64,000 nucleotides of DNA from Bacilli bacterium (GTDB taxonomy: Bacteria > Bacillota_I > Bacilli_A > RFN20 > CAG-826). Location of the stretch: NCBI GenBank assembly GCA_045628045.1, contig JAZQOV010000001.1, positions 32,001 to 96,000 of the forward strand. The letters run 5' to 3'. Both the position numbers and the translations under genes were made by a program. Below, one piece after another: positions 1-64,000 of this stretch (within the stretch, counting starts at the first letter, position 1; each line of letters begins with the position of its first letter). The notes under the pieces are model-generated. The model was given only the letters and a program-made list of their open reading frames with translations. It was not told where the DNA came from and did no database searches.

Positions 1-2
1 CA

Positions 3-428
3 TTAGACTGGTCAAAAACTTTATCAAACGTATGTGCTCGCGTTCATCTCGTACATAGAAGAACAGAATTTAGAGGAAATCCAGACACAATTAAAGGATG
101 TAAAAATTTAGATGTTCATTTGCCATTTGTTCCGCATAGTTTAAATGTAGAAAATGGTAAAGCAACATCCGTTTCTATAAGAAATGTTGCAAATGAGAAT
201 GAAATTCTTGTCTTACCAACGGATTATATTTTCGTAAATTTCGGAAATGTCGCTTCTTTCCCTTTATACCCATTTAAAATGATCAATTCTTTCCTTGCTA
301 CAGATGAAAATTTAGTTATAGAAAAGAATATTTTCGCAATCGGAGATGTTTCTCAACACGAAAATAAAACCAGACGCATTGCGCCTGGTAATTTGGAAGC
401 TGATAAAGTTTTCAAACAAATTATTTAG
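3..428 (+). CDS. NAD(P)/FAD-dependent oxidoreductase, thioredoxin reductase-like ferredoxin-NADP+ reductase family (5' truncated by window edge)
   Basis: Frame is open from position 3: LDWSKTLSNVCARVHLVHRRTEFRG... The DW..L...V.L.HRR..FR and C-terminal IFAIGD motifs match the TrxR/YumC family. Confidence 0.8.
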   Translation, partial: LDWSKTLSNVCARVHLVHRRTEFRGNPDTIKGCKNLDVHLPFVPHSLNVENGKATSVSIRNVANENEILVLPTDYIFVNFGNVASFPLYPFKMINSFLATDENLVIEKNIFAIGDVSQHENKTRRIAPGNLEADKVFKQII

Positions 429-951
429 AAGTTTGCTCTTCAAACTTTTTATAGTAAGCACGAATTTCCTCATCAATGAATGGAAATTCTTTTTTATTTA
501 TCATTGAGTAGACTTTGTCTACTGATTTTTGAAGAACGTCTTTAATTTCTTCACTATAGCCTTGCTCTTCAGCGTGTTTTTTGTATTCATTAACGTCTAA
601 TAGACGTGTTGTTCCATCTTCATAAAGTTTGATGTCTAAATCGTAATCAATGTACTTTACAAAACCTTTATCATAAATAGCTGGAGAAGCAATATTTACA
701 TAGTAACAAATCCCTTTTTCTTTAAGCATTGCGATTACATTGAACCAATGTTTCTTAGAAAGAATGAAGATTGCTGGTTCTTTTGTGTGCCATTTTCTTC
801 CATCGCTTTCAATGACAGCGGCCCTAATAGAAGCAAAGATAAAATAATCATCATTCTCTTCTATAGAATAGGAATGAGTCCACTCTCTATGAATTTCTTC
901 GTTGTGCTTATAGGCTTGAATAATAACCCATCTTTTATCTAACGTTCTCAT
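421..951 (-). CDS. DUF402 family protein (YgaC/Ntdp-like nucleoside tri/diphosphate phosphatase)
   Basis: IQAYKHN..IHREW, E.DGR.W.TKEPAI, WFNVIAM, YYVNIASP and YIDYDLDIK motifs. Confidence 0.85.
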   Translation of the reverse strand: MRTLDKRWVIIQAYKHNEEIHREWTHSYSIEENDDYFIFASIRAAVIESDGRKWHTKEPAIFILSKKHWFNVIAMLKEKGICYYVNIASPAIYDKGFVKYIDYDLDIKLYEDGTTRLLDVNEYKKHAEEQGYSEEIKDVLQKSVDKVYSMINKKEFPFIDEEIRAYYKKFEEQTSK

Positions 952-1889
952 TATTTATTGAGGGCCTCCAGTAATTCACAAACGGCTTTAATATCTTTTT
1001 TGTACTTTTCAGTTGGTTTTGAATCAAATTCATTTTGCATCGGGAGAATCATTAAAGGATCATCATAGCCCATCATTATGTAGGCTTTGCCTTCATAAAG
1101 TGAAATAGCTACATCAACAAGAATTTTCTCTGTTTTAATTGCGTTTAAGGCTTTCGTGACTGGTCCAGTAATAACTTTTTTCCAATCTTTACCATTTGTA
1201 TAAATTGCCATTTTGTTATCTTCAAAAACATTTTTAACTTCTTCTAAATTTGTTGGAGGAAGAGCTCTATCATTGCCTTTTAAATAAACAAAAATTGGTG
1301 TTTTTCCTTTATAGGAAACTTTTCCTCTTAACATTTTACCAACAAATACAGGTTTCATGCTTCTCGCAGCTTTAATATTTCCTGCACAATCAACAATGCT
1401 AAGATCTAATTTCTTATATTTAAAAGTTGTGAGACCTCTTGAGCCTGTTTCACTAACATCTTTATATAATTTACATTCGTTAAATTCATCTAATGTGATT
1501 TTGCCAGGGCTTTGTAATTCAACATCCTTAAAATCTTTTGAATCTAAAGCGAATTCATTAATGCACTTAAAATATTCATTAAAGTAGATTTTTAATCTGC
1601 GATCGAATTTTTTGCGAACCCAGAAGCTGTATGCTAAACCAGCACCTAGGAAAACAATTGTGACAAGTAAAGTCACTGCTCCACGTGCTTTTTCTGGAAT
1701 AAAAGCCATTCTTGGAACAAGAACAAAAGCAACAATGACTGCTATAAAACAGAGCACTGCAACAATTGTTTTAACTGAATTATGCTTTTTATAAGATTTC
1801 CAGAATTCCAATCTTTTATCTTCGATAACTTGCAAAGATTTATGCGGATATTCTTTCTTATTTTGTAATTCTTTTGCGTCATTTTTCAT
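951..1889 (-). CDS. Hypothetical membrane protein (2 N-terminal TM helices plus soluble domain)
   Basis: 312-aa ORF with upstream GAGGA SD; its stop overlaps the next start by 1 nt (TAATG). Confidence 0.7.
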   Translation of the reverse strand: MKNDAKELQNKKEYPHKSLQVIEDKRLEFWKSYKKHNSVKTIVAVLCFIAVIVAFVLVPRMAFIPEKARGAVTLLVTIVFLGAGLAYSFWVRKKFDRRLKIYFNEYFKCINEFALDSKDFKDVELQSPGKITLDEFNECKLYKDVSETGSRGLTTFKYKKLDLSIVDCAGNIKAARSMKPVFVGKMLRGKVSYKGKTPIFVYLKGNDRALPPTNLEEVKNVFEDNKMAIYTNGKDWKKVITGPVTKALNAIKTEKILVDVAISLYEGKAYIMMGYDDPLMILPMQNEFDSKPTEKYKKDIKAVCELLEALNK

Positions 1890-1941
1890 ATTTGAAAATC
1901 CTCAGATATCTCTTTAATAATACGAAAATAGTTAAGCATTA

Positions 1942-2487
1942 TCAAATGCTTCTTAATGGATAACGCTGGTTTACCAATAAAATTGGTTTGTAAAGAAGAA
2001 GCATAGCGGCAAGTACAACTCCGCATACTGGTCCGATATATAAAATGTTGTAAATTAACCCTTCAATAAATGTAACTTTATAAAATAAAACCGATGATAT
2101 TGTGCTTGAAAGTAGTCTGCCTGTGCATCCCAAAATTACTCCAAGGCACATAAACAAAATCCCGGATAAAGTTATCTTTTCTTTAATAATAAACGGTTTA
2201 AAAAATCCAATTATTGCTATTGAACCAAAACCAAGAATGTAATCAAATGGTATTGAGTAAAATGGTTCTGCATCCTGAATAAAAGCTAGAAAAGCGTAAA
2301 CAATTCCAATAGAAACAAAACCTTTGAGTGGTCCAAACCTAAGTGCAAGAATAAAAAGCGGAATCATTGTCAAAGATATTGAGCCGCCATTTGCACCAAC
2401 TTTTATTTTTAAAAAAGGGATGTCTAAAACAATAGCTAGTGCCACTAGCATTGACATTTCTGTGATTTCTCTTACTGTTAATTTCAA
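1942..2487 (-). CDS. thiT: ECF-type thiamine transporter S component ThiT
   Basis: GGSISL.MIP and FDYIL.F motifs; hydrophobic; directly downstream of a TPP riboswitch; TTG start. Confidence 0.9.
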   Translation of the reverse strand: MKLTVREITEMSMLVALAIVLDIPFLKIKVGANGGSISLTMIPLFILALRFGPLKGFVSIGIVYAFLAFIQDAEPFYSIPFDYILGFGSIAIIGFFKPFIIKEKITLSGILFMCLGVILGCTGRLLSSTISSVLFYKVTFIEGLIYNILYIGPVCGVVLAAMLLLYKPILLVNQRYPLRSI

Positions 2488-2526
2488 AATAAAATCCGCC
2501 TTTGTAGCGGATCATTTTAATTAAAA

Positions 2527-2616
2527 AATTACCTCCGCTAGCATTACCTAGATCAGGTTCGGTTTAGCTTCGCAATAGAAGCAATCTCAGCCGAGTAATC
2601 TCAGCTCCCGTAAATA
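2527..2616 (-). promoter_or_regulatory. TPP (THI-box) riboswitch
   Basis: Minus strand reads CGGGAGCUGAG-AUUA-CUCGGC-UGAGA...ACCG-AACCUGAUCUAGGUAAUGCUAGCGGAGG, matching the TPP aptamer core; lies upstream of thiT. Confidence 0.93.
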
Positions 2617-2628
2617 AGTATAATTTTT

Positions 2629-3285
2629 TTAGTTATTCCAATCAATAACTTTTAAGTTTTTCTTCTCTAAAAATTTGTTGCATTCAATGAATGTATTTTG
2701 ATTAAACCAACCACCTTGATTTGCACCTAATGGAGATGGGTGAGTTCTCTTAATAACTAGGTGATTTTTGTTTGTCAAATACTTCTCATATTTTTGTGCG
2801 TTTCCACCCCAAAGCATGAAGACAATTGGTTGATCTAAATTATTCAAAAAACCCAGTAATTCCTTGATAAATTTCGAATAATCCTTACTTTTGTGAGACA
2901 TTGGTTGGCCTTCTCTAACAGTCAAAATTGTATTGATCAAAAACACACCTTGTGTTGTTAAATAAGTGAGATCTCCTTGCTTCTTACATGGCTTGCCAAA
3001 TTCAATTTCGATCTCCTTAAAAATGTTAATTAATGAAGGAGGACATTTGCACTCATTTGGAACAGAAAATGCGAGTCCCATTGCTTGACCTTTTTCGTGA
3101 TATGGATCTTGCCCAATAACAACAACTTTTGTCTTTTCAAGTGGAGTTAAATTAAAGGCATTAAAGATTAAATCTCTTGGTGGAAAAACAACATGATTTT
3201 TGTATTCCTCATCCCAAAATTTATTTAGGTTTTTAAAAAAATCTTCATCTTTAATTTGTTCAAAAAAATCTTTCCAGGTTTTCAT
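2629..3285 (-). CDS. ung: Uracil-DNA glycosylase (family 1)
   Basis: GQDPYH, GLAFSV, PPSL.NI, LWG and HPSPL motifs. Confidence 0.96.
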   Translation of the reverse strand: MKTWKDFFEQIKDEDFFKNLNKFWDEEYKNHVVFPPRDLIFNAFNLTPLEKTKVVVIGQDPYHEKGQAMGLAFSVPNECKCPPSLINIFKEIEIEFGKPCKKQGDLTYLTTQGVFLINTILTVREGQPMSHKSKDYSKFIKELLGFLNNLDQPIVFMLWGGNAQKYEKYLTNKNHLVIKRTHPSPLGANQGGWFNQNTFIECNKFLEKKNLKVIDWNN

Positions 3286-3342
3286 AACAATAATTATATC
3301 TATGATTTAGACCGAATAACAATGTATAATTGTATTAGGTCT

Positions 3343-4416
3343 ATGAAAAAAGTACTCATTGTATTCAATCATCCTGCTCCATATAAAGTTAGATTATTTA
3401 ACGAACTTTCAAAATATTTTGAGCTCCACGTTATATTCGAAAGAAATTCTGCAAGTGACAGAAATTCCAAATTTTATTTTGAAAATAAATATAACTTTAT
3501 AACACACAAAATCAAGGGTCTTCCTTTAGGAAAAGAGAATATTATTTCTTCCGGTGTTGCAAAACACTTAAAAGAAAATAAATATGACCTTATTGTGGTG
3601 AATGGCTATTCAACACTTGCCGAAATGAAGGCCTTATCTTATCTAAAAAAACATAAAATCTCGTACCTTTTTTACATAAATGGTGGTGTAGTTCCATCAA
3701 AAGAATGCAAATTAAAGGCTAAAATTAAACGCCACTTCATAGAGGGAGCAATGGGTTATCTTTCACCAGATGAAGAAAGTAATAAGTACTTAATTCACTA
3801 TGGCGCAAATGAGAAAAAGATCTTCAATTATCCATACTCAACGATTTATCAAAGCGAAATTTTAAAATCTCCTTCAAAGAAGAACAATTCAAGCGGATTT
3901 GAAAAAACATTTGTTTCTTCTGGTCAACTAATTAGAAGAAAGAATTACATCGAGCTAGTGAAAGTTTGGGCAAAAATGCCTAAATCTTATGCTCTTTATA
4001 TTTATGGAGACGGCAAACAAAAAGGTAAGATCCAAAAACTCATAAGAAAAGAACATATTGAAAATGTAATCCTCAAAGGATTCTTGCCAAGAAATGAAAT
4101 GCTTAAATTCTATTCATCATGTGATGCATTTATCTTCCCTTCAAAAAAAGATATTTACGGTCACGTAGTGAATGAAGCATTATCACAAGGTCTACCAGTT
4201 ATTTCATCAAATAAAGTTAATTCAGCAATCCATTTAATTAAAAATGGAATGAATGGTTATTTACTTGATCATCTAGACTCTGATAATTTATGCTCTGCAA
4301 TAAAGAAATTAGATATATCTAATCATTTTGATTCTTGTATTAAAACTGCCAGCGAGAACACAATTGAAAAAATGGCGAAAAAGCACGTAGAAATTTTTGA
4401 AGGAGCAATAAAATAA
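3343..4416 (+). CDS. Glycosyltransferase family 4
   Basis: Start reassigned to ATG 3343 (MKKVLIVFNHPAPY); GT-B motif FIFPS..DIYG.VVNEALSQGLPVISS. Confidence 0.88.
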   Translation: MKKVLIVFNHPAPYKVRLFNELSKYFELHVIFERNSASDRNSKFYFENKYNFITHKIKGLPLGKENIISSGVAKHLKENKYDLIVVNGYSTLAEMKALSYLKKHKISYLFYINGGVVPSKECKLKAKIKRHFIEGAMGYLSPDEESNKYLIHYGANEKKIFNYPYSTIYQSEILKSPSKKNNSSGFEKTFVSSGQLIRRKNYIELVKVWAKMPKSYALYIYGDGKQKGKIQKLIRKEHIENVILKGFLPRNEMLKFYSSCDAFIFPSKKDIYGHVVNEALSQGLPVISSNKVNSAIHLIKNGMNGYLLDHLDSDNLCSAIKKLDISNHFDSCIKTASENTIEKMAKKHVEIFEGAIK

Positions 4417-5585
4417 TGAATATTTTGTTATTTTCTACTGTTATGCACGATGCCTATTTTTCAAGCTATCAGGCAGAAGCCAAAATTAAACCAAATCCTT
4501 CAAACCAAAACTTTTATTCTAAATTAGTTAAAACATTTCTTATTGGAAATAATGTATCTGTAATTTCAAAACGACCATTAGTTAATGGGATGTTTAGCAA
4601 AAATTCTTTTGATGCAGATTTTTTCGCTGAAAAGAATTTGAAATTCTATTACACAAAAGTACAAGGAAATCGTTCTTACAAATTACTATCCGAAACAAAC
4701 GAAATTGTTAAAACTGCAAATAAAGCAATTGAGGATTTTGTCTCAAAAGACTTTATTATTGTAGTAGATAGTTTAAATTTTACTTTAGTAAAAGCTGCAA
4801 CAAAGGTTGCTAAAAAACATAATGCAAAAATTGTTGCGATGTTGACGGATAATCCATCAAATTTATCTCGTAAACACAATTTTATTAATAATTTATTAGT
4901 GAAAAAAGTTTCCAATTTTGATGGTTTCCTATCTCTTACTCAAGGCTTAGCGAATGTCTTCAATTCAAACAAACCTTCATACATTTTCGACGGCTTAGTT
5001 ACAGAAGAAACTATCGGCAAAGGAAGTCCGATCATAGATTATTTTTACTTTGCAGGTTCTCTTTATGAAAGATATGGCGTAAAAGACTTAATTGATGCCT
5101 TCCACGAGACTAACATTACTTCAAAACTTGTCATAGCTGGGTCTGGTCCACTGGACAAATATATAGAAAAGATGTCACGTGAAGATTATAGAATTCTTTA
5201 TTTAAGTCAGGTTGCTAAGGAAAATAATTTTGCATACATGAAAAATGCAATTGCAAACATAAATCCTCGACCACTTGATACAAGACTTGATGACCAATCT
5301 ATTCCATCGAAATTACTTGAGTATTTATCAATAGGAGTTCCAATTATATCCACGAAATTTCATAGATTTTTCGGTACTTTTAAAGATGATGTTACTTGGA
5401 TTGACGCAAATGGAAAAGATGCAATCAAAGAAGCATTAGAAAGATTTGTTGTGTCCGATATTAACGAAAATAAAAAGAAAGCAATTACTGCAAGACGAAA
5501 AGTTTTTGAGTTCTATGGATTAAATGTACAAGCCGAATCAATTAATTACTTTTTAGCTTCAATTAATTCATCAACTAATGACTGA
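4416..5585 (+). CDS. Glycosyltransferase family 4
   Basis: YFAGSL...YG and IPSKLLEYLSIGVPIIST motifs; coupled to upstream GT by TAATG overlap. Confidence 0.85.
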   Translation: MNILLFSTVMHDAYFSSYQAEAKIKPNPSNQNFYSKLVKTFLIGNNVSVISKRPLVNGMFSKNSFDADFFAEKNLKFYYTKVQGNRSYKLLSETNEIVKTANKAIEDFVSKDFIIVVDSLNFTLVKAATKVAKKHNAKIVAMLTDNPSNLSRKHNFINNLLVKKVSNFDGFLSLTQGLANVFNSNKPSYIFDGLVTEETIGKGSPIIDYFYFAGSLYERYGVKDLIDAFHETNITSKLVIAGSGPLDKYIEKMSREDYRILYLSQVAKENNFAYMKNAIANINPRPLDTRLDDQSIPSKLLEYLSIGVPIISTKFHRFFGTFKDDVTWIDANGKDAIKEALERFVVSDINENKKKAITARRKVFEFYGLNVQAESINYFLASINSSTND

Positions 5586-6727
5586 GTAAGTTTTGAAATT
5601 TGAAAGTTCTCTTCAAAGTAAGATTTATTATTGAGACCTAAAAGGTCTTTTTCTTTTGATTTTGCAATTTCGTCAAAAGCTCTAGCAATATCTTTTGCAT
5701 TTTCTTCAGCAAAAATTGAGCCTTTAGCTTTTGAAAGAACATCAACTGTGTCTCCTTTTGCTACAACAACTAATGGTTTTCCATATTTCATATATTGAAG
5801 GGCTTTGTTTGGTATTGTTTTTCCAACGTAGCCATCGTTTTTAAGCGAAACAATTAATGCGTCAGCGTTTTTATAATATGTTTCAGCTTTTTCAATTGGA
5901 TAAGCACCTTCATAAATGACTTTATCTTCAAGTTTTTCTTCTTTAATTTTATTAATTATCGAATCAAGTTCTGAACCCATTCCCATTAAATGAAGCTTTG
6001 CGTCAGGAGTTTTTACATATTTCATCGCATCAACTAATAAATCAGTAAGTTGCAATTTTCCAATGTTACCAGCGTAGACAAAATTATGTTTATTTTTGTA
6101 TTCAACAGGTTCATTGTTCTTGTTAGATAATAAAATTGGTTGGTATACAACATTAAAGACTTTATCTTTAATTCGAAGCTCTTTTTCAAAATATTCTTTG
6201 AAGGATGGTGAAGAAATTACAATTCGATCACATCTTTCATAAATTGATTTACTCCATTTATAAAGAATCTTATAAACTAAAGATCCTTTTCTAACTGCTT
6301 TAGTGACAACTGTAGATTCTGGCCAGAGATCTTGACAATATAAAACGCAAGGAACGTTGTTGTTCTTTGCATATTTTAAAGCTGGGCAAATTGAAATAAC
6401 TGGAGATAAAGAAATTGAAAGAACAACATCAAATTTTTCTTTTAATTTTCTTGCAAAATGTTTTCCGGAAACGTAAAAAGATAAATAGTTTTGAATAACT
6501 GAAAATCTTGAGTTTCTTCTTGGAATTAAACGAACACGGTGAACCTTAACCCCATTAATTTCTTCATATTTTACTTTTTTGTATTCTTTTAAAATATGGT
6601 GAAAACCATAATTCGGTTTTCCAGTAAGGACTGTTACATCGTGACCTTGTCTAACAAGTTCTTCGGCAATGTCACTCACTGAAAATCTTTCAGGATAATA
6701 ATATTGTGATACAAGCAATATTTTCAT
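5546..6727 (-). CDS. Glycosyltransferase family 4, WbuB/CapL-like
   Basis: SQYYYPE, GHDVTVLTG.PNY, QDLWPES, YAGNIG and IP.K...YM..GKP motifs. Confidence 0.9.
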   Translation of the reverse strand: MKILLVSQYYYPERFSVSDIAEELVRQGHDVTVLTGKPNYGFHHILKEYKKVKYEEINGVKVHRVRLIPRRNSRFSVIQNYLSFYVSGKHFARKLKEKFDVVLSISLSPVISICPALKYAKNNNVPCVLYCQDLWPESTVVTKAVRKGSLVYKILYKWSKSIYERCDRIVISSPSFKEYFEKELRIKDKVFNVVYQPILLSNKNNEPVEYKNKHNFVYAGNIGKLQLTDLLVDAMKYVKTPDAKLHLMGMGSELDSIINKIKEEKLEDKVIYEGAYPIEKAETYYKNADALIVSLKNDGYVGKTIPNKALQYMKYGKPLVVVAKGDTVDVLSKAKGSIFAEENAKDIARAFDEIAKSKEKDLLGLNNKSYFEENFQISKLTQSLVDELIEAKK

Positions 6728-6842
6728 ATTTATTAGTATTATATACTATTGATTTCGCCTTTAACATATTTTGATAATTCCAAAGACAATAAATAAATTT
6801 TTGTCTTTTGTTTTTTGAGTTTTTCGCACATATAATAAATGC

Positions 6843-8306
6843 ATGCACGAAACGGTTAGAAGCAACGTTATTGTTAATTTAATTCGTACTATTACGATGA
6901 CAATTTTATCATTCGTTACTTTCCCATACGTCTGTAGAGCACTCGGAGATAAAGCCTTTGGTTTATACTCCTGGGCCGTCTCTTTTGTTTATTATTTTTT
7001 AGTGCTCGCAAGAATTTCAATTCCAAATATTGCGGTTCGTGAAATTGTAAAAGTTAAGGATGATAAAGAAAAATTATCGCAAAAAACACATGAATTTTTC
7101 ATTATTCAAGCAATTGCGACATTATTATCCTTTGGGTTAATGTGTGTTATTTTCTTCAGCGTTCCTTCATTTAATAATGTAGATACAAAATCAATCGTAT
7201 TTCTTTTATCGCTAAATTTCTTAACTGGAGTTTTATCTTTTGAATGGATTTTTACTGCCTTTGAAAAACATACATACATGGCAGTTAGATCAATAGTTAT
7301 TACAACAATTGTAGATATTCTAATTTTCGCATTTATTAAGTACGAGTCTCATTTGCCTTTATACACATTCTTTTGTATTCTCACTACAGTTTTGACTGTA
7401 ATCTCAAACTTAGTTTATCTCCCAAATGTTGTTACTCTTAGAAAACCAAAACAAATAAATTTAAAACAATATCTTCCAATGATTGGAATCATGTTTATTA
7501 TTTCTGTTTTAGCCGCTATCTACGATAAAACTGACACATTTATTTTGGGCCTTATTGATCCAAGTAAAGCTGCTGTTGGTGCTTATGCAGTAGGAATGAA
7601 AGCAGTAGAAATTGTAATTGGAGTTATAGCAGGTCTTTCAACTGTGTTTATTCCACGCGCAACTGCCTATTACGAGGCGAATGACGCAAGACAATTTAAA
7701 AATATCAATGTTTATTCCGCAAATATTTGCTTATTTATCACTCTTCCGGCTACAGCACTTATGATTTGCTTAGCAAAACCATTAACTTTGCTTCTTGGCG
7801 GAACTGTTGGCTATGTTAATTCCAATATGGTTTTAGTCTCCCTTGCATCATTAATGGTTACATTCTCAATCTCGCTTATTATTTACACTCAAATACTTAT
7901 CCCGTCAAAACGTGAGAAAACTTACTTATTTGTACTCTTATTTGGAGTTATCACTAATATAGCGCTCTCATTAATTTTTGGATTAGTTGCTTTTAAAGAA
8001 AATCCTGCATTTGGAGTTGCACTTGGAACTGCTATAACAGATACGCTTATTCTTATTGGAATGATTTCCCTTACTTGGAAAGATTCCCGTCACATTCTTC
8101 TTAGTTGGAATAACTTAAAACTTCTAGGCGTTACATTCATTATTGTAGGCGCTACACTTCTTTTAAATAACTTAATTGTTATTGATGAAGAAGAACCGCT
8201 TTTAAAACTAGTAATTATCTTTGCAATTGATGTTGTTCTTTATATAACTGGTTGCCTCGCATGCAAAGAAAAACTCATAAGTTCTTTTATAAGTAGAAAA
8301 GATTAA
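6843..8306 (+). CDS. Wzx-type polysaccharide flippase (MOP superfamily)
   Basis: Highly hydrophobic multi-TM protein; N-terminal TFPYVCRALG...G.Y and IY...D..ILG....VG.Y motifs. Confidence 0.9.
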   Translation: MHETVRSNVIVNLIRTITMTILSFVTFPYVCRALGDKAFGLYSWAVSFVYYFLVLARISIPNIAVREIVKVKDDKEKLSQKTHEFFIIQAIATLLSFGLMCVIFFSVPSFNNVDTKSIVFLLSLNFLTGVLSFEWIFTAFEKHTYMAVRSIVITTIVDILIFAFIKYESHLPLYTFFCILTTVLTVISNLVYLPNVVTLRKPKQINLKQYLPMIGIMFIISVLAAIYDKTDTFILGLIDPSKAAVGAYAVGMKAVEIVIGVIAGLSTVFIPRATAYYEANDARQFKNINVYSANICLFITLPATALMICLAKPLTLLLGGTVGYVNSNMVLVSLASLMVTFSISLIIYTQILIPSKREKTYLFVLLFGVITNIALSLIFGLVAFKENPAFGVALGTAITDTLILIGMISLTWKDSRHILLSWNNLKLLGVTFIIVGATLLLNNLIVIDEEEPLLKLVIIFAIDVVLYITGCLACKEKLISSFISRKD

Positions 8307-8317
8307 TATTTGTAAAT

Positions 8318-8354
8318 AAAAAAGACCGGTCATAAACAACAGATCGGTCTTTTT
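8318..8354. terminator. Bidirectional intrinsic terminator between convergent flippase and giant lipoprotein genes
   Basis: AAAAAAGACCGGTC-loop-GATCGGTCTTTTT. Confidence 0.8.
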
Positions 8355-8370
8355 AAATTATAACTTCATG

Positions 8371-11300
8371 TTATTTTGTGTATGAAGCGTTCCAAAGAAC
8401 AAAACGGTTTCCTGATGTTGCAGAAATAGTTAAAGTTGTTGCTCCGGATAAACTTGAGACATCAATTTCAAATTTAAATGATGCTTCATTTGTTGATCCA
8501 AGAGTGTAGGTAGGACCAGTCCCTGCAACACCTGCATCTGATGTTAGTGAGAAGCTCTTTGAAATTCCCCCACCAGAAACAGAAATTGTGACACTTTCTT
8601 TGTTCCAACCTGCTGCATAGAAAGTGAGATTTTTCGCTCCAGATGGAACACTTATTGTTGTTGAACCTGCTGCAGAGCCGGTACCAGCTTTAATAGAATT
8701 AGAATAAGAAGTTCCATTAAAGACGACTGTTGCGCTTCCGCCTAAATCAATAGGGGAACTTGTTGTTGTACCTTTTGGTACAACTGTAACACTACAAGTT
8801 GCTGTCTTTTCACCATCAGTTGTTTTAACTGTAATAGTTGCTGTTCCTTGTGCAATACCTGTAACCTTGCCTGTGCTATCAACAGTCGCAACACTGCTAT
8901 TACTTGATGACCAAGTTACTGATTTATCGTTTGCATTAGATGGAGCAACTGTTGCAACTAATGTTTCATTACTTCCAACATTTATACTTGTGGATGTTTT
9001 ATTTAATGAAACGCTTTGTACAGGTACTTGTTCCGCACTTCCCATTTCGTTAAAGTGAACCTCAATTGAAGAGAAGTATGATGCACCTTTTGTCCACACA
9101 ACACTGAAATAATTACATCCTGCAGGAGCACTAACGTTGAAACTTCCAACTGTAATTAAACTTAAATCTGTATTTGCACCATAACTTGTATCATTTCCAG
9201 TTGGTGTAACAGATGAGCCAAATCTAACTGAACCTGTTGCAGCGGCTCCTGCGGCATAACCAACGTTAAATTTGATGTATGTAATGTTTTTACTGAATGC
9301 AATTTTATTATGCAATTCAGAACTCTTGCTACTGTTTCCTTGCAATGTATCACTATTGCCTTTGCATAACATTGTCCAAGCAAGATCTGTATTTGTTCCA
9401 TCAGCATATGAATCAAGTCCAAGACTTGCCGCATCGATTGAGTATAAATCAACATTGGAAACATCAATTTGTGGTTCTGTTGGTTTAGTAACAGTAAATG
9501 AATATGTTGCAGTTTTTTCAATTCCGCCTTCGGTATAAGAAATTGTTACTGAAGTATCTGTAACAGCTAAAGCTGTAGTTTTTGAAATTGTATAATCTGT
9601 AACAACTGCATCTTGTTTGCCTTGTGTATAGTGTGCTGTAACAACTAAGTCGTCCTTTGAAATTACGGCGCCTACACTATAAGCGTTTGTTTTTCCCTCA
9701 GCATTAGCAACAGAAATAGAATCTAAAACTGGAGCTGGTGTTACTGTAACAGATACGTTAGCTGTAAAGCCATTGTATGTAATTACAATACTATTTGTAC
9801 TGGTTGTGAGTGGATCAGTAGAATATGTAAATCCCGAACTAATTGTTTCTGGTTCGTGTGGGGATGAATATGAAACAGTAATTGTCATTCCGGATGGATT
9901 GAAGGACTCACCTTCAACATAAGTTGTTTTTGATGGTTGAGTTGCAACTGCAATACCCGAAATAACTTTTTCTGCAGCAGCTACTGTAACAACGCATGTT
10001 GCTGAGAAATCGCCAGCGGTAGCAGTTACTGTTACTTCACCAGCAGCAAGTGCATGAACAAGACCATTTGAAACTGTAACAATACCTTGTTCAGAAACAG
10101 TCCAAGTAACTGTTTTATCATCTGCATCTGCTGGAGCAACTGTTGCAACAAGTTGCACATCAGCATCTAGAACATGCATTGATAGTGTGGATTGATTTAA
10201 TGTAATGCCGGTTACAGGTACCGGAGCCTTTGTAACAGTAATTGGTACTTGAACGGTTTTGGTTACATCGTCCTCGGTGTAAGAAACGACAACATATTCA
10301 TCACCAAGGGCTAAGGTAGTTTTATCGATACTATAATCACTTGATTGAAGAACCTTGTCTGCTCCTCCATTTGTATATTTTGCAGTAATAACCATGCCGT
10401 TTGCATCAAATGATTCGCCAACATAATAACTTGATTTGGTTGGTGCAGTTGTTAGCTCTAATGAGCTTAATTTTGCAACTGGTTCTGAAACAGATCCGTC
10501 GACAAACTCAATTTTTGTAATACAGATACCGTAGTTGTTACTACTAGCATCTTTTGATTCAAGAAGAAGTGAACCTGTATTTTCAGCAATTTCAAACTCA
10601 ATACTAATTGGTTCTAAATCACCAAGAACGGCTTTCTTTGTGACGTCTTTTGTAATGCCATTAACTGTTAATGTTCCGTCGTCTCTAGCACCAATAACGT
10701 CCATTTTAATTTTAGAGAATGTTGCAGTTGGATCTAATGTTAAAGAAATTGAGCCTTTAGCTTGACTTTTTCCAACTTTTAAACAATTCCAGATATTCCA
10801 TTGAGTATCACCAGAACCACCATTACCACCAATATAGGCATTGGTTGGTGAACTCATTCCGGTAATAATTGCTCCTCCATCTGAAACTACACACCCCATA
10901 AATTGTTCTGATGTCCATGTTCCAACGTTTTGAGCCGAAGTTTTATCATTAATAAATGTATATGAAATTGATGAATGGGCAACTTTAGCAACGACTTCGA
11001 TTGTAAAGGTGGCTGAACCAATAACTTGACCTTCAACTTCATAATATGCCGTTGCTGTAACACCAGTTTTGATAACCGATGTGTCACATTCAACTCTTGT
11101 GGCTTTTACAGTGCCTGTTGATCCATCATCATATGAAACATTTAATGAAATATCAGAAGCCTTAATTGTAGAATTCTGTTCTACAGTTGTTGGAAGACCT
11201 TGAGAAACAACTGATGTAACAGCAGTAATTGTTTTTGGAGCTGGTTTTGAAACAGATACAACATAACCGCCACTTGTTTCTGGTTTTCCATTACTATATT

Positions 11301-12645
11301 TTTGAATTTGTGCATAAACAACAACCTCGTCTCCTACAACAATGTCACCTTCATTAAATTTGGTAAACTCTGGGCCGTTCTTTAATCTCCAGCAAATAAA
11401 TCCATCTTCAATCTTAAAGGAGTAGTTACCAAATGAAGCACTAAATGTTTCTTCAAATGATTGAACAATGCCTTTTATAAAGTATGATTCTGTTGTTACG
11501 CCACCAAGTGCTAATTTACTAGAAACTAATACAGCATCAGCGCCAGTAAATGGATCAGCTTCTGTTCCAGCGTGCACTGGATTTACAGAAGCAATTACTG
11601 TGACCTCAAATGTTTTTTCTAAACCTTCATACTTTGCTGTTGCAGTAACTTGTCCAGTTGCGCTTGTATCACAGATTACTTGTTGTGCAGCGACTGTTTT
11701 TGTTTGTTCATCACTAAATTTAACGCTAAGTGAAACTAAGCTTGGATCAATTGTAGCGCCTTGTTCAACTTCAGTTGGCGCTGATAAAACACTAAGAATC
11801 TCTGTTGCGGTGGCTTGTCCTGGTTTTTTAACACTTACGACATAACCATTCTTAGATTCTGGTTTTGGGTCTTCGCCTTCCTTCACGTAACTTTGAATTT
11901 GAACATATATAAGAACTTCGTCACCAATTGCTATATCGCCTTCATTAAAATTGGTAAAACTTGCTCCGTTCTTTAATCTCCAGCAAATAAATCCATCTTC
12001 AATCTTAAAGGAGTAGTTACCAAATGAAGCACTAAATGTTTCTTCAAATGATTGAACAACACCCTTGACATAATAATATTCTGTAGTAGAGCCGCCGGCT
12101 TCTAATGAATTTGCAACCTTAACGGCATCGGCGCCACTATATGGATCATCGTATGTTCCTGCATGCTCGGTGTCAATATGAGTTTCGTCCTTAGTAACTG
12201 TAACTGTAATTACTGCTTGTTTATCCAAATAACTTACAGTTACTGAAGCAGTTCCTTTTGCAACTGCTGTGACGACGCCTGCCTGCACTGATGCAATTTC
12301 TGGGTGATCTGAGACATAGGTAACACCCTCTGTTACAGCAGAACCATCATACTTTGCAACAATGGTATGATTTTCCCCTTCTTTTAATGTGATGGCTGTA
12401 CAATCAAGTGTGAATGTGTGAGTGGTTGTATCGCCACCATCGTCGTCATCATCTTTGTGATCATCATCGTCATCTTTGTGTTGATCATCTGGCTTACTAT
12501 CATCTTTTCCATACGGAAGGATGTTAGCGATAGGATCAACAATTTTGTGCCCAATCTCTTTGATTTTGTCAGCAATGCTGCGCATGTCACAGCCTGTTAA
12601 CAACAATCCGACGAATGGGAGAAAGACTAAAGTTCTTTTTTTCAT
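8371..12645 (-). CDS. Large surface lipoprotein with multiple bacterial Ig-like domains, two OB-fold-like repeats and beta-sandwich modules
   Basis: Lipobox LLLTG-C. Big_2-like repeats (LVATVAP..A.DK.VTW). Big_3-like repeats (PTKxxYxxGESFxxxGMxIT). Two HAGTxxDP(Y/F)(S/T)GADAV...GDI..GDEV repeats. Thr/Ser/Val-rich. Confidence 0.85.
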   Translation of the reverse strand: MKKRTLVFLPFVGLLLTGCDMRSIADKIKEIGHKIVDPIANILPYGKDDSKPDDQHKDDDDDHKDDDDDGGDTTTHTFTLDCTAITLKEGENHTIVAKYDGSAVTEGVTYVSDHPEIASVQAGVVTAVAKGTASVTVSYLDKQAVITVTVTKDETHIDTEHAGTYDDPYSGADAVKVANSLEAGGSTTEYYYVKGVVQSFEETFSASFGNYSFKIEDGFICWRLKNGASFTNFNEGDIAIGDEVLIYVQIQSYVKEGEDPKPESKNGYVVSVKKPGQATATEILSVLSAPTEVEQGATIDPSLVSLSVKFSDEQTKTVAAQQVICDTSATGQVTATAKYEGLEKTFEVTVIASVNPVHAGTEADPFTGADAVLVSSKLALGGVTTESYFIKGIVQSFEETFSASFGNYSFKIEDGFICWRLKNGPEFTKFNEGDIVVGDEVVVYAQIQKYSNGKPETSGGYVVSVSKPAPKTITAVTSVVSQGLPTTVEQNSTIKASDISLNVSYDDGSTGTVKATRVECDTSVIKTGVTATAYYEVEGQVIGSATFTIEVVAKVAHSSISYTFINDKTSAQNVGTWTSEQFMGCVVSDGGAIITGMSSPTNAYIGGNGGSGDTQWNIWNCLKVGKSQAKGSISLTLDPTATFSKIKMDVIGARDDGTLTVNGITKDVTKKAVLGDLEPISIEFEIAENTGSLLLESKDASSNNYGICITKIEFVDGSVSEPVAKLSSLELTTAPTKSSYYVGESFDANGMVITAKYTNGGADKVLQSSDYSIDKTTLALGDEYVVVSYTEDDVTKTVQVPITVTKAPVPVTGITLNQSTLSMHVLDADVQLVATVAPADADDKTVTWTVSEQGIVTVSNGLVHALAAGEVTVTATAGDFSATCVVTVAAAEKVISGIAVATQPSKTTYVEGESFNPSGMTITVSYSSPHEPETISSGFTYSTDPLTTSTNSIVITYNGFTANVSVTVTPAPVLDSISVANAEGKTNAYSVGAVISKDDLVVTAHYTQGKQDAVVTDYTISKTTALAVTDTSVTISYTEGGIEKTATYSFTVTKPTEPQIDVSNVDLYSIDAASLGLDSYADGTNTDLAWTMLCKGNSDTLQGNSSKSSELHNKIAFSKNITYIKFNVGYAAGAAATGSVRFGSSVTPTGNDTSYGANTDLSLITVGSFNVSAPAGCNYFSVVWTKGASYFSSIEVHFNEMGSAEQVPVQSVSLNKTSTSINVGSNETLVATVAPSNANDKSVTWSSSNSSVATVDSTGKVTGIAQGTATITVKTTDGEKTATCSVTVVPKGTTTSSPIDLGGSATVVFNGTSYSNSIKAGTGSAAGSTTISVPSGAKNLTFYAAGWNKESVTISVSGGGISKSFSLTSDAGVAGTGPTYTLGSTNEASFKFEIDVSSLSGATTLTISATSGNRFVLWNASYTK
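11375..12059. repeat. Exact 94-bp intragenic direct repeat (11375-11468 and 11966-12059)
   Basis: Both copies read CCGTTCTTTAATCTCC...ATGATTGAACAA, 591 bp apart; they encode VQSFEETFSASFGNYSFKIEDGFICWRLKNG. Confidence 0.9.
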
Positions 12646-12679
12646 AGTTTTTCCTCTCTTTCTTATTTATGAAAATATG

Positions 12680-12760
12680 AAAAAACCCGGTCTAAATAGC
12701 TATGCACTTAGTGCACAGTTATTCACGACCCGGGAAAATTCGTAAATCATAAATGCACTT
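12680..12760 (-). promoter_or_regulatory. Candidate transcription attenuator (terminator plus overlapping antiterminator) in the 5' leader of the giant lipoprotein gene
   Basis: Long hairpin 12686-12734 followed by U6 lies between a TATAAT box (12763-12768) and the SD; an upstream segment can pair with the hairpin's 5' arm. Confidence 0.6.
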
Positions 12761-12882
12761 ATATTATAATATAAATTTCTTTTATTGAAAAGTATGATAA
12801 TAGAAATTTTAAAACAATTTAAAAAGTTTAGATTCCATGGGCATTTGTAAAATGACTTCAGTTAATTTATACTAAAAGCGCT

Positions 12883-13761
12883 ATGAAGGGTATTGCTAAA
12901 AACATATTCGAAAATCCAATTCGTTTTGTGGTGAAAAAGATTTCGCCAGTTTTTTACGTTAAATGGCAATACAAACACATCACCCATCACAAGCTTAACC
13001 TTGAAAATCCAGTAAGGTATACTGAAAAACTTCAATACTTAAGATTATTTATTTATCCAAGCGATAAATTAGTGAATAAATGTGCATCAAGAGATGGCGC
13101 GAGAGAATATTTAAAAGAATTAGGCTTACTTGAATACTTGATTCCTGTTTATGGAATTTATGATTCTTTTGATGAAATAAATTTTGATACTTTACCAGAT
13201 AGTTTTGTCATGAAATGCACTCATGCATGTGGTTTTAATAAGATAATAACTAATAAAGCCGAGATGAATAAAAAAGCTCTCAAAAAACAATTCAATAAAT
13301 GGCTTAAAACTAATTATGGGGAGAAGACTATGGAGATGCATTATTCTCCAATCAAGCCTCGAATCATTATTGAAAAATATCTTGGAGAAATAGATTTACT
13401 TCCTATCGAATATAAGATCCACGTGTTCAATGGAAAAGCTCGTTCAATGTATGTTGTAACAGGCCGTGGAAAAGACATTCGTTACAATAATTATTACATT
13501 GACTGGACACCATTTGATGGTTCTCAATTTAATGGTTGGAAGAAAACTGATTACGAATTGAAAAAACCAGAAAATTGGGGAAAAATGGTGGAAATCGCGG
13601 AGATTTTAGGAAAAAAATTCCCGTTTGTTAGAGTTGATTTGTACAACATAAACGGGAAAATCTATTTCTCTGAATTAACGTTCACACCTGCAAAAGGAAC
13701 GCTCATTCTCGACGATGATAAATGCGATTTTGAAATGGGCGAATGGCTTAAAATTAATTAA
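12883..13761 (+). CDS. TupA-like ATP-grasp protein (polysaccharide amide-ligase family)
   Basis: LNL.NP..(Y)TEKLQYL, LPDSFVMK.TH, PRIIIEKYL, EYKIHVFNG and FPFVRVDLY...IYFSELTFTP motifs. Confidence 0.9.
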   Translation: MKGIAKNIFENPIRFVVKKISPVFYVKWQYKHITHHKLNLENPVRYTEKLQYLRLFIYPSDKLVNKCASRDGAREYLKELGLLEYLIPVYGIYDSFDEINFDTLPDSFVMKCTHACGFNKIITNKAEMNKKALKKQFNKWLKTNYGEKTMEMHYSPIKPRIIIEKYLGEIDLLPIEYKIHVFNGKARSMYVVTGRGKDIRYNNYYIDWTPFDGSQFNGWKKTDYELKKPENWGKMVEIAEILGKKFPFVRVDLYNINGKIYFSELTFTPAKGTLILDDDKCDFEMGEWLKIN

Positions 13762-14612
13762 CGCCAGGTTGACTCACCAATAAAGATTTCATAGAGCATC
13801 AACGCCATGTGGTGCTCTTTTTCTTTATTATTAAAATCATCTGATAAGTCAGGAAGTTCATCATGTAGTTTCCATTCAAATGACATAGCTTCTGCGCCAT
13901 TAAGTTGAAGCTCAAAATCGTTATCAAAATAAGGCATGAATGAAACAAAGGAAGTGATTCCGTTGTTATCAACTGCCATTGGAATATCTTCTAATCTAAA
14001 TTCAACTTTTGTGTATAAATCTTGTTCAGTAGTTTTTCTATAAAATGACCAAGTGACATCAATACGAATTGAGGTTCTGTTAATTGATGGATTTTCGTCT
14101 TTCTCTTCATTTGTATATGTAGTTCCACCTCTAGCAGAAAACCCTAAATACTGGCAATTTACCAGGTATTTTGGGAATTTCATGGCAAATCCAGTGGAAT
14201 TTACTTGAACTCTTGATAATTGATAAAGGCCATCACACCAGATACGACCATCAAATAATTTTGAGGTCATTCCGTATCTAAATTCTTTATTCGAATCTGA
14301 TTTTGAAAGGTTGTTGTTGTAACCAAATTCTTGAGAATGATCAAAGTCATTTCTCCACACATATTTTTCAGGGTTAAAATCGTATCCATTGTGTTTTAAA
14401 TCAACGACGCCCTTGTCAATTGTGCTCTTTAATGATTCATAACTTCCAAGAACAGTGTTGGTTTTAAGTTCGTCAATGCCATCCCATTTCGTGTAGTAGT
14501 TAGCATCAAAGTTTGGGTTGTTGTATTCATCACGTCTATAAAGTTCTTGAGTTTTTGTACAACCCGCTAAAGTAAGGCCAAGAATAGCAGCAAATAAGAT
14601 TTTATTTTTCAT
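13758..14612 (-). CDS. Hypothetical lipoprotein
   Basis: Start reassigned to ATG 14612 (AGGAG SD); lipobox LTLAG-C; overlaps the 3' end of the upstream membrane gene. Confidence 0.75.
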   Translation of the reverse strand: MKNKILFAAILGLTLAGCTKTQELYRRDEYNNPNFDANYYTKWDGIDELKTNTVLGSYESLKSTIDKGVVDLKHNGYDFNPEKYVWRNDFDHSQEFGYNNNLSKSDSNKEFRYGMTSKLFDGRIWCDGLYQLSRVQVNSTGFAMKFPKYLVNCQYLGFSARGGTTYTNEEKDENPSINRTSIRIDVTWSFYRKTTEQDLYTKVEFRLEDIPMAVDNNGITSFVSFMPYFDNDFELQLNGAEAMSFEWKLHDELPDLSDDFNNKEKEHHMALMLYEIFIGESTWR

Positions 14613-15945
14613 GTTTCTTCTCCTTACTTTCTTCAGCATAAAACATAAAACCAAAGAAGAACAAAATAACGAATACTAGCGGGTTTCTTAAGAAAGTTAA
14701 TGTAAACTCGTCATGAATGTACGGGAAAATTTCATTCGATAATGAGCTATATATAAAGAATGAAAGTAGTAAGGTCAAAACAATAACTTTAATGTTATCA
14801 GAATCGTTTTTCTTTCTCATGTATCTGAAGAGGAAATAAAACATCTCTAAACCAAATGCTAAGAAAATGAACGCTCCAATAACTCCAATTTCTTTTAAGA
14901 GTTCTACTTCAAAGATTCCTGTGTTAATAAATATTGTGCTTTGATTGATTTCATAAGGAATAATTCCTAATAAGTTTTCGCCTTTGTTTCCTAACACAAG
15001 TTCCATAACTGGTGTCACGTTTTTCATGATTCCGTTTGTCACAAAAAGCTTATTTAAAAAGCCAGGAAATTTATAACCGATTGCAACATTAACAAGAGAA
15101 AGGATGAAAAATAAAACAACGATTGAAACTAGAGAAATTACAGAAATCCCCGTAATTTTCCAGGTTTTTTCACTATTTTTGCCGAACTTATAAATCACTG
15201 CACCAATTGATGAAACAAGTAAAATTATAATTGCTTTAATGTTTGGAAGAGCGATTAAGGCAAACAAACCAATTGCACCAATAAGTAATGTTAAAAGAAA
15301 TTCATTTCTATTCTTCTTGTGTGACACAAAAAGAAGGCCTGGCAAGAAAGAAGCAGCGAGCAAAGCATAAAGCGATCCATGGCCAATTGATGTCTCTGTA
15401 AACTTGAATCCATTAAGCCAAAACATTTCTTTTGTGACATCGCTAACTTCACCGTTGTAGAAATAAAATGGAGTGTCCTTAAACTTTAAGGAATAAAAGA
15501 ATCCATAACTTGCTAAGGTTGAAATTAAACAAATTAATGTAAGCAAAGCAAACACACCACCAATTATTAATATAATTGTAGACATCTTAAAATCAGCAAA
15601 TTTTCTTAAGCAAACGCCAATTATAAACGCTGAAGGAAGTGCAAGAAATAAAACTATATTAGAGAAACTTGAAAATATTTTTGAGAATTCATTAAAGGAT
15701 GCAATTCCCGAAATGCACATCAAAATAAATACAGGTGGAATAAGATATAAAAGAGTTTTCTTCTCTTTAGTCATGCCAATTAAGAAAATGACACCACCAA
15801 TAGCAATCAAAACACCAAATAGCATTAAAATTGAGGAAATTGAATTTCCGCTACCGCCAAAATTAAAAGCAAGAAGTGCAACAATTTCTACCATTAAAAA
15901 TGAGATGAGCGATTTGTATTTTGTAAAGAATGAAGTTTTTTTCAT
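14602..15945 (-). CDS. Polytopic membrane protein, O-antigen ligase/polymerase (WaaL/Wzy)-like
   Basis: Many TM segments; late loop NTGIFEVELLKEIGVIG resembles the HN.(Y)L..L.E.G..G signature; located in a glycan locus. Family assignment is inference. Confidence 0.55.
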   Translation of the reverse strand: MKKTSFFTKYKSLISFLMVEIVALLAFNFGGSGNSISSILMLFGVLIAIGGVIFLIGMTKEKKTLLYLIPPVFILMCISGIASFNEFSKIFSSFSNIVLFLALPSAFIIGVCLRKFADFKMSTIILIIGGVFALLTLICLISTLASYGFFYSLKFKDTPFYFYNGEVSDVTKEMFWLNGFKFTETSIGHGSLYALLAASFLPGLLFVSHKKNRNEFLLTLLIGAIGLFALIALPNIKAIIILLVSSIGAVIYKFGKNSEKTWKITGISVISLVSIVVLFFILSLVNVAIGYKFPGFLNKLFVTNGIMKNVTPVMELVLGNKGENLLGIIPYEINQSTIFINTGIFEVELLKEIGVIGAFIFLAFGLEMFYFLFRYMRKKNDSDNIKVIVLTLLLSFFIYSSLSNEIFPYIHDEFTLTFLRNPLVFVILFFFGFMFYAEESKEKKHEK

Positions 15946-15956
15946 AATATTCTCTC

Positions 15957-16433
15957 TTATTTATGATAAGTCTCGTTATTAAGTATTTTAAACGATCTGT
16001 AAATTTGTTCTAGAAGAATCAATCTAGTCATTTGATGCAAAAATGTCATTTTTGACAATGATATTGAGGAATTACATCGTTTTTTAAGGTCATCTGAAAG
16101 ACCATAGCTTCCACCAATAACAAATGAAATTGAGGAGCCTCCTTCGACCATTTTTTGTTCAATGTATTTTGCAAATTCTTCTGAAATAAATTCTTTCTTG
16201 TTCATATCAAGGCCAATAAGATAATCATTTTTAACAAGTTTCAAAACTCGTTCGCCTTCTTCATCTTTTGCCTTCTTGATATCTGCATCATTAGGATTAT
16301 CTTTTACCTTAGAATCCGCGACCTCAATAATTTCAATATTTGAGTACGGAGAAATGCGTTTAATATATTCATTAATTCCGTCTTTTAAATATTGTTCTTT
16401 TATTTTTCCTATCGCGTAAATTTTAATTTTCAT
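15957..16433 (-). CDS. rlmH: 23S rRNA m3Psi1915 methyltransferase RlmH
   Basis: GKIKE.YL..GI.EY.KR, FVIGGSYGL and SLSKMTF.HQ..RLILLEQIYR...YHK motifs. Confidence 0.97.
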   Translation of the reverse strand: MKIKIYAIGKIKEQYLKDGINEYIKRISPYSNIEIIEVADSKVKDNPNDADIKKAKDEEGERVLKLVKNDYLIGLDMNKKEFISEEFAKYIEQKMVEGGSSISFVIGGSYGLSDDLKKRCNSSISLSKMTFLHQMTRLILLEQIYRSFKILNNETYHK

Positions 16434-16489
16434 ACGATAATTCTTGTCCCAATTTATTGCTATCTCAATTATACCAAACGTACGTGAAT

Positions 16490-16516
16490 AAAAAAAGAGG
16501 CCGCCAAGCGACCTCT
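16490..16516 (-). terminator. Intrinsic terminator of hppA
   Basis: Minus strand AGAGGUCGC-UUG-GCGGCCUCU followed by U-tract. Confidence 0.75.
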
Positions 16517-16531
16517 ATTTATAAATCTATA

Positions 16532-18691
16532 TTACTTTACAAGTAATGACCAAACAGAGAAGTTCTGTAAGACTGGTGCAATAATAAGAGCAATAACAGA
16601 CATTAACTTAATAAGAATATCCATTGTTGGTCCTGCTGTATCCTTTAAAGGATCTCCGACTGTATCGCCAGTAATTGCAGCGAAATCTGTTTCAGTACCT
16701 TTTAAACCGTTTGATTCAATGTACTTCTTAGCGTTATCCCAAGCGCCGCCAGAGTTAGCCATAAAAATAGCAAGCATTCCTGATGAAGCAAGACCGCCAA
16801 TTAACATTGCTCCAAGGCCAGCTGTTCCAAGTAAAATTCCTACAACAATAGGTGATAATACTGCGACAACACCTGGAACAATCATCTCTTTAAGAGATGC
16901 TCTTGTTGCAATATCAATACAACGATTATAATCTGGTCTAACTTTACCAGTTAAAATTCCTGGTTCTTCTCTGAATTGTTTACGGATTTCAAGAACCATC
17001 TTATTTGCGGCTTTACCAACTGAGTTGATAACAAGTGATGAGAATAAGAATGGAATCATAACGCCGATGAGAATACCAATAATAAATGGTGTAACATCAA
17101 CATTCATAAAAGTTGCGCTTGCATTTGCGGTAATATTTTCGATTAATCCTGATGCTTGTCCATAGGACAAAATAAGTGCAAGAGCTGTAAATGTGGCAGA
17201 CCCTGTACAGAATCCTTTTCCGACAGCTGCTGTTGTATTTCCGACAGCATCAAGGTGGTCAGTAATTTTACGGACTTCTGGTTTTAGACCAGACATTTGT
17301 GCTAAGCCACCTGCGTTATCTGAAATTGGTCCATAAGCATCAACTGAGATTGTGATACCAGCAGTTGAAAGCATGCCGACTGCAGCAAGTGAAATACCAT
17401 AAATTCCAAATGTAAAGTAAGCAACAATAATACCAATTGCTAAAGCAATAGTGGTTGCTGCTGTTGATTTCATACCAAGGGCCAAACCAGAAATAATATT
17501 TGTTGCGTGTCCTGTTTCAGATTCCTTAGCAATACGTTTAACTGATTTATATTCATCTGATGTATAGATTTCAGCAATCTTGCCAACGGCAACACCACAA
17601 AGTAATCCAATTGCGACTGCTGCGATAGCCCATGGTGACTTATGATGATCAATTTCCATGAATGAGCCATCTTCGTTTCTTAAATAGAAAATTGAAAGGA
17701 AAATAGATGCAACTACAACAATGCCTACGGCAATATAAGTTGCAATATCAAGTGTTTTTTGTGGGTCTTTCCATTCACGTGAACGGATGATAATAACCGA
17801 TATAACTGATGCGATAATTCCGATTGTTGCTATAGCAAGTGGGAAAATTGCTAATTTAAGATCTGTAACATTTTGAATGAAAACTGTTCCTAAAGTGATT
17901 GCGGAAACAATAGCTCCAACATAAGATTCACAAAGGTCTGATGACATACCAGCGATATCTCCAACGTTGTCACCAACGTTATCAGCAATTGTTGCTGGGT
18001 TTCTAGCATCATCTTCTGCTAAATCTGCTTCAATTTTGCCAACAATATCTGCACCAACGTCAGCACACTTGGTATAAATACCACCGCCAACACGGCCAAA
18101 TAAAGCAACCATCGAACAGCCTAAGCCGTAACCTGTAATAATTTTTGAAGCTGCAATAAGTGCTGCAACTGGTTCGAGACCTGTTGATTTAAATATTCCA
18201 TAAGCAGCAAAGAATAACCCGCTTAAACCAACTAAGCCAAATCCAACAACGCAAAGCCCTAAGACAGCGCCGCCAGAGAAGGCCACATGAAGAGCTCTTC
18301 CTAAACCTTTTTCGTTTGCGCCGTCAGCTGTTCTAGAATTTGAGTGGGTTGCAGAAAGCATTCCTACCAAACCTGCTAAAGCAGAAAATGTTGCACCGAT
18401 CAAGAAACAGATAGCACTTTGCCATCCAACGCCTTCGGCGTCTTTAATACCTGGAACAAAGCCAAGTATTGCAAAAATGGCTGCAAAAATGAGAATAAAT
18501 GGAATAATAACTTTGAATTCACGTTTCAAAAACGTGATTGCACCATTACGAATAAAACTTGCATTTTCAGCAATTTCCTTATTTTTAACTTTAATATTTC
18601 TAACTCTACGATAAATTAAAAAGACATAGCCTAAAGTTAAAAGAGGAATTGCAATGGCGCAAATTAACATGATAATATTTGCTCTTTCCAT
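16532..18691 (-). CDS. hppA: Membrane-bound K+-dependent, probably Na+-translocating pyrophosphatase
   Basis: GGIYTK.ADVGAD, IADNVGDNVGD, DAYGPISDNAGG and GDTVGDPLKDTAGP motifs. GNTTAA indicates K+ dependence; DL.ESY carries the Na+-type Glu. Confidence 0.95.
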   Translation of the reverse strand: MERANIIMLICAIAIPLLTLGYVFLIYRRVRNIKVKNKEIAENASFIRNGAITFLKREFKVIIPFILIFAAIFAILGFVPGIKDAEGVGWQSAICFLIGATFSALAGLVGMLSATHSNSRTADGANEKGLGRALHVAFSGGAVLGLCVVGFGLVGLSGLFFAAYGIFKSTGLEPVAALIAASKIITGYGLGCSMVALFGRVGGGIYTKCADVGADIVGKIEADLAEDDARNPATIADNVGDNVGDIAGMSSDLCESYVGAIVSAITLGTVFIQNVTDLKLAIFPLAIATIGIIASVISVIIIRSREWKDPQKTLDIATYIAVGIVVVASIFLSIFYLRNEDGSFMEIDHHKSPWAIAAVAIGLLCGVAVGKIAEIYTSDEYKSVKRIAKESETGHATNIISGLALGMKSTAATTIALAIGIIVAYFTFGIYGISLAAVGMLSTAGITISVDAYGPISDNAGGLAQMSGLKPEVRKITDHLDAVGNTTAAVGKGFCTGSATFTALALILSYGQASGLIENITANASATFMNVDVTPFIIGILIGVMIPFLFSSLVINSVGKAANKMVLEIRKQFREEPGILTGKVRPDYNRCIDIATRASLKEMIVPGVVAVLSPIVVGILLGTAGLGAMLIGGLASSGMLAIFMANSGGAWDNAKKYIESNGLKGTETDFAAITGDTVGDPLKDTAGPTMDILIKLMSVIALIIAPVLQNFSVWSLLVK

Positions 18692-18770
18692 ATATTACCT
18701 CCCTTAAAAGACTTGATAATAATACAAAAAAGCCCTTACATTCGCAAGGACTTTTAATTTAATTAAAGAT

Positions 18771-19916
18771 TTATTCAGCTTCTCCGATGTATGGATTATT
18801 TATATTCATGAACTCAATTGTAACTATATAATCGTCTAAACTTGCAGCTCTATAACCTAGGGTTGTGCCAGGTAAATAATAAATTGGTTCATTATAAAGA
18901 AATCCATAAATTTCATAGCCGTTATCTATAAGATATTGGTTATATTCATTTGCAAGTTCACTAGTGTCTTTTTGGGAAACATGAACTATAACAATTGCAG
19001 GTTCCCAATCATACTCAACCTCAAATCCAGAATTTGCACCTTGATAAGGCAAAATTGCTCCGGTCGCTTCAAGTTCGTTAAGAACTTCGTTAATTTGATC
19101 AACAGGCCAATCTTTGACAGGAATAATGTAAGAAAATATATCTACATTAAACTCATCTCTATCAGCATCAAGGTAAAAATCTATTCTTATTTCTTGATTT
19201 GGAGAAATAGCGCCAAAGGTGTCTCCGTTCTTCTCAAAAACAACCCAAGAATTCTCTTCTAGAACAGTTCTATAATCATTAACGACGGTTGAGTCGGGGC
19301 CATATCCATTGATTGCAACTGCACCAACCCAATCATAATAAGAGACTTGATAAAAATCAGCTTCAAACTCTGGAATTTTTGTTGTTGAATTTTCAATTAA
19401 ATTTGAAACGGCTTCTTCAATCAAATTTGTTGGCCAATCCACAAGTGCACCAAAGGTGATATAAATAACAAGCTCTCTATTTTCTGGTTCGTAAACGTAT
19501 TCAACCATCATAGAATAATCAGGGGAAAACGCAACACAAAAATCCCCCATTTTTTCTTTCAAAATCCAGTGATTTTCTTCAAGTATTTCGGAATAAAGCA
19601 TTTCGCATTCTTCAAATTCTGTTTGAATATAAATTCCAAAATAACCTTCGAGAAGTGCGGTGCTATCATCATATTCGATTCCAATGCATTTGTCATAGGC
19701 CGGAACAGAATATGTTGTGTCAATTCCAAGCCCTTCTTTGACTAAATCATCAACTTTCTTATTGTCCCACTTTTCATATAGTGGAGGTTCTGGTTGATCA
19801 TTACTATTTTGGTGTTCACTATAAGTGTCTGTATTTTTACCAGTAATTCCGCCTAAAAAATCACACCCTGTAAGAAATGGGATTAAAAATAAACTTAAAA
19901 ATTTAAACTTTTTCAT
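18771..19916 (-). CDS. Acidic lipoprotein with three internal ~100-aa repeats
   Basis: Lipobox FLTG-C; repeated W(P)...(I/V)P.(Y/F)...Y...L.EN.W pattern. Confidence 0.75.
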   Translation of the reverse strand: MKKFKFLSLFLIPFLTGCDFLGGITGKNTDTYSEHQNSNDQPEPPLYEKWDNKKVDDLVKEGLGIDTTYSVPAYDKCIGIEYDDSTALLEGYFGIYIQTEFEECEMLYSEILEENHWILKEKMGDFCVAFSPDYSMMVEYVYEPENRELVIYITFGALVDWPTNLIEEAVSNLIENSTTKIPEFEADFYQVSYYDWVGAVAINGYGPDSTVVNDYRTVLEENSWVVFEKNGDTFGAISPNQEIRIDFYLDADRDEFNVDIFSYIIPVKDWPVDQINEVLNELEATGAILPYQGANSGFEVEYDWEPAIVIVHVSQKDTSELANEYNQYLIDNGYEIYGFLYNEPIYYLPGTTLGYRAASLDDYIVTIEFMNINNPYIGEAE

Positions 19917-19985
19917 GCCTTCATTTTAAAACAAAATATACGAAAATAAAATAAAAAATCCTCAAATGAGGATAATTTATCCATT

Positions 19986-20379
19986 TGGTGGAGTCGGCGA
20001 GAATTGCACTCGTGTCCAGAGAAGGCCCCACAGCAACGTCTACAGCTTAGACGATATTTTAAGATTTAACGAAGCATCACATATCGTAGCTATCTTCGCG
20101 AGACTCATTGGATTTCGGTGAACTTTAGCGAGTCAACTGTGTCTTCCTATCCTTTTGGTATGACACCTTTACTAGACGTGAAAGGAATAAAACTCTAGGA
20201 GGTGTGCTGTCCGGCCTCTAAGGTCGGTCCCTATGTCGGGTAGCTTAAGCTAAACAGCAAGCTTGAGCTCTAGGAGCTCTCATATAACTGTTGTCAGTTA
20301 TTTTGTTTTGGTATTTATGGTTACCAGCCAGCTGCAGTCACTGCCAGGCGATCAACCCTGTCGAAACTAAGTCGACCCC
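19986..20379 (-). ncRNA. ssrA: tmRNA (transfer-messenger RNA)
   Basis: 5' GGGGUCG pairs with 3' CGACUCC-ACCA (G3.U Ala determinant). UUUCGAC 5' motif. AUAACU precedes resume codon GAC. Tag ORF 20295-20245 = (A)DNSYMRAPRAQACCLA*. Confidence 0.95.
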
Positions 20380-20480
20380 TTTTGCAAGGAAGATTATACT
20401 AAAAGTATATTTGCAAAGTAAAGAATAATTTTACTAAATAGTTTTATTTAAGTAAAAACTTTGATAACATTATTACGCTT

Positions 20481-21446
20481 ATGAAAAACTTTAAATTAAT
20501 TCTCAAATCACTCGTCAATAATGACGCCGCAATCGATGGCGCGCGCAAAAAACCTTGGTATTTTGCAATTATTATCTTTTTTATTTCTATTTTAGTTTCC
20601 CTTGTTCCGACTGGAGTTACTTCATTAAAACTTCATCTCGATAAGAATTTTGACAATACAACTTATTGTACACAAGAAGCTGTTACTGCTTTCAGTGAAT
20701 ATTTAAACACAAATGAAATCAAGATGCGTGTTGTTCACGATAAGAAAGCAAAAAATGATTATCTTCTTTGTGATCCAGAACTTAATTATAGATATGAAGC
20801 TGAAATTGGAGATAAAAAGATTACACAATTCGTTTTCACATATAGCGAAAACGAAAGTGTTAATGACAAAAAATTATTAATTGAAGAAACATATAATTGT
20901 TCTTATTTTATTTTCACTTCAAATCAAATTCACATTAGAATTGTTGACCAAAACACAATAGCTCAACCATCGGGTGCTAAAGCAACTGTTGTATTTGAAA
21001 CATTATGCACAAACGCATACAAGAAAATTAGCGAAAATCAAATCAAAGAAGCTTATTCATTTGTTGAAGGTAATTACACTAAAACATTAGAAAATACATG
21101 GAAAAACTGGAAGAAATTGCTTAGAGATTTCTATAGAGAAAAGAGATTAACAGACGCTGGCATTGATGTTGGCGTAATCGCAATTGTTGATTTGTCAATC
21201 CTCTTAATTATGGGATTTATGGTATGGATTCTCTGTAGAGGAAAGAACAATCCATACAGATTATTTACTGTTTGGGATTGCTTCAAAATTTCATTCTGGG
21301 CAGGTTTATCGCCAGCACTTCTTACTTGTGGTTTAGGATTCTTGTTTGGAGCAAAGATTTTATTCCCATTACTTCTTGGCGTAAGAGTTATGTGGCTCAC
21401 TATGAAGTCACTTAGACCTGACGGATCAGGATACGCTGCAAATTAA
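20481..21446 (+). CDS. Hypothetical membrane protein (DUF1189/MalA-like topology)
   Basis: One N-terminal TM, a large loop and about three C-terminal TM segments; family assignment tentative. Confidence 0.6.
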   Translation: MKNFKLILKSLVNNDAAIDGARKKPWYFAIIIFFISILVSLVPTGVTSLKLHLDKNFDNTTYCTQEAVTAFSEYLNTNEIKMRVVHDKKAKNDYLLCDPELNYRYEAEIGDKKITQFVFTYSENESVNDKKLLIEETYNCSYFIFTSNQIHIRIVDQNTIAQPSGAKATVVFETLCTNAYKKISENQIKEAYSFVEGNYTKTLENTWKNWKKLLRDFYREKRLTDAGIDVGVIAIVDLSILLIMGFMVWILCRGKNNPYRLFTVWDCFKISFWAGLSPALLTCGLGFLFGAKILFPLLLGVRVMWLTMKSLRPDGSGYAAN

Positions 21447-21453
21447 TTAAAAG

Positions 21454-21480
21454 AAAAGAACACCGCACAGTGTTCTTTTT
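21454..21480. terminator. Bidirectional intrinsic terminator
   Basis: AAAAGAACAC-cgcaca-GTGTTCTTTT between convergent genes. Confidence 0.75.
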
Positions 21481-21812
21481 TAATCCCCGTAATCGCTCCC
21501 GCGCGATTTATCTTCGTAAAATATTTTACACGCGTCTGTAATATCAACAAATTCTCTAAGTATTGCATCACCATAATCAAGAAATGGATTTTCGAAATCA
21601 TAAACGAATGCAATTGCTTTATTTTCTTTTACTAATTTATCTATTTGGGCCAGGAATTTGACTCGATTTTCCGGATATCTTTCGAATAGACCCATCATTT
21701 GAGTGTAGAAAGCAGGTTCAATAAAAAAGATATGATTTTCATTTGAAGCAAACTTTTTAATAAATTTGTTATCAGTTATTTCTTTATAATTACTAAATTC
21801 TTCGTAATTCAT
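21480..21812 (-). CDS. Hypothetical protein (110 aa), translationally coupled to yycJ
   Basis: Start reassigned to ATG 21812: ATGA overlap with the yycJ stop and an upstream GGAAGGAGG SD. Confidence 0.7.
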   Translation of the reverse strand: MNYEEFSNYKEITDNKFIKKFASNENHIFFIEPAFYTQMMGLFERYPENRVKFLAQIDKLVKENKAIAFVYDFENPFLDYGDAILREFVDITDACKIFYEDKSRGSDYGD

Positions 21813-22555
21813 TTTGAACCTCCTTCCACTGAATGATGCTGATGAGCGCAAACTACATCAATATCCTTAAGACTTATTTTAGCATCTTTAAAAACCTTTT
21901 TATATGTTTCAAGTGCAAGACAAGGATCATTAGCTTCTTCTGATAAGTGCGCCAAGATAATTTGTTTAGTTTTTGGGCCAATGCATTTACACATGTATGT
22001 AGCAGATTGAACGTTTGATAAATGTCCTTTATTTGAAATTATTCTTTTCTTTAAATATGGCGGTCTATTTGTGGCCATAAGCATCTCGACATCATGGTTT
22101 GATTCAATAATGTAATAATCTGCATTTTTCATTTTTACTAGGGATTTTGAGGGGATTTTTCCAGTATCTGTCATATAAACTAATTTTTCTTTATCTACTT
22201 TTATCACAAAACCAACAGGATTTTCTACGTCATGACTTGTGGACAACGGAAGTATTTCGAAATGATCAATTTTAAATTTTTCGTATGGAATTATTTCGTT
22301 CACATTTTCTGCTTCATAAGTTTCTTTTGTGGTGTAAATTGGAAGAGGTGGTAAGTACTTAATTCCTGCTGTATGATCAGAATGTTCATGCGTCAAAAGA
22401 AGAGCACTAATGTCATAAAGATTTTTATTTTCTTTATTTAACGCATCCTTTAATGCACAAAGGGTTACTCCCATATCAATTAAAAGAACACGACCCTTAT
22501 CTATGATGAGAGTCGCGTTTCCTTTTGATCCTGATTCAATAACAAGGATTTTCAT
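21809..22555 (-). CDS. yycJ: MBL-fold metallo-hydrolase YycJ/WalJ family
   Basis: SGSKGNA, THEHSDH, SHD, TDTG, ESNHD, GHLSN and LAHLS motifs. Confidence 0.88.
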   Translation of the reverse strand: MKILVIESGSKGNATLIIDKGRVLLIDMGVTLCALKDALNKENKNLYDISALLLTHEHSDHTAGIKYLPPLPIYTTKETYEAENVNEIIPYEKFKIDHFEILPLSTSHDVENPVGFVIKVDKEKLVYMTDTGKIPSKSLVKMKNADYYIIESNHDVEMLMATNRPPYLKKRIISNKGHLSNVQSATYMCKCIGPKTKQIILAHLSEEANDPCLALETYKKVFKDAKISLKDIDVVCAHQHHSVEGGSK

Positions 22556-24027
22556 TAATCTTGGTTTGGAAGATAATTCACTGATTCATCTTCAAGTTGT
22601 TGATATTTCTTTTCAGCTTCTAATGAAAGGGTGTCAAATCTACAATAATTTTTCTTAAATAATAGTGGGACTGTGCCCATTCTTCCTGAACGGTTTTTAC
22701 GAACAAAAAGATTAACAAGTTTAATATTTTCATCGGAGCCAACTGCTTCTTTCGCGGCTTCCTCAACTCGTTGATTGTGTTGTTCTAATTTATTTTTTGT
22801 ATTAGATGGTTCAAGGAATTTCTTTTCTTGAAGCATTAAAACAATATCAGCATCTTGTTCGATAGAACCAGATTCACGAAGGTCACTTAATTGAGGTTCT
22901 CCGCCTCTTTCTTCAACATTACGGTTTAATTGAGCAACACCAATGATTGGAACATTTAAATCAAGGGCGAGTTTTTTAAGAGTTTGAGAAATCATTTGGA
23001 CTTCTAATTGTCTTGATTCTGATTTAGTTTTTGATGTTGTAGTAACAAGACCAATATAGTCGACAACAATTAAACTAAGATTTGGTTCTTGTGATTTAAG
23101 TTTTCTACATTTTGCAACTAAGTCTAATAACTTAATGCCTGCTGTATCATCAACATAAAACTTCTTTTGTGCCATTCTCTCACAAGATTGTTGTAGTTTT
23201 AATCTCTTATTTGGATTTAGTCCAAAACCAGTAATAAGATTATCGAATTCAACATCCGCGTCAGCACTGACTAAACGTTTAAATAACATTTTTGCAGGCA
23301 TTTCGAGTGAGAAGTATGCGACTGGGTAATTTGATTTAGTTGTAGCATTATATGCTAAATTGAGAGCAAGAGCAGTTTTACCAACGCCTGGTCTAGCAGC
23401 CAAAATAATTAATTCACCTGGTTGAAAGCCGTGTGTTAAGGTGTTTAATCTTGGGAAACCGGTTGGTGTTCCTGTAACTTCGCTATCACTTGTTGTGCTC
23501 TTTAAGTTTGCGAGTTCTTCAGAAAGAACTTTTGCGACTTGATCAGCTCTTTGGAAGTCGCCAATTCTACGTTTCTCAGTTACGTCGGTAATTTTCTTCT
23601 CGCAAGCAGCAATAAAATCAGATATTTCGCTAATATCTTTTGTATAATATGTATTTTCAATATCACCAAGTGTTTTTAAGAAACTTCTTAAAACTGAGTG
23701 ATCTTGAACAATACGAACATAGTTTGAGAAGTTTTCGAATGTGACAATAGAATCTGCGAGTTCCATTAAATATTCAGGTCCACCTGAGACTTCTAATTCT
23801 TTAGAATTAATTAACTCGTTCGTGATTGTTTGAACATCAACAGCATCTCCGCGTGTGTATAAGCGATACATTGCGCCAAAAATAGCACGATGTTTTTCGT
23901 TTTCTTCAAAGAAATCTTCAACTTCAAGTTTTGCAACTGCTTCTGGAACAAGTTTCGAAGAACGAATCATCGAACCTAAAACCGCTTTTTCAGCTTCGGT
24001 ATTATGTGGTAATTTTTTATCTGCCAT
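22555..24027 (-). CDS. dnaB: Replicative DNA helicase
   Basis: LPH..EAE.AVLG, AARPGVGKT, FSLEM, AQLNR, DLRESGSIEQDAD and KNRSG motifs. Confidence 0.97.
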   Translation of the reverse strand: MADKKLPHNTEAEKAVLGSMIRSSKLVPEAVAKLEVEDFFEENEKHRAIFGAMYRLYTRGDAVDVQTITNELINSKELEVSGGPEYLMELADSIVTFENFSNYVRIVQDHSVLRSFLKTLGDIENTYYTKDISEISDFIAACEKKITDVTEKRRIGDFQRADQVAKVLSEELANLKSTTSDSEVTGTPTGFPRLNTLTHGFQPGELIILAARPGVGKTALALNLAYNATTKSNYPVAYFSLEMPAKMLFKRLVSADADVEFDNLITGFGLNPNKRLKLQQSCERMAQKKFYVDDTAGIKLLDLVAKCRKLKSQEPNLSLIVVDYIGLVTTTSKTKSESRQLEVQMISQTLKKLALDLNVPIIGVAQLNRNVEERGGEPQLSDLRESGSIEQDADIVLMLQEKKFLEPSNTKNKLEQHNQRVEEAAKEAVGSDENIKLVNLFVRKNRSGRMGTVPLLFKKNYCRFDTLSLEAEKKYQQLEDESVNYLPNQD

Positions 24028-24039
24028 AATTCGCTCTCC

Positions 24040-24486
24040 TTATTTTTCACTAACGTGAACTGTAACAGTTCCATAAACTTCTTTAAACAATTCGATTTTT
24101 AACTTTGTATAACCGAAATGATCAACTGCTTGCTTATCAACAAATTTTCTTTTATCGATTTCAATATTAAATTTTGCTTTTAAATCTTGTTCGATTTGCT
24201 TTGTAGAAATAGTTCCAAACATTCTTCCATCTCCGCTTCCGTTTGCGGTAAATTCGAGAACAATTGATTCTAATTTCTTAGCTGAGGCTAAAGCCTCTTG
24301 TCTCATCTTCTCTATATTTGCAGCTTCTTCAGCTTTTTGTTCATTAAGAATTTCATGTGATTTCTCGCTATATAAAACTGCGAGTTTATGAGGGACGAGA
24401 TAGTTTAAAGCATAACCATCTTTAACATTAACGATTTCTGATTTTTTGCCAATTCCTTTGACATCACTCAAAAGTATAACTTTCAT
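24040..24486 (-). CDS. rplI: 50S ribosomal protein L9
   Basis: MKVILL.DVKG.GK...V.VKDGYA.NYL N-terminus; synteny with dnaB. Confidence 0.97.
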
Positions 24487-24495
24487 AATCCCTCC

Positions 24496-26502
24496 TTATT
24501 TCACAACTCTTGCATCGTTTAAGTAGTCACTTAAAACATTGAGAAGTTTTGTTTCAACTTCCTCAAGAGTTTCATTTTTAAATGCAGCAGCACTTTGCGT
24601 AAAATGGCCTCCGCCGCCAAGTTTTTCAGCTAAAAGCTGAACATTGACTGTGCCATCACTACGACAGGAAATTCTAATTTCATTAGATTGAGTTTTACCA
24701 ATGATAAATGAAGCGTTTATGCCTTTCATTGTCATACATTGATTGCCAACTTTAGCAAGTGTTGCAGCTTCGATAATATCTTCTTCGTCTGCTAAGCAAT
24801 AAACAATTCCATAATATGGAGTTTTTGTATTAGCCAAAATTTTATTAATTAATGAATGTTCTTCAAATTCATCTTTTAAAAAATCGTCAGCTTTTGTATT
24901 ATCTGCGCCACATTCCTTTAGGAACATTGCTGCCTCAAATGTTCTTGCACCACAGGTGGTGGATTTGAAGAAGTTAGAGTCCATAAAGATACCAGCAAGC
25001 ATAATTGTTGCTAATGGTGCAGGAACAATAACTCTTGGGTTTTCAGAGGAATATTTGATAAGTTCAGCAACCATTTCTGATGTAGAAGAAGCTGAAGAAT
25101 CAATATCACAGAAAATAGGAGATTCAATAAAGTCTTCCCCACGTCTATGGTGATCAATAACCATGATTTTGTTAGCCTTATCAATAATTTTTGGGGCAGA
25201 AGTCATAGATGCTTTGTGAACATCACATACCACGACAAGTGAATTGCCTTTTAACATATCAAGACCTTGAGTTTCTGTGATAAATACATCACCCATTTCT
25301 TCTTTTGCGAATGTTGAAAGTAAGGCACCTTTAGTCTTTCTTTCAATACTCTTTGGGTTATAAACAATTCGGCATTCTGTACCAACAGCATCACAAATAG
25401 ATTTAATACCAACGCATGCGCCAAGTGAGTCCATGTCACTCATTTCATGGCCCATTACAATGACGTTTGCAGAATTCTTAATAAGAGAAATAACAGCATC
25501 GCCCATAACACGAACTTTAACTTTGTTGTGTTTTTCTTGAGCTTCGCTCTTGCCACCAAAGAATGTTAAATCTTGACCATATTGTGAAACAACAACTTGG
25601 TCACCACCTCTTGAAATAGCAATTTCAACACCTGAAACAGCCATTTCATTTAACTTAAGAACATCAGGATAATCGTAAGCAATTCCTATGGAAAGTGTTG
25701 GTGGAGTTGATTCTTTTTCACCAATCTGGTGGATTTTGTCTAAAAGTGAAAATTTATCTGCAATCATTTTTTCTAATGACTCATAGTTACAAACAATAAA
25801 ATATGCGTCATTGTTAACTTTTCTTAAAAGAGCCGAGAAATCACGGCAATAATCGTAAATTGCGTTTCTAACTTTGGAAAGCGTATCGTTTGATTCTTCT
25901 TTTCCAGATACATCGGAGAAGTTATCAATAATAATTTGACCAATAACAGTGCTTTGTCTTTTTGAGTAGGCACTAATAGTTTCAAAATCAGTTGTATCTT
26001 TAAAGATATATAGACCAGCTTCTTTTAGTAATTTAACTTCATAGTTTCTTGAGTTTAGAGAAATTTTTGCAATTGCGCCTTGTGATTCTTCACTTAAATT
26101 TGCTAAGGTTGGTTGCCAATCCAAAATATTTTCATCAAGGATTTCAATTCCTCTTTCTTTAAATAAAGTATTTGTCCACAAAACAACATTGTTTTCGTCA
26201 ACAACTGCTAAACCTAGCATACCAAAGTTGTAAGCTTCTTGAATGTCTGAACCAATAAGATCGGCGGCCTTTAAGTCTGTCTTTTGTCTGATCTTTGTGA
26301 AATACATAAGAACAATCCATGCATAAAAAATATTTATAGCAGCGATTGCTCCGAGTGTTGGGTAAACAACAATGTCTCCGCCAAGATCTTGAATACTAAT
26401 AAAATCAAAATACACAGCAAGACATACCAAAATAATGCCAATAAGTTCTATAAGGCCAAAAACAAAGCCAACTAATTTAAGTCTAAATAATTTCTTTTTC
26501 AT
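24496..26502 (-). CDS. gdpP: c-di-AMP phosphodiesterase GdpP (TM-PAS-degenerate GGDEF-DHH/DHHA1)
   Basis: Two TM segments, RGGDQVV, GH...D.D.LG, IDHHRRG and LGGGGH motifs; upstream of rplI. Confidence 0.92.
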   Translation of the reverse strand: MKKKLFRLKLVGFVFGLIELIGIILVCLAVYFDFISIQDLGGDIVVYPTLGAIAAINIFYAWIVLMYFTKIRQKTDLKAADLIGSDIQEAYNFGMLGLAVVDENNVVLWTNTLFKERGIEILDENILDWQPTLANLSEESQGAIAKISLNSRNYEVKLLKEAGLYIFKDTTDFETISAYSKRQSTVIGQIIIDNFSDVSGKEESNDTLSKVRNAIYDYCRDFSALLRKVNNDAYFIVCNYESLEKMIADKFSLLDKIHQIGEKESTPPTLSIGIAYDYPDVLKLNEMAVSGVEIAISRGGDQVVVSQYGQDLTFFGGKSEAQEKHNKVKVRVMGDAVISLIKNSANVIVMGHEMSDMDSLGACVGIKSICDAVGTECRIVYNPKSIERKTKGALLSTFAKEEMGDVFITETQGLDMLKGNSLVVVCDVHKASMTSAPKIIDKANKIMVIDHHRRGEDFIESPIFCDIDSSASSTSEMVAELIKYSSENPRVIVPAPLATIMLAGIFMDSNFFKSTTCGARTFEAAMFLKECGADNTKADDFLKDEFEEHSLINKILANTKTPYYGIVYCLADEEDIIEAATLAKVGNQCMTMKGINASFIIGKTQSNEIRISCRSDGTVNVQLLAEKLGGGGHFTQSAAAFKNETLEEVETKLLNVLSDYLNDARVVK

Positions 26503-26616
26503 ACTAATAGATATTATAGCGCACTTACTTAATAAAAAGTATCTTTAGTTACTTTTTTCTTCGCAAGTATTAATTATATTAAAAATATGCGGGAAAAGCT
26601 GTGGTTTTAGATAAGA

Positions 26617-26641
26617 AAAAAGAGGCCGTCGCCTCTTTTTA
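26617..26641 (-). terminator. Intrinsic terminator after small membrane peptide copy A
   Basis: AAAAAGAGGC-cgtc-GCCTCTTTTT. Confidence 0.75.
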
Positions 26642-26659
26642 AGTTGTTCTAATCTAGAT

Positions 26660-26884
26660 TTAGAACTTTCCGAAGATTATTCTGAGTAAAAACTCAACAA
26701 TTGCAATTGGAACTAAGAGAATGATTCCAATAAGTGAGCCAAGACAGTCAACAAGAACTTCTAATGCACCGGCAACAACGCCAATGAGGCATCCGAAGAT
26801 ACCATAACTAAAAAGTTGTGCGACTGAATGAAGATTACCCCAGATTAATTTAATCGAAGTTATACAGCTAGTTGCTATTCTCAT
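26660..26884 (-). CDS. Small hydrophobic protein (74 aa), copy A
   Basis: AGGAG SD; promoter TTGAAA-17-TATAAT (26936-26908); 53/74 identical to the neighbouring copy. Confidence 0.8.
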   Translation of the reverse strand: MRIATSCITSIKLIWGNLHSVAQLFSYGIFGCLIGVVAGALEVLVDCLGSLIGIILLVPIAIVEFLLRIIFGKF

Positions 26885-26964
26885 ATGATTTTTCTCCTAC
26901 GATTGAAATTATACATAATTTTCACTAATGTTTCAAATAATAATTTCTTTAGGAAAAGGGGAAG

Positions 26965-26988
26965 AAAAAAAGAGGCATAAGCCTCTTT
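26965..26988 (-). terminator. Intrinsic terminator after small membrane peptide copy B
   Basis: AAAAAAAGAGGC-ataa-GCCTCTTT. Confidence 0.75.
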
Positions 26989-27004
26989 AAGTTCGATAAT
27001 TTAT

Positions 27005-27229
27005 TTAGAATTTACCAAATAATAATCTGAGGAGGAGTTCTACTAATCCAACTGGAAGAGCAAGAACGAAACCGATTACGGATCCGATGCAATCGACAAC
27101 AACCTCAAATGCACCGACAACAACACCGATAAGGCATCCAAAGAAGCCATATCCGAAGAGTTGACCGACTGCGTGGAGGTTACCCCAAATTAATTTAATC
27201 GAAGTTATACAGCTGTTAAAAATTCTCAT
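27005..27229 (-). CDS. Small hydrophobic protein (74 aa), copy B
   Basis: GAAAGG SD; promoter TTGTAA-17-TATAAT (27281-27253); paralog of copy A. Confidence 0.8.
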   Translation of the reverse strand: MRIFNSCITSIKLIWGNLHAVGQLFGYGFFGCLIGVVVGAFEVVVDCIGSVIGFVLALPVGLVELLLRLLFGKF

Positions 27230-27290
27230 AAATTTACCTTTCTTTCATAATTATTATATTAAAAACATAGCGTTTTTACAAATAGAAATT

Positions 27291-27587
27291 TTAATCTACT
27301 TCCACAACCTCGCTAAAACCAGTCATATCAAATATTTCTTTAATTAGCGAAGAAGTATTAATAATTGTAAGTTTTCCTTTACCATTTAATTCTTTTGAAA
27401 CGGCTAGAATTACTCTTAATCCTGCGGATGTAATGTATTCAACATTTTTGAAATCTAAACAAATATTGCTAATTTTTTTCATTACTTTGCGTATTTCTTT
27501 ATCAAAAGCGCCAGCTGTTTGAGTATCAATACGTCCCTCAATTAAGATTTTTGCGGAATTTTCTTCTTTAATAATCTCTATTTTCAT
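27291..27587 (-). CDS. STAS-domain protein (anti-sigma factor antagonist family)
   Basis: GRIDT.TA, LDF..VEYITSAGLRV and IFDMTGF motifs; promoter TTGTAA-17-TAAAAT. Confidence 0.9.
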   Translation of the reverse strand: MKIEIIKEENSAKILIEGRIDTQTAGAFDKEIRKVMKKISNICLDFKNVEYITSAGLRVILAVSKELNGKGKLTIINTSSLIKEIFDMTGFSEVVEVD

Positions 27588-27634
27588 AAAATTTCCTCTG
27601 CTAGATATATTTTATACTTTCTTATTAGTTTTTA

Positions 27635-27662
27635 CAAAAAAAGTAGCCAAATGGCTACTTAT
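27635..27662 (-). terminator. Terminator of the rpsF-ssb-rpsR operon
   Basis: AAGTAGCCA-aa-TGGCTACTT with a U-tract on the minus strand. Confidence 0.75.
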
Positions 27663-27670
27663 TTTTTTAA

Positions 27671-27898
27671 TTAGTCTTGTACGAATGGTAATAGTGCCAT
27701 GTAACGTGCATTCTTAATTGCTTTAGCAACTTCTCTTTGATGTTTTGCACATGCACCTGTTGATTGACGTGAAGCAATTTTTCCGTTTGGAGTAATGTAT
27801 TTGCTTAATGTCTCAACATCTTTGTAATCAATGTATGCGACTTTATTTTTACAGAAGTTGCAGACCTTTTTGTGTGGTCTAACTTTTTTGAATCCCAT
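27671..27898 (-). CDS. rpsR: 30S ribosomal protein S18
   Basis: KKVC.FC, IDYKDV and TG.CAKHQR..A.AIK.AR..ALLP motifs. Confidence 0.97.
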   Translation of the reverse strand: MGFKKVRPHKKVCNFCKNKVAYIDYKDVETLSKYITPNGKIASRQSTGACAKHQREVAKAIKNARYMALLPFVQD

Positions 27899-27917
27899 GA
27901 TAATTTTCCTTTCTTAA

Positions 27918-28346
27918 TTAGAACGGAAGATCGTCATCAGTTACATCAATAGAATCTAAATTCTTAGATTCTTCGATTACTGGTTCGTCATCAAATACAA
28001 TCTCTTCGTTTGGAATTTCTCTTGTTCCTTTTGGTTCAAGGAATTCAACGTGATTTGCGATGACTTCAATAACTGAGGCTTTTGTTCCGTCTTTTCTCTC
28101 GAATGTGCGTTGACGAATTCTTCCATCAACACCAACGAGTGATCCTTTTCTTAAGAATTTTGCAACTGTATCAGCTTGTTTATCCCAAACTGTAACACCG
28201 ATAAAGGACGTTGTTTTTTCGCCATTTGGGCCTTTGACATTATCGTCAACTGCTAATGTGAATGAAGCAACTCCCATGTCGCTGGTTGTTCTTCTAAGTT
28301 CTGGATCTCTTGTTAATCTACCAGTTAAAACGATTCTGTTTAACAT
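27918..28346 (-). CDS. ssb: Single-stranded DNA-binding protein
   Basis: MLNR.VL.GRLTRDPELR N-terminus; C-terminal DDDLPF. Confidence 0.97.
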   Translation of the reverse strand: MLNRIVLTGRLTRDPELRRTTSDMGVASFTLAVDDNVKGPNGEKTTSFIGVTVWDKQADTVAKFLRKGSLVGVDGRIRQRTFERKDGTKASVIEVIANHVEFLEPKGTREIPNEEIVFDDEPVIEESKNLDSIDVTDDDLPF

Positions 28347-28365
28347 AAATGTTAATCCTCCTTAA

Positions 28366-28653
28366 TTAGTCTTGATCGACAGTAAATAAGTGACGTACAA
28401 CATTTTGATTGATTTTTGCTAAACGTGTGAATTCATTTAATGCAGCAGGTTCAGCTGTGAGCTTAACAATGACGTAGTAACCTTTAATTTGCTTATTGAT
28501 TGGATAAGCGAAGTTACGTAAGCCCCATTCTTTAACTTCGCCAAGTTTTGCACCGTTTGAAGTTAAAATTTTGTGAAGTTTTTCGATTTCTGCTTTGCGA
28601 GCTTCTTCATCGAGTCCGTCTTTCACAATGTACATGAGTTCGTACTTTTTCAT
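28366..28653 (-). CDS. rpsF: 30S ribosomal protein S6
   Basis: Start reassigned to ATG 28653 (GGGAGG SD); YELMYI and WG.R..AYPI.K...GYY motifs. Confidence 0.96.
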   Translation of the reverse strand: MKKYELMYIVKDGLDEEARKAEIEKLHKILTSNGAKLGEVKEWGLRNFAYPINKQIKGYYVIVKLTAEPAALNEFTRLAKINQNVVRHLFTVDQD

Positions 28654-28659
28654 TTTTCT

Positions 28660-28705
28660 ACCTCCCTTTGGTCTTCTGGCTAACATTTCCTGTTAGCAGA
28701 GAGAA
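28660..28705 (-). promoter_or_regulatory. S6:S18 ribosomal-protein leader (autogenous translational control)
   Basis: Minus strand CUCUCU-GCUAACA(GGAAA)UGUUAG-CCA-GAAGACCAA-AGGGAG: outer stem sequesters the SD, with an inner hairpin and a CCR motif in the internal loop. Confidence 0.75.
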
Positions 28706-28835
28706 AACGCGATTTCGCGTGAAATTATTATACACGAATCGTTTCGTGCTTGCTACATGTATTTGCACGCGGCACATATAAATATAATAAAAGGCAACGA
28801 TTTTATTCGTTGCCAGTTAAAAAATAAATAATTAA

Positions 28836-30326
28836 TTATTTACCTGAATCCTTCATGCATGGGAAGAGAAGAACTTCACGAATTGAAGTTTGATTTGTCA
28901 TTAACATAACAAATCTATCAATTCCAATACCAATACCGCCTGTTGGAGGCATTCCGTATTCAAGTGCTTCAAGGAAGTCTTCATCCATTTCAGAGGCTTC
29001 TTCATCACCTGCAGCTTTTGCTTCAAGTTGTTTTACTAAACGTTCTTTTTGATCGAGTGGATCATTAAGTTCGCTATAAGCGTTTCCGTATTCCATGCCA
29101 CCAATAAATAACTCAAATCTATCAGTAAACATTGGATTATCTGGGCATTTCTTTGTGAGTGGTGAAACTTCAATTGGATATTCATGAACAAATGTTGGGG
29201 TTTGAAGTAAATCATCACATTTTTCTTCAAAGAAGGCATTTAAGATATAACCAACAGAATTCCAGTGTTTTTCAAGCTTAATTCCGTTTTCTTTTGCAAG
29301 TTTAACTGCTTCATCCATTGTCTTAACTTTATTGAAGTCAATTCCAGTAGCTTCAAGGACACATTCTTTCATGGTTTTCCATGCGAATGGTTTGCCTAAA
29401 TCTAAAGTCTTATCTCCATAAGGAATATTGGTGGTTCCAACGACCTTTTTTGCAACTTCTCTAAAGAGATTCTCTGCAAAATGTCTCATGTCTTGGAGAT
29501 CACCATAGGCTTGATAAAGTTCAATTGTTGTGAACTCTGGGTTGTGTTTTGTGTCCATTCCTTCATTACGGAATAAACGTCCAATTTCGTACACTTTTTC
29601 CATGCCACCAACTATACATTTTTTAAGTGAAATTTCGGTAGCAATACGAAGATAGAAATCTTTATTTAGTGAGTTATGATGTGTGACGAATGGTCTTGCT
29701 GCAGCACCACCAAGAATTGGTGAAAGAATACTTGTTTCAACTTCGCAGAAGCCAAGTGAATCACAATAATCTTGAATTGCACGAATAATTTTTGGTCTTG
29801 CTAAAGCAATTTTCATTGAATCATCATTCATGATTAAGTCAACATAACGATGACGATATCTTTCTTCAACATCAGTAAGTCCGTGGAATTTCTCTGGAAG
29901 TGGTCTTAAAGCTTTAGTTAAATGTGTGTATTTTTCAACTCTGACAGTTAATTCGCCTGTTCCTGAAAGCATTAATCTTCCTGAAACGCCAACGATATCT
30001 CCAATATCAGAAAGTTTAAAAACATCATACATTTGTTCACCTAAAACATTAATGCCTAACCAGCATTGAATATTTCCAGTAACATCTTTGATGTTCATAA
30101 ATGCAGCTTTACCCATTTTACGTAATGCCATAATACGTCCTGCGACAGTGACATTAATTGGTTTAGCTTCTAATTCTTCATTAGTTTTGCCTGCGGCTTT
30201 TTCACGTGCTGATTTAACCGAATCAGTACGTTCAAATCTTTGTCCATAAGGGTAGACACCCATTTCTTCTAAACGTGGAAGTTTGTCTCTTCTAGCACGT
30301 TCTTGATCTGTTAATTTTTCTTCCAT
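28836..30326 (-). CDS. lysS: Lysyl-tRNA synthetase (class II)
   Basis: Start reassigned to ATG 30326; LRPLPEKFHGL, GGAAARPF.THHN, FRNEG...HNPEFT and YGMPPTGG.G.GIDR motifs. Confidence 0.97.
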   Translation of the reverse strand: MEEKLTDQERARRDKLPRLEEMGVYPYGQRFERTDSVKSAREKAAGKTNEELEAKPINVTVAGRIMALRKMGKAAFMNIKDVTGNIQCWLGINVLGEQMYDVFKLSDIGDIVGVSGRLMLSGTGELTVRVEKYTHLTKALRPLPEKFHGLTDVEERYRHRYVDLIMNDDSMKIALARPKIIRAIQDYCDSLGFCEVETSILSPILGGAAARPFVTHHNSLNKDFYLRIATEISLKKCIVGGMEKVYEIGRLFRNEGMDTKHNPEFTTIELYQAYGDLQDMRHFAENLFREVAKKVVGTTNIPYGDKTLDLGKPFAWKTMKECVLEATGIDFNKVKTMDEAVKLAKENGIKLEKHWNSVGYILNAFFEEKCDDLLQTPTFVHEYPIEVSPLTKKCPDNPMFTDRFELFIGGMEYGNAYSELNDPLDQKERLVKQLEAKAAGDEEASEMDEDFLEALEYGMPPTGGIGIGIDRFVMLMTNQTSIREVLLFPCMKDSGK

Positions 30327-30382
30327 TTTGAAAAACCTCGCATAAAAGTATAGCAAATACTTGTATTGAATCTCAATAAAAG

Positions 30383-31369
30383 TTATTTGAGAAGGCCTAA
30401 ATCACTTAAAACTTGTTCAATTGGTGTGCCAGGCTCTCCACACTTACCAAAACTCTGACTTGTGTAGAGATCTTCTTCGTTATAAATTACGTTATCGCTA
30501 AAGTAACTATTTATTAAACCATTATTTTTACAATAATATTCTTTGCCAAAAACAGTGAGAACACCTGTGTTAAATGAACCTTCGTTTTCTCTAAATTTGA
30601 TGTCTGCAGTTCCCGTTTTTAATCCTGGATTTTCCACCAAAGAATAGTAGAGATCAACTTTACCGCTATTGTATGACTCGAAATCAACAATTGCATATTC
30701 AAAGACACCATTGCTTCGTGTTTCTTCTCTTTGAGAATCTACTAATTTTTGAGCACTATAAGCATAGAAACCACTGCAATTTTGTAGTTCAAATGGTTTA
30801 TCAAATTTATAATTTGTGCCTAAAACACTATTTAAATAATTAAGTGAAGATTCTTCTGAAATTTGTTCGTATTCTACGTATGAATATTCTTGAATTTTTA
30901 CTGGATTATAAATGTGAAATTCATGATAGGGAGTTGTATAAGAGAATGTTTTTCTACCTTTTCTATTTTGAAAGCCCATTGGAGGTTCATCCATATCTCC
31001 AACCTTTTTCTCCCAAGCCATAGAGTTAGAAAAACCATCAGAAATTGATATCGAATCAAATAACTCAGGTTTATCAATATCACGATTGAAAATACCAAAA
31101 GCCTGTGTGACTTTTAATGGAGTGTTATTATCTTTATAAGAATAATAAACATAACCATTTATATCCAAAGTAAAGTAAGCTTCTGCACCAATCTCGGCTT
31201 TGTAATCATACTTGTCTTCGCTTTTATTGTGAGCTTTTGTATATTTAACCAGCTTATAAGTTCCAACCATATCGCTTTTATCGGATTCATCAGAGCGATA
31301 CATTGAACATGCTCCTAATAAAGGAGCAATAAGAAATAACAACAACGACTTTTTCAAAATCTTTTTCAT
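30383..31369 (-). CDS. Hypothetical lipoprotein
   Basis: Lipobox LLGA-C; ATGA overlap with the dusB stop. Confidence 0.75.
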   Translation of the reverse strand: MKKILKKSLLLFLIAPLLGACSMYRSDESDKSDMVGTYKLVKYTKAHNKSEDKYDYKAEIGAEAYFTLDINGYVYYSYKDNNTPLKVTQAFGIFNRDIDKPELFDSISISDGFSNSMAWEKKVGDMDEPPMGFQNRKGRKTFSYTTPYHEFHIYNPVKIQEYSYVEYEQISEESSLNYLNSVLGTNYKFDKPFELQNCSGFYAYSAQKLVDSQREETRSNGVFEYAIVDFESYNSGKVDLYYSLVENPGLKTGTADIKFRENEGSFNTGVLTVFGKEYYCKNNGLINSYFSDNVIYNEEDLYTSQSFGKCGEPGTPIEQVLSDLGLLK

Positions 31370-32343
31370 ACGTTTTCCTCCGGAATTTCGTTTAAGATTT
31401 TAATAAGCGACTCTTTTGTAGTTAGTGCACTAGCAAGTTTGTTTCTGATTTTCTTTGAATCTGGCATATTTAAGAAGAATTTTGGGGCAATTCCACGCAA
31501 AACCATCATTGCTGCGTATTCTCCTTTTTCCTCAATAAGCATGTCAGCAAAGGTAAGAAGATATTTTTTGCTTTGTGCAATAGATGAAGATAATTCTTCA
31601 TCATTTTTATTATATAACATATTAATTTGTTTTATCAAATTAGGATTTCCGACTCCGCCTCGTGCAACCATGACACCATCAGCGTGAGTAATTTCCATAG
31701 CTTTTTTCGCATCTTCCGCTGTATAAATATCTCCACTCACTATAAGTGGAACGTTCATTTCATCACGTAAATTTTTAACTAAATCCCAACGAGGTTTTCC
31801 TGCGTATCCCGCTCTTGTTGTACGAGCGTGTAGACCAATTGCAGCAATACCGGCATTTTCTAAAGCTTTAATATTTTCTCTAAAATTTATCGTTTCTTCA
31901 TTCCACCCTAAACGAATTTTTGCTGTTACAGGAATTGGTGAATGTTTACAAATTTTCTTAAACATTTCCTCTAATTTTTTAGGGTCTTTTAATAATGCGG
32001 ACCCAGCACCTGTTTTTGTAACTTTTGGAGCCGGGCATCCGAGGTTAATATCAAACATATCAATGTTAGGATTAGTCTTTAAAACAATATCCATTGCTTT
32101 GCAAATTGTTTCTGCTGAACTTCCAAATAGTTGAATTGCAACAGGTCTTTCTAACTCTGTTGTTTTAATATAATCAAGGGTTTTAATGTTTTCATAAATA
32201 AGACCAGAATCAGAGACCATTTCAGTCACTGTTAAAGCAACGCCAAAAGGTTTCATAAAATTGCGGTATGCCAAAGAAGTAACTCCTGCCATTGGAGCTA
32301 ATACAACTTTTCCTTTTATTTCAACATTCCCAATTTTAAACAT
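31366..32343 (-). CDS. dusB: tRNA-dihydrouridine synthase DusB
   Basis: LAPMAGVT, TEMVS, QLFG, DINLGCP, KIRLGW, HART and GVMVARG motifs; start taken at ATG 32343. Confidence 0.94.
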   Translation of the reverse strand: MFKIGNVEIKGKVVLAPMAGVTSLAYRNFMKPFGVALTVTEMVSDSGLIYENIKTLDYIKTTELERPVAIQLFGSSAETICKAMDIVLKTNPNIDMFDINLGCPAPKVTKTGAGSALLKDPKKLEEMFKKICKHSPIPVTAKIRLGWNEETINFRENIKALENAGIAAIGLHARTTRAGYAGKPRWDLVKNLRDEMNVPLIVSGDIYTAEDAKKAMEITHADGVMVARGGVGNPNLIKQINMLYNKNDEELSSSIAQSKKYLLTFADMLIEEKGEYAAMMVLRGIAPKFFLNMPDSKKIRNKLASALTTKESLIKILNEIPEENV

Positions 32344-32347
32344 ATTC

Positions 32348-32371
32348 AAAAAAGGGAGGTAAACCTCCCTA
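32348..32371 (-). terminator. Intrinsic terminator after ftsH
   Basis: Minus strand AGGGAGG-UUUA-CCUCCCU-UUUUU. Confidence 0.75.
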
Positions 32372-32375
32372 ATAA

Positions 32376-34415
32376 TTATTTTGCAGTAGTCTTTTTAGCA
32401 GGTGCCTTTTTAGCAGGAGCTTTCTTTGCAGCTGGTTTTTTAGCAGGAGCTTTCTTTGCTGGTGCTTTTTTCACAGCTTTTGGTTCTTCAAGCTTTCCTT
32501 TGGAAAGAAGAACATCAATTTCTTCAGCCGTAATTGTTTCTCTTTCAAGAAGAGTTTCAGCAAGTAAAGTGACTTCTTTTCTATATTTTTTAATAAGTTC
32601 AACTGCTTTTTTATGACCTGCTTCGATTAAGCTTCTAACTTCGCGATCAATTTCAACGGCTACTTGATTTGAGAAATTCTTTTGAGTTGAATTGTAGTCT
32701 CTTCCAAGGAAGACAGAACCTGTGTCCTTTTCATATTGAATAGGACCAAGTGCACTCATTCCGTATTCAGTAACCATTGAACGAGCAATTTGTGTTGCAA
32801 CTTCAATATCATTTGAAGCACCAGTAGAAACATCGGTAAAGAATACTTCTTCTGCTGAACGACCACCCATTAAACCAACGATTCTAGCTTGCATTTCAGC
32901 TTTGCTGAGTAAGAATCTATCATCCTCAGGTGTCATTAAAGTGTGACCGCCAGTTCTTCCTCTAGGAATAATGGTGATTTTTTGAACTTTATCAGAGTGT
33001 GGAAGTTTTAAACCGATAATTGCGTGACCTGCTTCATGGAATGCAACGCGTTTTCTTTCTTCAGCGTTAAGACCTTTTGAAGACTTAGCTGGGCCAGCGA
33101 TTCTTCTATCAATTGCTTCGTCAATATCTTGAATTGTAACCATAGGTTTGTTAGCACGAACTGCTAAAATAGCAGCTTCGTTTAAAATATTCTCAATATC
33201 AGCACCAGAGAAACCTACGGTTCTCTTTGCTAACATTTCATAATTAACTTTTGGATCAATAAGTTTATTTCTAGCATGAACTTTAAAGATTGCTTCACGT
33301 CCTTTTTTGTCTGGCAAATTAACAGTAATTGTTCTATCAAAACGTCCAGCACGAAGTAAGGCTGGGTCAAGAACATCTTCACGGTTTGTTGCAGCTATAA
33401 CAATGATTCCGGAGTTATCTTCGAAACCGTCCATTTCAACGAGTAATTGGTTGAGGGTTTGCTCACGTTCATCGTTTCCACCGCCTAAACCAGCACCTCT
33501 TTGACGTCCAACAGCATCGATTTCATCGATGAACACGAGACATGGTGCGGCTTGTTTAGCTTTTTTGAACATGTCACGGACACGTCCTGCGCCAACGCCA
33601 ACGAACATCTCAACGAAATCAGAACCTGAAATTGAGAAGAATGGAACTCCGGCTTCTCCGGCAACTGCTTTAGCAAGTAAGGTTTTACCAGTACCAGGGT
33701 GACCTACAAGAAGAATTCCTTTTGGTAATTTTGCACCAAATTTTGAGAATTTTTGTGGTTCTTTTAAGTAAGAAACGAGTTCTTGCATTTCTGCTTTTTC
33801 TTCATCGCATCCAGCGACATCGCTAAAGCGAACTTTTGAAGAATCAACTCTTCTTGCTCTAGATCTATTAAATTCCATTGCTTTATTATTGCTTCCGTTT
33901 ACTGAACGAGAAAGCATTGCGAATAAGAAGATTGCAATAAGCACTGTAGCGACAATGGAAATGATGGTTGGTCCCCATCTATCCCATGCTGATACTTCGT
34001 ATGCGTTCATTACGCTGTACTTGCCACCTTCGTTATTATCGTGGAAATTCTTTTCAAGAATAACTGAATATGCAGCATGCTCAACTTCGTTGCCTTCTTC
34101 ATCAATATATTTGAATGGTTCACTAAAGTGATCTTTATCAATAACAAGGGAGAATTTTCCTTGATTTCCTTCGGAATCTTTAAATTCACCGGTAATCTCA
34201 ACAATTGTTTCTTGCTTGTAAACTTCAGCAGAAAGAATCTTATTTTCTGATAAAGTTTTATCCAGTGTGTAAGTATCGCCGTTCCAATTTTGCGTTTTTG
34301 CTCTGTTTGTTAAAACAATAATTGTGACAAAAGCCCCAATAATCGCTAAAAACAAAATATAAGGTAGTATTCTTCTACCGGCACTTCTTTTTTGCTTGTT
34401 TTCTTGTTCTTTCAT
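32376..34415 (-). CDS. ftsH: ATP-dependent zinc metalloprotease FtsH
   Basis: Two TM segments, [29 protein letters not shown] and HEAGH motifs; Lys/Ala/Pro-rich C-terminal tail. Confidence 0.98.
32390..32472 (-). repeat. Degenerate 15-bp tandem repeat encoding KKAPA pentapeptides at the FtsH C-terminus
   Basis: Protein ends [31 protein letters not shown]. Confidence 0.9.
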
Positions 34416-34528
34416 AAAATCGTCCTCTATAAATAGTTAAAACAAATGTTGCAACTAAAATAATACCAAAACTAATTGTTTTGTAAAAGGTTTATTTATA
34501 TATATTTTTCGCGACTAGCGTTGAGAGG

Positions 34529-35740
34529 TTAAAACTCCTCAAAATATTCGGTGTTTATTACGAATTTTGATTTGTGATTATCAACAAAATTCTTTCTATA
34601 TCTTGGCACATACAAAAGTTTGCCGTTTGTGTCATAAATTCCTGGCCAAATTTTCCTTAAAAATAAAGGCATTTTCCAATCTATAAAAAGTCGTGATATT
34701 TTTGAAGAATAATCTTTGATTATAATTTTGTCTTTTTGATTAGCATTTTGCACAAATAATTCTTTGTCTTTTAAATCTATTTTTCTATCTTCTGTTCCTG
34801 ATGAAAAATCAACATCTAGAAATTCAGTTTTAACACTATTTTTAAAAAGAATTTTGTAATTCCTCATTTTATTCTTATTAACAAAGTAGACTTCATCGTA
34901 GTCAAGTTCGAGTAAAAGTGATTTTGTAATATCGAAACCAATGCATGATTTTGTTCTAAAAGCTTTTTTAATTTCTTCAATAAAGTTTCTAGATAAATCT
35001 CTATGTTCACCAATTTTGTTCATGTATGTATCAAGAAGATCAATAATTTCTTCATATGTTAACGCGAGGAAACCTTCTTTTGTTTTACATTCTTTTGTTA
35101 ATTTACATCTTTCGTTAATTCTCTTAATCTCCAGAAGAACATTTTGTCTTTCTGCCTCATTCATTTTTTCTACAACGTGGTGTCTAAAAACGTTTCTTGT
35201 ATAACGATCTGTTAAATTTGATTCATCGATTGAAAATGGAACGTTATTAGATAGGTCATAATCTTTTAATTCTTGTTTTGAATAAGAAAGTAATGGACGC
35301 AAAACATTTACTCCTAAAAGTTCATTTTCTTTGGAAATTCCCGCATATTTTACGTAATTTCCGCGCTTTTTCTGCATTAAATAAGTTTCAATAACATCAT
35401 CTTGTTGGTGTGCTACGAGTACTGCATCAGCACTCTCTTTATCGCAAATGTCTTTAAAGAATTTATATCTTGTTTCCCTTGCCCACTCTTGGAAATTTCC
35501 TTCGTGTTTAATTCCGAGCAAATCTAATATATGACATTTAATATTTTGTTCTTCACAGAACTTCACAAGATTATTTTGCTCGTCTATCGAAACTGCTCTT
35601 TTCCTATAATTAACGTGCGCGACCACAATGTTTAATTTTTCCTTTATTGCAGCATCCAAAAGAGCCATTGAGTCCGGTCCAAACGAACAGGCAATAACAT
35701 ATTTCTTATTTTTATCTAAGTGTAAATTAATCTTTTTCAT
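34529..35740 (-). CDS. tilS: tRNA(Ile)-lysidine synthetase
   Basis: Start reassigned to ATG 35740; S.GPDSMAL, AHVNY, AR..RY, AH..DD..ET, RPLL and D.SN....YTRN motifs. Confidence 0.94.
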   Translation of the reverse strand: MKKINLHLDKNKKYVIACSFGPDSMALLDAAIKEKLNIVVAHVNYRKRAVSIDEQNNLVKFCEEQNIKCHILDLLGIKHEGNFQEWARETRYKFFKDICDKESADAVLVAHQQDDVIETYLMQKKRGNYVKYAGISKENELLGVNVLRPLLSYSKQELKDYDLSNNVPFSIDESNLTDRYTRNVFRHHVVEKMNEAERQNVLLEIKRINERCKLTKECKTKEGFLALTYEEIIDLLDTYMNKIGEHRDLSRNFIEEIKKAFRTKSCIGFDITKSLLLELDYDEVYFVNKNKMRNYKILFKNSVKTEFLDVDFSSGTEDRKIDLKDKELFVQNANQKDKIIIKDYSSKISRLFIDWKMPLFLRKIWPGIYDTNGKLLYVPRYRKNFVDNHKSKFVINTEYFEEF

Positions 35741-38700
35741 TTCTCTTTGAATGCTTTCTATAAAGTGTATCAACACATTCAATAATTGTTTCTAAATCTT
35801 TCATCCAATTATCAATTTTCTTAAGCCTAATTTTTAAAACTTTCTGAATATAAGTAACGCTAACCTTTGCTAAATATGGAGACAAAGTTTCAAACAAATG
35901 GGAACCAATTCCAGAAATTGAAGTAAATGAATTTGACAAAACAATATCAATAAATTCAGGATATTCATTTACATTTTCAAATTCTTCATTTTGCATCAAT
36001 AAGTCTATTCTTCTCTTATTAATTAACATTATAACTTCTTGTGGAATTCTACCGTAAATATCGCGTAATTTTGCTTTTATCCCCTGTAATTCCCTAATAT
36101 TTTTTGCATTTTCGATTTCTTGATAGAATTCAACTTTATCCTCTTTTTTCATGTACTCTTCAGGAATGTATGCATCGATGTTAAATAACTTAACAGGTTT
36201 TGGTGGCTCATAAACTTTTCCGGTTTTTCTCTCCTCAATAACTTCATTCAAAAGTTTGAGATAAAGTTCCAATCCAACCGAGTCAATAAAACCAGCTTGT
36301 TCAGGGCCTAAAATATCTCCTGCTCCGCGAATCATTAAGTCTCTTTGAGCAATCTTATAACCTGAGCCTAACTCTGCAAAATCTTGAATTGCTTTTAATC
36401 TCTTTTGAGCAATTTTATTTATTACTTTATTCTCATTATAGAAAAGATATGCATACGCGATTCTGTTACCACGACCAACTCTTCCTTTAATCTGATAAAG
36501 CTGAGACAAACCAAAGTGATCTGCGTCTTCAATAATGATTAAATTTGCGTTTGGAATATCAATACCATTTTCAATAATTGATGTTGCGACAAGAACATTA
36601 ATTTCTCCTGTGTAGAACTTCATCATCGTGTCTTCAATAAGTTCTTTATCCATCTTTCCATGAATAACACCAACGCTTGCAGAAGGAATTGTTTTTTGAA
36701 TTTTATGAGCAACTAAATTTATCGAAGAAACCACGTTATGTATGTAAAAAACCTGGCCTTTTCTCGTTAATTCTCGTTCAATTAGCTCTCTGCAGACACC
36801 TTCATTAAATGGTGAAACATAGGTTTGAATTGAAGATCTATTTTCTGGCGCAGTGTTGATTTGAGACACTGGTCTAACACCAATTAAAGATAATTGAAGT
36901 GTTCTTGGAATCGGGGTCGCAGAAAGAGACAAAACATCAATATTTGTTTTTAGTTCTTTTATTCTTTCTTTTTGTTCAACACCAAATCTTTGCTCTTCAT
37001 CAACAACTAATAAACCAAGGTCTTTGAATGTGAAATCTTTGCTTAATAATCTATGCGTTCCAATGACTAAATGTGTTGTGCCATCTGCGATAGATTTTAT
37101 GTATTCCTTTTGAATTCTTTCGGGAACCAACCTAGAAATAATTGCAATGTTAATTCCAAAATTTCTAAACCTCTCTAATGCAAGTTCGTAATGTTGTCTC
37201 ACAAGAAGAGTTGTTGGACATAAAATTGCTACCTGTTTTCCAGAATTTATTGCTTTAAATACGGCTCTAAATGCAACTTCGGTTTTTCCAAATCCAACAT
37301 CGCCACAAAGTAAGCGATCCATAACATCGATTGACTCCATGTCTTTTTTAATATCATCAACTGCGCGTGCCTGATCTTCTGTTAATTTATACGGGAATTC
37401 CTTCTCAAAATCCCTTTGAAAATCGTCATCTTTTGCAAAAGCGAACCCTTTTCCATGTGCTCGTTCACTATATAACGCAAACAATCTATCAGCGAGTTCG
37501 TTGATTCTAGTTTTGATTTTAGATTTAGTTTTCTCCCAATCATCTGCATTAAGGTTTGAAAGCTTTGGTTCTGCGCCTTCTCGGCCAGAATATTTTCTTA
37601 ATAATCTAAACTGATTTAATGGAATGTATAATGTGCTTGTTCCTGAATATTGAACGTGAATAAAATCTCTATGAATTCCATCAACCTCAAGAGTTTTTAT
37701 GTCTAAGAATTTTCCAATTCCATAATACTCATGAACAACAAAATCACCAGGTCTTAATTCTTCATATGTTCTTAAAATTGTGGCTTCTTTAAATCTATTC
37801 AAAAATCTTGATGTTCTGCTTTGAAAACCAAACAATTCTTTTGATGAAATAAAGGCTATATTTTGATCAACAATTTCAAAGCCTTCCTCAAGCGAAAAAA
37901 TAGTAATTCCAATCTTCTTTTTTGGAATCTCTAGACCATTCAAAATTTCATAATCTAAATGTTCGGATTTTAAGAACTCTAAAACCGTATCATATTGTTG
38001 TTTGTTAGAAAGCGCTAAAACAATTTTTGATGATAATGATGTGTATTGTCCAAGTAAGATTTTAATATTACCCGCGGTACTTTTTGTGTAAATAATTGGA
38101 TTAATTTTAAATTCGATTTCATCGGGATTTTTCTTATAAATATTCGAGAAAAGCACGTGTTTTTGATATTTCACAACATTATTAAATGAGTCATAAAGTT
38201 CCAGATGAGAAATGAGTTTTCCTTGTTCATTTAATTGTAAGAAATATTCTCTTGCTTCTTTGTTTAGGAACTCTAATGTTGTGTCAAATTGATCTTTGTT
38301 TGAAACAAAAACTAAATCAGGATTAAAGTAATCAACAATTGTGTTTGTGAAATGTTTAACATAACGGGTAAATTTATATAAAGAAGGATGATAAATTCTA
38401 TGCTCAATTCTTTCTGAATCTTGCATCGAATTTTCTTTTAGTTTTTGAGCGATTTCTGAATTCAAATTTTTACAATCTTTTTCAATTTGTGATTGAAGCT
38501 TTTCCTTAAATTCTTCAACCTCTAAATCTGTGAATAAAACATCGTTTGCAGGTTCAAAAGAAACGCTTTCTAATTCCTTATCAGAAAGCTGGGTTGCAAT
38601 ATTAAAATAATGAATGCTTTCAATTTCGTCTCCAAAAAATTCAATACGAATTGGTTTATCATGTGAGACAGGATAAATATCTAGAATGTCGCCTCTACTT

Positions 38701-39209
38701 GCGAACTGTAAAGTTTGATCAATTTTATTAACTTGTTCGTATCCAGCTTTAATTAATTTTTCTTTTATTTCTTTAAGTGAATATTCTTTTCCAACTTCGA
38801 AAGTAAATGAGCTATTTTTAAAATCATTAACTGTCGAAAGAGGCATTGTTACAGAAGATGCATGCGCAACAATAATACGTGGTTTGTCTTTTAAGGCTTT
38901 AGATAAGACATAAAGTCTTTGCGCTAATAATTCTTTTGATGATGTTAATGTTTCATTTCTTAACATGTCGTCAAAAGGGAATAAGAAAACATTCTCTTCA
39001 CCAATAAGCGAAGCGATGAAATCTGAAACCTTATTTGCAGTGTATAGATTAGATGTTAAAAGTAGGTATTTTCCCGGTTTTTCCTGAAAATATGCGGAAA
39101 AAAGCAGGGAAATTCCGATTGTATCATCAACGACAAAATTCCCACTTTTCATTTTGAGGTGGGTAGCAGCTTCGGAATTTGAAATGATTTTTAAGAGTTC
39201 ATCATTCAA
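35727..39209 (-). CDS. mfd: Transcription-repair coupling factor
   Basis: RGDILDIYP, GDVGFGKTEVA, DEEQRFGV, SATPIPRTL and GLSQLYQ.KGRVGR motifs. Confidence 0.97.
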   Translation of the reverse strand: MNDELLKIISNSEAATHLKMKSGNFVVDDTIGISLLFSAYFQEKPGKYLLLTSNLYTANKVSDFIASLIGEENVFLFPFDDMLRNETLTSSKELLAQRLYVLSKALKDKPRIIVAHASSVTMPLSTVNDFKNSSFTFEVGKEYSLKEIKEKLIKAGYEQVNKIDQTLQFASRGDILDIYPVSHDKPIRIEFFGDEIESIHYFNIATQLSDKELESVSFEPANDVLFTDLEVEEFKEKLQSQIEKDCKNLNSEIAQKLKENSMQDSERIEHRIYHPSLYKFTRYVKHFTNTIVDYFNPDLVFVSNKDQFDTTLEFLNKEAREYFLQLNEQGKLISHLELYDSFNNVVKYQKHVLFSNIYKKNPDEIEFKINPIIYTKSTAGNIKILLGQYTSLSSKIVLALSNKQQYDTVLEFLKSEHLDYEILNGLEIPKKKIGITIFSLEEGFEIVDQNIAFISSKELFGFQSRTSRFLNRFKEATILRTYEELRPGDFVVHEYYGIGKFLDIKTLEVDGIHRDFIHVQYSGTSTLYIPLNQFRLLRKYSGREGAEPKLSNLNADDWEKTKSKIKTRINELADRLFALYSERAHGKGFAFAKDDDFQRDFEKEFPYKLTEDQARAVDDIKKDMESIDVMDRLLCGDVGFGKTEVAFRAVFKAINSGKQVAILCPTTLLVRQHYELALERFRNFGINIAIISRLVPERIQKEYIKSIADGTTHLVIGTHRLLSKDFTFKDLGLLVVDEEQRFGVEQKERIKELKTNIDVLSLSATPIPRTLQLSLIGVRPVSQINTAPENRSSIQTYVSPFNEGVCRELIERELTRKGQVFYIHNVVSSINLVAHKIQKTIPSASVGVIHGKMDKELIEDTMMKFYTGEINVLVATSIIENGIDIPNANLIIIEDADHFGLSQLYQIKGRVGRGNRIAYAYLFYNENKVINKIAQKRLKAIQDFAELGSGYKIAQRDLMIRGAGDILGPEQAGFIDSVGLELYLKLLNEVIEERKTGKVYEPPKPVKLFNIDAYIPEEYMKKEDKVEFYQEIENAKNIRELQGIKAKLRDIYGRIPQEVIMLINKRRIDLLMQNEEFENVNEYPEFIDIVLSNSFTSISGIGSHLFETLSPYLAKVSVTYIQKVLKIRLKKIDNWMKDLETIIECVDTLYRKHSKRNEKD

Positions 39210-39772
39210 CTATTACCACCTCCATTAAACTTTGATCCTGCTATTGCAAAATCGTTTATCAAAAATTCACGTATAGCTTTTGCTGCACGTTCTATAGCTG
39301 AATCTATTTTTATTTTGTCTTCGCCAAATGGTTTGCCTAAAACCCATTCAATGGAATTGTTTTGAGGCTCACCGATGCCTATGCGAATTCTTTTAATGTT
39401 TTCGGTTTTTAAATTATCAATAATGTTTTGCATGCCTTTTTGACCGCCGCTTGATCCAGATGCTCTTAATCTTAAACACCCTGGTTCAATTGCCATGTCA
39501 TCAAAGACGACGACAATGTCGTCTATATTAATTTTAAAGAAGTTCACAATCTCTTGAACTGCTGTTCCGGAGAGATTCATCATTGTAAGTGGCTTAAAAA
39601 GAATGATGTCTTCATCATCTAATTTAAATTTGGCATAAATGCCATGAAATTGTTCCTTATTGAAGTCAACACCAGCTAAATCTGCAAACGCATCAATTGC
39701 ACGAAAACCGCAATTGTGTCTTGTCATTGCGTATTCTTTTCCTGGATTTCCTAAACCTACAATAAGTTTCAT
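39206..39772 (-). CDS. pth: Peptidyl-tRNA hydrolase
   Basis: LIVGLGNPG.EY..TRHN.GF, KP.T.MNLSG and RIRIGIG motifs. Confidence 0.96.
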   Translation of the reverse strand: MKLIVGLGNPGKEYAMTRHNCGFRAIDAFADLAGVDFNKEQFHGIYAKFKLDDEDIILFKPLTMMNLSGTAVQEIVNFFKINIDDIVVVFDDMAIEPGCLRLRASGSSGGQKGMQNIIDNLKTENIKRIRIGIGEPQNNSIEWVLGKPFGEDKIKIDSAIERAAKAIREFLINDFAIAGSKFNGGGNS

Positions 39773-39823
39773 AATTGTTTTTGATTATATCACAACGCAT
39801 TATATTATGCTAAAATATCTCAC

Positions 39824-40729
39824 ATGAAAAAGAAAATGCCTACTCCAATCAAAGACGGTTTGACCGGCGCCGCAATGGGAACAGCAATTATTATCCCGGG
39901 AATTAGCGGCGGAACAATTGCCTTAATTTTGGGAGCAATTGATAAAATTACCGGCGCAGTTAAAAATCTTTTCAGTAAGAAGTTTTGGCGCAATGTTTTA
40001 ATTTTACTTCCATTTATTTTAGGAATGATTGCAGCTGTCGCAGCTCTTTATTTTCCATTTAAATTTGCACTCGCGGAAATTAGATTCTCTCTTATTTGCT
40101 TATTCGCTGGATTGATCATTGGCTCATTCCCAATTATCACAAAAGAGGTGTCTGATAAAAAGATGACTGTTTCAAATTTTACTGGAGCTTTTATCGGCTT
40201 GATAATTTCCGTTTTAATTGGGGTTTTCTCGGTAATTTTTGAATTTTCTCCCACAATTTCTGCACTTTTTTCAGAAATACCTTCTTACTTATTTTTGGTA
40301 ATTTTTGCTGTTGGTGTTGTTTCAGCGGCCGGCTTAATTATTCCTGGATTATCAGGTTCACTTATTCTTTTAGTAATTAGTTTTTACAATCCTATTTTTG
40401 CACTTTTCCAATTTAAAAACGGAATCAAAGATTTTGCTCTTCTTGCATGTTTCGCAATAGGTGTTGGTGTTGGCTTTATTTTGTGGTCAATTCTCATGAA
40501 CAAAGTGTTGAACAAATTTAGAAGAGGAACAATTTTTGTTGTTATTGGTTTTATTATTGGATCATTATTCGCCATCTTCTATAATTCCGAAATGATGATT
40601 TGGTATCATAGTGAAAAATTTGGATTACTTGAATTTATTTTAGGTCCATCACTTTTAATTGTGGGGCTCGTCCTATCATTATTATTTTCAAAATTTGTAA
40701 AGAAAAATTCAGGAGCAAAAAATGCCTAG
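39824..40729 (+). CDS. DUF368 family membrane protein
   Basis: Duplicated IIPG(I/L)SG motifs (MG.A..IPGISGGT.A and IIPGLSGS). Confidence 0.88.
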   Translation: MKKKMPTPIKDGLTGAAMGTAIIIPGISGGTIALILGAIDKITGAVKNLFSKKFWRNVLILLPFILGMIAAVAALYFPFKFALAEIRFSLICLFAGLIIGSFPIITKEVSDKKMTVSNFTGAFIGLIISVLIGVFSVIFEFSPTISALFSEIPSYLFLVIFAVGVVSAAGLIIPGLSGSLILLVISFYNPIFALFQFKNGIKDFALLACFAIGVGVGFILWSILMNKVLNKFRRGTIFVVIGFIIGSLFAIFYNSEMMIWYHSEKFGLLEFILGPSLLIVGLVLSLLFSKFVKKNSGAKNA

Positions 40730-41300
40730 AACAAAAGAACAATTTGCAGAAATGAAAGATGAAAGACGTGAGTCTATTTTTGCTGCTGCTCTTCCATTGT
40801 TTTCTCTTAATAAAAAAGTAACAATTGATGACATTTGTGAAAAGGCAAAATGTTCACACGGTATTGTGTATCATTATTTCAAAAATACTGACCAAGTTTT
40901 AGAGAAATTAATGCAAAGACCAACTATAGTTGAGTTGAAAAATTCTTTGCTAAATATCACCAAAGGTTCATCATACGAAAAAATTGAAGAAATTCTCTCA
41001 ATTATGTTAGATATTTCTCCAAAAAATGTTGTTAAAATTTGCTATTTAAATTTACTCATAAAATCACGTGAAAAAGATTCTGTTTTTGCATTGCTATCAA
41101 AGCTTGTCTCTGATGGTCAAAAAGCTCACACAATTAGCGGTGGAGTTCCAGAAGAAATTGTTGAAGCAATTTTTAGTTTATTACGTGGTATTTATCTTCC
41201 GTTTTTATTAGAAAAGCACCCTGATATCAAGGTGCCTTCAGTTGAAACTGTAATGCAATTAATTAGAAAACCTACCACTTTTTCTCATCAAATTCTTTAA
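40722..41300 (+). CDS. TetR/AcrR family transcriptional regulator
   Basis: N-terminal HTH TIDDICEKAKCSHGIVYHYFK; GGAG SD. Confidence 0.88.
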   Translation: MPRTKEQFAEMKDERRESIFAAALPLFSLNKKVTIDDICEKAKCSHGIVYHYFKNTDQVLEKLMQRPTIVELKNSLLNITKGSSYEKIEEILSIMLDISPKNVVKICYLNLLIKSREKDSVFALLSKLVSDGQKAHTISGGVPEEIVEAIFSLLRGIYLPFLLEKHPDIKVPSVETVMQLIRKPTTFSHQIL

Positions 41301-42828
41301 TATCTTTATAGATATTTTTCATTTGAGGATAAATCTTCATATATGCATGACTATATAAATAGTCATATTTTTTTACATTTTCTTTATTTGGAATAAATGT
41401 TTTTGAAACACGGATCATTGAATTGGCGGCTTCTTTTTTGTTTTTAAAATCTCCGTTTGCGATAAATGCTGACATAGCACAACCCATTGAAGAACATTCA
41501 AAAGTTTGAATTCTTGAAACTGGTTTATTGAAAATATCTGCAGTAATTTGACAAATTAAATCACTTTGTGATCCTCCGCCAGAAATTCTGATTTCATCAA
41601 CTTTGTGGTGAAGCCTTTTCTTTTCAAATAATTCAAGACCTTCACGAAGTGCAAAACCGATGCCTTCGACGATAGCTCTGTACATATGAATTTTTGAGTG
41701 AATATCAGAGAATCCAACAATTGCTCCTTTAGCAAGAGGTCTTCTAAGACCTGGTCCCCAATATGGTTGAAGAACAAGTCCATTACATCCTGGTTCAATT
41801 TTTGCCATTTCGTCATTAAATTTTTGGATCATATTTCTATCAACAACAATTTCCTCAATGGTTGGGCCATTTGTCCCAAATTGTTTAATGAACCAATTTA
41901 GCATCCAATAACCACGATAAATTTGAACATCAAGGTTATAGCCATTAACGATATCCGGATATGAAGGCAAGAATGGTTCGGCGTCGCTATATTTTTTAAT
42001 AGGAACTTCGACTGTGCATGCGGTCCCGTATGAAACTGCAGCCTTTGTTTCGTCAACAACACCTAAGCCGAGAGTCTCTGCAGATTTATCAGAACCACCT
42101 GCAAAAACCTTCATTCCTACTGGTAAACCAGTAGCTTTAGCGGCTTCCTCTGTAATTCCGCCAAGAATTTCGCCTGCTTTTTTAACTTCACAAAGTTTAT
42201 CAGGACCAACTCCAAAAAGTGCTCCTCTTAAACTTGAATATTTATACCATTGTCCGGTTTTAAAATTAATTGGAAGGTGTCCTGCTTGGCATGAAGCTGA
42301 GTCGACAAAAGATCCAACAAGTTTATGATTAATATAAGTTGAAAGGAAAAGGAACTTGTAAGTTTTATCAAAAATTTCTGGTTCATTTTCCTTCATCCAA
42401 AGAGTCATTGATCTTTTTCTATTTAATTCAATAGTCGGGCCCATTCCAACAAGTTTGAAAATCATGCGACTTAAAGGAGAAAGTTTGTCTCTAGCCTCAG
42501 CGTGGCGTTGATCAAGCCATAAAATTGCTGGTCTAAGCGCCTTTCCGTTTTTATCAACTGCGACAACGCTATCTCTAAAGAAAGCCATCGAAATTCCGAT
42601 AACATTTTCTAAATCTTTTTTATGTTCTTTTGCAATTTTCTTTGTACAGGTACAAAGATTTTCAAAATAAAATTCTGGATCTTGTTCAGCGTAACCTGGC
42701 TCTGGTGAATTGTATGCCGGAGAATATTTAGCTCTCTCCATTGCGACAAAATCGCCTTTTTTATTAACAAGTGCAACACGCACAGATTGAGTGCCAAAAT
42801 CAATCGTAAGAACTAATGGATTTTTCAT
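41272..42828 (-). CDS. FGGY-family carbohydrate kinase
   Basis: Start reassigned to ATG 42828 (GAGGTG SD); IDFGTQSVR, LWLDQR, GGSD, SYGT and SGGGSQS motifs. Confidence 0.9.
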   Translation of the reverse strand: MKNPLVLTIDFGTQSVRVALVNKKGDFVAMERAKYSPAYNSPEPGYAEQDPEFYFENLCTCTKKIAKEHKKDLENVIGISMAFFRDSVVAVDKNGKALRPAILWLDQRHAEARDKLSPLSRMIFKLVGMGPTIELNRKRSMTLWMKENEPEIFDKTYKFLFLSTYINHKLVGSFVDSASCQAGHLPINFKTGQWYKYSSLRGALFGVGPDKLCEVKKAGEILGGITEEAAKATGLPVGMKVFAGGSDKSAETLGLGVVDETKAAVSYGTACTVEVPIKKYSDAEPFLPSYPDIVNGYNLDVQIYRGYWMLNWFIKQFGTNGPTIEEIVVDRNMIQKFNDEMAKIEPGCNGLVLQPYWGPGLRRPLAKGAIVGFSDIHSKIHMYRAIVEGIGFALREGLELFEKKRLHHKVDEIRISGGGSQSDLICQITADIFNKPVSRIQTFECSSMGCAMSAFIANGDFKNKKEAANSMIRVSKTFIPNKENVKKYDYLYSHAYMKIYPQMKNIYKDIKEFDEKKW

Positions 42829-42864
42829 ATTTTCCACCTCGTTTGTTTAATTTTACCACAATTC

Positions 42865-42920
42865 TTGTAAGCATTTTCACAATTTTTTACTTTGCGTATG
42901 CACTCCAACGCGTGTATAAT
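42865..42920. promoter_or_regulatory. ppdK sigma70 promoter (TTGCGT-17-TATAAT) and an upstream palindromic operator candidate
   Basis: -35 at 42892-42897 and -10 at 42915-42920; TTGTAAGCATTTTCACAA at 42865-42882. Confidence 0.55.
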
Positions 42921-42975
42921 GCAACTCGTGTGTGAAAAATCACATCGCTATTATTGTCACTATAGGAGGAATAAT

Positions 42976-45603
42976 ATGGCAAAGAAATACATCTACAACT
43001 TCAAAGAAGCCCATGGTTTAGGCAAAGAGTTGTTAGGTGGTAAAGGTGCTGGTTTAGCAGAAATGACCAGTATTGGAGTTCCAATTCCACAAGGATTTAC
43101 CATCACAACAGAAGCTTGTAATCTCTACTATGATTCAGGTAAAAAGTTACCAAAAGAAATCATTGATGACATTTACAAACACATCGAAGAAGTTGAAAAA
43201 GAAACCGGAAAGAACTTCGGTGGCGATCATAACCCACTTTTAGTCTCAGTCCGTTCTGGCGCAAGAGTTTCCATGCCAGGTATGATGGACACCATCTTAA
43301 ACTTAGGTTTAAATGATGTTACAGTCGCAGCCTTAGCAAAAGAAACTGGTAACGAAAGATTCGCATTTGATAGCTATCGTAGATTTATCTTAATGTTCAC
43401 AAACATTGCAAAAGGTCATCCAAGAACCGAAATGGATAAGATGCTTGATGAATTAAAAGAAAAGAATGGCTACAAACTCGATACAGAAGTTACTGCCGAA
43501 CAATTAAAAGATTTAGTCAAAGCTTATAAAGCTTACTATAAGAAAGTATTTGGTGAAGAATTCCCAACTGATCCAAAAGTTCAATTAATTGAAGCTGTTA
43601 CAGCAGTTTTCCGTTCCTGGGATAACCCAAGAGCTAACGTTTATCGTATGATGAACTCAATTCCATATTCATGGGGTACCGCTGTTAACGTTCAATCAAT
43701 GGCTTTCGGTAATAAGGGTGAAACATCTGGTACAGGGGTCGCATTCTCACGTGACCCAGCTACAGGTGAAAAGAAAATTTCTGCAGAATATTTACCAAAC
43801 GCACAAGGCGAAGACGTCGTCGCAGGTATTCGTACACCACTTCACATCGAAGAACTCAAGGCACGTATGCCGGATGTCTACGCACAATTTGAAAAAACAA
43901 TCAAAACAATGGAACACCATTATCGCGATATGCAAGATATGGAATTCACTGTCGAAGAAGGCAAACTCTATTTCTTACAAACACGTAATGGTAAACGTAC
44001 ACCAGCCGCAGCTCTTAAGATCGCTTGCGACTTAGTCGACGAAGGATTAATTACAAAAGAAGAAGCAGTTCTTCGTATTGATCCAGTTTCATTCGATAAA
44101 TTGCTCTTACCAGCATTCGATAAAGATGAACTTGCTAAAGCAAAACCAATCGCAACAGGCTTAGCCGCAGGTCCAGGTGCAGGTACAGGTGCAATCGCAT
44201 TTACTGCTGAAGAAGCAGAAAAACGTCACGCAGCCGGAGAAAAAGTTGTTCTTGTTCGTGCTGAAACTTCACCAGAAGACATTGTCGGTATGGTCGCAGC
44301 CGAAGGCGTTCTCACAATGCGTGGTGGTATGACCTCACACGCAGCAGTTGTCGCTCGTGGTATGGGTAAGTGCTGTGTCTGTGGTTGTAAAGAAGCTGTC
44401 ATTGATGAAGAAAAACGTACAGTTACAATCGATGGCAAAGTCTACACAGACAAAGATGTCTTATCACTTGATGGTTCAACCGGTAAAATTTATCTTGGTT
44501 CAATCGCAAAAGTTATGCCAGACTTAACCGCAGGTTACTTTGGTAGACTTATGGGTTGGGTTGATGAAGCTCGTAAACTCAAAGTCAGAACAAATGCTGA
44601 TACTCCAAGAGATGCAAAACAAGCAAGAGAATTCGGTGCTCAAGGTATTGGCCTTTGCCGTACAGAACACATGTTCTTCGATAAAGACAGAATCTTCTCT
44701 ATGAGAAAGATGATTCTTGCAGACACTGTTGAAGAAAGACGTGCTGCATTAGCAGAATTAGAGCCAATGCAACAAGCAGACTTCGAATCATTGTATGAAA
44801 CAATGTTACCATTCAATGTTAACGTTCGTTTACTCGATCCACCTCTACACGAATTCCTCCCACAAGAAGAGGATAAGATTGAAGAACTTGCTAAAGCAAC
44901 AGGCAGAACTGTCGCACAAGTTAAAGAAAGAATCGAATATCTCCACGAATTCAACCCAATGATGGGTCACCGTGGCTGTAGATTAGCTGTTTCATATCCA
45001 GAAATCTGTGAAATGCAAACAAACGCCATCATCAAAGCCGCTATTGCAGTTATGAAGAAAACTGGCAAAGCTATCGAACCAGAAATTATGATTCCACTTG
45101 TACTCGAAGTTAAGGAACTTAAGTTCGTTAAGAAGATTATTTGCGAAACAGCAGATAAGTTAATTGCAGAATCTGGTCTCAAGATGAAATACCATGTTGG
45201 TACAATGATTGAAATCCCAAGAGCTGCATTACTCGCAGATGAAATCGCAGGCGAAGCTGAATTCTTCTCATTTGGTACAAATGACTTAACACAAATGACA
45301 TTTGGTTTCTCACGTGATGATGCTGCTAAATTCTTACCAGATTACTACAGCAACAAGATCTTAGAAGAAGATCCATTCAAGACACTTGATCAAAAAGGTG
45401 TTGGAAAACTTGTTGATATGGCTGTTAAACTTGGTCGTTCAACACGTAAGGATCTCCACATTGGTGTTTGTGGTGAAACTGGCGGTGAAGCAAACTCAAT
45501 CGACTTCTACCATAGAGCAGGACTCGATTATGTCTCATGTTCACCATTCCGTGTTCCAGTTGCACGTTTAGCTGCTGCTCAAGCTGCAATTAGAAACAAA
45601 TAA
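42976..45603 (+). CDS. ppdK: Pyruvate, phosphate dikinase
   Basis: Start reassigned to ATG 42976 (AGGAGG SD); LLGGKGA.L.EM, SVRSGA..SMPGMMDT, GGMTSHAAVVARG, GIGLCRTEHM and FSFGTNDLTQ motifs. Confidence 0.98.
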   Translation: MAKKYIYNFKEAHGLGKELLGGKGAGLAEMTSIGVPIPQGFTITTEACNLYYDSGKKLPKEIIDDIYKHIEEVEKETGKNFGGDHNPLLVSVRSGARVSMPGMMDTILNLGLNDVTVAALAKETGNERFAFDSYRRFILMFTNIAKGHPRTEMDKMLDELKEKNGYKLDTEVTAEQLKDLVKAYKAYYKKVFGEEFPTDPKVQLIEAVTAVFRSWDNPRANVYRMMNSIPYSWGTAVNVQSMAFGNKGETSGTGVAFSRDPATGEKKISAEYLPNAQGEDVVAGIRTPLHIEELKARMPDVYAQFEKTIKTMEHHYRDMQDMEFTVEEGKLYFLQTRNGKRTPAAALKIACDLVDEGLITKEEAVLRIDPVSFDKLLLPAFDKDELAKAKPIATGLAAGPGAGTGAIAFTAEEAEKRHAAGEKVVLVRAETSPEDIVGMVAAEGVLTMRGGMTSHAAVVARGMGKCCVCGCKEAVIDEEKRTVTIDGKVYTDKDVLSLDGSTGKIYLGSIAKVMPDLTAGYFGRLMGWVDEARKLKVRTNADTPRDAKQAREFGAQGIGLCRTEHMFFDKDRIFSMRKMILADTVEERRAALAELEPMQQADFESLYETMLPFNVNVRLLDPPLHEFLPQEEDKIEELAKATGRTVAQVKERIEYLHEFNPMMGHRGCRLAVSYPEICEMQTNAIIKAAIAVMKKTGKAIEPEIMIPLVLEVKELKFVKKIICETADKLIAESGLKMKYHVGTMIEIPRAALLADEIAGEAEFFSFGTNDLTQMTFGFSRDDAAKFLPDYYSNKILEEDPFKTLDQKGVGKLVDMAVKLGRSTRKDLHIGVCGETGGEANSIDFYHRAGLDYVSCSPFRVPVARLAAAQAAIRNK

Positions 45604-45619
45604 TCTAAAGATTATAAAT

Positions 45620-45649
45620 AAAACCTCAGGCTTTAAACCTGAGGTTTTT
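45620..45649. terminator. Bidirectional intrinsic terminator
   Basis: AAAACCTCAGG-ctttaaa-CCTGAGGTTTTT between ppdK and the convergent gene. Confidence 0.85.
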
Positions 45650-45652
45650 CTT

Positions 45653-45913
45653 TTACTTATTTTTTATTAACGCTTGTGAGGAGAATACCAGATCGTTTTG
45701 GTCATTAACGTAACCGCCCGGTTCACCATTTATAATTATTTCATTATTGTCTTCAATGTAACCAACATATTCACCTTGGAGATAAATATCTCCTTCGTTA
45801 GACATTGCACCAAATTTATGTCCTTGAGCGAAGAAGTCTCCTTCTGGTGAAATATAGCCCACTAGCTCATCGTCTATATAAACATTTTTGCCAAAGCACT
45901 CAATAAAAATCAT
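45653..45913 (-). CDS. Small acidic repeat protein, beta-flower-like
   Basis: About 16-aa periodicity (VYIDDELVGYISPEG / IYLQGEYVGYIEDNN / IIINGEPGGYVNDQN); ATGA overlap with ispE. Confidence 0.65.
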   Translation of the reverse strand: MIFIECFGKNVYIDDELVGYISPEGDFFAQGHKFGAMSNEGDIYLQGEYVGYIEDNNEIIINGEPGGYVNDQNDLVFSSQALIKNK

Positions 45914-46770
45914 TTTCTTTTTTGTTTCAAAGTCTTTGTTAAATAGACTTCGTATCCTTTATGTTCATATTTCAAATATTTTGTTAATGCAAGAGTAGGA
46001 TTTGTAGTTAATGCATAGACGCATGAACCAGAACCAGTCATCAAAATACATTTGAAACCATCCTTTCTCATCATCTCTTTTATCGAAACAATTTCAGGAC
46101 AAAGTTTCATAGAAACTTCCTCGAGTGAGTTGAACATTGATGCAGCAAGAAGCTTTTCGTCTCCTTTTTCAAGGGCTTCAATAACTTTGTTAACATTACC
46201 ATGTTTTAATTCGATTTTATCCGATTCCTCAAAAACTTCTTTTGTAGATAAACCTTGTTTTGGTTTAATTACTACAACAGAAAATTGTTTAGCAAGTTTG
46301 ATAGGTTCAACTTTTTCACCAATGCCCATTACGTGCGCAGGCACGTTTTTCATACAGAAAGGAACATCAGCGCCTAGTTTCAAACAAAGTTTTGTTTCTT
46401 CATCTTCTTCTATTTTTAGTTTTCCATATTTCTTAAAAGCTTTTAAAACTGCAGCAGCGTTTGAAGAACCTCCACCCATTCCTGCATAAATAGGAATTTC
46501 TTTGTGAACTTTAATATTAAAGTTCTTTGAATATTCATATTCAGATTTCAAAAGTTCGTGGGTTCTATGAATTAAGTTATGATCAATAATTTGATGTTCG
46601 ACATGATCGCACACAATATGTGTTACAGAAGCATTTGGAATATATTCAAGTTCAATTGTGTCATGAAGTTCCAAAGGAAGCATGACCATATCTAAATTGT
46701 GGTAACCATCTTCGCGTTTGTTTAAAACATCAAGGTATAAGTTAATCTTTGCTGGTGCTTTTACGTACAT
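45910..46770 (-). CDS. ispE: 4-diphosphocytidyl-2-C-methyl-D-erythritol kinase
   Basis: APAKINLYL.V...REDGYH, K.IP..AGMGGGSSNAA, GADVPF and MTGSGS motifs. Confidence 0.96.
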   Translation of the reverse strand: MYVKAPAKINLYLDVLNKREDGYHNLDMVMLPLELHDTIELEYIPNASVTHIVCDHVEHQIIDHNLIHRTHELLKSEYEYSKNFNIKVHKEIPIYAGMGGGSSNAAAVLKAFKKYGKLKIEEDEETKLCLKLGADVPFCMKNVPAHVMGIGEKVEPIKLAKQFSVVVIKPKQGLSTKEVFEESDKIELKHGNVNKVIEALEKGDEKLLAASMFNSLEEVSMKLCPEIVSIKEMMRKDGFKCILMTGSGSCVYALTTNPTLALTKYLKYEHKGYEVYLTKTLKQKRK

Positions 46771-46789
46771 ACTTTTAGTTTACTATCAC

Positions 46790-47578
46790 TTATAACAATT
46801 TCAATAAATTGATATAAAATTCGATAGGTAATTCCTCCGGCCTTTTATTGGTATCAATTCCTAATTTACTCAGGATTTCCTTAGCTTTTTCTTTATTTTT
46901 CACAACATTTGTTAAATTATTTAAAATATTTTTTCTTCTTAATAAGAATAATTGTTTAATGAGTTTGAATAACTTTTCATTATCTTTATTTTTAATATTT
47001 TCGTTTGGTGTTATTACAAAAACGACAGAGTCAACATGTGGAATTGGCGCAAAATTATTTCTACTCACATCGATAGGAGAAGAAATATCTGCAACATAAT
47101 TTAAAAATAAGGAAAGTGGCGATTCGTTTGTTTTTAAAAGTTTTGGATAAACTTCTTTTTGAGTCATAAGAACAAAACGTTTTGTGTCTTTTCCATCCAC
47201 CAATAATTTTTCAATGATTCCGGATGTGATGTAGTAAGGAAGATTACCAATAATTTTAGTAAATCCTGACAAGTCATATTTAAGAATGTTTTGTCTTTTC
47301 ACCACAACGTTTTTCTCATCTTTAAAATGTTCGTCTAGAAACATTAGCATTCTTTCATCAATATCAATTAATTCGCAATTTCCTGAAGATTTTGCAAGAA
47401 AATACGATAAAGAACCAAGACCTGCTCCAATTTCTAAAACCTTATCTTCTTTATTTATTTCTAGAAGCGAAACTATTTTTTCTGCCATTTGAGAATTCAC
47501 TAAAAAGTTTTGACCAAGTGATTTGTTGGCAAGTAATTTATAACTTTTTACTTCTTCAAAATATTCCTTCTCGTTCAT
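46790..47578 (-). CDS. rsmA: 16S rRNA dimethyladenosine transferase
   Basis: KSLGQNFL, LEIG.GLG, GNLPYYIT and F.P.PHVDS motifs; ATGA overlap with rnmV places the start at 47578. Confidence 0.95.
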   Translation of the reverse strand: MNEKEYFEEVKSYKLLANKSLGQNFLVNSQMAEKIVSLLEINKEDKVLEIGAGLGSLSYFLAKSSGNCELIDIDERMLMFLDEHFKDEKNVVVKRQNILKYDLSGFTKIIGNLPYYITSGIIEKLLVDGKDTKRFVLMTQKEVYPKLLKTNESPLSLFLNYVADISSPIDVSRNNFAPIPHVDSVVFVITPNENIKNKDNEKLFKLIKQLFLLRRKNILNNLTNVVKNKEKAKEILSKLGIDTNKRPEELPIEFYINLLKLL

Positions 47579-48105
47579 AAGCATTCCTTTAAATCATCGA
47601 CTGTTAATTTCATATAATTTAATCTTTTCAAAAATGTTTTAGCATTACAAAAACCAAGGCTAAATTTTTGAATTACTTTTTCTCTTTTTTCTTTCGAATC
47701 AATAGAACCCTCAAAACCTAGGTTCACTAAATCTGAATGGGTAATTTTCCCAATAATACTTTTATCTGCAACGATGTAATTCGCTAAGCTTTTTAGAACT
47801 TCTTCTTTCGTAGATTCTGCAACACCCACTTTGTGTTTCTTAATGGAATTTTCTTTTGCAACAAAACAATGTTTCAAATTTGGAATGTTTGAATCAAGTA
47901 CATCTCTAATTCTTTTACCAGGAGAATCGGGATCGGTTAAAACAAAAATATCGCGGTTTTCCGCAGACTTTTTCAAATATTCTATAGTTTTATCGGATAT
48001 TTCGCTTCCGTTAGTAATTACAAATTCGGCTTCCAAAAATTCTGAAAGGAAGGCAACATCTGTTTTCCCTTCTACAACAATAATTCCGTTTACAATTTTC
48101 TTCAT
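47575..48105 (-). CDS. rnmV: Ribonuclease M5 (Toprim)
   Basis: IVVEGKTD, TNGS, LTDPD.PG.RIR and GVAE motifs; tatD-rnmV-rsmA synteny. Confidence 0.92.
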   Translation of the reverse strand: MKKIVNGIIVVEGKTDVAFLSEFLEAEFVITNGSEISDKTIEYLKKSAENRDIFVLTDPDSPGKRIRDVLDSNIPNLKHCFVAKENSIKKHKVGVAESTKEEVLKSLANYIVADKSIIGKITHSDLVNLGFEGSIDSKEKREKVIQKFSLGFCNAKTFLKRLNYMKLTVDDLKECL

Positions 48106-48866
48106 CTTATAAAAACTCTTTCGAAATTTTCTGTTGTCTCTTTTTCAACTTGTTCTGAACTAATGCCTCTAAGTAAAGCAATTTGATCTCTCACAAATTT
48201 TAAATATTTTGAATGGTTCTGGTGACCACGAAATGGTTCTGGTGTAAGGTAAGGTGAATCTGTTTCCAAAACATAAGAATTGGATGACACATGTTTTGCA
48301 ACCTCTTTTAATTTTTGAGCGTTCTTAAAAGTTACAACGCCACCTATGCCAAGTAAGAATCCAAGTTTTACAAATTCATTCATCATTTCTGCGCTGCCAG
48401 CATAGCAATGCATAATACCGCCACGCTTAACTGGATTTGATTTTAAAATTTTTAAACATTCTTCATTCGCTTCTCTACAATGAATCGAGATTGGTAATTC
48501 TAATTTGTTCGCTAAATCTATTTGTTTTTTAAAGAAAATCCTCTGGTTTTCTTGTATTTTTTTATCTTTATCCCAATAATAGTCGAGTCCGATTTCACCA
48601 ATTGCAATAACCTTTTTATTGTTTGCTAACTTTTCTAATTCGTTAATTGTTGAGTCAGAAAAATCTTGTTTCTCGGATGGATGAATACCAATTGCAGCAT
48701 AACAATCCGAAAACTTGTTTGCAATCTCGACTGCTAATTTTGAAGATTCTAAATCAAAGCCCACAACTAAAAATTTTGAGACACCTTCTTTTTGAGCTTC
48801 TTTAATATAAGCTTCTGGATTATCTTTATATAACTTATCGTTAATATGACAATGCGTATCGATCAT
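48102..48866 (-). CDS. tatD: TatD family DNase
   Basis: MIDTHCH, GIHP, IGEIGLDYY, IH.R.A and ETDSPYL motifs; start 48866. Confidence 0.93.
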   Translation of the reverse strand: MIDTHCHINDKLYKDNPEAYIKEAQKEGVSKFLVVGFDLESSKLAVEIANKFSDCYAAIGIHPSEKQDFSDSTINELEKLANNKKVIAIGEIGLDYYWDKDKKIQENQRIFFKKQIDLANKLELPISIHCREANEECLKILKSNPVKRGGIMHCYAGSAEMMNEFVKLGFLLGIGGVVTFKNAQKLKEVAKHVSSNSYVLETDSPYLTPEPFRGHQNHSKYLKFVRDQIALLRGISSEQVEKETTENFERVFIR

Positions 48867-48867
48867 A

Positions 48868-50181
48868 TTATTTTCCAACACAGAATCTTGAAAAAATTTC
48901 GTCTGTTAAATCGTTTTTATTATTTTGTCCAAGTAAGTCCAATGAACAATTGTATGCTGCCATAATGCTAACTGAAATTAGATCAATTGGCTGATTTTCA
49001 TTTGTATCTTTAATTGCATTTTCTAAATAGAATGACATTTGTTTTAAAATGCCTAATTGTCTTGTGTTATTAAATGAAGGTTTGATAACCAAATCTCCAA
49101 TATTTAGTTCATTTTTCATAGCTTTTAAAAGTTCGGAAATATCGCCGTTTTTTGCGGAAATATATAGGTTTTCCTTAGTCTTTTTGCTAATTAGGTCTGC
49201 TTTATTATAAACAGAAATGTAATGTTTATTTTTTACTAACTCAAACAAATTTTTATCAATTCCTGTTTCATCAACTACGAACAAAATAAGATCAGCATTT
49301 TCAATCGCTTTCTTTGCTTTATCAATTCCGATTTTTTCAATTAAATCTTCTGATTCGTGAATCCCTGCTGTATCAAATAAATGAACAGGAACTCCTGATA
49401 AAGAAAACTCGCCTTCAACAACATCTCTAGTAGTTCCAGCAATTGAAGTAACAATAGCTTTTTCTTCTTTGATAAGTGCATTAAGTAAAGATGATTTTCC
49501 AACATTTGGCTTACCAACAATTGCTACATTAACACCTTGTTGATAAATTTTATTTTTCTCGCCATCTTCAATTAAAACATTTATGTTCTTTAAAATATTT
49601 GAGCACTTTTCAAGAATTTCTTCCTTACTAGTAACTTCAATGTCTTCGTACTCTGGATAATCAATATTTACCTCAATGTGAGATAAAATCTCACCAATCT
49701 GATCTTTAATTGGTTTAAATATCTTAGAGGTTTCACCAACAAGTGAGACCATTGATAAATCTTTAGCCTCTGCAGTTGTGGCATTAATCATATCGTTAAT
49801 TGCTTCTGCTTGAACCAAATCTATCTTGCCATTTAGAAATGCTCTAGAAGAAAATTCTCCGTTCGTAGCCATTCTTGCGCCATTCTTTAAAAGAACAGAA
49901 ATTATTTGATTCACAATTAACATTGAACCGTGAGAAATAATCTCAACTGAGTTTTCTCCTGTAAATGAATGTGGCGCGACATAAGCAAGTAAAACAACTT
50001 GATCAATCTTAGATTTGCCATCAACTATGTAACCGTAGTGAATTCCACGTTCTTTTATATTAGTTAAGTCTTTAGTAAAAGCTTTTGAGACAATCTTAAA
50101 ACAATCATCTCCAGAAATACGAATGATTGCTAGAGCTGATTTAGCGGCAGGAGTTGCGAGTGCTACAATTGTCTCAAACAT
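48868..50181 (-). CDS. mnmE: tRNA modification GTPase MnmE
   Basis: TIVALATP, P.SFTGE, GEF..RAFLNGK.DL.QAE, GKPNVGKSS, GTTRD and C-terminal FCVGK. Confidence 0.97.
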   Translation of the reverse strand: MFETIVALATPAAKSALAIIRISGDDCFKIVSKAFTKDLTNIKERGIHYGYIVDGKSKIDQVVLLAYVAPHSFTGENSVEIISHGSMLIVNQIISVLLKNGARMATNGEFSSRAFLNGKIDLVQAEAINDMINATTAEAKDLSMVSLVGETSKIFKPIKDQIGEILSHIEVNIDYPEYEDIEVTSKEEILEKCSNILKNINVLIEDGEKNKIYQQGVNVAIVGKPNVGKSSLLNALIKEEKAIVTSIAGTTRDVVEGEFSLSGVPVHLFDTAGIHESEDLIEKIGIDKAKKAIENADLILFVVDETGIDKNLFELVKNKHYISVYNKADLISKKTKENLYISAKNGDISELLKAMKNELNIGDLVIKPSFNNTRQLGILKQMSFYLENAIKDTNENQPIDLISVSIMAAYNCSLDLLGQNNKNDLTDEIFSRFCVGK

Positions 50182-50212
50182 ACTTTATAGTAAAAATAGA
50201 GATATAAAATCT

Positions 50213-50818
50213 CTATTCTTCAACGTATTTAATAGTAACTGCTCTACGATGTCCTTCACCAGAAGATTCTGTTTTAATGTGTGAGAATTCTGCTAACACA
50301 TTATGAACGATTCTTCTTTCATCTGAAGGCATTGGATCTAAAGTAACATCAACTTTTGTGTGTTGAACTTCTTTTGCAGTTCTACGTGCAACGCTTGCGA
50401 CTCTTGCGTACTTTGCGTTCTTGTAATCGCCAACGTCGAGCAAGATTCTAAATCTTCTACGGAACTTTCCTGATACTGCTAATCTAACAATTTCATTAAG
50501 AGCTTGAAGAGTAACACCGTTCTTTCCAATTAAAATTGGATTGTGGTCAGTATCAATTTGAATTCTGATTATATCATCTTCTAATGAAGCTTTAGCAGTG
50601 ACTGAACCAATACCTAATGATTCGATGACTTTCTTTACATAGTCTTCTGCGAATTCAATTGCATCTGATAATTCATAAACAACAATTGTTGCTTTCTTAG
50701 AAAGAAGACCTTTCTTTTCATCAGAGATTTTAAAGATTACATCGTTTTCTTCAATACCAAGTTCTTCACTTGCTAACTTGACTGCTTCTTCAACAGTTTT
50801 AGCTGTGTATTCTTTCAT
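50213..50818 (-). CDS. jag: Jag/EloR (KhpB) RNA-binding protein
   Basis: Jag_N KTVEEA, KH LIGKNG.TL.AL and R3H PM...ERRIVH motifs. Confidence 0.92.
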   Translation of the reverse strand: MKEYTAKTVEEAVKLASEELGIEENDVIFKISDEKKGLLSKKATIVVYELSDAIEFAEDYVKKVIESLGIGSVTAKASLEDDIIRIQIDTDHNPILIGKNGVTLQALNEIVRLAVSGKFRRRFRILLDVGDYKNAKYARVASVARRTAKEVQHTKVDVTLDPMPSDERRIVHNVLAEFSHIKTESSGEGHRRAVTIKYVEE

Positions 50819-50831
50819 ATATTTTCTCCTA

Positions 50832-52382
50832 TTATTTTCTCTTTTTATTGCCTGTAAAAATTACAGATGTAAATATTGTTTGTATCAAAGATACAATAGC
50901 ACCAACAAACCAGTAAACACCCATTGCAGCTGGAAGTGTAAAGCCCATAACAATAATCATAATTAACATTACATAAGAAACTATGTTTGCAGTTTTGTTT
51001 TGTTGTTTTTGAGCTGGGTTTGCACCAAGTCTAGCGACTTTCTTTGTTTTTGCTTTTTGAATCCATTGTGGAACTTTCATGGAGAAGAATTGAGCAGCTG
51101 ACATTACTAAAATTAATACTAAAGCTGTCCACCATCCCGCATGTCCTTTAGGACCAAGTCTTAATGTATTCCAAATTGAATCAGATAAATGAAGATCTAA
51201 GAACTTACCTGTTGATAAAACAGCAGAACCAGTCATAGCTCCCCAAACACCAATAAATACTGGGAATTGAACAATTAAAACTAAAAGTTGTGATAATGGA
51301 TTAATTTTGTGTTTCTTATACAAACGCATTTGTTCTTCAGCAAGTCTTTGCTTTTGTGCTTGGTTTGTATTTGAATTTGGATATTTTTGTTGAATCTTAG
51401 CAAGTTCCGGTTGTAGGTCATTCATTTTTCTTTGAGCTAAAGTTGATCTAAATGTAACCAAGAAAATGAATAATCTAACGATTATTGTTACAATAAGAAT
51501 TGATAAAATTTGTGGAACGCCATTTAAATAAGCTTCTTGAATTGCTGCTGGGCTTGCATTTTTTCCGCCTGCGAATAATAAGGCAAAACCATCAATCATC
51601 CATGCAACTGGATAAACAATGAGTCCTTCGATTAAATGTCCGCCTTTTCCCCAAGCTTCTTTCCAAGTAACCTTTTCAAGTGTAATTTGTTTGTCATTGT
51701 AATTACCATATTTGACTTTGTCATAAACAGTAATTGTGGATTTGTATTGTTCAACAACATTTGAAATAGAAGTCTTGTAGAATTTTTGGAAGTCATAAGA
51801 TGAATTTTCCCAGCCATATCCACCATGTGCTTCGCAAATTTCTTCATTCAAACGATCGTAATTTGCAAACATGTTGTTGCTAGAATAGAATCTTAAATAT
51901 CCATAGTTTTCAATAAAATTATTGAAAGCCTTAACATCTGGGTTGGTTAAATCTAATTGTAATGCAGCGTTTCTGCTCATTGCGTTATATTCAGCAACCG
52001 CGCCAGCAAATGCTCTTCTTTCAAGTTCGACAAAATATGGTTTGTTTGGAACAAGAACCTTGTTTGTTTTTGCTTGTTCAATTACTTGATTGAGAAGAGC
52101 TGAATTTGAATATTCTTTAAATGAACCGTCTTCGTTTTTAGAATATTCAACTACTTGAACTATATTAAATAGTTCAATTGATTCGTCTGCTATTTTAAAT
52201 TCTTCAGAAATTGATTTTTCTTCTTCGGAATCTTTGATCACAAAACGGGAAACGCCAGGCTCAAGTGCGTCGGCTATTCTACTCTTTTCAATGTTTGTAG
52301 CAAAAGAAGCAGTACATCCGGATGCAAAAAGAGCTACACATAAGCAGATTCCTAATAATCCTAATTTGTTTCTTTTTTTCAC
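50832..52382 (-). CDS. yidC: Membrane protein insertase YidC with lipoprotein signal and large extracytoplasmic domain
   Basis: GTG start; lipobox FASG-C; LQPELAKIQ.KY, QFPVFI and LPAAMGVYW motifs. Confidence 0.93.
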   Translation of the reverse strand: MKKRNKLGLLGICLCVALFASGCTASFATNIEKSRIADALEPGVSRFVIKDSEEEKSISEEFKIADESIELFNIVQVVEYSKNEDGSFKEYSNSALLNQVIEQAKTNKVLVPNKPYFVELERRAFAGAVAEYNAMSRNAALQLDLTNPDVKAFNNFIENYGYLRFYSSNNMFANYDRLNEEICEAHGGYGWENSSYDFQKFYKTSISNVVEQYKSTITVYDKVKYGNYNDKQITLEKVTWKEAWGKGGHLIEGLIVYPVAWMIDGFALLFAGGKNASPAAIQEAYLNGVPQILSILIVTIIVRLFIFLVTFRSTLAQRKMNDLQPELAKIQQKYPNSNTNQAQKQRLAEEQMRLYKKHKINPLSQLLVLIVQFPVFIGVWGAMTGSAVLSTGKFLDLHLSDSIWNTLRLGPKGHAGWWTALVLILVMSAAQFFSMKVPQWIQKAKTKKVARLGANPAQKQQNKTANIVSYVMLIMIIVMGFTLPAAMGVYWFVGAIVSLIQTIFTSVIFTGNKKRK

Positions 52383-52395
52383 GAGTTTTTCCTAC

Positions 52396-52707
52396 TTATA
52401 ATATTTCCTGAATTTCTTTTTTAACATTGTTAAATGCTTCGGTATTGTAGCCTTTTCGAACAATTAATACATAATCGATTGGTTTAGAATAGTCACTTAA
52501 CATTGCGATACATGCTCGTATTTGTCTTTTAACTTTATTACGAATAACTGCAGTACCAGTCTTTTTTGGAACCGATATTCCAAATCGCGAATATCCTAAA
52601 TCGTTCTTTAAAGTATATACAGTAAAAGAACAAGTTCTTTTAAGTTCGCCTTCAGCAATAATCTTCTGAAATTCAGAGTGTTTTTTTATACGATTTTTTA
52701 CAATCAT
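52396..52707 (-). CDS. rnpA: Ribonuclease P protein component
   Basis: RIKK..EF and RFGISVPKK.G.AV.RNKVKRQIR motifs. Confidence 0.94.
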   Translation of the reverse strand: MIVKNRIKKHSEFQKIIAEGELKRTCSFTVYTLKNDLGYSRFGISVPKKTGTAVIRNKVKRQIRACIAMLSDYSKPIDYVLIVRKGYNTEAFNNVKKEIQEIL

Positions 52708-52711
52708 TAAA

Positions 52712-52846
52712 TTAGAAAACGAGTTTTGCTCTTCCTTTTGCTCTACGAGCAGCTAAAACTTTACGCCCACCTGCTGTAGACATTCTTTGACGGAAACCAT
52801 GAACGTTACGTCTGTGTTTGTTTGATGGTTGAAATGTTCTTTTCAT
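52712..52846 (-). CDS. rpmH: 50S ribosomal protein L34 (missing from ORF track, 44 aa)
   Basis: Manual translation [44 protein letters not shown]; GAGGAG SD. Confidence 0.97.
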
Positions 52847-52974
52847 AAGATATCTCCTCTGTGCCTTTTTAGCACGCGCTGATAATTATATATACGCACG
52901 CCCTGTAAGTCAAAGACTTTTAGCGAGCGCACACGTGGTTTCCTTAATTTATGAGTGATAATTTTCGTCTATCA

Positions 52975-53280
52975 AAAATTAATCCACAAAAACATTCGAT
53001 TTTTTCTAATATTTTATACACATTTTTGCTCATTTTGTGGCAAATCCACACGTTGTTAATTCAGTGTGAATAACTTTTGTGGAAATTTCGAATTTATTCG
53101 ATTAAATCTAATTTTATTTTATATTTTTCTTTGTGGTTTGCGATTTTTTTGTGAAATGTAATTAATCAAGTTTTCCACAACTTCCCACATAGGTAGAAAC
53201 AAAATTTTGAAAAGATGTGGATAACTCTAAATATTTCGATGATTTATTATGATTTTTTTGTTTTTAATTGTGGAAAATTA
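52975..53280. other. oriC, upstream part: DnaA-box cluster between rpmH and dnaA
   Basis: TTATACACA 53014, TGTGAATAA 53065, TTTTCCACA 53171, TGTGGATAA 53216, TGTGGAAAA 53269 plus several mismatched boxes; dominant gene orientation flips here. Confidence 0.92.
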
Positions 53281-53355
53281 TTTCTTTGAACAAATGTTAT
53301 TGATATTTATTAAATAAATAGTATACTTTTTCTCGAAATTAGCAGGTGAACAAAT

Positions 53356-54711
53356 ATGAACGAGACAATTTCTGAATTGCAAAGTTCTTGGACACGAATT
53401 CAAGAAGAACTAAATAAAACAATTGAAGACAGACATTTTTTCGATGTTTATTTATGCGACTCATACATTCACGTTATTAATAATGGAGTTATGGAGGTCG
53501 TTTTAGCATCAAATTTAGCTGTTAAAATTCTTAGTTCTAAGTACACATCAGTTGTTCAAGATGCAGCAAAACTTGTTTTGGGACAATCTTTAAAAGTTAA
53601 ATTTGTAACAAAAGATGAGACCAAACCAATAGAATCTCTTTCTAATAAGAAAGAGGAATTCTTCCAAAGCCAAGTTATCAACCCTTCATTAACATTTGAT
53701 AGCTTTATTACCGGCCCTTCAAATCTTGAGGCTAAACAAGCAGCACTTTATGTTGCTTCAAATCCAGGCAAAGGATTTAACCCATTATTTATCTATTCCA
53801 ACTCTGGTTTAGGCAAAACACACCTTATGCACGCAATCATTAACTATGTTAAAGAAAGCATGCCAGGCAAAAAAGCACTTTATTGCGATTCTAACGATTT
53901 CTTATCTGAATATGTTAAATATGTTACGGGGGTGAATAAAGGATCTTCGTTTAAAGATTACATTACTAGTTTCGATTTCTTCCTTATTGATGATATTCAA
54001 AATATTGCTACAAGAGAGCACACATCATTGTTCTTCTTCGATATATTCAATATCTTACATTCACACGGAAAACAAATTGTTATCACAAGTGATAAACACC
54101 CTGGAGATCTTAAGTCATTTGATGAAAGACTCAAATCCAGATTCTCTGCTGGTCTAACAGTTTCAATAGAGCAGCCAGACGTACAAACTTGTGTGTCGAT
54201 TCTTAGAAATAAAATCGATAAGAGTTTGCTTGATATAAATACCTTTGATCCAAAAGTTCTAGAATTTATCGCTGAGAACTTCTCAAAGAACATCAGAGAT
54301 ATTGATCACGCATTCAATAAATTACTTTGGTACGTTACTAGCTTCAGACCTACAAGATTCATTGATATGGATATCGCATATGAAGCACTTCAATCTTTGA
54401 TTGATGTAAAACAAGCAAAGACAAAGCTTAACGAACAAAGAATCCTAGCAGTGGTTGCAGATTACTACAACAAAACGCCATCTCAGCTTACTGGAACATC
54501 AAGGCAAGGTGAAATTGTGTTCGCAAGACACATTGCAATGTATTTAATAAGAAAAATGTTAGATACGCCTTACACCAAAATTGGAATTATATTTGGCGGC
54601 AAGGACCATTCAACTGTTATGAGTGGTGTTGAAAAGGTGGAAAAAGAGTTGAAAACTAACCCTAATATTGAGACTGTTATTTCTGAGATTAAAAACCTCT
54701 TAAAAGCATAA
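53356..54711 (+). CDS. dnaA: Chromosomal replication initiator DnaA
   Basis: TFD.F..G.SN, FNPLFIY...GLGKTHL, LIDDIQ, RL.SRF..GL and GGKDHSTV motifs. Confidence 0.98.
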   Translation: MNETISELQSSWTRIQEELNKTIEDRHFFDVYLCDSYIHVINNGVMEVVLASNLAVKILSSKYTSVVQDAAKLVLGQSLKVKFVTKDETKPIESLSNKKEEFFQSQVINPSLTFDSFITGPSNLEAKQAALYVASNPGKGFNPLFIYSNSGLGKTHLMHAIINYVKESMPGKKALYCDSNDFLSEYVKYVTGVNKGSSFKDYITSFDFFLIDDIQNIATREHTSLFFFDIFNILHSHGKQIVITSDKHPGDLKSFDERLKSRFSAGLTVSIEQPDVQTCVSILRNKIDKSLLDINTFDPKVLEFIAENFSKNIRDIDHAFNKLLWYVTSFRPTRFIDMDIAYEALQSLIDVKQAKTKLNEQRILAVVADYYNKTPSQLTGTSRQGEIVFARHIAMYLIRKMLDTPYTKIGIIFGGKDHSTVMSGVEKVEKELKTNPNIETVISEIKNLLKA

Positions 54712-54771
54712 TCTTATATTAATACGTGTGCGCGAGAAAATTATGTGTTAAAATTTAACTAACAACATAAG

Positions 54772-54820
54772 TTATCCACACAATCCACAGGACTAATAAT
54801 AATAAAAATATATTTAAAAA
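54772..54820 (+). other. oriC, downstream part: tandem DnaA boxes, DnaA-trios and AT-rich unwinding element
   Basis: TTATCCACA-CAATCCACA-GGAC-TAATAATAATAA-AAATATATTT mirrors the B. subtilis dnaA-dnaN unwinding region. Confidence 0.88.
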
Positions 54821-54835
54821 GGAGAAATAAATATT

Positions 54836-55954
54836 ATGAGATTTACAATAGATAAAGAATCTTTAATGAAAGGATTGACCTTAGTAAGCAAAGCCGTTCC
54901 TCAAAAAGCTGAACTTCCAATTCTTTCATATTTCAAATTAGCTTTAACAGAAAAAGGCTTAGAAATTACAGGATCAGATAACAATATTACTATTTCAACA
55001 ATTGTTCCTTTTATGATTGGTGAAAAAGAGATAATTAGAAATTCACAAGAAGGATCTACTTTAGTAGGTGCAAAAATTTTTATTGAAGTTGTTCGTCACC
55101 TCGAAGACGAAACTTGTACATTTGAACTTATTGATACTTCAATTCTTAAAATCGAAGATTCAAAATCAAATTTCAAACTAAATTCTCTTAGAGCTGATGA
55201 ATATCCAGACATCGATTTAAGCGTTTCTGGGGCCTCTTTATCAATCCAAGGCAAAGATATTCAAGCTATCGTTGAATCAACGGCATTTGCCGCTTCTATT
55301 AAGGAAACAAGGCCAATTTTAACTGCAGTCAACCTCGAAGCAGGTGATTTTAAGCTCACCGCGACTGCAACTGACACCGCAAGACTAGCTAGAAAATCAA
55401 TTGATATTGAATCGGAAGCAAAATTTGTTGCTAATATTGCAGCCAAAAAATTACTCGACATTGTTAGAAGTTTTGAACCAAGTGATGAAGTTACGATTGC
55501 TGTCAGTGAATCGAAAGCAGTTTTTGCATTTGGAAACTCAGTTATTTCAACAAGATTAGTCTCTGGAGACTATCCAAACACAAAAAATATTTTCCCAACA
55601 ACTTTCAATTATTTTCTTGAAGTCAATGCTCAAGAGTTGTTGAAAGCCATGGAGAGAGTTTCACTTTTATCAACTGAATATGAGGGCGTAATTAAACTTG
55701 TAATGGATGAAGATGAGGTTGAGATGATTTCAAGATCTTCTGCTGTTGGTTCTGCAAACGAAAAACTTTCAGTTTTTCAATATTCAGGCGAGCACCTTGA
55801 AATCTCATTTAAAGCATCGTTTGTCGCAGACGCAATTCGTGCTTGTAAGAGTGAGGATGTGACCATTGCATTTGTTGGCGAAATGAAGCCATTTGTTGTC
55901 AAGAATGTCAAAGATGCATCAGTCCAAATGCTGCTCACTCCATTGCGCTCATAA
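54836..55954 (+). CDS. dnaN: DNA polymerase III beta sliding clamp
   Basis: LPILS, ETRPILT.V, ATD..RLA, RLV.GDYP and MKPF motifs; position after dnaA. Confidence 0.97.
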   Translation: MRFTIDKESLMKGLTLVSKAVPQKAELPILSYFKLALTEKGLEITGSDNNITISTIVPFMIGEKEIIRNSQEGSTLVGAKIFIEVVRHLEDETCTFELIDTSILKIEDSKSNFKLNSLRADEYPDIDLSVSGASLSIQGKDIQAIVESTAFAASIKETRPILTAVNLEAGDFKLTATATDTARLARKSIDIESEAKFVANIAAKKLLDIVRSFEPSDEVTIAVSESKAVFAFGNSVISTRLVSGDYPNTKNIFPTTFNYFLEVNAQELLKAMERVSLLSTEYEGVIKLVMDEDEVEMISRSSAVGSANEKLSVFQYSGEHLEISFKASFVADAIRACKSEDVTIAFVGEMKPFVVKNVKDASVQMLLTPLRS

Positions 55955-55991
55955 ATAGCGAAAAATTGATATTTAAAACATATTAAAAATT

Positions 55992-56020
55992 AAGGGAATT
56001 ATATATTCCCTTTTTATTTT
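55992..56020 (+). terminator. Intrinsic terminator after dnaN
   Basis: AAGGGAAT-tatat-ATTCCCTT followed by a T-tract. Confidence 0.65.
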
Positions 56021-56064
56021 ATATATGATACAATATCTCCAGAGGACAGAAATTTACCTTTTTT

Positions 56065-56286
56065 ATGATTAAAAAAATGACTGAAATTTCAATCTCAACT
56101 GAGTACATCACACTTGGTCAATTTCTCAAGCTTGCAGATGTTATCGATTCTGGTGGAGAAGCAAAGATGTTCCTTGCTCAAAACGAGGTTCTGATAGACG
56201 GAACACCTGACAATCGTAGAGGAAGAAAACTTAGAGGTGGAGAAGTTATTGAAATTCTTGGTCAAAAATACGAGATTAAAAAATGA
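56065..56286 (+). CDS. yaaA: S4-domain protein YaaA
   Basis: EYITLGQFLKLA..I.SGGEAK and RRGRKL motifs; the start may be the downstream ATG at 56077. Confidence 0.9.
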   Translation: MIKKMTEISISTEYITLGQFLKLADVIDSGGEAKMFLAQNEVLIDGTPDNRRGRKLRGGEVIEILGQKYEIKK

Positions 56287-57362
56287 TTGTTAAAAATCTG
56301 GTCCTTAGGAATTTCCGAAACTACGATTTTGCAAAAGTTGAATTTGACCCTAAGTTAAATATCATCGTAGGCAAAAATGCAGCAGGGAAGACAAACATAG
56401 TTGAAGCGATTTACTTTTTGTCCCTTGCGAGGTCGTTTCGAACTTCTGAATATGGCGAATTAATCAAAAATAAGCGCCAATATAGCGAAATTGAGGCACG
56501 AGTTGAGCAAGATACCATAAACAAAGATATCGTTGCTCTAATGACCTCTTCCAGCAAGAAGTTCACATGTAACGACAAACCAGTTAAGAAATTATCCGAT
56601 CTTTCTCAACTTATAAATGTAATAGTCTTTGAGCCTAAAGATACGCTTATGTTTAGCGATTCTCCTTTAGTGAGAAGAAACTATCTAGACATTAATCTTT
56701 CAAAGAAGTCACCAATTTATTTAGAAAATTTGATGGTCTTTGAGAAATTATTAAAGGAACGTAACGCAATTCTTAAAAGCGACGAGGTGGATAAGTTACA
56801 ACTTGATGTAGTTACTGAGCAAATGATTGCCGTTGAGGAAACCATTTGTAGATACCGCGCCGCCTACATTAGTGAAATTAATAACATTCTTTCTAGATTA
56901 ATAACAAAGTTAAAAGGCAAAGAAGAGAAAGCAGAATTAGTTTACTTGCCGTTTATTAAATTAGACGACAAGTTTAAAAATTCGTGCGCGCGTGCCTATG
57001 CGCATAATGTGGAGAGTGATATTAAACATAAGGCAACGCAATTAGGAATTCATCGTGAAGATATGAAGATGATTCTAAACGGAAAAGACATCGCTCTTCA
57101 GGGCTCGCAAGGAGAAAACAGAATTGCGGTTATCGCATTAAAACTTGCTCCTTACTTCCTAATCGAAGAAAAAGAGAAAAAGCCAATCATTATTCTAGAC
57201 GATGTTATGTCAGAGCTTGATGAAGAGCACAAACAAAGATTACTTACATTTGTAAAAGGATTAGAACAGGTATTTATTACCGCAACAAAAACAAACATTA
57301 CTGACGCTGCAATATTCGAAGTGTCAGAGCATATCATTACAAGGAGGAATGCTAAATGGTAG
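56283..57362 (+). CDS. recF: DNA replication/repair protein RecF
   Basis: NFRNY, G.NA.GKTN, G.HRED, GSQG and [10 protein letters not shown] motifs. Confidence 0.96.
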
Positions 57363-59359
57363 AACAAGATGAAAAAGTCGAATTAAACGTCGATGCATCA
57401 AACGAAGACAAACCAGATGCTGATTACTCAGCTAAGGATCTTCAAGTTCTCGAAGGCCTTGAGGCGGTTCGTAAACGTCCAGGTATGTACATTGGTACAA
57501 CCGCAGCAGCAGGTCTTCATCACCTTGTTTGGGAAATCGTTGATAACTCAATCGACGAAGCCCTTGCAGGTTTCTGTGACAAAATCGTAGTCACAATCAA
57601 CAAAGGCGACACAATCACTGTCGAAGATAACGGCCGTGGTATTCCAGTCGACATTGTTGCTAAATCAGGCTTATCAGGTGTTGAAACAGTCTTTACTATT
57701 CTTCACGCTGGCGGTAAGTTTGGTGAAACAGGAGGATACAAAGTATCCGGCGGTTTACATGGTGTTGGTGCATCAGTCGTTAACGCCCTTTCTGAATGGT
57801 TAGAAGTTGTTGTTAAGAAAAACGGCAAAGTTCACACCATGAAATTCGGACGTGGCGGAAAACCAGTTGATCACTTACACGTTATTGGCGATTGCCCAGA
57901 AAACGAATCTGGAACAATTGTTACATTTAAACCAGATGACACAATCTTTACTGAAACAACAGTTTATGATTATGACATTATCTGTGATCACCTTAAACAA
58001 ATGGCTTATCTTAACAAAGGAGTCAGAATTGTAGTAAAAGATGATCGTGTTTCACCAGCAAAAGAAGAAACTTATTGCTACGAAGGTGGTATTAAAGAAT
58101 ACGTTTCAGCAATTAACTTTAATAAAACACCAATCATGCAAGATGTTATCTATTGCGAAGGCCGTGGAAAATACATGGTTGGAGATGAAGAAAAAGGTCA
58201 TATCTATTGTGAAGTTGCAATGCAATATAACGAAAGCTATAACCCAACAATCTTCTCATTCTGTAATAACATTCATACTCATGAAGGTGGAACCCACGAA
58301 GAAGGTTTCCGTCTTGCAATGAGACGTGTCATGAATGATTACGCAAGAAAAGTAAAAATTCTTAAAGATGATCAAGACGATCTTGAAACAAGTGATATTT
58401 TGGAAGGCTTAACAGCAATTATCTCAATTAAGCACCCAAACCCACAATATGAAGGACAAACAAAGACCAAACTCGGTAACTCCGAAGTTCGTAAAATTGT
58501 TTCTCAAGTTGTTGGTGATTCACTTGAAAGATTCTTGCTTGAAAATCCAAAAGTTGCAGAAGAAATTATTCAAAAACTTAGAATGGCCGCAACTGCTCGT
58601 ATGGCAGCACGTGCCGCTCAAGAATCTGTCCGTAGAAAAACTGGACTTGAAGTCACTACACTTCCTGGAAAATTAGCTGACTGTTCAAGTAAAGAACCAG
58701 AAAAATGCGAACTCTACATCGTTGAGGGTAACTCAGCTGGAGGCTCTGCTAAAAACGGACGTGATAGAGAAACTCAAGCTATCTTACCACTTCGTGGTAA
58801 AATCTTGAACGTTGAAAAAGCAACTCAAGAAAAAGCATTCGAAAATGCTGAAATTGGTAACATGATTGTTGCTATCGGAGCTGGTATTGATCCAGAATTC
58901 CATATCGAAAAAGCACGTTATCATAAAATTGTTATCATGACCGATGCTGATGTCGACGGTTCACACATCAGAATCCTTCTTTTAACATTCTTCTTCAGAT
59001 TTATGAAGGAATTAATTGAAGCAGGTTATATTTACATTGCTCAACCACCACTATTCAAAGTTGATTATCATGGCAAATCATACTATGCCTATAACGAAGA
59101 CCAACTTGAAATTATCAAAAAACAACTTGATCTTAAACCAGGCTATCCATTCCAACGCTATAAAGGTCTTGGTGAAATGGATGCTGAACAACTTTGGGAA
59201 ACCACAATGGATCCAAATAATCGTAAGATGCTTAAGGTTACAATGAATGATGCTATTGAAGCAGACAAAGTCTTTACGGACTTAATGGGCGATGAAGTTC
59301 TCCCAAGAAAAGACTTTATTGCTAAATATGCTAAGTTCGTTAAGAACCTTGATATTTAA
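57356..59359 (+). CDS. gyrB: DNA gyrase subunit B
   Basis: [41 protein letters not shown] and MTDADVDG motifs. Confidence 0.98.
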
Positions 59360-59377
59360 TGAAAGGAGAAAGAAAAA

Positions 59378-61897
59378 ATGGCAGACGAAATCAAAAAAAC
59401 TGTTGAAGCAGGTATTGCTTCCGGTACAGAAGACACAGATCTTTCTCAATTAGTCAAAGACTCATTCCTTGACTACGCAATGTCAGTTATCGTTGCTCGT
59501 GCTATTCCAGATGTTCGTGATGGTTGTAAACCAGTTCACCGTAGAGTCATCTATGGCATGCATGTAACAGGCATGTTCCCAGGAACTCCTTTCAAAAAGA
59601 GTGCCCGTATTGTTGGTGACGTTATGGGTAAATATCACCCACACGGCGACGCTGCAATTTACTCAACTTTAGTTAGACTTGCTCAACCATTCGCAATGCG
59701 TTATACACTCGTCGATGGACATGGTAACTTCGGTTCTATGGACGGCGATGAGCCAGCTGCTATGCGTTATACAGAAGCAAGAATGACAAAACTTGCCACC
59801 GAAATGGTCAGAGACCTTAACTGTAATACAGTTAACATGGTTGATAACTACGACGGTACTGAACAAGAACCAGAAGTTTTACCATCTAGATTCCCAAATA
59901 TCCTTGTTAATGGATCTAATGGTATTGCTGTTGGTATGGCAACTTATATTCCAACACATAACTTAGGCGAAACAATCGACGCAGTTATTGCTGTTGCAAA
60001 AAATCCTGAAATTACTCCAATTGAGATTATGCAAGATTACCTCCATGGTCCTGACTTCCCAACTGGCGCAACAATTTTAGGAAGAACCGGAATCAAAGAT
60101 TATTTTGAAACTGGTACAGGTTCAATCGTTATTAGATCAAAAGCTGAAATTAAAGAAAACGAAAGAACTGGTAAAAAACAAATTATTGTTACAGAAATTC
60201 CATATCAAGTTAACAAAGCAACAATGATTGAGTCAATTGCTCATCTTGTTAGAGATAAAGTTATTGATGGAATTACTGATATTCGTGATGAATCTTCAAA
60301 AGGTGATGTCCGTATCGTTATCGATGTAAGACATGATGCCATTCCAGAAGTTATCTTAAATCAACTTTATAAGATGACTCAACTTCAAACAAGTATGGGT
60401 ATTATTATGCTCTGCCTTGTTGATGGCGCACCAAAAGTTCTTCCAGTTACAGAAATTTTAAAACATTACCTTGATTTCCAAGTTGATGTTGTCGAAAGAA
60501 GAACAAAGTTCTTACTTGCAAAAGACGAAGCTCGTGATCATATCGTTGTTGGCTTACTTAAAGCTATTGGCGATATCGACGCAATCGTTGAAACAATTAA
60601 GAAGAGTGCGACTCCAGAAGATGCTACAAAAGCATTAATGGATAAGTTTGGATTCTCTGAAGAACAAACAGCTGCTATTCTCGCTATGACTCTCCGTAGA
60701 CTTACTGGTCTTGAAGAAGGAAAACTCGAAGAAGAAAGAGCTCAACTTGAAGCAAATATTGCTAACTATCATCACATTCTTGAAAGTAGAGCAAACGTTA
60801 CTGAAGTTGTTGTTAATGAACTTCTTGAAATTAAAGAAAAATATAGCGATGATCGCCGTACTGAAATTTCTGATGAAGCAGCAACAATCGAAGATGAAGC
60901 TTTAATTCCACAAAAGGAAATTGTCATCACATTATCCAAGAATAACTATGTTAAGAGAATGGAAGCAGATACATTCCGTACTCAAAACCGTGGTGGTCGC
61001 GGAGTCCGTGGTGCAGCCTTAAATGATGAAGATGAAGTTTCAATTATGCTTCACACAAGAACACATATTGACATTATGTTCTTCTCTAATCTCGGACGCG
61101 TTTATAGATTAAGAGGTTACATGATTCCAGAAGGATCAAGAATTTCAAAAGGAATTCCAATGCAACAATTACTTAATCTTGAAAAAGGTGAGAAGATTAT
61201 GTCTATCATACCAATTGAAGACTACTCAGAAGGCAACTTCTTATTCTTCGCAACTAAAGATGGTATTGTTAAACGTACATCAGTTGCTGAATTCGAATCA
61301 GTCAGAAAGAATGGTAAGATCGCTATTACTTTACGTGAAGGCGACGCATTACTTGATGTTAAATACACAACGGGCGATGTCACTGTTTGCTTAGCAAGTA
61401 GCAAAGGTAAACTTGTTAAGTTTAATGAAACTCAAGCAAGACCTCTTGGAAGAACTGCTTCCGGTGTTAAAGGTATCGAACTTGATGAAGGCGCAGTTGT
61501 TGTTGGCATGACCACATCACTTGAGGGAAATTACATTCTTGTCATTACTTCACACGGTTTCGGTAAGATGTCTGAAATCGGCGAATACCGTGAAACAAAA
61601 CGTGGCGCAAAAGGTGTTACTACACTTAACGCAACAGTTAAGGCTGGTAAGCTTGTTGCAATGAGAGCAGTCAATGGTGATGAAGACTTAATGATGGTTA
61701 CTAATGGCGGGACAGTTATTAGAATCCCACTTGAACAAGTCAAGGTTGCACACCGTGTAACTCAAGGCGTCAAAGTTATTAGACTTGAAGACGATAAACA
61801 AAGAGTTTCATCTATTACTGTTGTTCCACATGAAGAAGCTTCAGAGGGTGAAGAAGCAGTAGAAGAAGCTCCAGTAGCCGAAGAAGCTGCAAACTAA
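59378..61897 (+). CDS. gyrA: DNA gyrase subunit A
   Basis: YHPHGD, AAMRYTE, GyrA-box QNRGGRG and acidic tail. Confidence 0.98.
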   Translation: MADEIKKTVEAGIASGTEDTDLSQLVKDSFLDYAMSVIVARAIPDVRDGCKPVHRRVIYGMHVTGMFPGTPFKKSARIVGDVMGKYHPHGDAAIYSTLVRLAQPFAMRYTLVDGHGNFGSMDGDEPAAMRYTEARMTKLATEMVRDLNCNTVNMVDNYDGTEQEPEVLPSRFPNILVNGSNGIAVGMATYIPTHNLGETIDAVIAVAKNPEITPIEIMQDYLHGPDFPTGATILGRTGIKDYFETGTGSIVIRSKAEIKENERTGKKQIIVTEIPYQVNKATMIESIAHLVRDKVIDGITDIRDESSKGDVRIVIDVRHDAIPEVILNQLYKMTQLQTSMGIIMLCLVDGAPKVLPVTEILKHYLDFQVDVVERRTKFLLAKDEARDHIVVGLLKAIGDIDAIVETIKKSATPEDATKALMDKFGFSEEQTAAILAMTLRRLTGLEEGKLEEERAQLEANIANYHHILESRANVTEVVVNELLEIKEKYSDDRRTEISDEAATIEDEALIPQKEIVITLSKNNYVKRMEADTFRTQNRGGRGVRGAALNDEDEVSIMLHTRTHIDIMFFSNLGRVYRLRGYMIPEGSRISKGIPMQQLLNLEKGEKIMSIIPIEDYSEGNFLFFATKDGIVKRTSVAEFESVRKNGKIAITLREGDALLDVKYTTGDVTVCLASSKGKLVKFNETQARPLGRTASGVKGIELDEGAVVVGMTTSLEGNYILVITSHGFGKMSEIGEYRETKRGAKGVTTLNATVKAGKLVAMRAVNGDEDLMMVTNGGTVIRIPLEQVKVAHRVTQGVKVIRLEDDKQRVSSITVVPHEEASEGEEAVEEAPVAEEAAN

Positions 61898-61989
61898 AAA
61901 TATCCGCAAAAAAGTGTAGATTTTGAAAAGTTATGTGCGAATTTCCTATGATTTTCGCACATAACTAATTAAAGAAAGAAGGATTGAAT

Positions 61990-63270
61990 ATGATTGATAT
62001 TAAATTAATTCTTGATGATCCTAAAGCTATTGAAGCAAAGTTAGCCAAGAAAGGATGCAAAGTTGATTTTGCACCTCTTGTTGAACTTTCTAAAAAACGT
62101 AAGGAACTTCTTTTAAGTGTTGAGAATGCAAAAGCAGAAAGAAATAAACTTTCCGCAAGTGTTCCGCAAGTTAAAAAAGAAGGCGGAGATGTTAATGCAA
62201 TTTTTGCAAAGGTCAAAGAGATTGCTGCAAAGAGTGCAAAAGACGAAGAAGAACTTAATAGAGTTGAGGAAGAAATTAAAAACTTTATTCTTCCACTTCC
62301 AAATTTACCAGATGATGATTTACTTGCTGGCGGAAAAGAGAATAACAAAGTTATTCATGAATATGGAAAACCAATTAAGTTTGATTTTGAAGCAAAAAAT
62401 CACGTTGATTTATGTGAATCACTTGGCTTAATTGATTATGAACGTGGCGCAAAAATGAGCGGACACGGATGTTGGGTTTACACAGGCCTTGGCGCTCAAC
62501 TTGAATGGGCACTTCTTAATTTCTTCATTAGTGAACATCTTAAAGATGGATACACAATGATTCTTCCTCCACATATGCTTAATGAAGAATCTGGTTATGT
62601 TGCAGGTCAATTCCCAAAATTTAAAGAAGATGTTTTCTGGCTTAGCAATGCTGAACCAAAGAAATTCATTCTTCCTACAGCAGAAACAGCCTTAGTTAAT
62701 ATGCATAGAGATGAAATTCTCTCCGAAGATGAACTTCCAAAGAAATATTTCGCTTACACTCCATGCTATCGTAGAGAAGCAGGCACATATCGAACCGAAG
62801 AACGCGGTATGATTAGAGGTTATCAATTTAATAAAATTGAAATGTTCCAATACACCACAGAAGAAGGCGATCAACCTGCATTTGAAGAACTTGTAAAAAA
62901 AGCAATTTCGCTCCTTGATAAGTTAGGTCTTACATTCCGTGTTTCTAAACTTGCAGCAGAAGATATTACTGCATCAATGGCTAGAACATATGATATTGAA
63001 ATATATATTCCATCAATTGGAATTTACAAAGAAGTAAGTTCTGTTTCAACAGCACATGATTATCAAGCAAGACGTGGAATGATTAGATATCGTGATAAAG
63101 CAACAGGCAAAACCAAATATGCTCATACATTAAATGGTTCTGGCTTAGCAACTTCGCGTGTATTTCCAGCTTTAGTGGAACAATTCCAACAAAAAGATGG
63201 ATCAATTAAAATTCCAGAAGTGCTTAGACCATGGATGGGCGGACTTGAATATATCAAGCCAAAGAAATAA
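61990..63270 (+). CDS. serS: Seryl-tRNA synthetase
   Basis: Start ATG 61990 (GAAGGA SD); LPTAET, YRREAG, RG.IR..QF.K.E and HTLNGSGLA motifs. Confidence 0.97.
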   Translation: MIDIKLILDDPKAIEAKLAKKGCKVDFAPLVELSKKRKELLLSVENAKAERNKLSASVPQVKKEGGDVNAIFAKVKEIAAKSAKDEEELNRVEEEIKNFILPLPNLPDDDLLAGGKENNKVIHEYGKPIKFDFEAKNHVDLCESLGLIDYERGAKMSGHGCWVYTGLGAQLEWALLNFFISEHLKDGYTMILPPHMLNEESGYVAGQFPKFKEDVFWLSNAEPKKFILPTAETALVNMHRDEILSEDELPKKYFAYTPCYRREAGTYRTEERGMIRGYQFNKIEMFQYTTEEGDQPAFEELVKKAISLLDKLGLTFRVSKLAAEDITASMARTYDIEIYIPSIGIYKEVSSVSTAHDYQARRGMIRYRDKATGKTKYAHTLNGSGLATSRVFPALVEQFQQKDGSIKIPEVLRPWMGGLEYIKPKK

Positions 63271-63293
63271 TTCCTAAAAAAGAAAGGTCTCAA

Positions 63294-63998
63294 TTATGAG
63301 ACCTTTTTTACTGCCAATTTCTGTTTTCTTTTTATTTTTAAATTTCTCCACAGAAGTCCAAGATAAGTTGAAAGAGGGAACACAATAATAAACGAAACTA
63401 AATAAGGCCAAAATATTACTGGCTCATCTCCTAAAAGCGGAGTAAGAATCTGAGCGGACACATTTAAAATAATTATCCAGGAAATAATATAGATTTCGTT
63501 AATTGCACTGCTGAATTTAAAGATTGCTTTGTTAAGAAACTTAGGAGTAATCTTGCAGATGAAATGGAATAATGCAAATTCCACAAAAACAACGCCTATT
63601 GCCGCAAGAGCATAAATAAGTGAGCCAACATATTCAGGATCGGTTTCAGCATAGGTTATAAAATAACCTTCAAGACCTAAATGGTAATCTAAAAGTAAAA
63701 CTGTTGTAGTAAGTACTGCTCCAGCAACTCCAAGAATTATATAAAATCTATTTAAGTTCTTAAGTTTTTTAATTGTTACACCTAGAGTGTTTCCGACCGC
63801 TACAAAAATAAACCATGAGCAGAATGAGAAAACAGTTACTGGGTCAGTTAAGTCTTCGCTAACAAAGTTAACTGGAATAAAAGATCCAAGAAGAAGTGAT
63901 TCTGTAAAGCTGCTTGGTTCTTTCACTTTAAATATTTCTGAAATAATTAATAAGATAATAGCAACAATTAAGATAATAAGATCATTATGTTTTTTAAT
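63294..63998 (-). CDS. Polytopic membrane protein, possibly acyltransferase-3-like (5' end outside window)
   Basis: Frame stays open to the window edge; multiple TM segments; S..INEIYIISW resembles the AT3 C-terminal IY..H motif. Confidence 0.5.
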   Translation of the reverse strand: MKKHNDLIILIVAIILLIISEIFKVKEPSSFTESLLLGSFIPVNFVSEDLTDPVTVFSFCSWFIFVAVGNTLGVTIKKLKNLNRFYIILGVAGAVLTTTVLLLDYHLGLEGYFITYAETDPEYVGSLIYALAAIGVVFVEFALFHFICKITPKFLNKAIFKFSSAINEIYIISWIIILNVSAQILTPLLGDEPVIFWPYLVSFIIVFPLSTYLGLLWRNLKIKRKQKLAVKKVS

Positions 63999-64000
63999 TA

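What the first reader, a model, noticed from the sequence alone, without database searches (positions are those of the whole stretch)
3..63998. No in-frame CGG codon in any called gene: candidate unassigned or reassigned codon
Seen: I checked CGG (plus-strand genes) and CCG (minus-strand genes) occurrences against reading frame in the called CDSs, which cover most of the 64 kb, and found none in frame. CGA, CGC, CGT, AGA and AGG are all used, as are other GC-rich codons (CCG, GCG, GGG). AGG sits at conserved Arg positions (DnaN ETRPIL, DnaA TSRQG), so it is still Arg. Known: CGG is unassigned in Mycoplasma capricolum, and CGG->Trp and AGG->Met reassignments were reported in uncultured Bacilli clades (Shulgina & Eddy 2021). 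Inference: this lineage may have vacated CGG or use it rarely with a new meaning. The manual scan could have missed an instance.
Basis: partly seen in the sequence, partly recalled or inferred. Interest (0 to 1): 0.72.

Follow-up and report, generated by a model that had tools for sequence, protein, structure and literature searches.

The report
Very rare CGG codon, still arginine
An uncultured gut bacterium has no tRNA gene dedicated to the arginine codon CGG and has almost stopped using it, but its few remaining CGG codons sit at conserved arginine positions and are likely read by a neighbouring arginine tRNA, an ordinary state already tabulated for this genus rather than a new genetic code.

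Summary
Observation confirmed: 0 in-frame CGG in 50 genes (19,762 codons) of the window. It does not hold genome-wide: the 1.07-Mb genome has about 16-19 in-frame CGG (0.4-0.6 per 10,000), so only 0.7-1.2 were expected in the window (P of zero 0.3-0.5). CGG is the rarest codon and is truly depleted. No tRNA-CCG was found (45 tRNAs; none in 37 genus genomes by pattern), but tRNA-Arg(UCG) and (ACG) with arginine identity elements, tadA and mnmEG are present. Where CGG can be aligned it is arginine: R in 29 of 29 orthologues at two sites, 15 of 18 at a third; across the genus R or K at 44 of 56 sites, W at 1. One site in a foreign gene aligns to Gln (113 of 120). DnaA places the genome in Ca. Fiminaster (UBA3207; CAG-826, RFN20), which Shulgina and Eddy 2021 already list as an outgroup with UCG, no CCG, rare CGG, called Arg in 4 of 6. 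Best reading: weak wobble reading by tRNA-Arg(UCG). Not unassigned, not reassigned. No earlier scan note on this was shown.

The parts
3..63998 (.). 50 non-nested protein-coding ORFs of 100 aa or more (table 11), 19,762 codons, none of them CGG
48868..50181 (-). mnmE (U34 modification GTPase), one of the enzymes that could modify the wobble U of tRNA-Arg(UCG); mnmG lies on another contig
   Evidence: TIGR00450 over cut-off; mnmG
34529..35782 (-). tilS (lysidine synthetase); its substrate tRNA-Ile2(CAT) is on contig C3
   Evidence: TIGR02432 over cut-off
53356..54711 (+). dnaA, used to place the genome in Ca. Fiminaster (UBA3207); carries AGG at the conserved Arg of TSRQG (54502-54504)
54836..55954 (+). 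dnaN; AGG at the Arg of ETRPIL (55310-55312)
19986..20379 (-). tmRNA gene; explains the only short gap ORF with a CGG (19966-20121, +) as antisense noise
   Evidence: Rfam RF00023, 88 bits
9162..9521 (-). nested off-frame ORF with one CGG inside the 8371-12645 gene; not a gene
43718..44954 (.). two shadow ORFs (43718-44035 +, 44640-44954 -) with one CGG each inside the 42892-45603 gene; not genes

Best explanation
CGG is the rarest sense codon of this AT-rich genome and still sits at arginine positions; with no tRNA-CCG gene found, it is likely read as arginine, inefficiently, by U34-G wobble of tRNA-Arg(UCG), whose main job is CGA. Shown: the near absence of CGG, the tRNA set (Arg ACG, UCG, UCU, CCU; no CCG), tadA and mnmEG genes, and Arg at the aligned columns. 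Inferred: TadA converts ACG to ICG, which reads CGU/CGC/CGA but not CGG; CGG therefore depends on the UCG tRNA; AT-biased mutation plus selection against a weakly read codon hold CGG at about 3-5% of the already rare CGA. The tRNA-CCG was likely lost once, at or before the origin of the genus. The modification state of U34 is untested.
For: Genome-wide CGG exists: 19 in 14 of 873 ORFs, 9 after dropping the first 60 codons, 16 in 791 genes by another filter. Own sites: MTS-family methyltransferase codon 109 R in 29 of 29 congener orthologues; ComFA-like helicase codon 291 R in 29 of 29 (2 of them also CGG), codon 212 R in 12 of 29 with no W; radical-SAM codon 42 R in 15 of 18 homologues, one of them 98% identical; PAP2 codon 137 R in the 2 closest of 7. 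These CGG are not assembly errors: spanning contigs of other strains show no listed change in them. Genus: of 70 well-flanked CGG sites 14 faced another CGG; of the other 56, R 34, K 10, W 1, close to CGA (R 73%, K 13%) and AGG (R 67%, K 16%) and unlike TGG (W 87%). They include invariant Arg in CFRDEDL[R]QDRQPEF, [R]YKGLGEM, ADL[R]VIQELLG and rpsJ codon 8 in three genomes. tRNA-Arg(UCG) has A20, C35, G36, G73 and was found in 19 of 24 genus genomes. CGG/CGA is 0-0.086 in this genome and 7 congeners without tRNA-CCG, 0.15-1.35 in 5 family members with it, and 0.024-0.069 in the 12 published UCG-without-CCG, low-CGG genomes. Internal control: the one other missing isoacceptor is Pro-GGG, and CCC is the second rarest codon.
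Against: No decoding experiment exists. One CGG, in a 46%-GC foreign gene, faces Q in 113 of 120 homologues and R in none. Five more own sites are uninformative (Fic 289: R 2 of 120 in a variable column; foreign gene 57 and 185; RnfC 6: T in one homologue; GNAT 119: N in one). CGG is 0 in 154,829 codons of the 461 best-adapted genes and 0 in 78,180 codons sampled from G033, so reading may be very poor. The radical-SAM gene is shorter (255 aa) than its 333-aa near-identical homologue and may be split. tRNA-UCG was not found in 5 of 24 genus genomes, among them G032, which has CGG in rpsJ. The assembly is 96% complete, so an unassembled tRNA-CCG cannot be excluded from this genome alone.
Confidence: 0.88

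Rival explanations
1. CGG is functionally near-unassigned in this subclade: tRNA-Arg(UCG) reads CGA but hardly CGG, ribosomes stall there and are rescued or proceed slowly, and the few surviving CGG are tolerated burdens in weakly expressed, foreign or nucleotide-constrained genes.
For: 0 CGG in the 461 best-adapted genes after trimming; CGG/CGA is the lowest NNG/NNA ratio of 13 boxes (0.03 against 0.064-0.37; P=1.5e-6 to 0.007); G033 0 of 78,180 and G007 1 of 33,523 sampled codons; no TrhP or TrhO family found, so U34 may lack xo5U; the genome keeps all 12 other optional C34 tRNAs, hinting that its U34 tRNAs read G-ending codons poorly; codon 109 lies in a stretch conserved at silent sites.
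Against: CGG is kept at invariant Arg in intact conserved genes and in other strains; congeners with the same tRNA set use it at 4-6 per 10,000 and in rpsJ and a synthetase motif. This rival differs from the best reading only in degree.
Confidence: 0.08
2. A normal tRNA-Arg(CCG) exists but was not assembled; CGG is rare from GC bias alone.
For: Assembly 96% complete in 14 contigs; tRNAs are often lost from metagenome assemblies.
Against: 45 tRNAs cover every other needed anticodon; no true tRNA-CCG among 37 genus genomes, while the same kind of pattern finds it readily in other genera of the family (21 of 30 fetched loci confirmed); none in the 6 UBA3207 genomes of the published table.
Confidence: 0.02
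3. CGG has been reassigned (Trp as in UBA4855, or Gln as in Peptacetobacter) or is read ambiguously.
For: Same family as the CGG-to-Trp clade's listed neighbours; one CGG at a Gln column in a foreign gene; W in 1 of 7 poorly aligned PAP2 homologues.
Against: [quoted passage not shown]
Confidence: 0.02

Closest known systems
UBA3207 (Ca. Fiminaster) and UBA2450 outgroup genomes in Shulgina and Eddy 2021, Figure 4 source data (PMC8629427; supplement 5 parts 2-3 read)
   Same: tRNA UCG present, tRNA CCG absent, CGG 0.6-3.7 per 10,000, CGG/CGA 0.02-0.07, Codetta call Arg (4 of 6 UBA3207, 3 of 5 UBA2450) or undetermined; this genome groups with UBA7029, row 33 of that table.
   Different: Nothing in kind; this genome is at the low end of CGG use (0.35-0.6 per 10,000 by my counts, which are not restricted to Pfam domains).
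CGG-to-Trp clade of UBA4855 (RFN20 Bacilli; PMC8629427, passages and supplement)
   Same: Same order, low GC, very rare CGG, AGA as main Arg codon, tRNA ACG present.
   Different: That clade lacks tRNA-UCG and has a Trp-type tRNA-CCG; here UCG is present, CCG is not found, and CGG aligns to Arg.
Mycoplasma capricolum CGG (Oba et al. 1991, seen only as a reference line, paper not held; Yokobori et al. 2013, PMC3711424, passages)
   Same: No tRNA-CCG, tadA present, CGG reduced to a handful (6 of 1163 CGN there; 9 of 3102 here after trimming).
   Different: M. capricolum has a single ACG/ICG tRNA for the box and is proposed to read CGG with its non-deaminated fraction; here a second tRNA, UCG, covers CGG, as in the Mollicutes that gained UCG.
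AGG-to-Met clade of UBA7642 (RFN20, family CAG-288; PMC8629427 passage)
   Same: Same order.
   Different: Different family; AGG here is rare and faces R at 67% and K at 16% of sites.

Membership tests
CGG-to-Trp Bacilli (UBA4855 type) | tRNA with CCG anticodon and Trp identity | tested here: not met
   no CCG among 45 tRNAs (ARAGORN also at relaxed thresholds; Infernal)
CGG-to-Trp Bacilli (UBA4855 type) | tRNA-Arg(UCG) absent | tested here: not met
   present at C3:147350-147426 and in 19 of 24 genus genomes
CGG-to-Trp Bacilli (UBA4855 type) | CGG aligns to conserved Trp | tested here: not met
   R 29 of 29 at two own sites; W at 1 of 56 genus sites
Unassigned CGG (M. capricolum type) | no tRNA-CCG, tadA present | tested here: met
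   tadA 166 bits, over cut-off, C1:96628-97074, open frame with HAE and PCxxC
Unassigned CGG (M. capricolum type) | no other tRNA able to pair with CGG | tested here: not met
   tRNA-Arg(UCG) with A20, C35, G36, G73
Unassigned CGG (M. capricolum type) | translation stalls at CGG | not testable with these tools
   needs in vitro translation or ribosome profiling
ACG+UCG, no CCG, CGG=Arg (UBA3207/UBA2450 state) | member of genus UBA3207 | tested here: met
   DnaA 78% identical to UBA7029 and sister to it (100/100), inside a clade with Ca. Fiminaster equi (98/98); Fiminaster = UBA3207, CAG-826, RFN20 (PMC8957277 passage); single-gene tree
ACG+UCG, no CCG, CGG=Arg (UBA3207/UBA2450 state) | tRNA set ACG + UCG without CCG | tested here: met
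ACG+UCG, no CCG, CGG=Arg (UBA3207/UBA2450 state) | CGG/CGA about 0.02-0.07 and CGG at Arg columns | tested here: met
   0.03-0.05; columns
ACG+UCG, no CCG, CGG=Arg (UBA3207/UBA2450 state) | Arg incorporated at CGG in protein; U34 modification state | not testable with these tools
   mnmE, mnmG, mnmA found; PF01136 and PF17773 not found; no proteomic or tRNA data
AGG-to-Met Bacilli (UBA7642 type) | AGG aligns to Met | tested here: not met
   R 315 of 473 sites, K 76

The most novel reading that the evidence does not exclude
A subclade of Ca. Fiminaster (this genome, G033, G007) is a living pre-capture intermediate: CGG is purged from all well-adapted genes and is barely readable because its only decoder has an unmodified or A-restricted U34, so one further loss (tRNA-UCG) would free the codon exactly as happened in the related CGG-to-Trp clade.
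Probability: 0.1. Interest if true: 0.45.

Novelty: already known. Interest (0 to 1): 0.12.

Why it matters
As found, little: it confirms for one more genome a state already in a published table, and standard table 11 translation is right for this genome. It is a tidy example of how tRNA content shapes codon use (CGG and CCC, the two codons without their own tRNA, are the two rarest), and the family offers a natural series (with tRNA-CCG, without it, and with a Trp-type one) for testing codon-capture models.

Tried and rejected
Table 4 reading: rejected, 8 of 50 window genes end at TGA and TGG faces W at 87% of sites. CGG as a stop: rejected, no kept ORF needs it, it is internal in full-length conserved genes, and it is never the last sense codon. 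CGA or any other codon reassigned: the commonest aligned residue matched the standard code for every sense codon of this genome, CGG aside (that run was contaminated by antisense ORFs and was redone). First column test included shadow ORFs, giving spurious Leu and CGG-CGG matches,177 of 3,691 ORFs were dropped as overlapping, yet some rRNA-derived and upstream-of-start sites remain, mostly among the 14 CGG-CGG sites. About half of the 19 CGG lie upstream of the likely start (rplK, ABC ATPase, alpha-amylase, AraA, GGGtGRT). My codon-score gene filter dropped real genes (116 further ORFs listed), which is why three counts are given. Pattern hits for tRNA-CCG in the genus (2, 1, 18) were not tRNAs by ARAGORN; the pattern's sensitivity to a Trp-type tRNA-CCG was not validated, since none appeared among the listed family hits (11 hits not listed). 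Fic and foreign-gene columns were mostly uninformative. No homologues were sought for the TIR-like and pentapeptide sites. RNAalifold gave no covariation support for the side element. Look-ups in earlier scan notes gave nothing on this (with 8 of 39 shown, 59 with 8 of 11 shown).
Full report
Observation. The window is 34% GC and reads by table 11. All 50 non-nested ORFs of 100 aa or more (19,762 codons, 92% of the window) lack in-frame CGG, while CGT 185, CGC 41, CGA 26, AGA 408 and AGG 28 occur and CGG is seen 255 times out of frame. The three longer ORFs with a CGG are shadows of real genes, and the one short gap ORF with a CGG is antisense to tmRNA.

Is zero more than chance? Against the mean G-ending share of four-codon boxes, yes (10.5 expected, P=2e-5). 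Against lineage-aware nulls it is weak (1.2-2.8 expected, P=0.06-0.29). The whole genome (1,071,641 bases, 14 contigs, 96% complete) settles it: 19 CGG in 14 of 873 ORFs, 9 in 260,075 codons after dropping each gene's first 60 codons, 16 in 302,737 codons with a second filter. That is 0.35-0.6 per 10,000, or 0.7-1.2 expected in the window (P of zero 0.3-0.5). CGG is the rarest codon and its ratio to CGA (0.03) is the lowest of 13 boxes (9 seen against 19-32 expected, P=0.007 to 1.5e-6). So depletion is real and absence is not.

Decoding machinery. ARAGORN found 44 tRNAs and Infernal 45; the extra one is tRNA-Ile2(CAT). Arginine has ACG, UCG, UCU and CCU; there is no CCG, also at relaxed thresholds. 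The UCG tRNA carries A20, C35, G36 and G73 (that these mark arginine identity is recalled knowledge). All 12 other optional C34 tRNAs are present. The only other missing isoacceptor is Pro-GGG, and CCC is the second rarest codon. tadA lies 628 bases past the window's end and is intact; mnmE (in the window), mnmG, mnmA and tilS are present; the TrhP and TrhO families were not found. In the genus, UCG was found in 19 and ACG in 21 of 24 genomes at least 85% complete, and no true tRNA-CCG in 37 genomes. Other genera of the family often have an Arg-type one (21 of 30 fetched loci), so loss in or before the genus ancestor is inferred, not tested on a tree.

What CGG means. With CGG masked, orthologues were aligned. 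In this genome: MTS-family methyltransferase codon 109 faces R in 29 of 29; ComFA-like helicase codon 291 R in 29 of 29, codon 212 R in 12, H in 8, K in 3, W in 0 of 29 (families, the ComFA and YbxB names are recalled); radical-SAM CNL[R]C R in 15 of 18, in a gene that may be split; PAP2 R in the 2 closest of 7. Contigs of other strains keep these codons: for the helicase a contig with 21 other letters (run X3) lists none in either codon, and for the methyltransferase contigs of X1 and X7 have all their differences elsewhere (X1 may be the source of the assembly for the helicase and is not counted as independent there). Against: in a 46%-GC foreign gene one CGG faces Q in 113 of 120 homologues, while its other two face P/K and E/R; the Fic site is a variable column with R in 2 of 120; RnfC, GNAT and ABC sites have one or two weak homologues with other residues. 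A single transition from CAG in a recently acquired gene, or the donor's own history, is the likely cause; it was not tested. Across about 1.6 Mb from 8 congeners plus this genome, 70 CGG sites had well-aligned flanks: 14 faced another CGG, and of the remaining 56, 34 faced R, 10 K, 1 W. CGA gave R 73% and K 13%, AGG R 67% and K 16%, TGG W 87%. Congeners put CGG at invariant Arg in CFRDEDL[R]QDRQPEF, [R]YKGLGEM, ADL[R]VIQELLG, DQGTTSS[R]A and codon 8 of rpsJ in three genomes (AspRS, GyrB, XerD, glycerol kinase and rpsJ are names recalled from the motifs).

Mechanism. Inferred: ICG reads CGU/CGC/CGA, UCG reads CGA well and CGG less well, and nothing else reads CGG. CGG use then tracks CGA at a low fixed ratio: 0-0.086 in this genome and 7 congeners (17,000-109,000 codons sampled each) against 0.15-1.35 in 5 family members with a tRNA-CCG (about 15,000 codons each; 1 confirmed by ARAGORN, 4 by pattern only). 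Kin are not independent, so this is a pattern, not a test. Depletion of codons whose dedicated tRNA is missing is reported generally by Diwan and Agashe (PMC6063277, passages). How poorly CGG is read is open: it is 0 in the 461 best-adapted genes and 0 in the G033 sample, which leaves about 8% for a near-unassigned state.

What is known. DnaA is 78% identical to Bacillales bacterium UBA7029 and groups with it (100/100) inside a clade with Ca. Fiminaster equi (98/98) (one gene). Fiminaster is GTDB genus UBA3207, family CAG-826, order RFN20 (PMC8957277, passage). Shulgina and Eddy 2021 (PMC8629427; passages; supplement 5 searched and parts 2-3 of 7 read) list six UBA3207 genomes as outgroups to the CGG-to-Trp clade: all with tRNA UCG, none with CCG, CGG 0.8-3.7 per 10,000, Codetta Arg in 4 and undetermined in 2, including UBA7029. 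CGG/CGA in the 12 low-CGG rows with UCG and no CCG is 0.024-0.069 (three further such rows in GC-rich, 65-87% complete UBA4951 genomes have much higher CGG and were left out). They note that a tRNA-UCG would read both CGA and CGG and hinder reassignment. Yokobori et al. 2013 (PMC3711424, passages) describe the same ACG+UCG strategy in Mollicutes. Oba et al. 1991 was not held. A search for RFN20 + genetic code + CGG returned only the Codetta paper; two broader searches added nothing on this genus at listing level. The Codetta paper's full genome table could not be read and may bear on more genomes of the genus.

Verdict. Real pattern, ordinary cause, already recorded for the genus. CGG is rare arginine, neither unassigned nor reassigned. 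Interest 0.12.

Noticed in passing
G000:C9:23616-24224 (-), codons about 101-130; L159:1720-1818; orthologues L160-L188: In the MTS-family methyltransferase gene between rplL and rpoB, silent sites are unusually conserved across 29 congeners (share of the commonest codon 0.84-0.95 against about 0.55-0.76 elsewhere); Arg109 is CGA in 27, AGG in 2 and CGG here, never AGA or CGT. A GTCAC-N11-GTGAC inverted repeat lies in it, roughly 250-330 bases before rpoB. No Rfam match there, no covariation support, one weak promoter-like site. Possibly an overlapping DNA-level or leader signal for rpoB.
   Followed up: partly
G000:C2:15246-15578; L055, L092, L112: rpsJ codon 8 is a rare Arg codon in all four genomes seen: CGG in G010, G032, G036 and AGG here, suggesting a nucleotide-level constraint at the start of the S10 operon.
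   Followed up: no
G000:C3:100424-100501 (-) and C3:108734-108805 (-): Both the initiator-type tRNA(CAT) and tRNA-Ile2(CAT) have C instead of the near-universal U at position 33 (loop CCCATAA); the Ile2 gene is missed by ARAGORN at default settings but found by Infernal.
   Followed up: no
genome-wide tRNA set: A 1.07-Mb, 33%-GC genome keeps 12 of 13 optional C34 tRNAs and lacks Pro-GGG; CCC is used only 62-93 times and is equally rare in congeners; no TrhP or TrhO family found.
   Followed up: partly
G000:C3:106438-107037 (-); L219:942-1538: A 199-aa gene of 46% GC with no Pfam family among its 120 listed homologues carries 3 CGG, one at a column that is Gln in 113 of 120 homologues; it lies close to tRNA genes and looks recently acquired.
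   Followed up: partly
window 19986-20379 (-): tmRNA gene found by Rfam but missed by ARAGORN.
   Followed up: no
window 26660-26884 and 27005-27229 (-): Two tandem, similar 74-aa hydrophobic ORFs next to a 98-aa STAS-like ORF (27291-27587) (STAS-like is recalled from the sequence).
   Followed up: no
G000:C6:196427-197478 (-); L221: Radical-SAM gene is 255 aa here against 333 aa in a 98% identical database protein, with a further ORF just downstream: probably split in this assembly.
   Followed up: no
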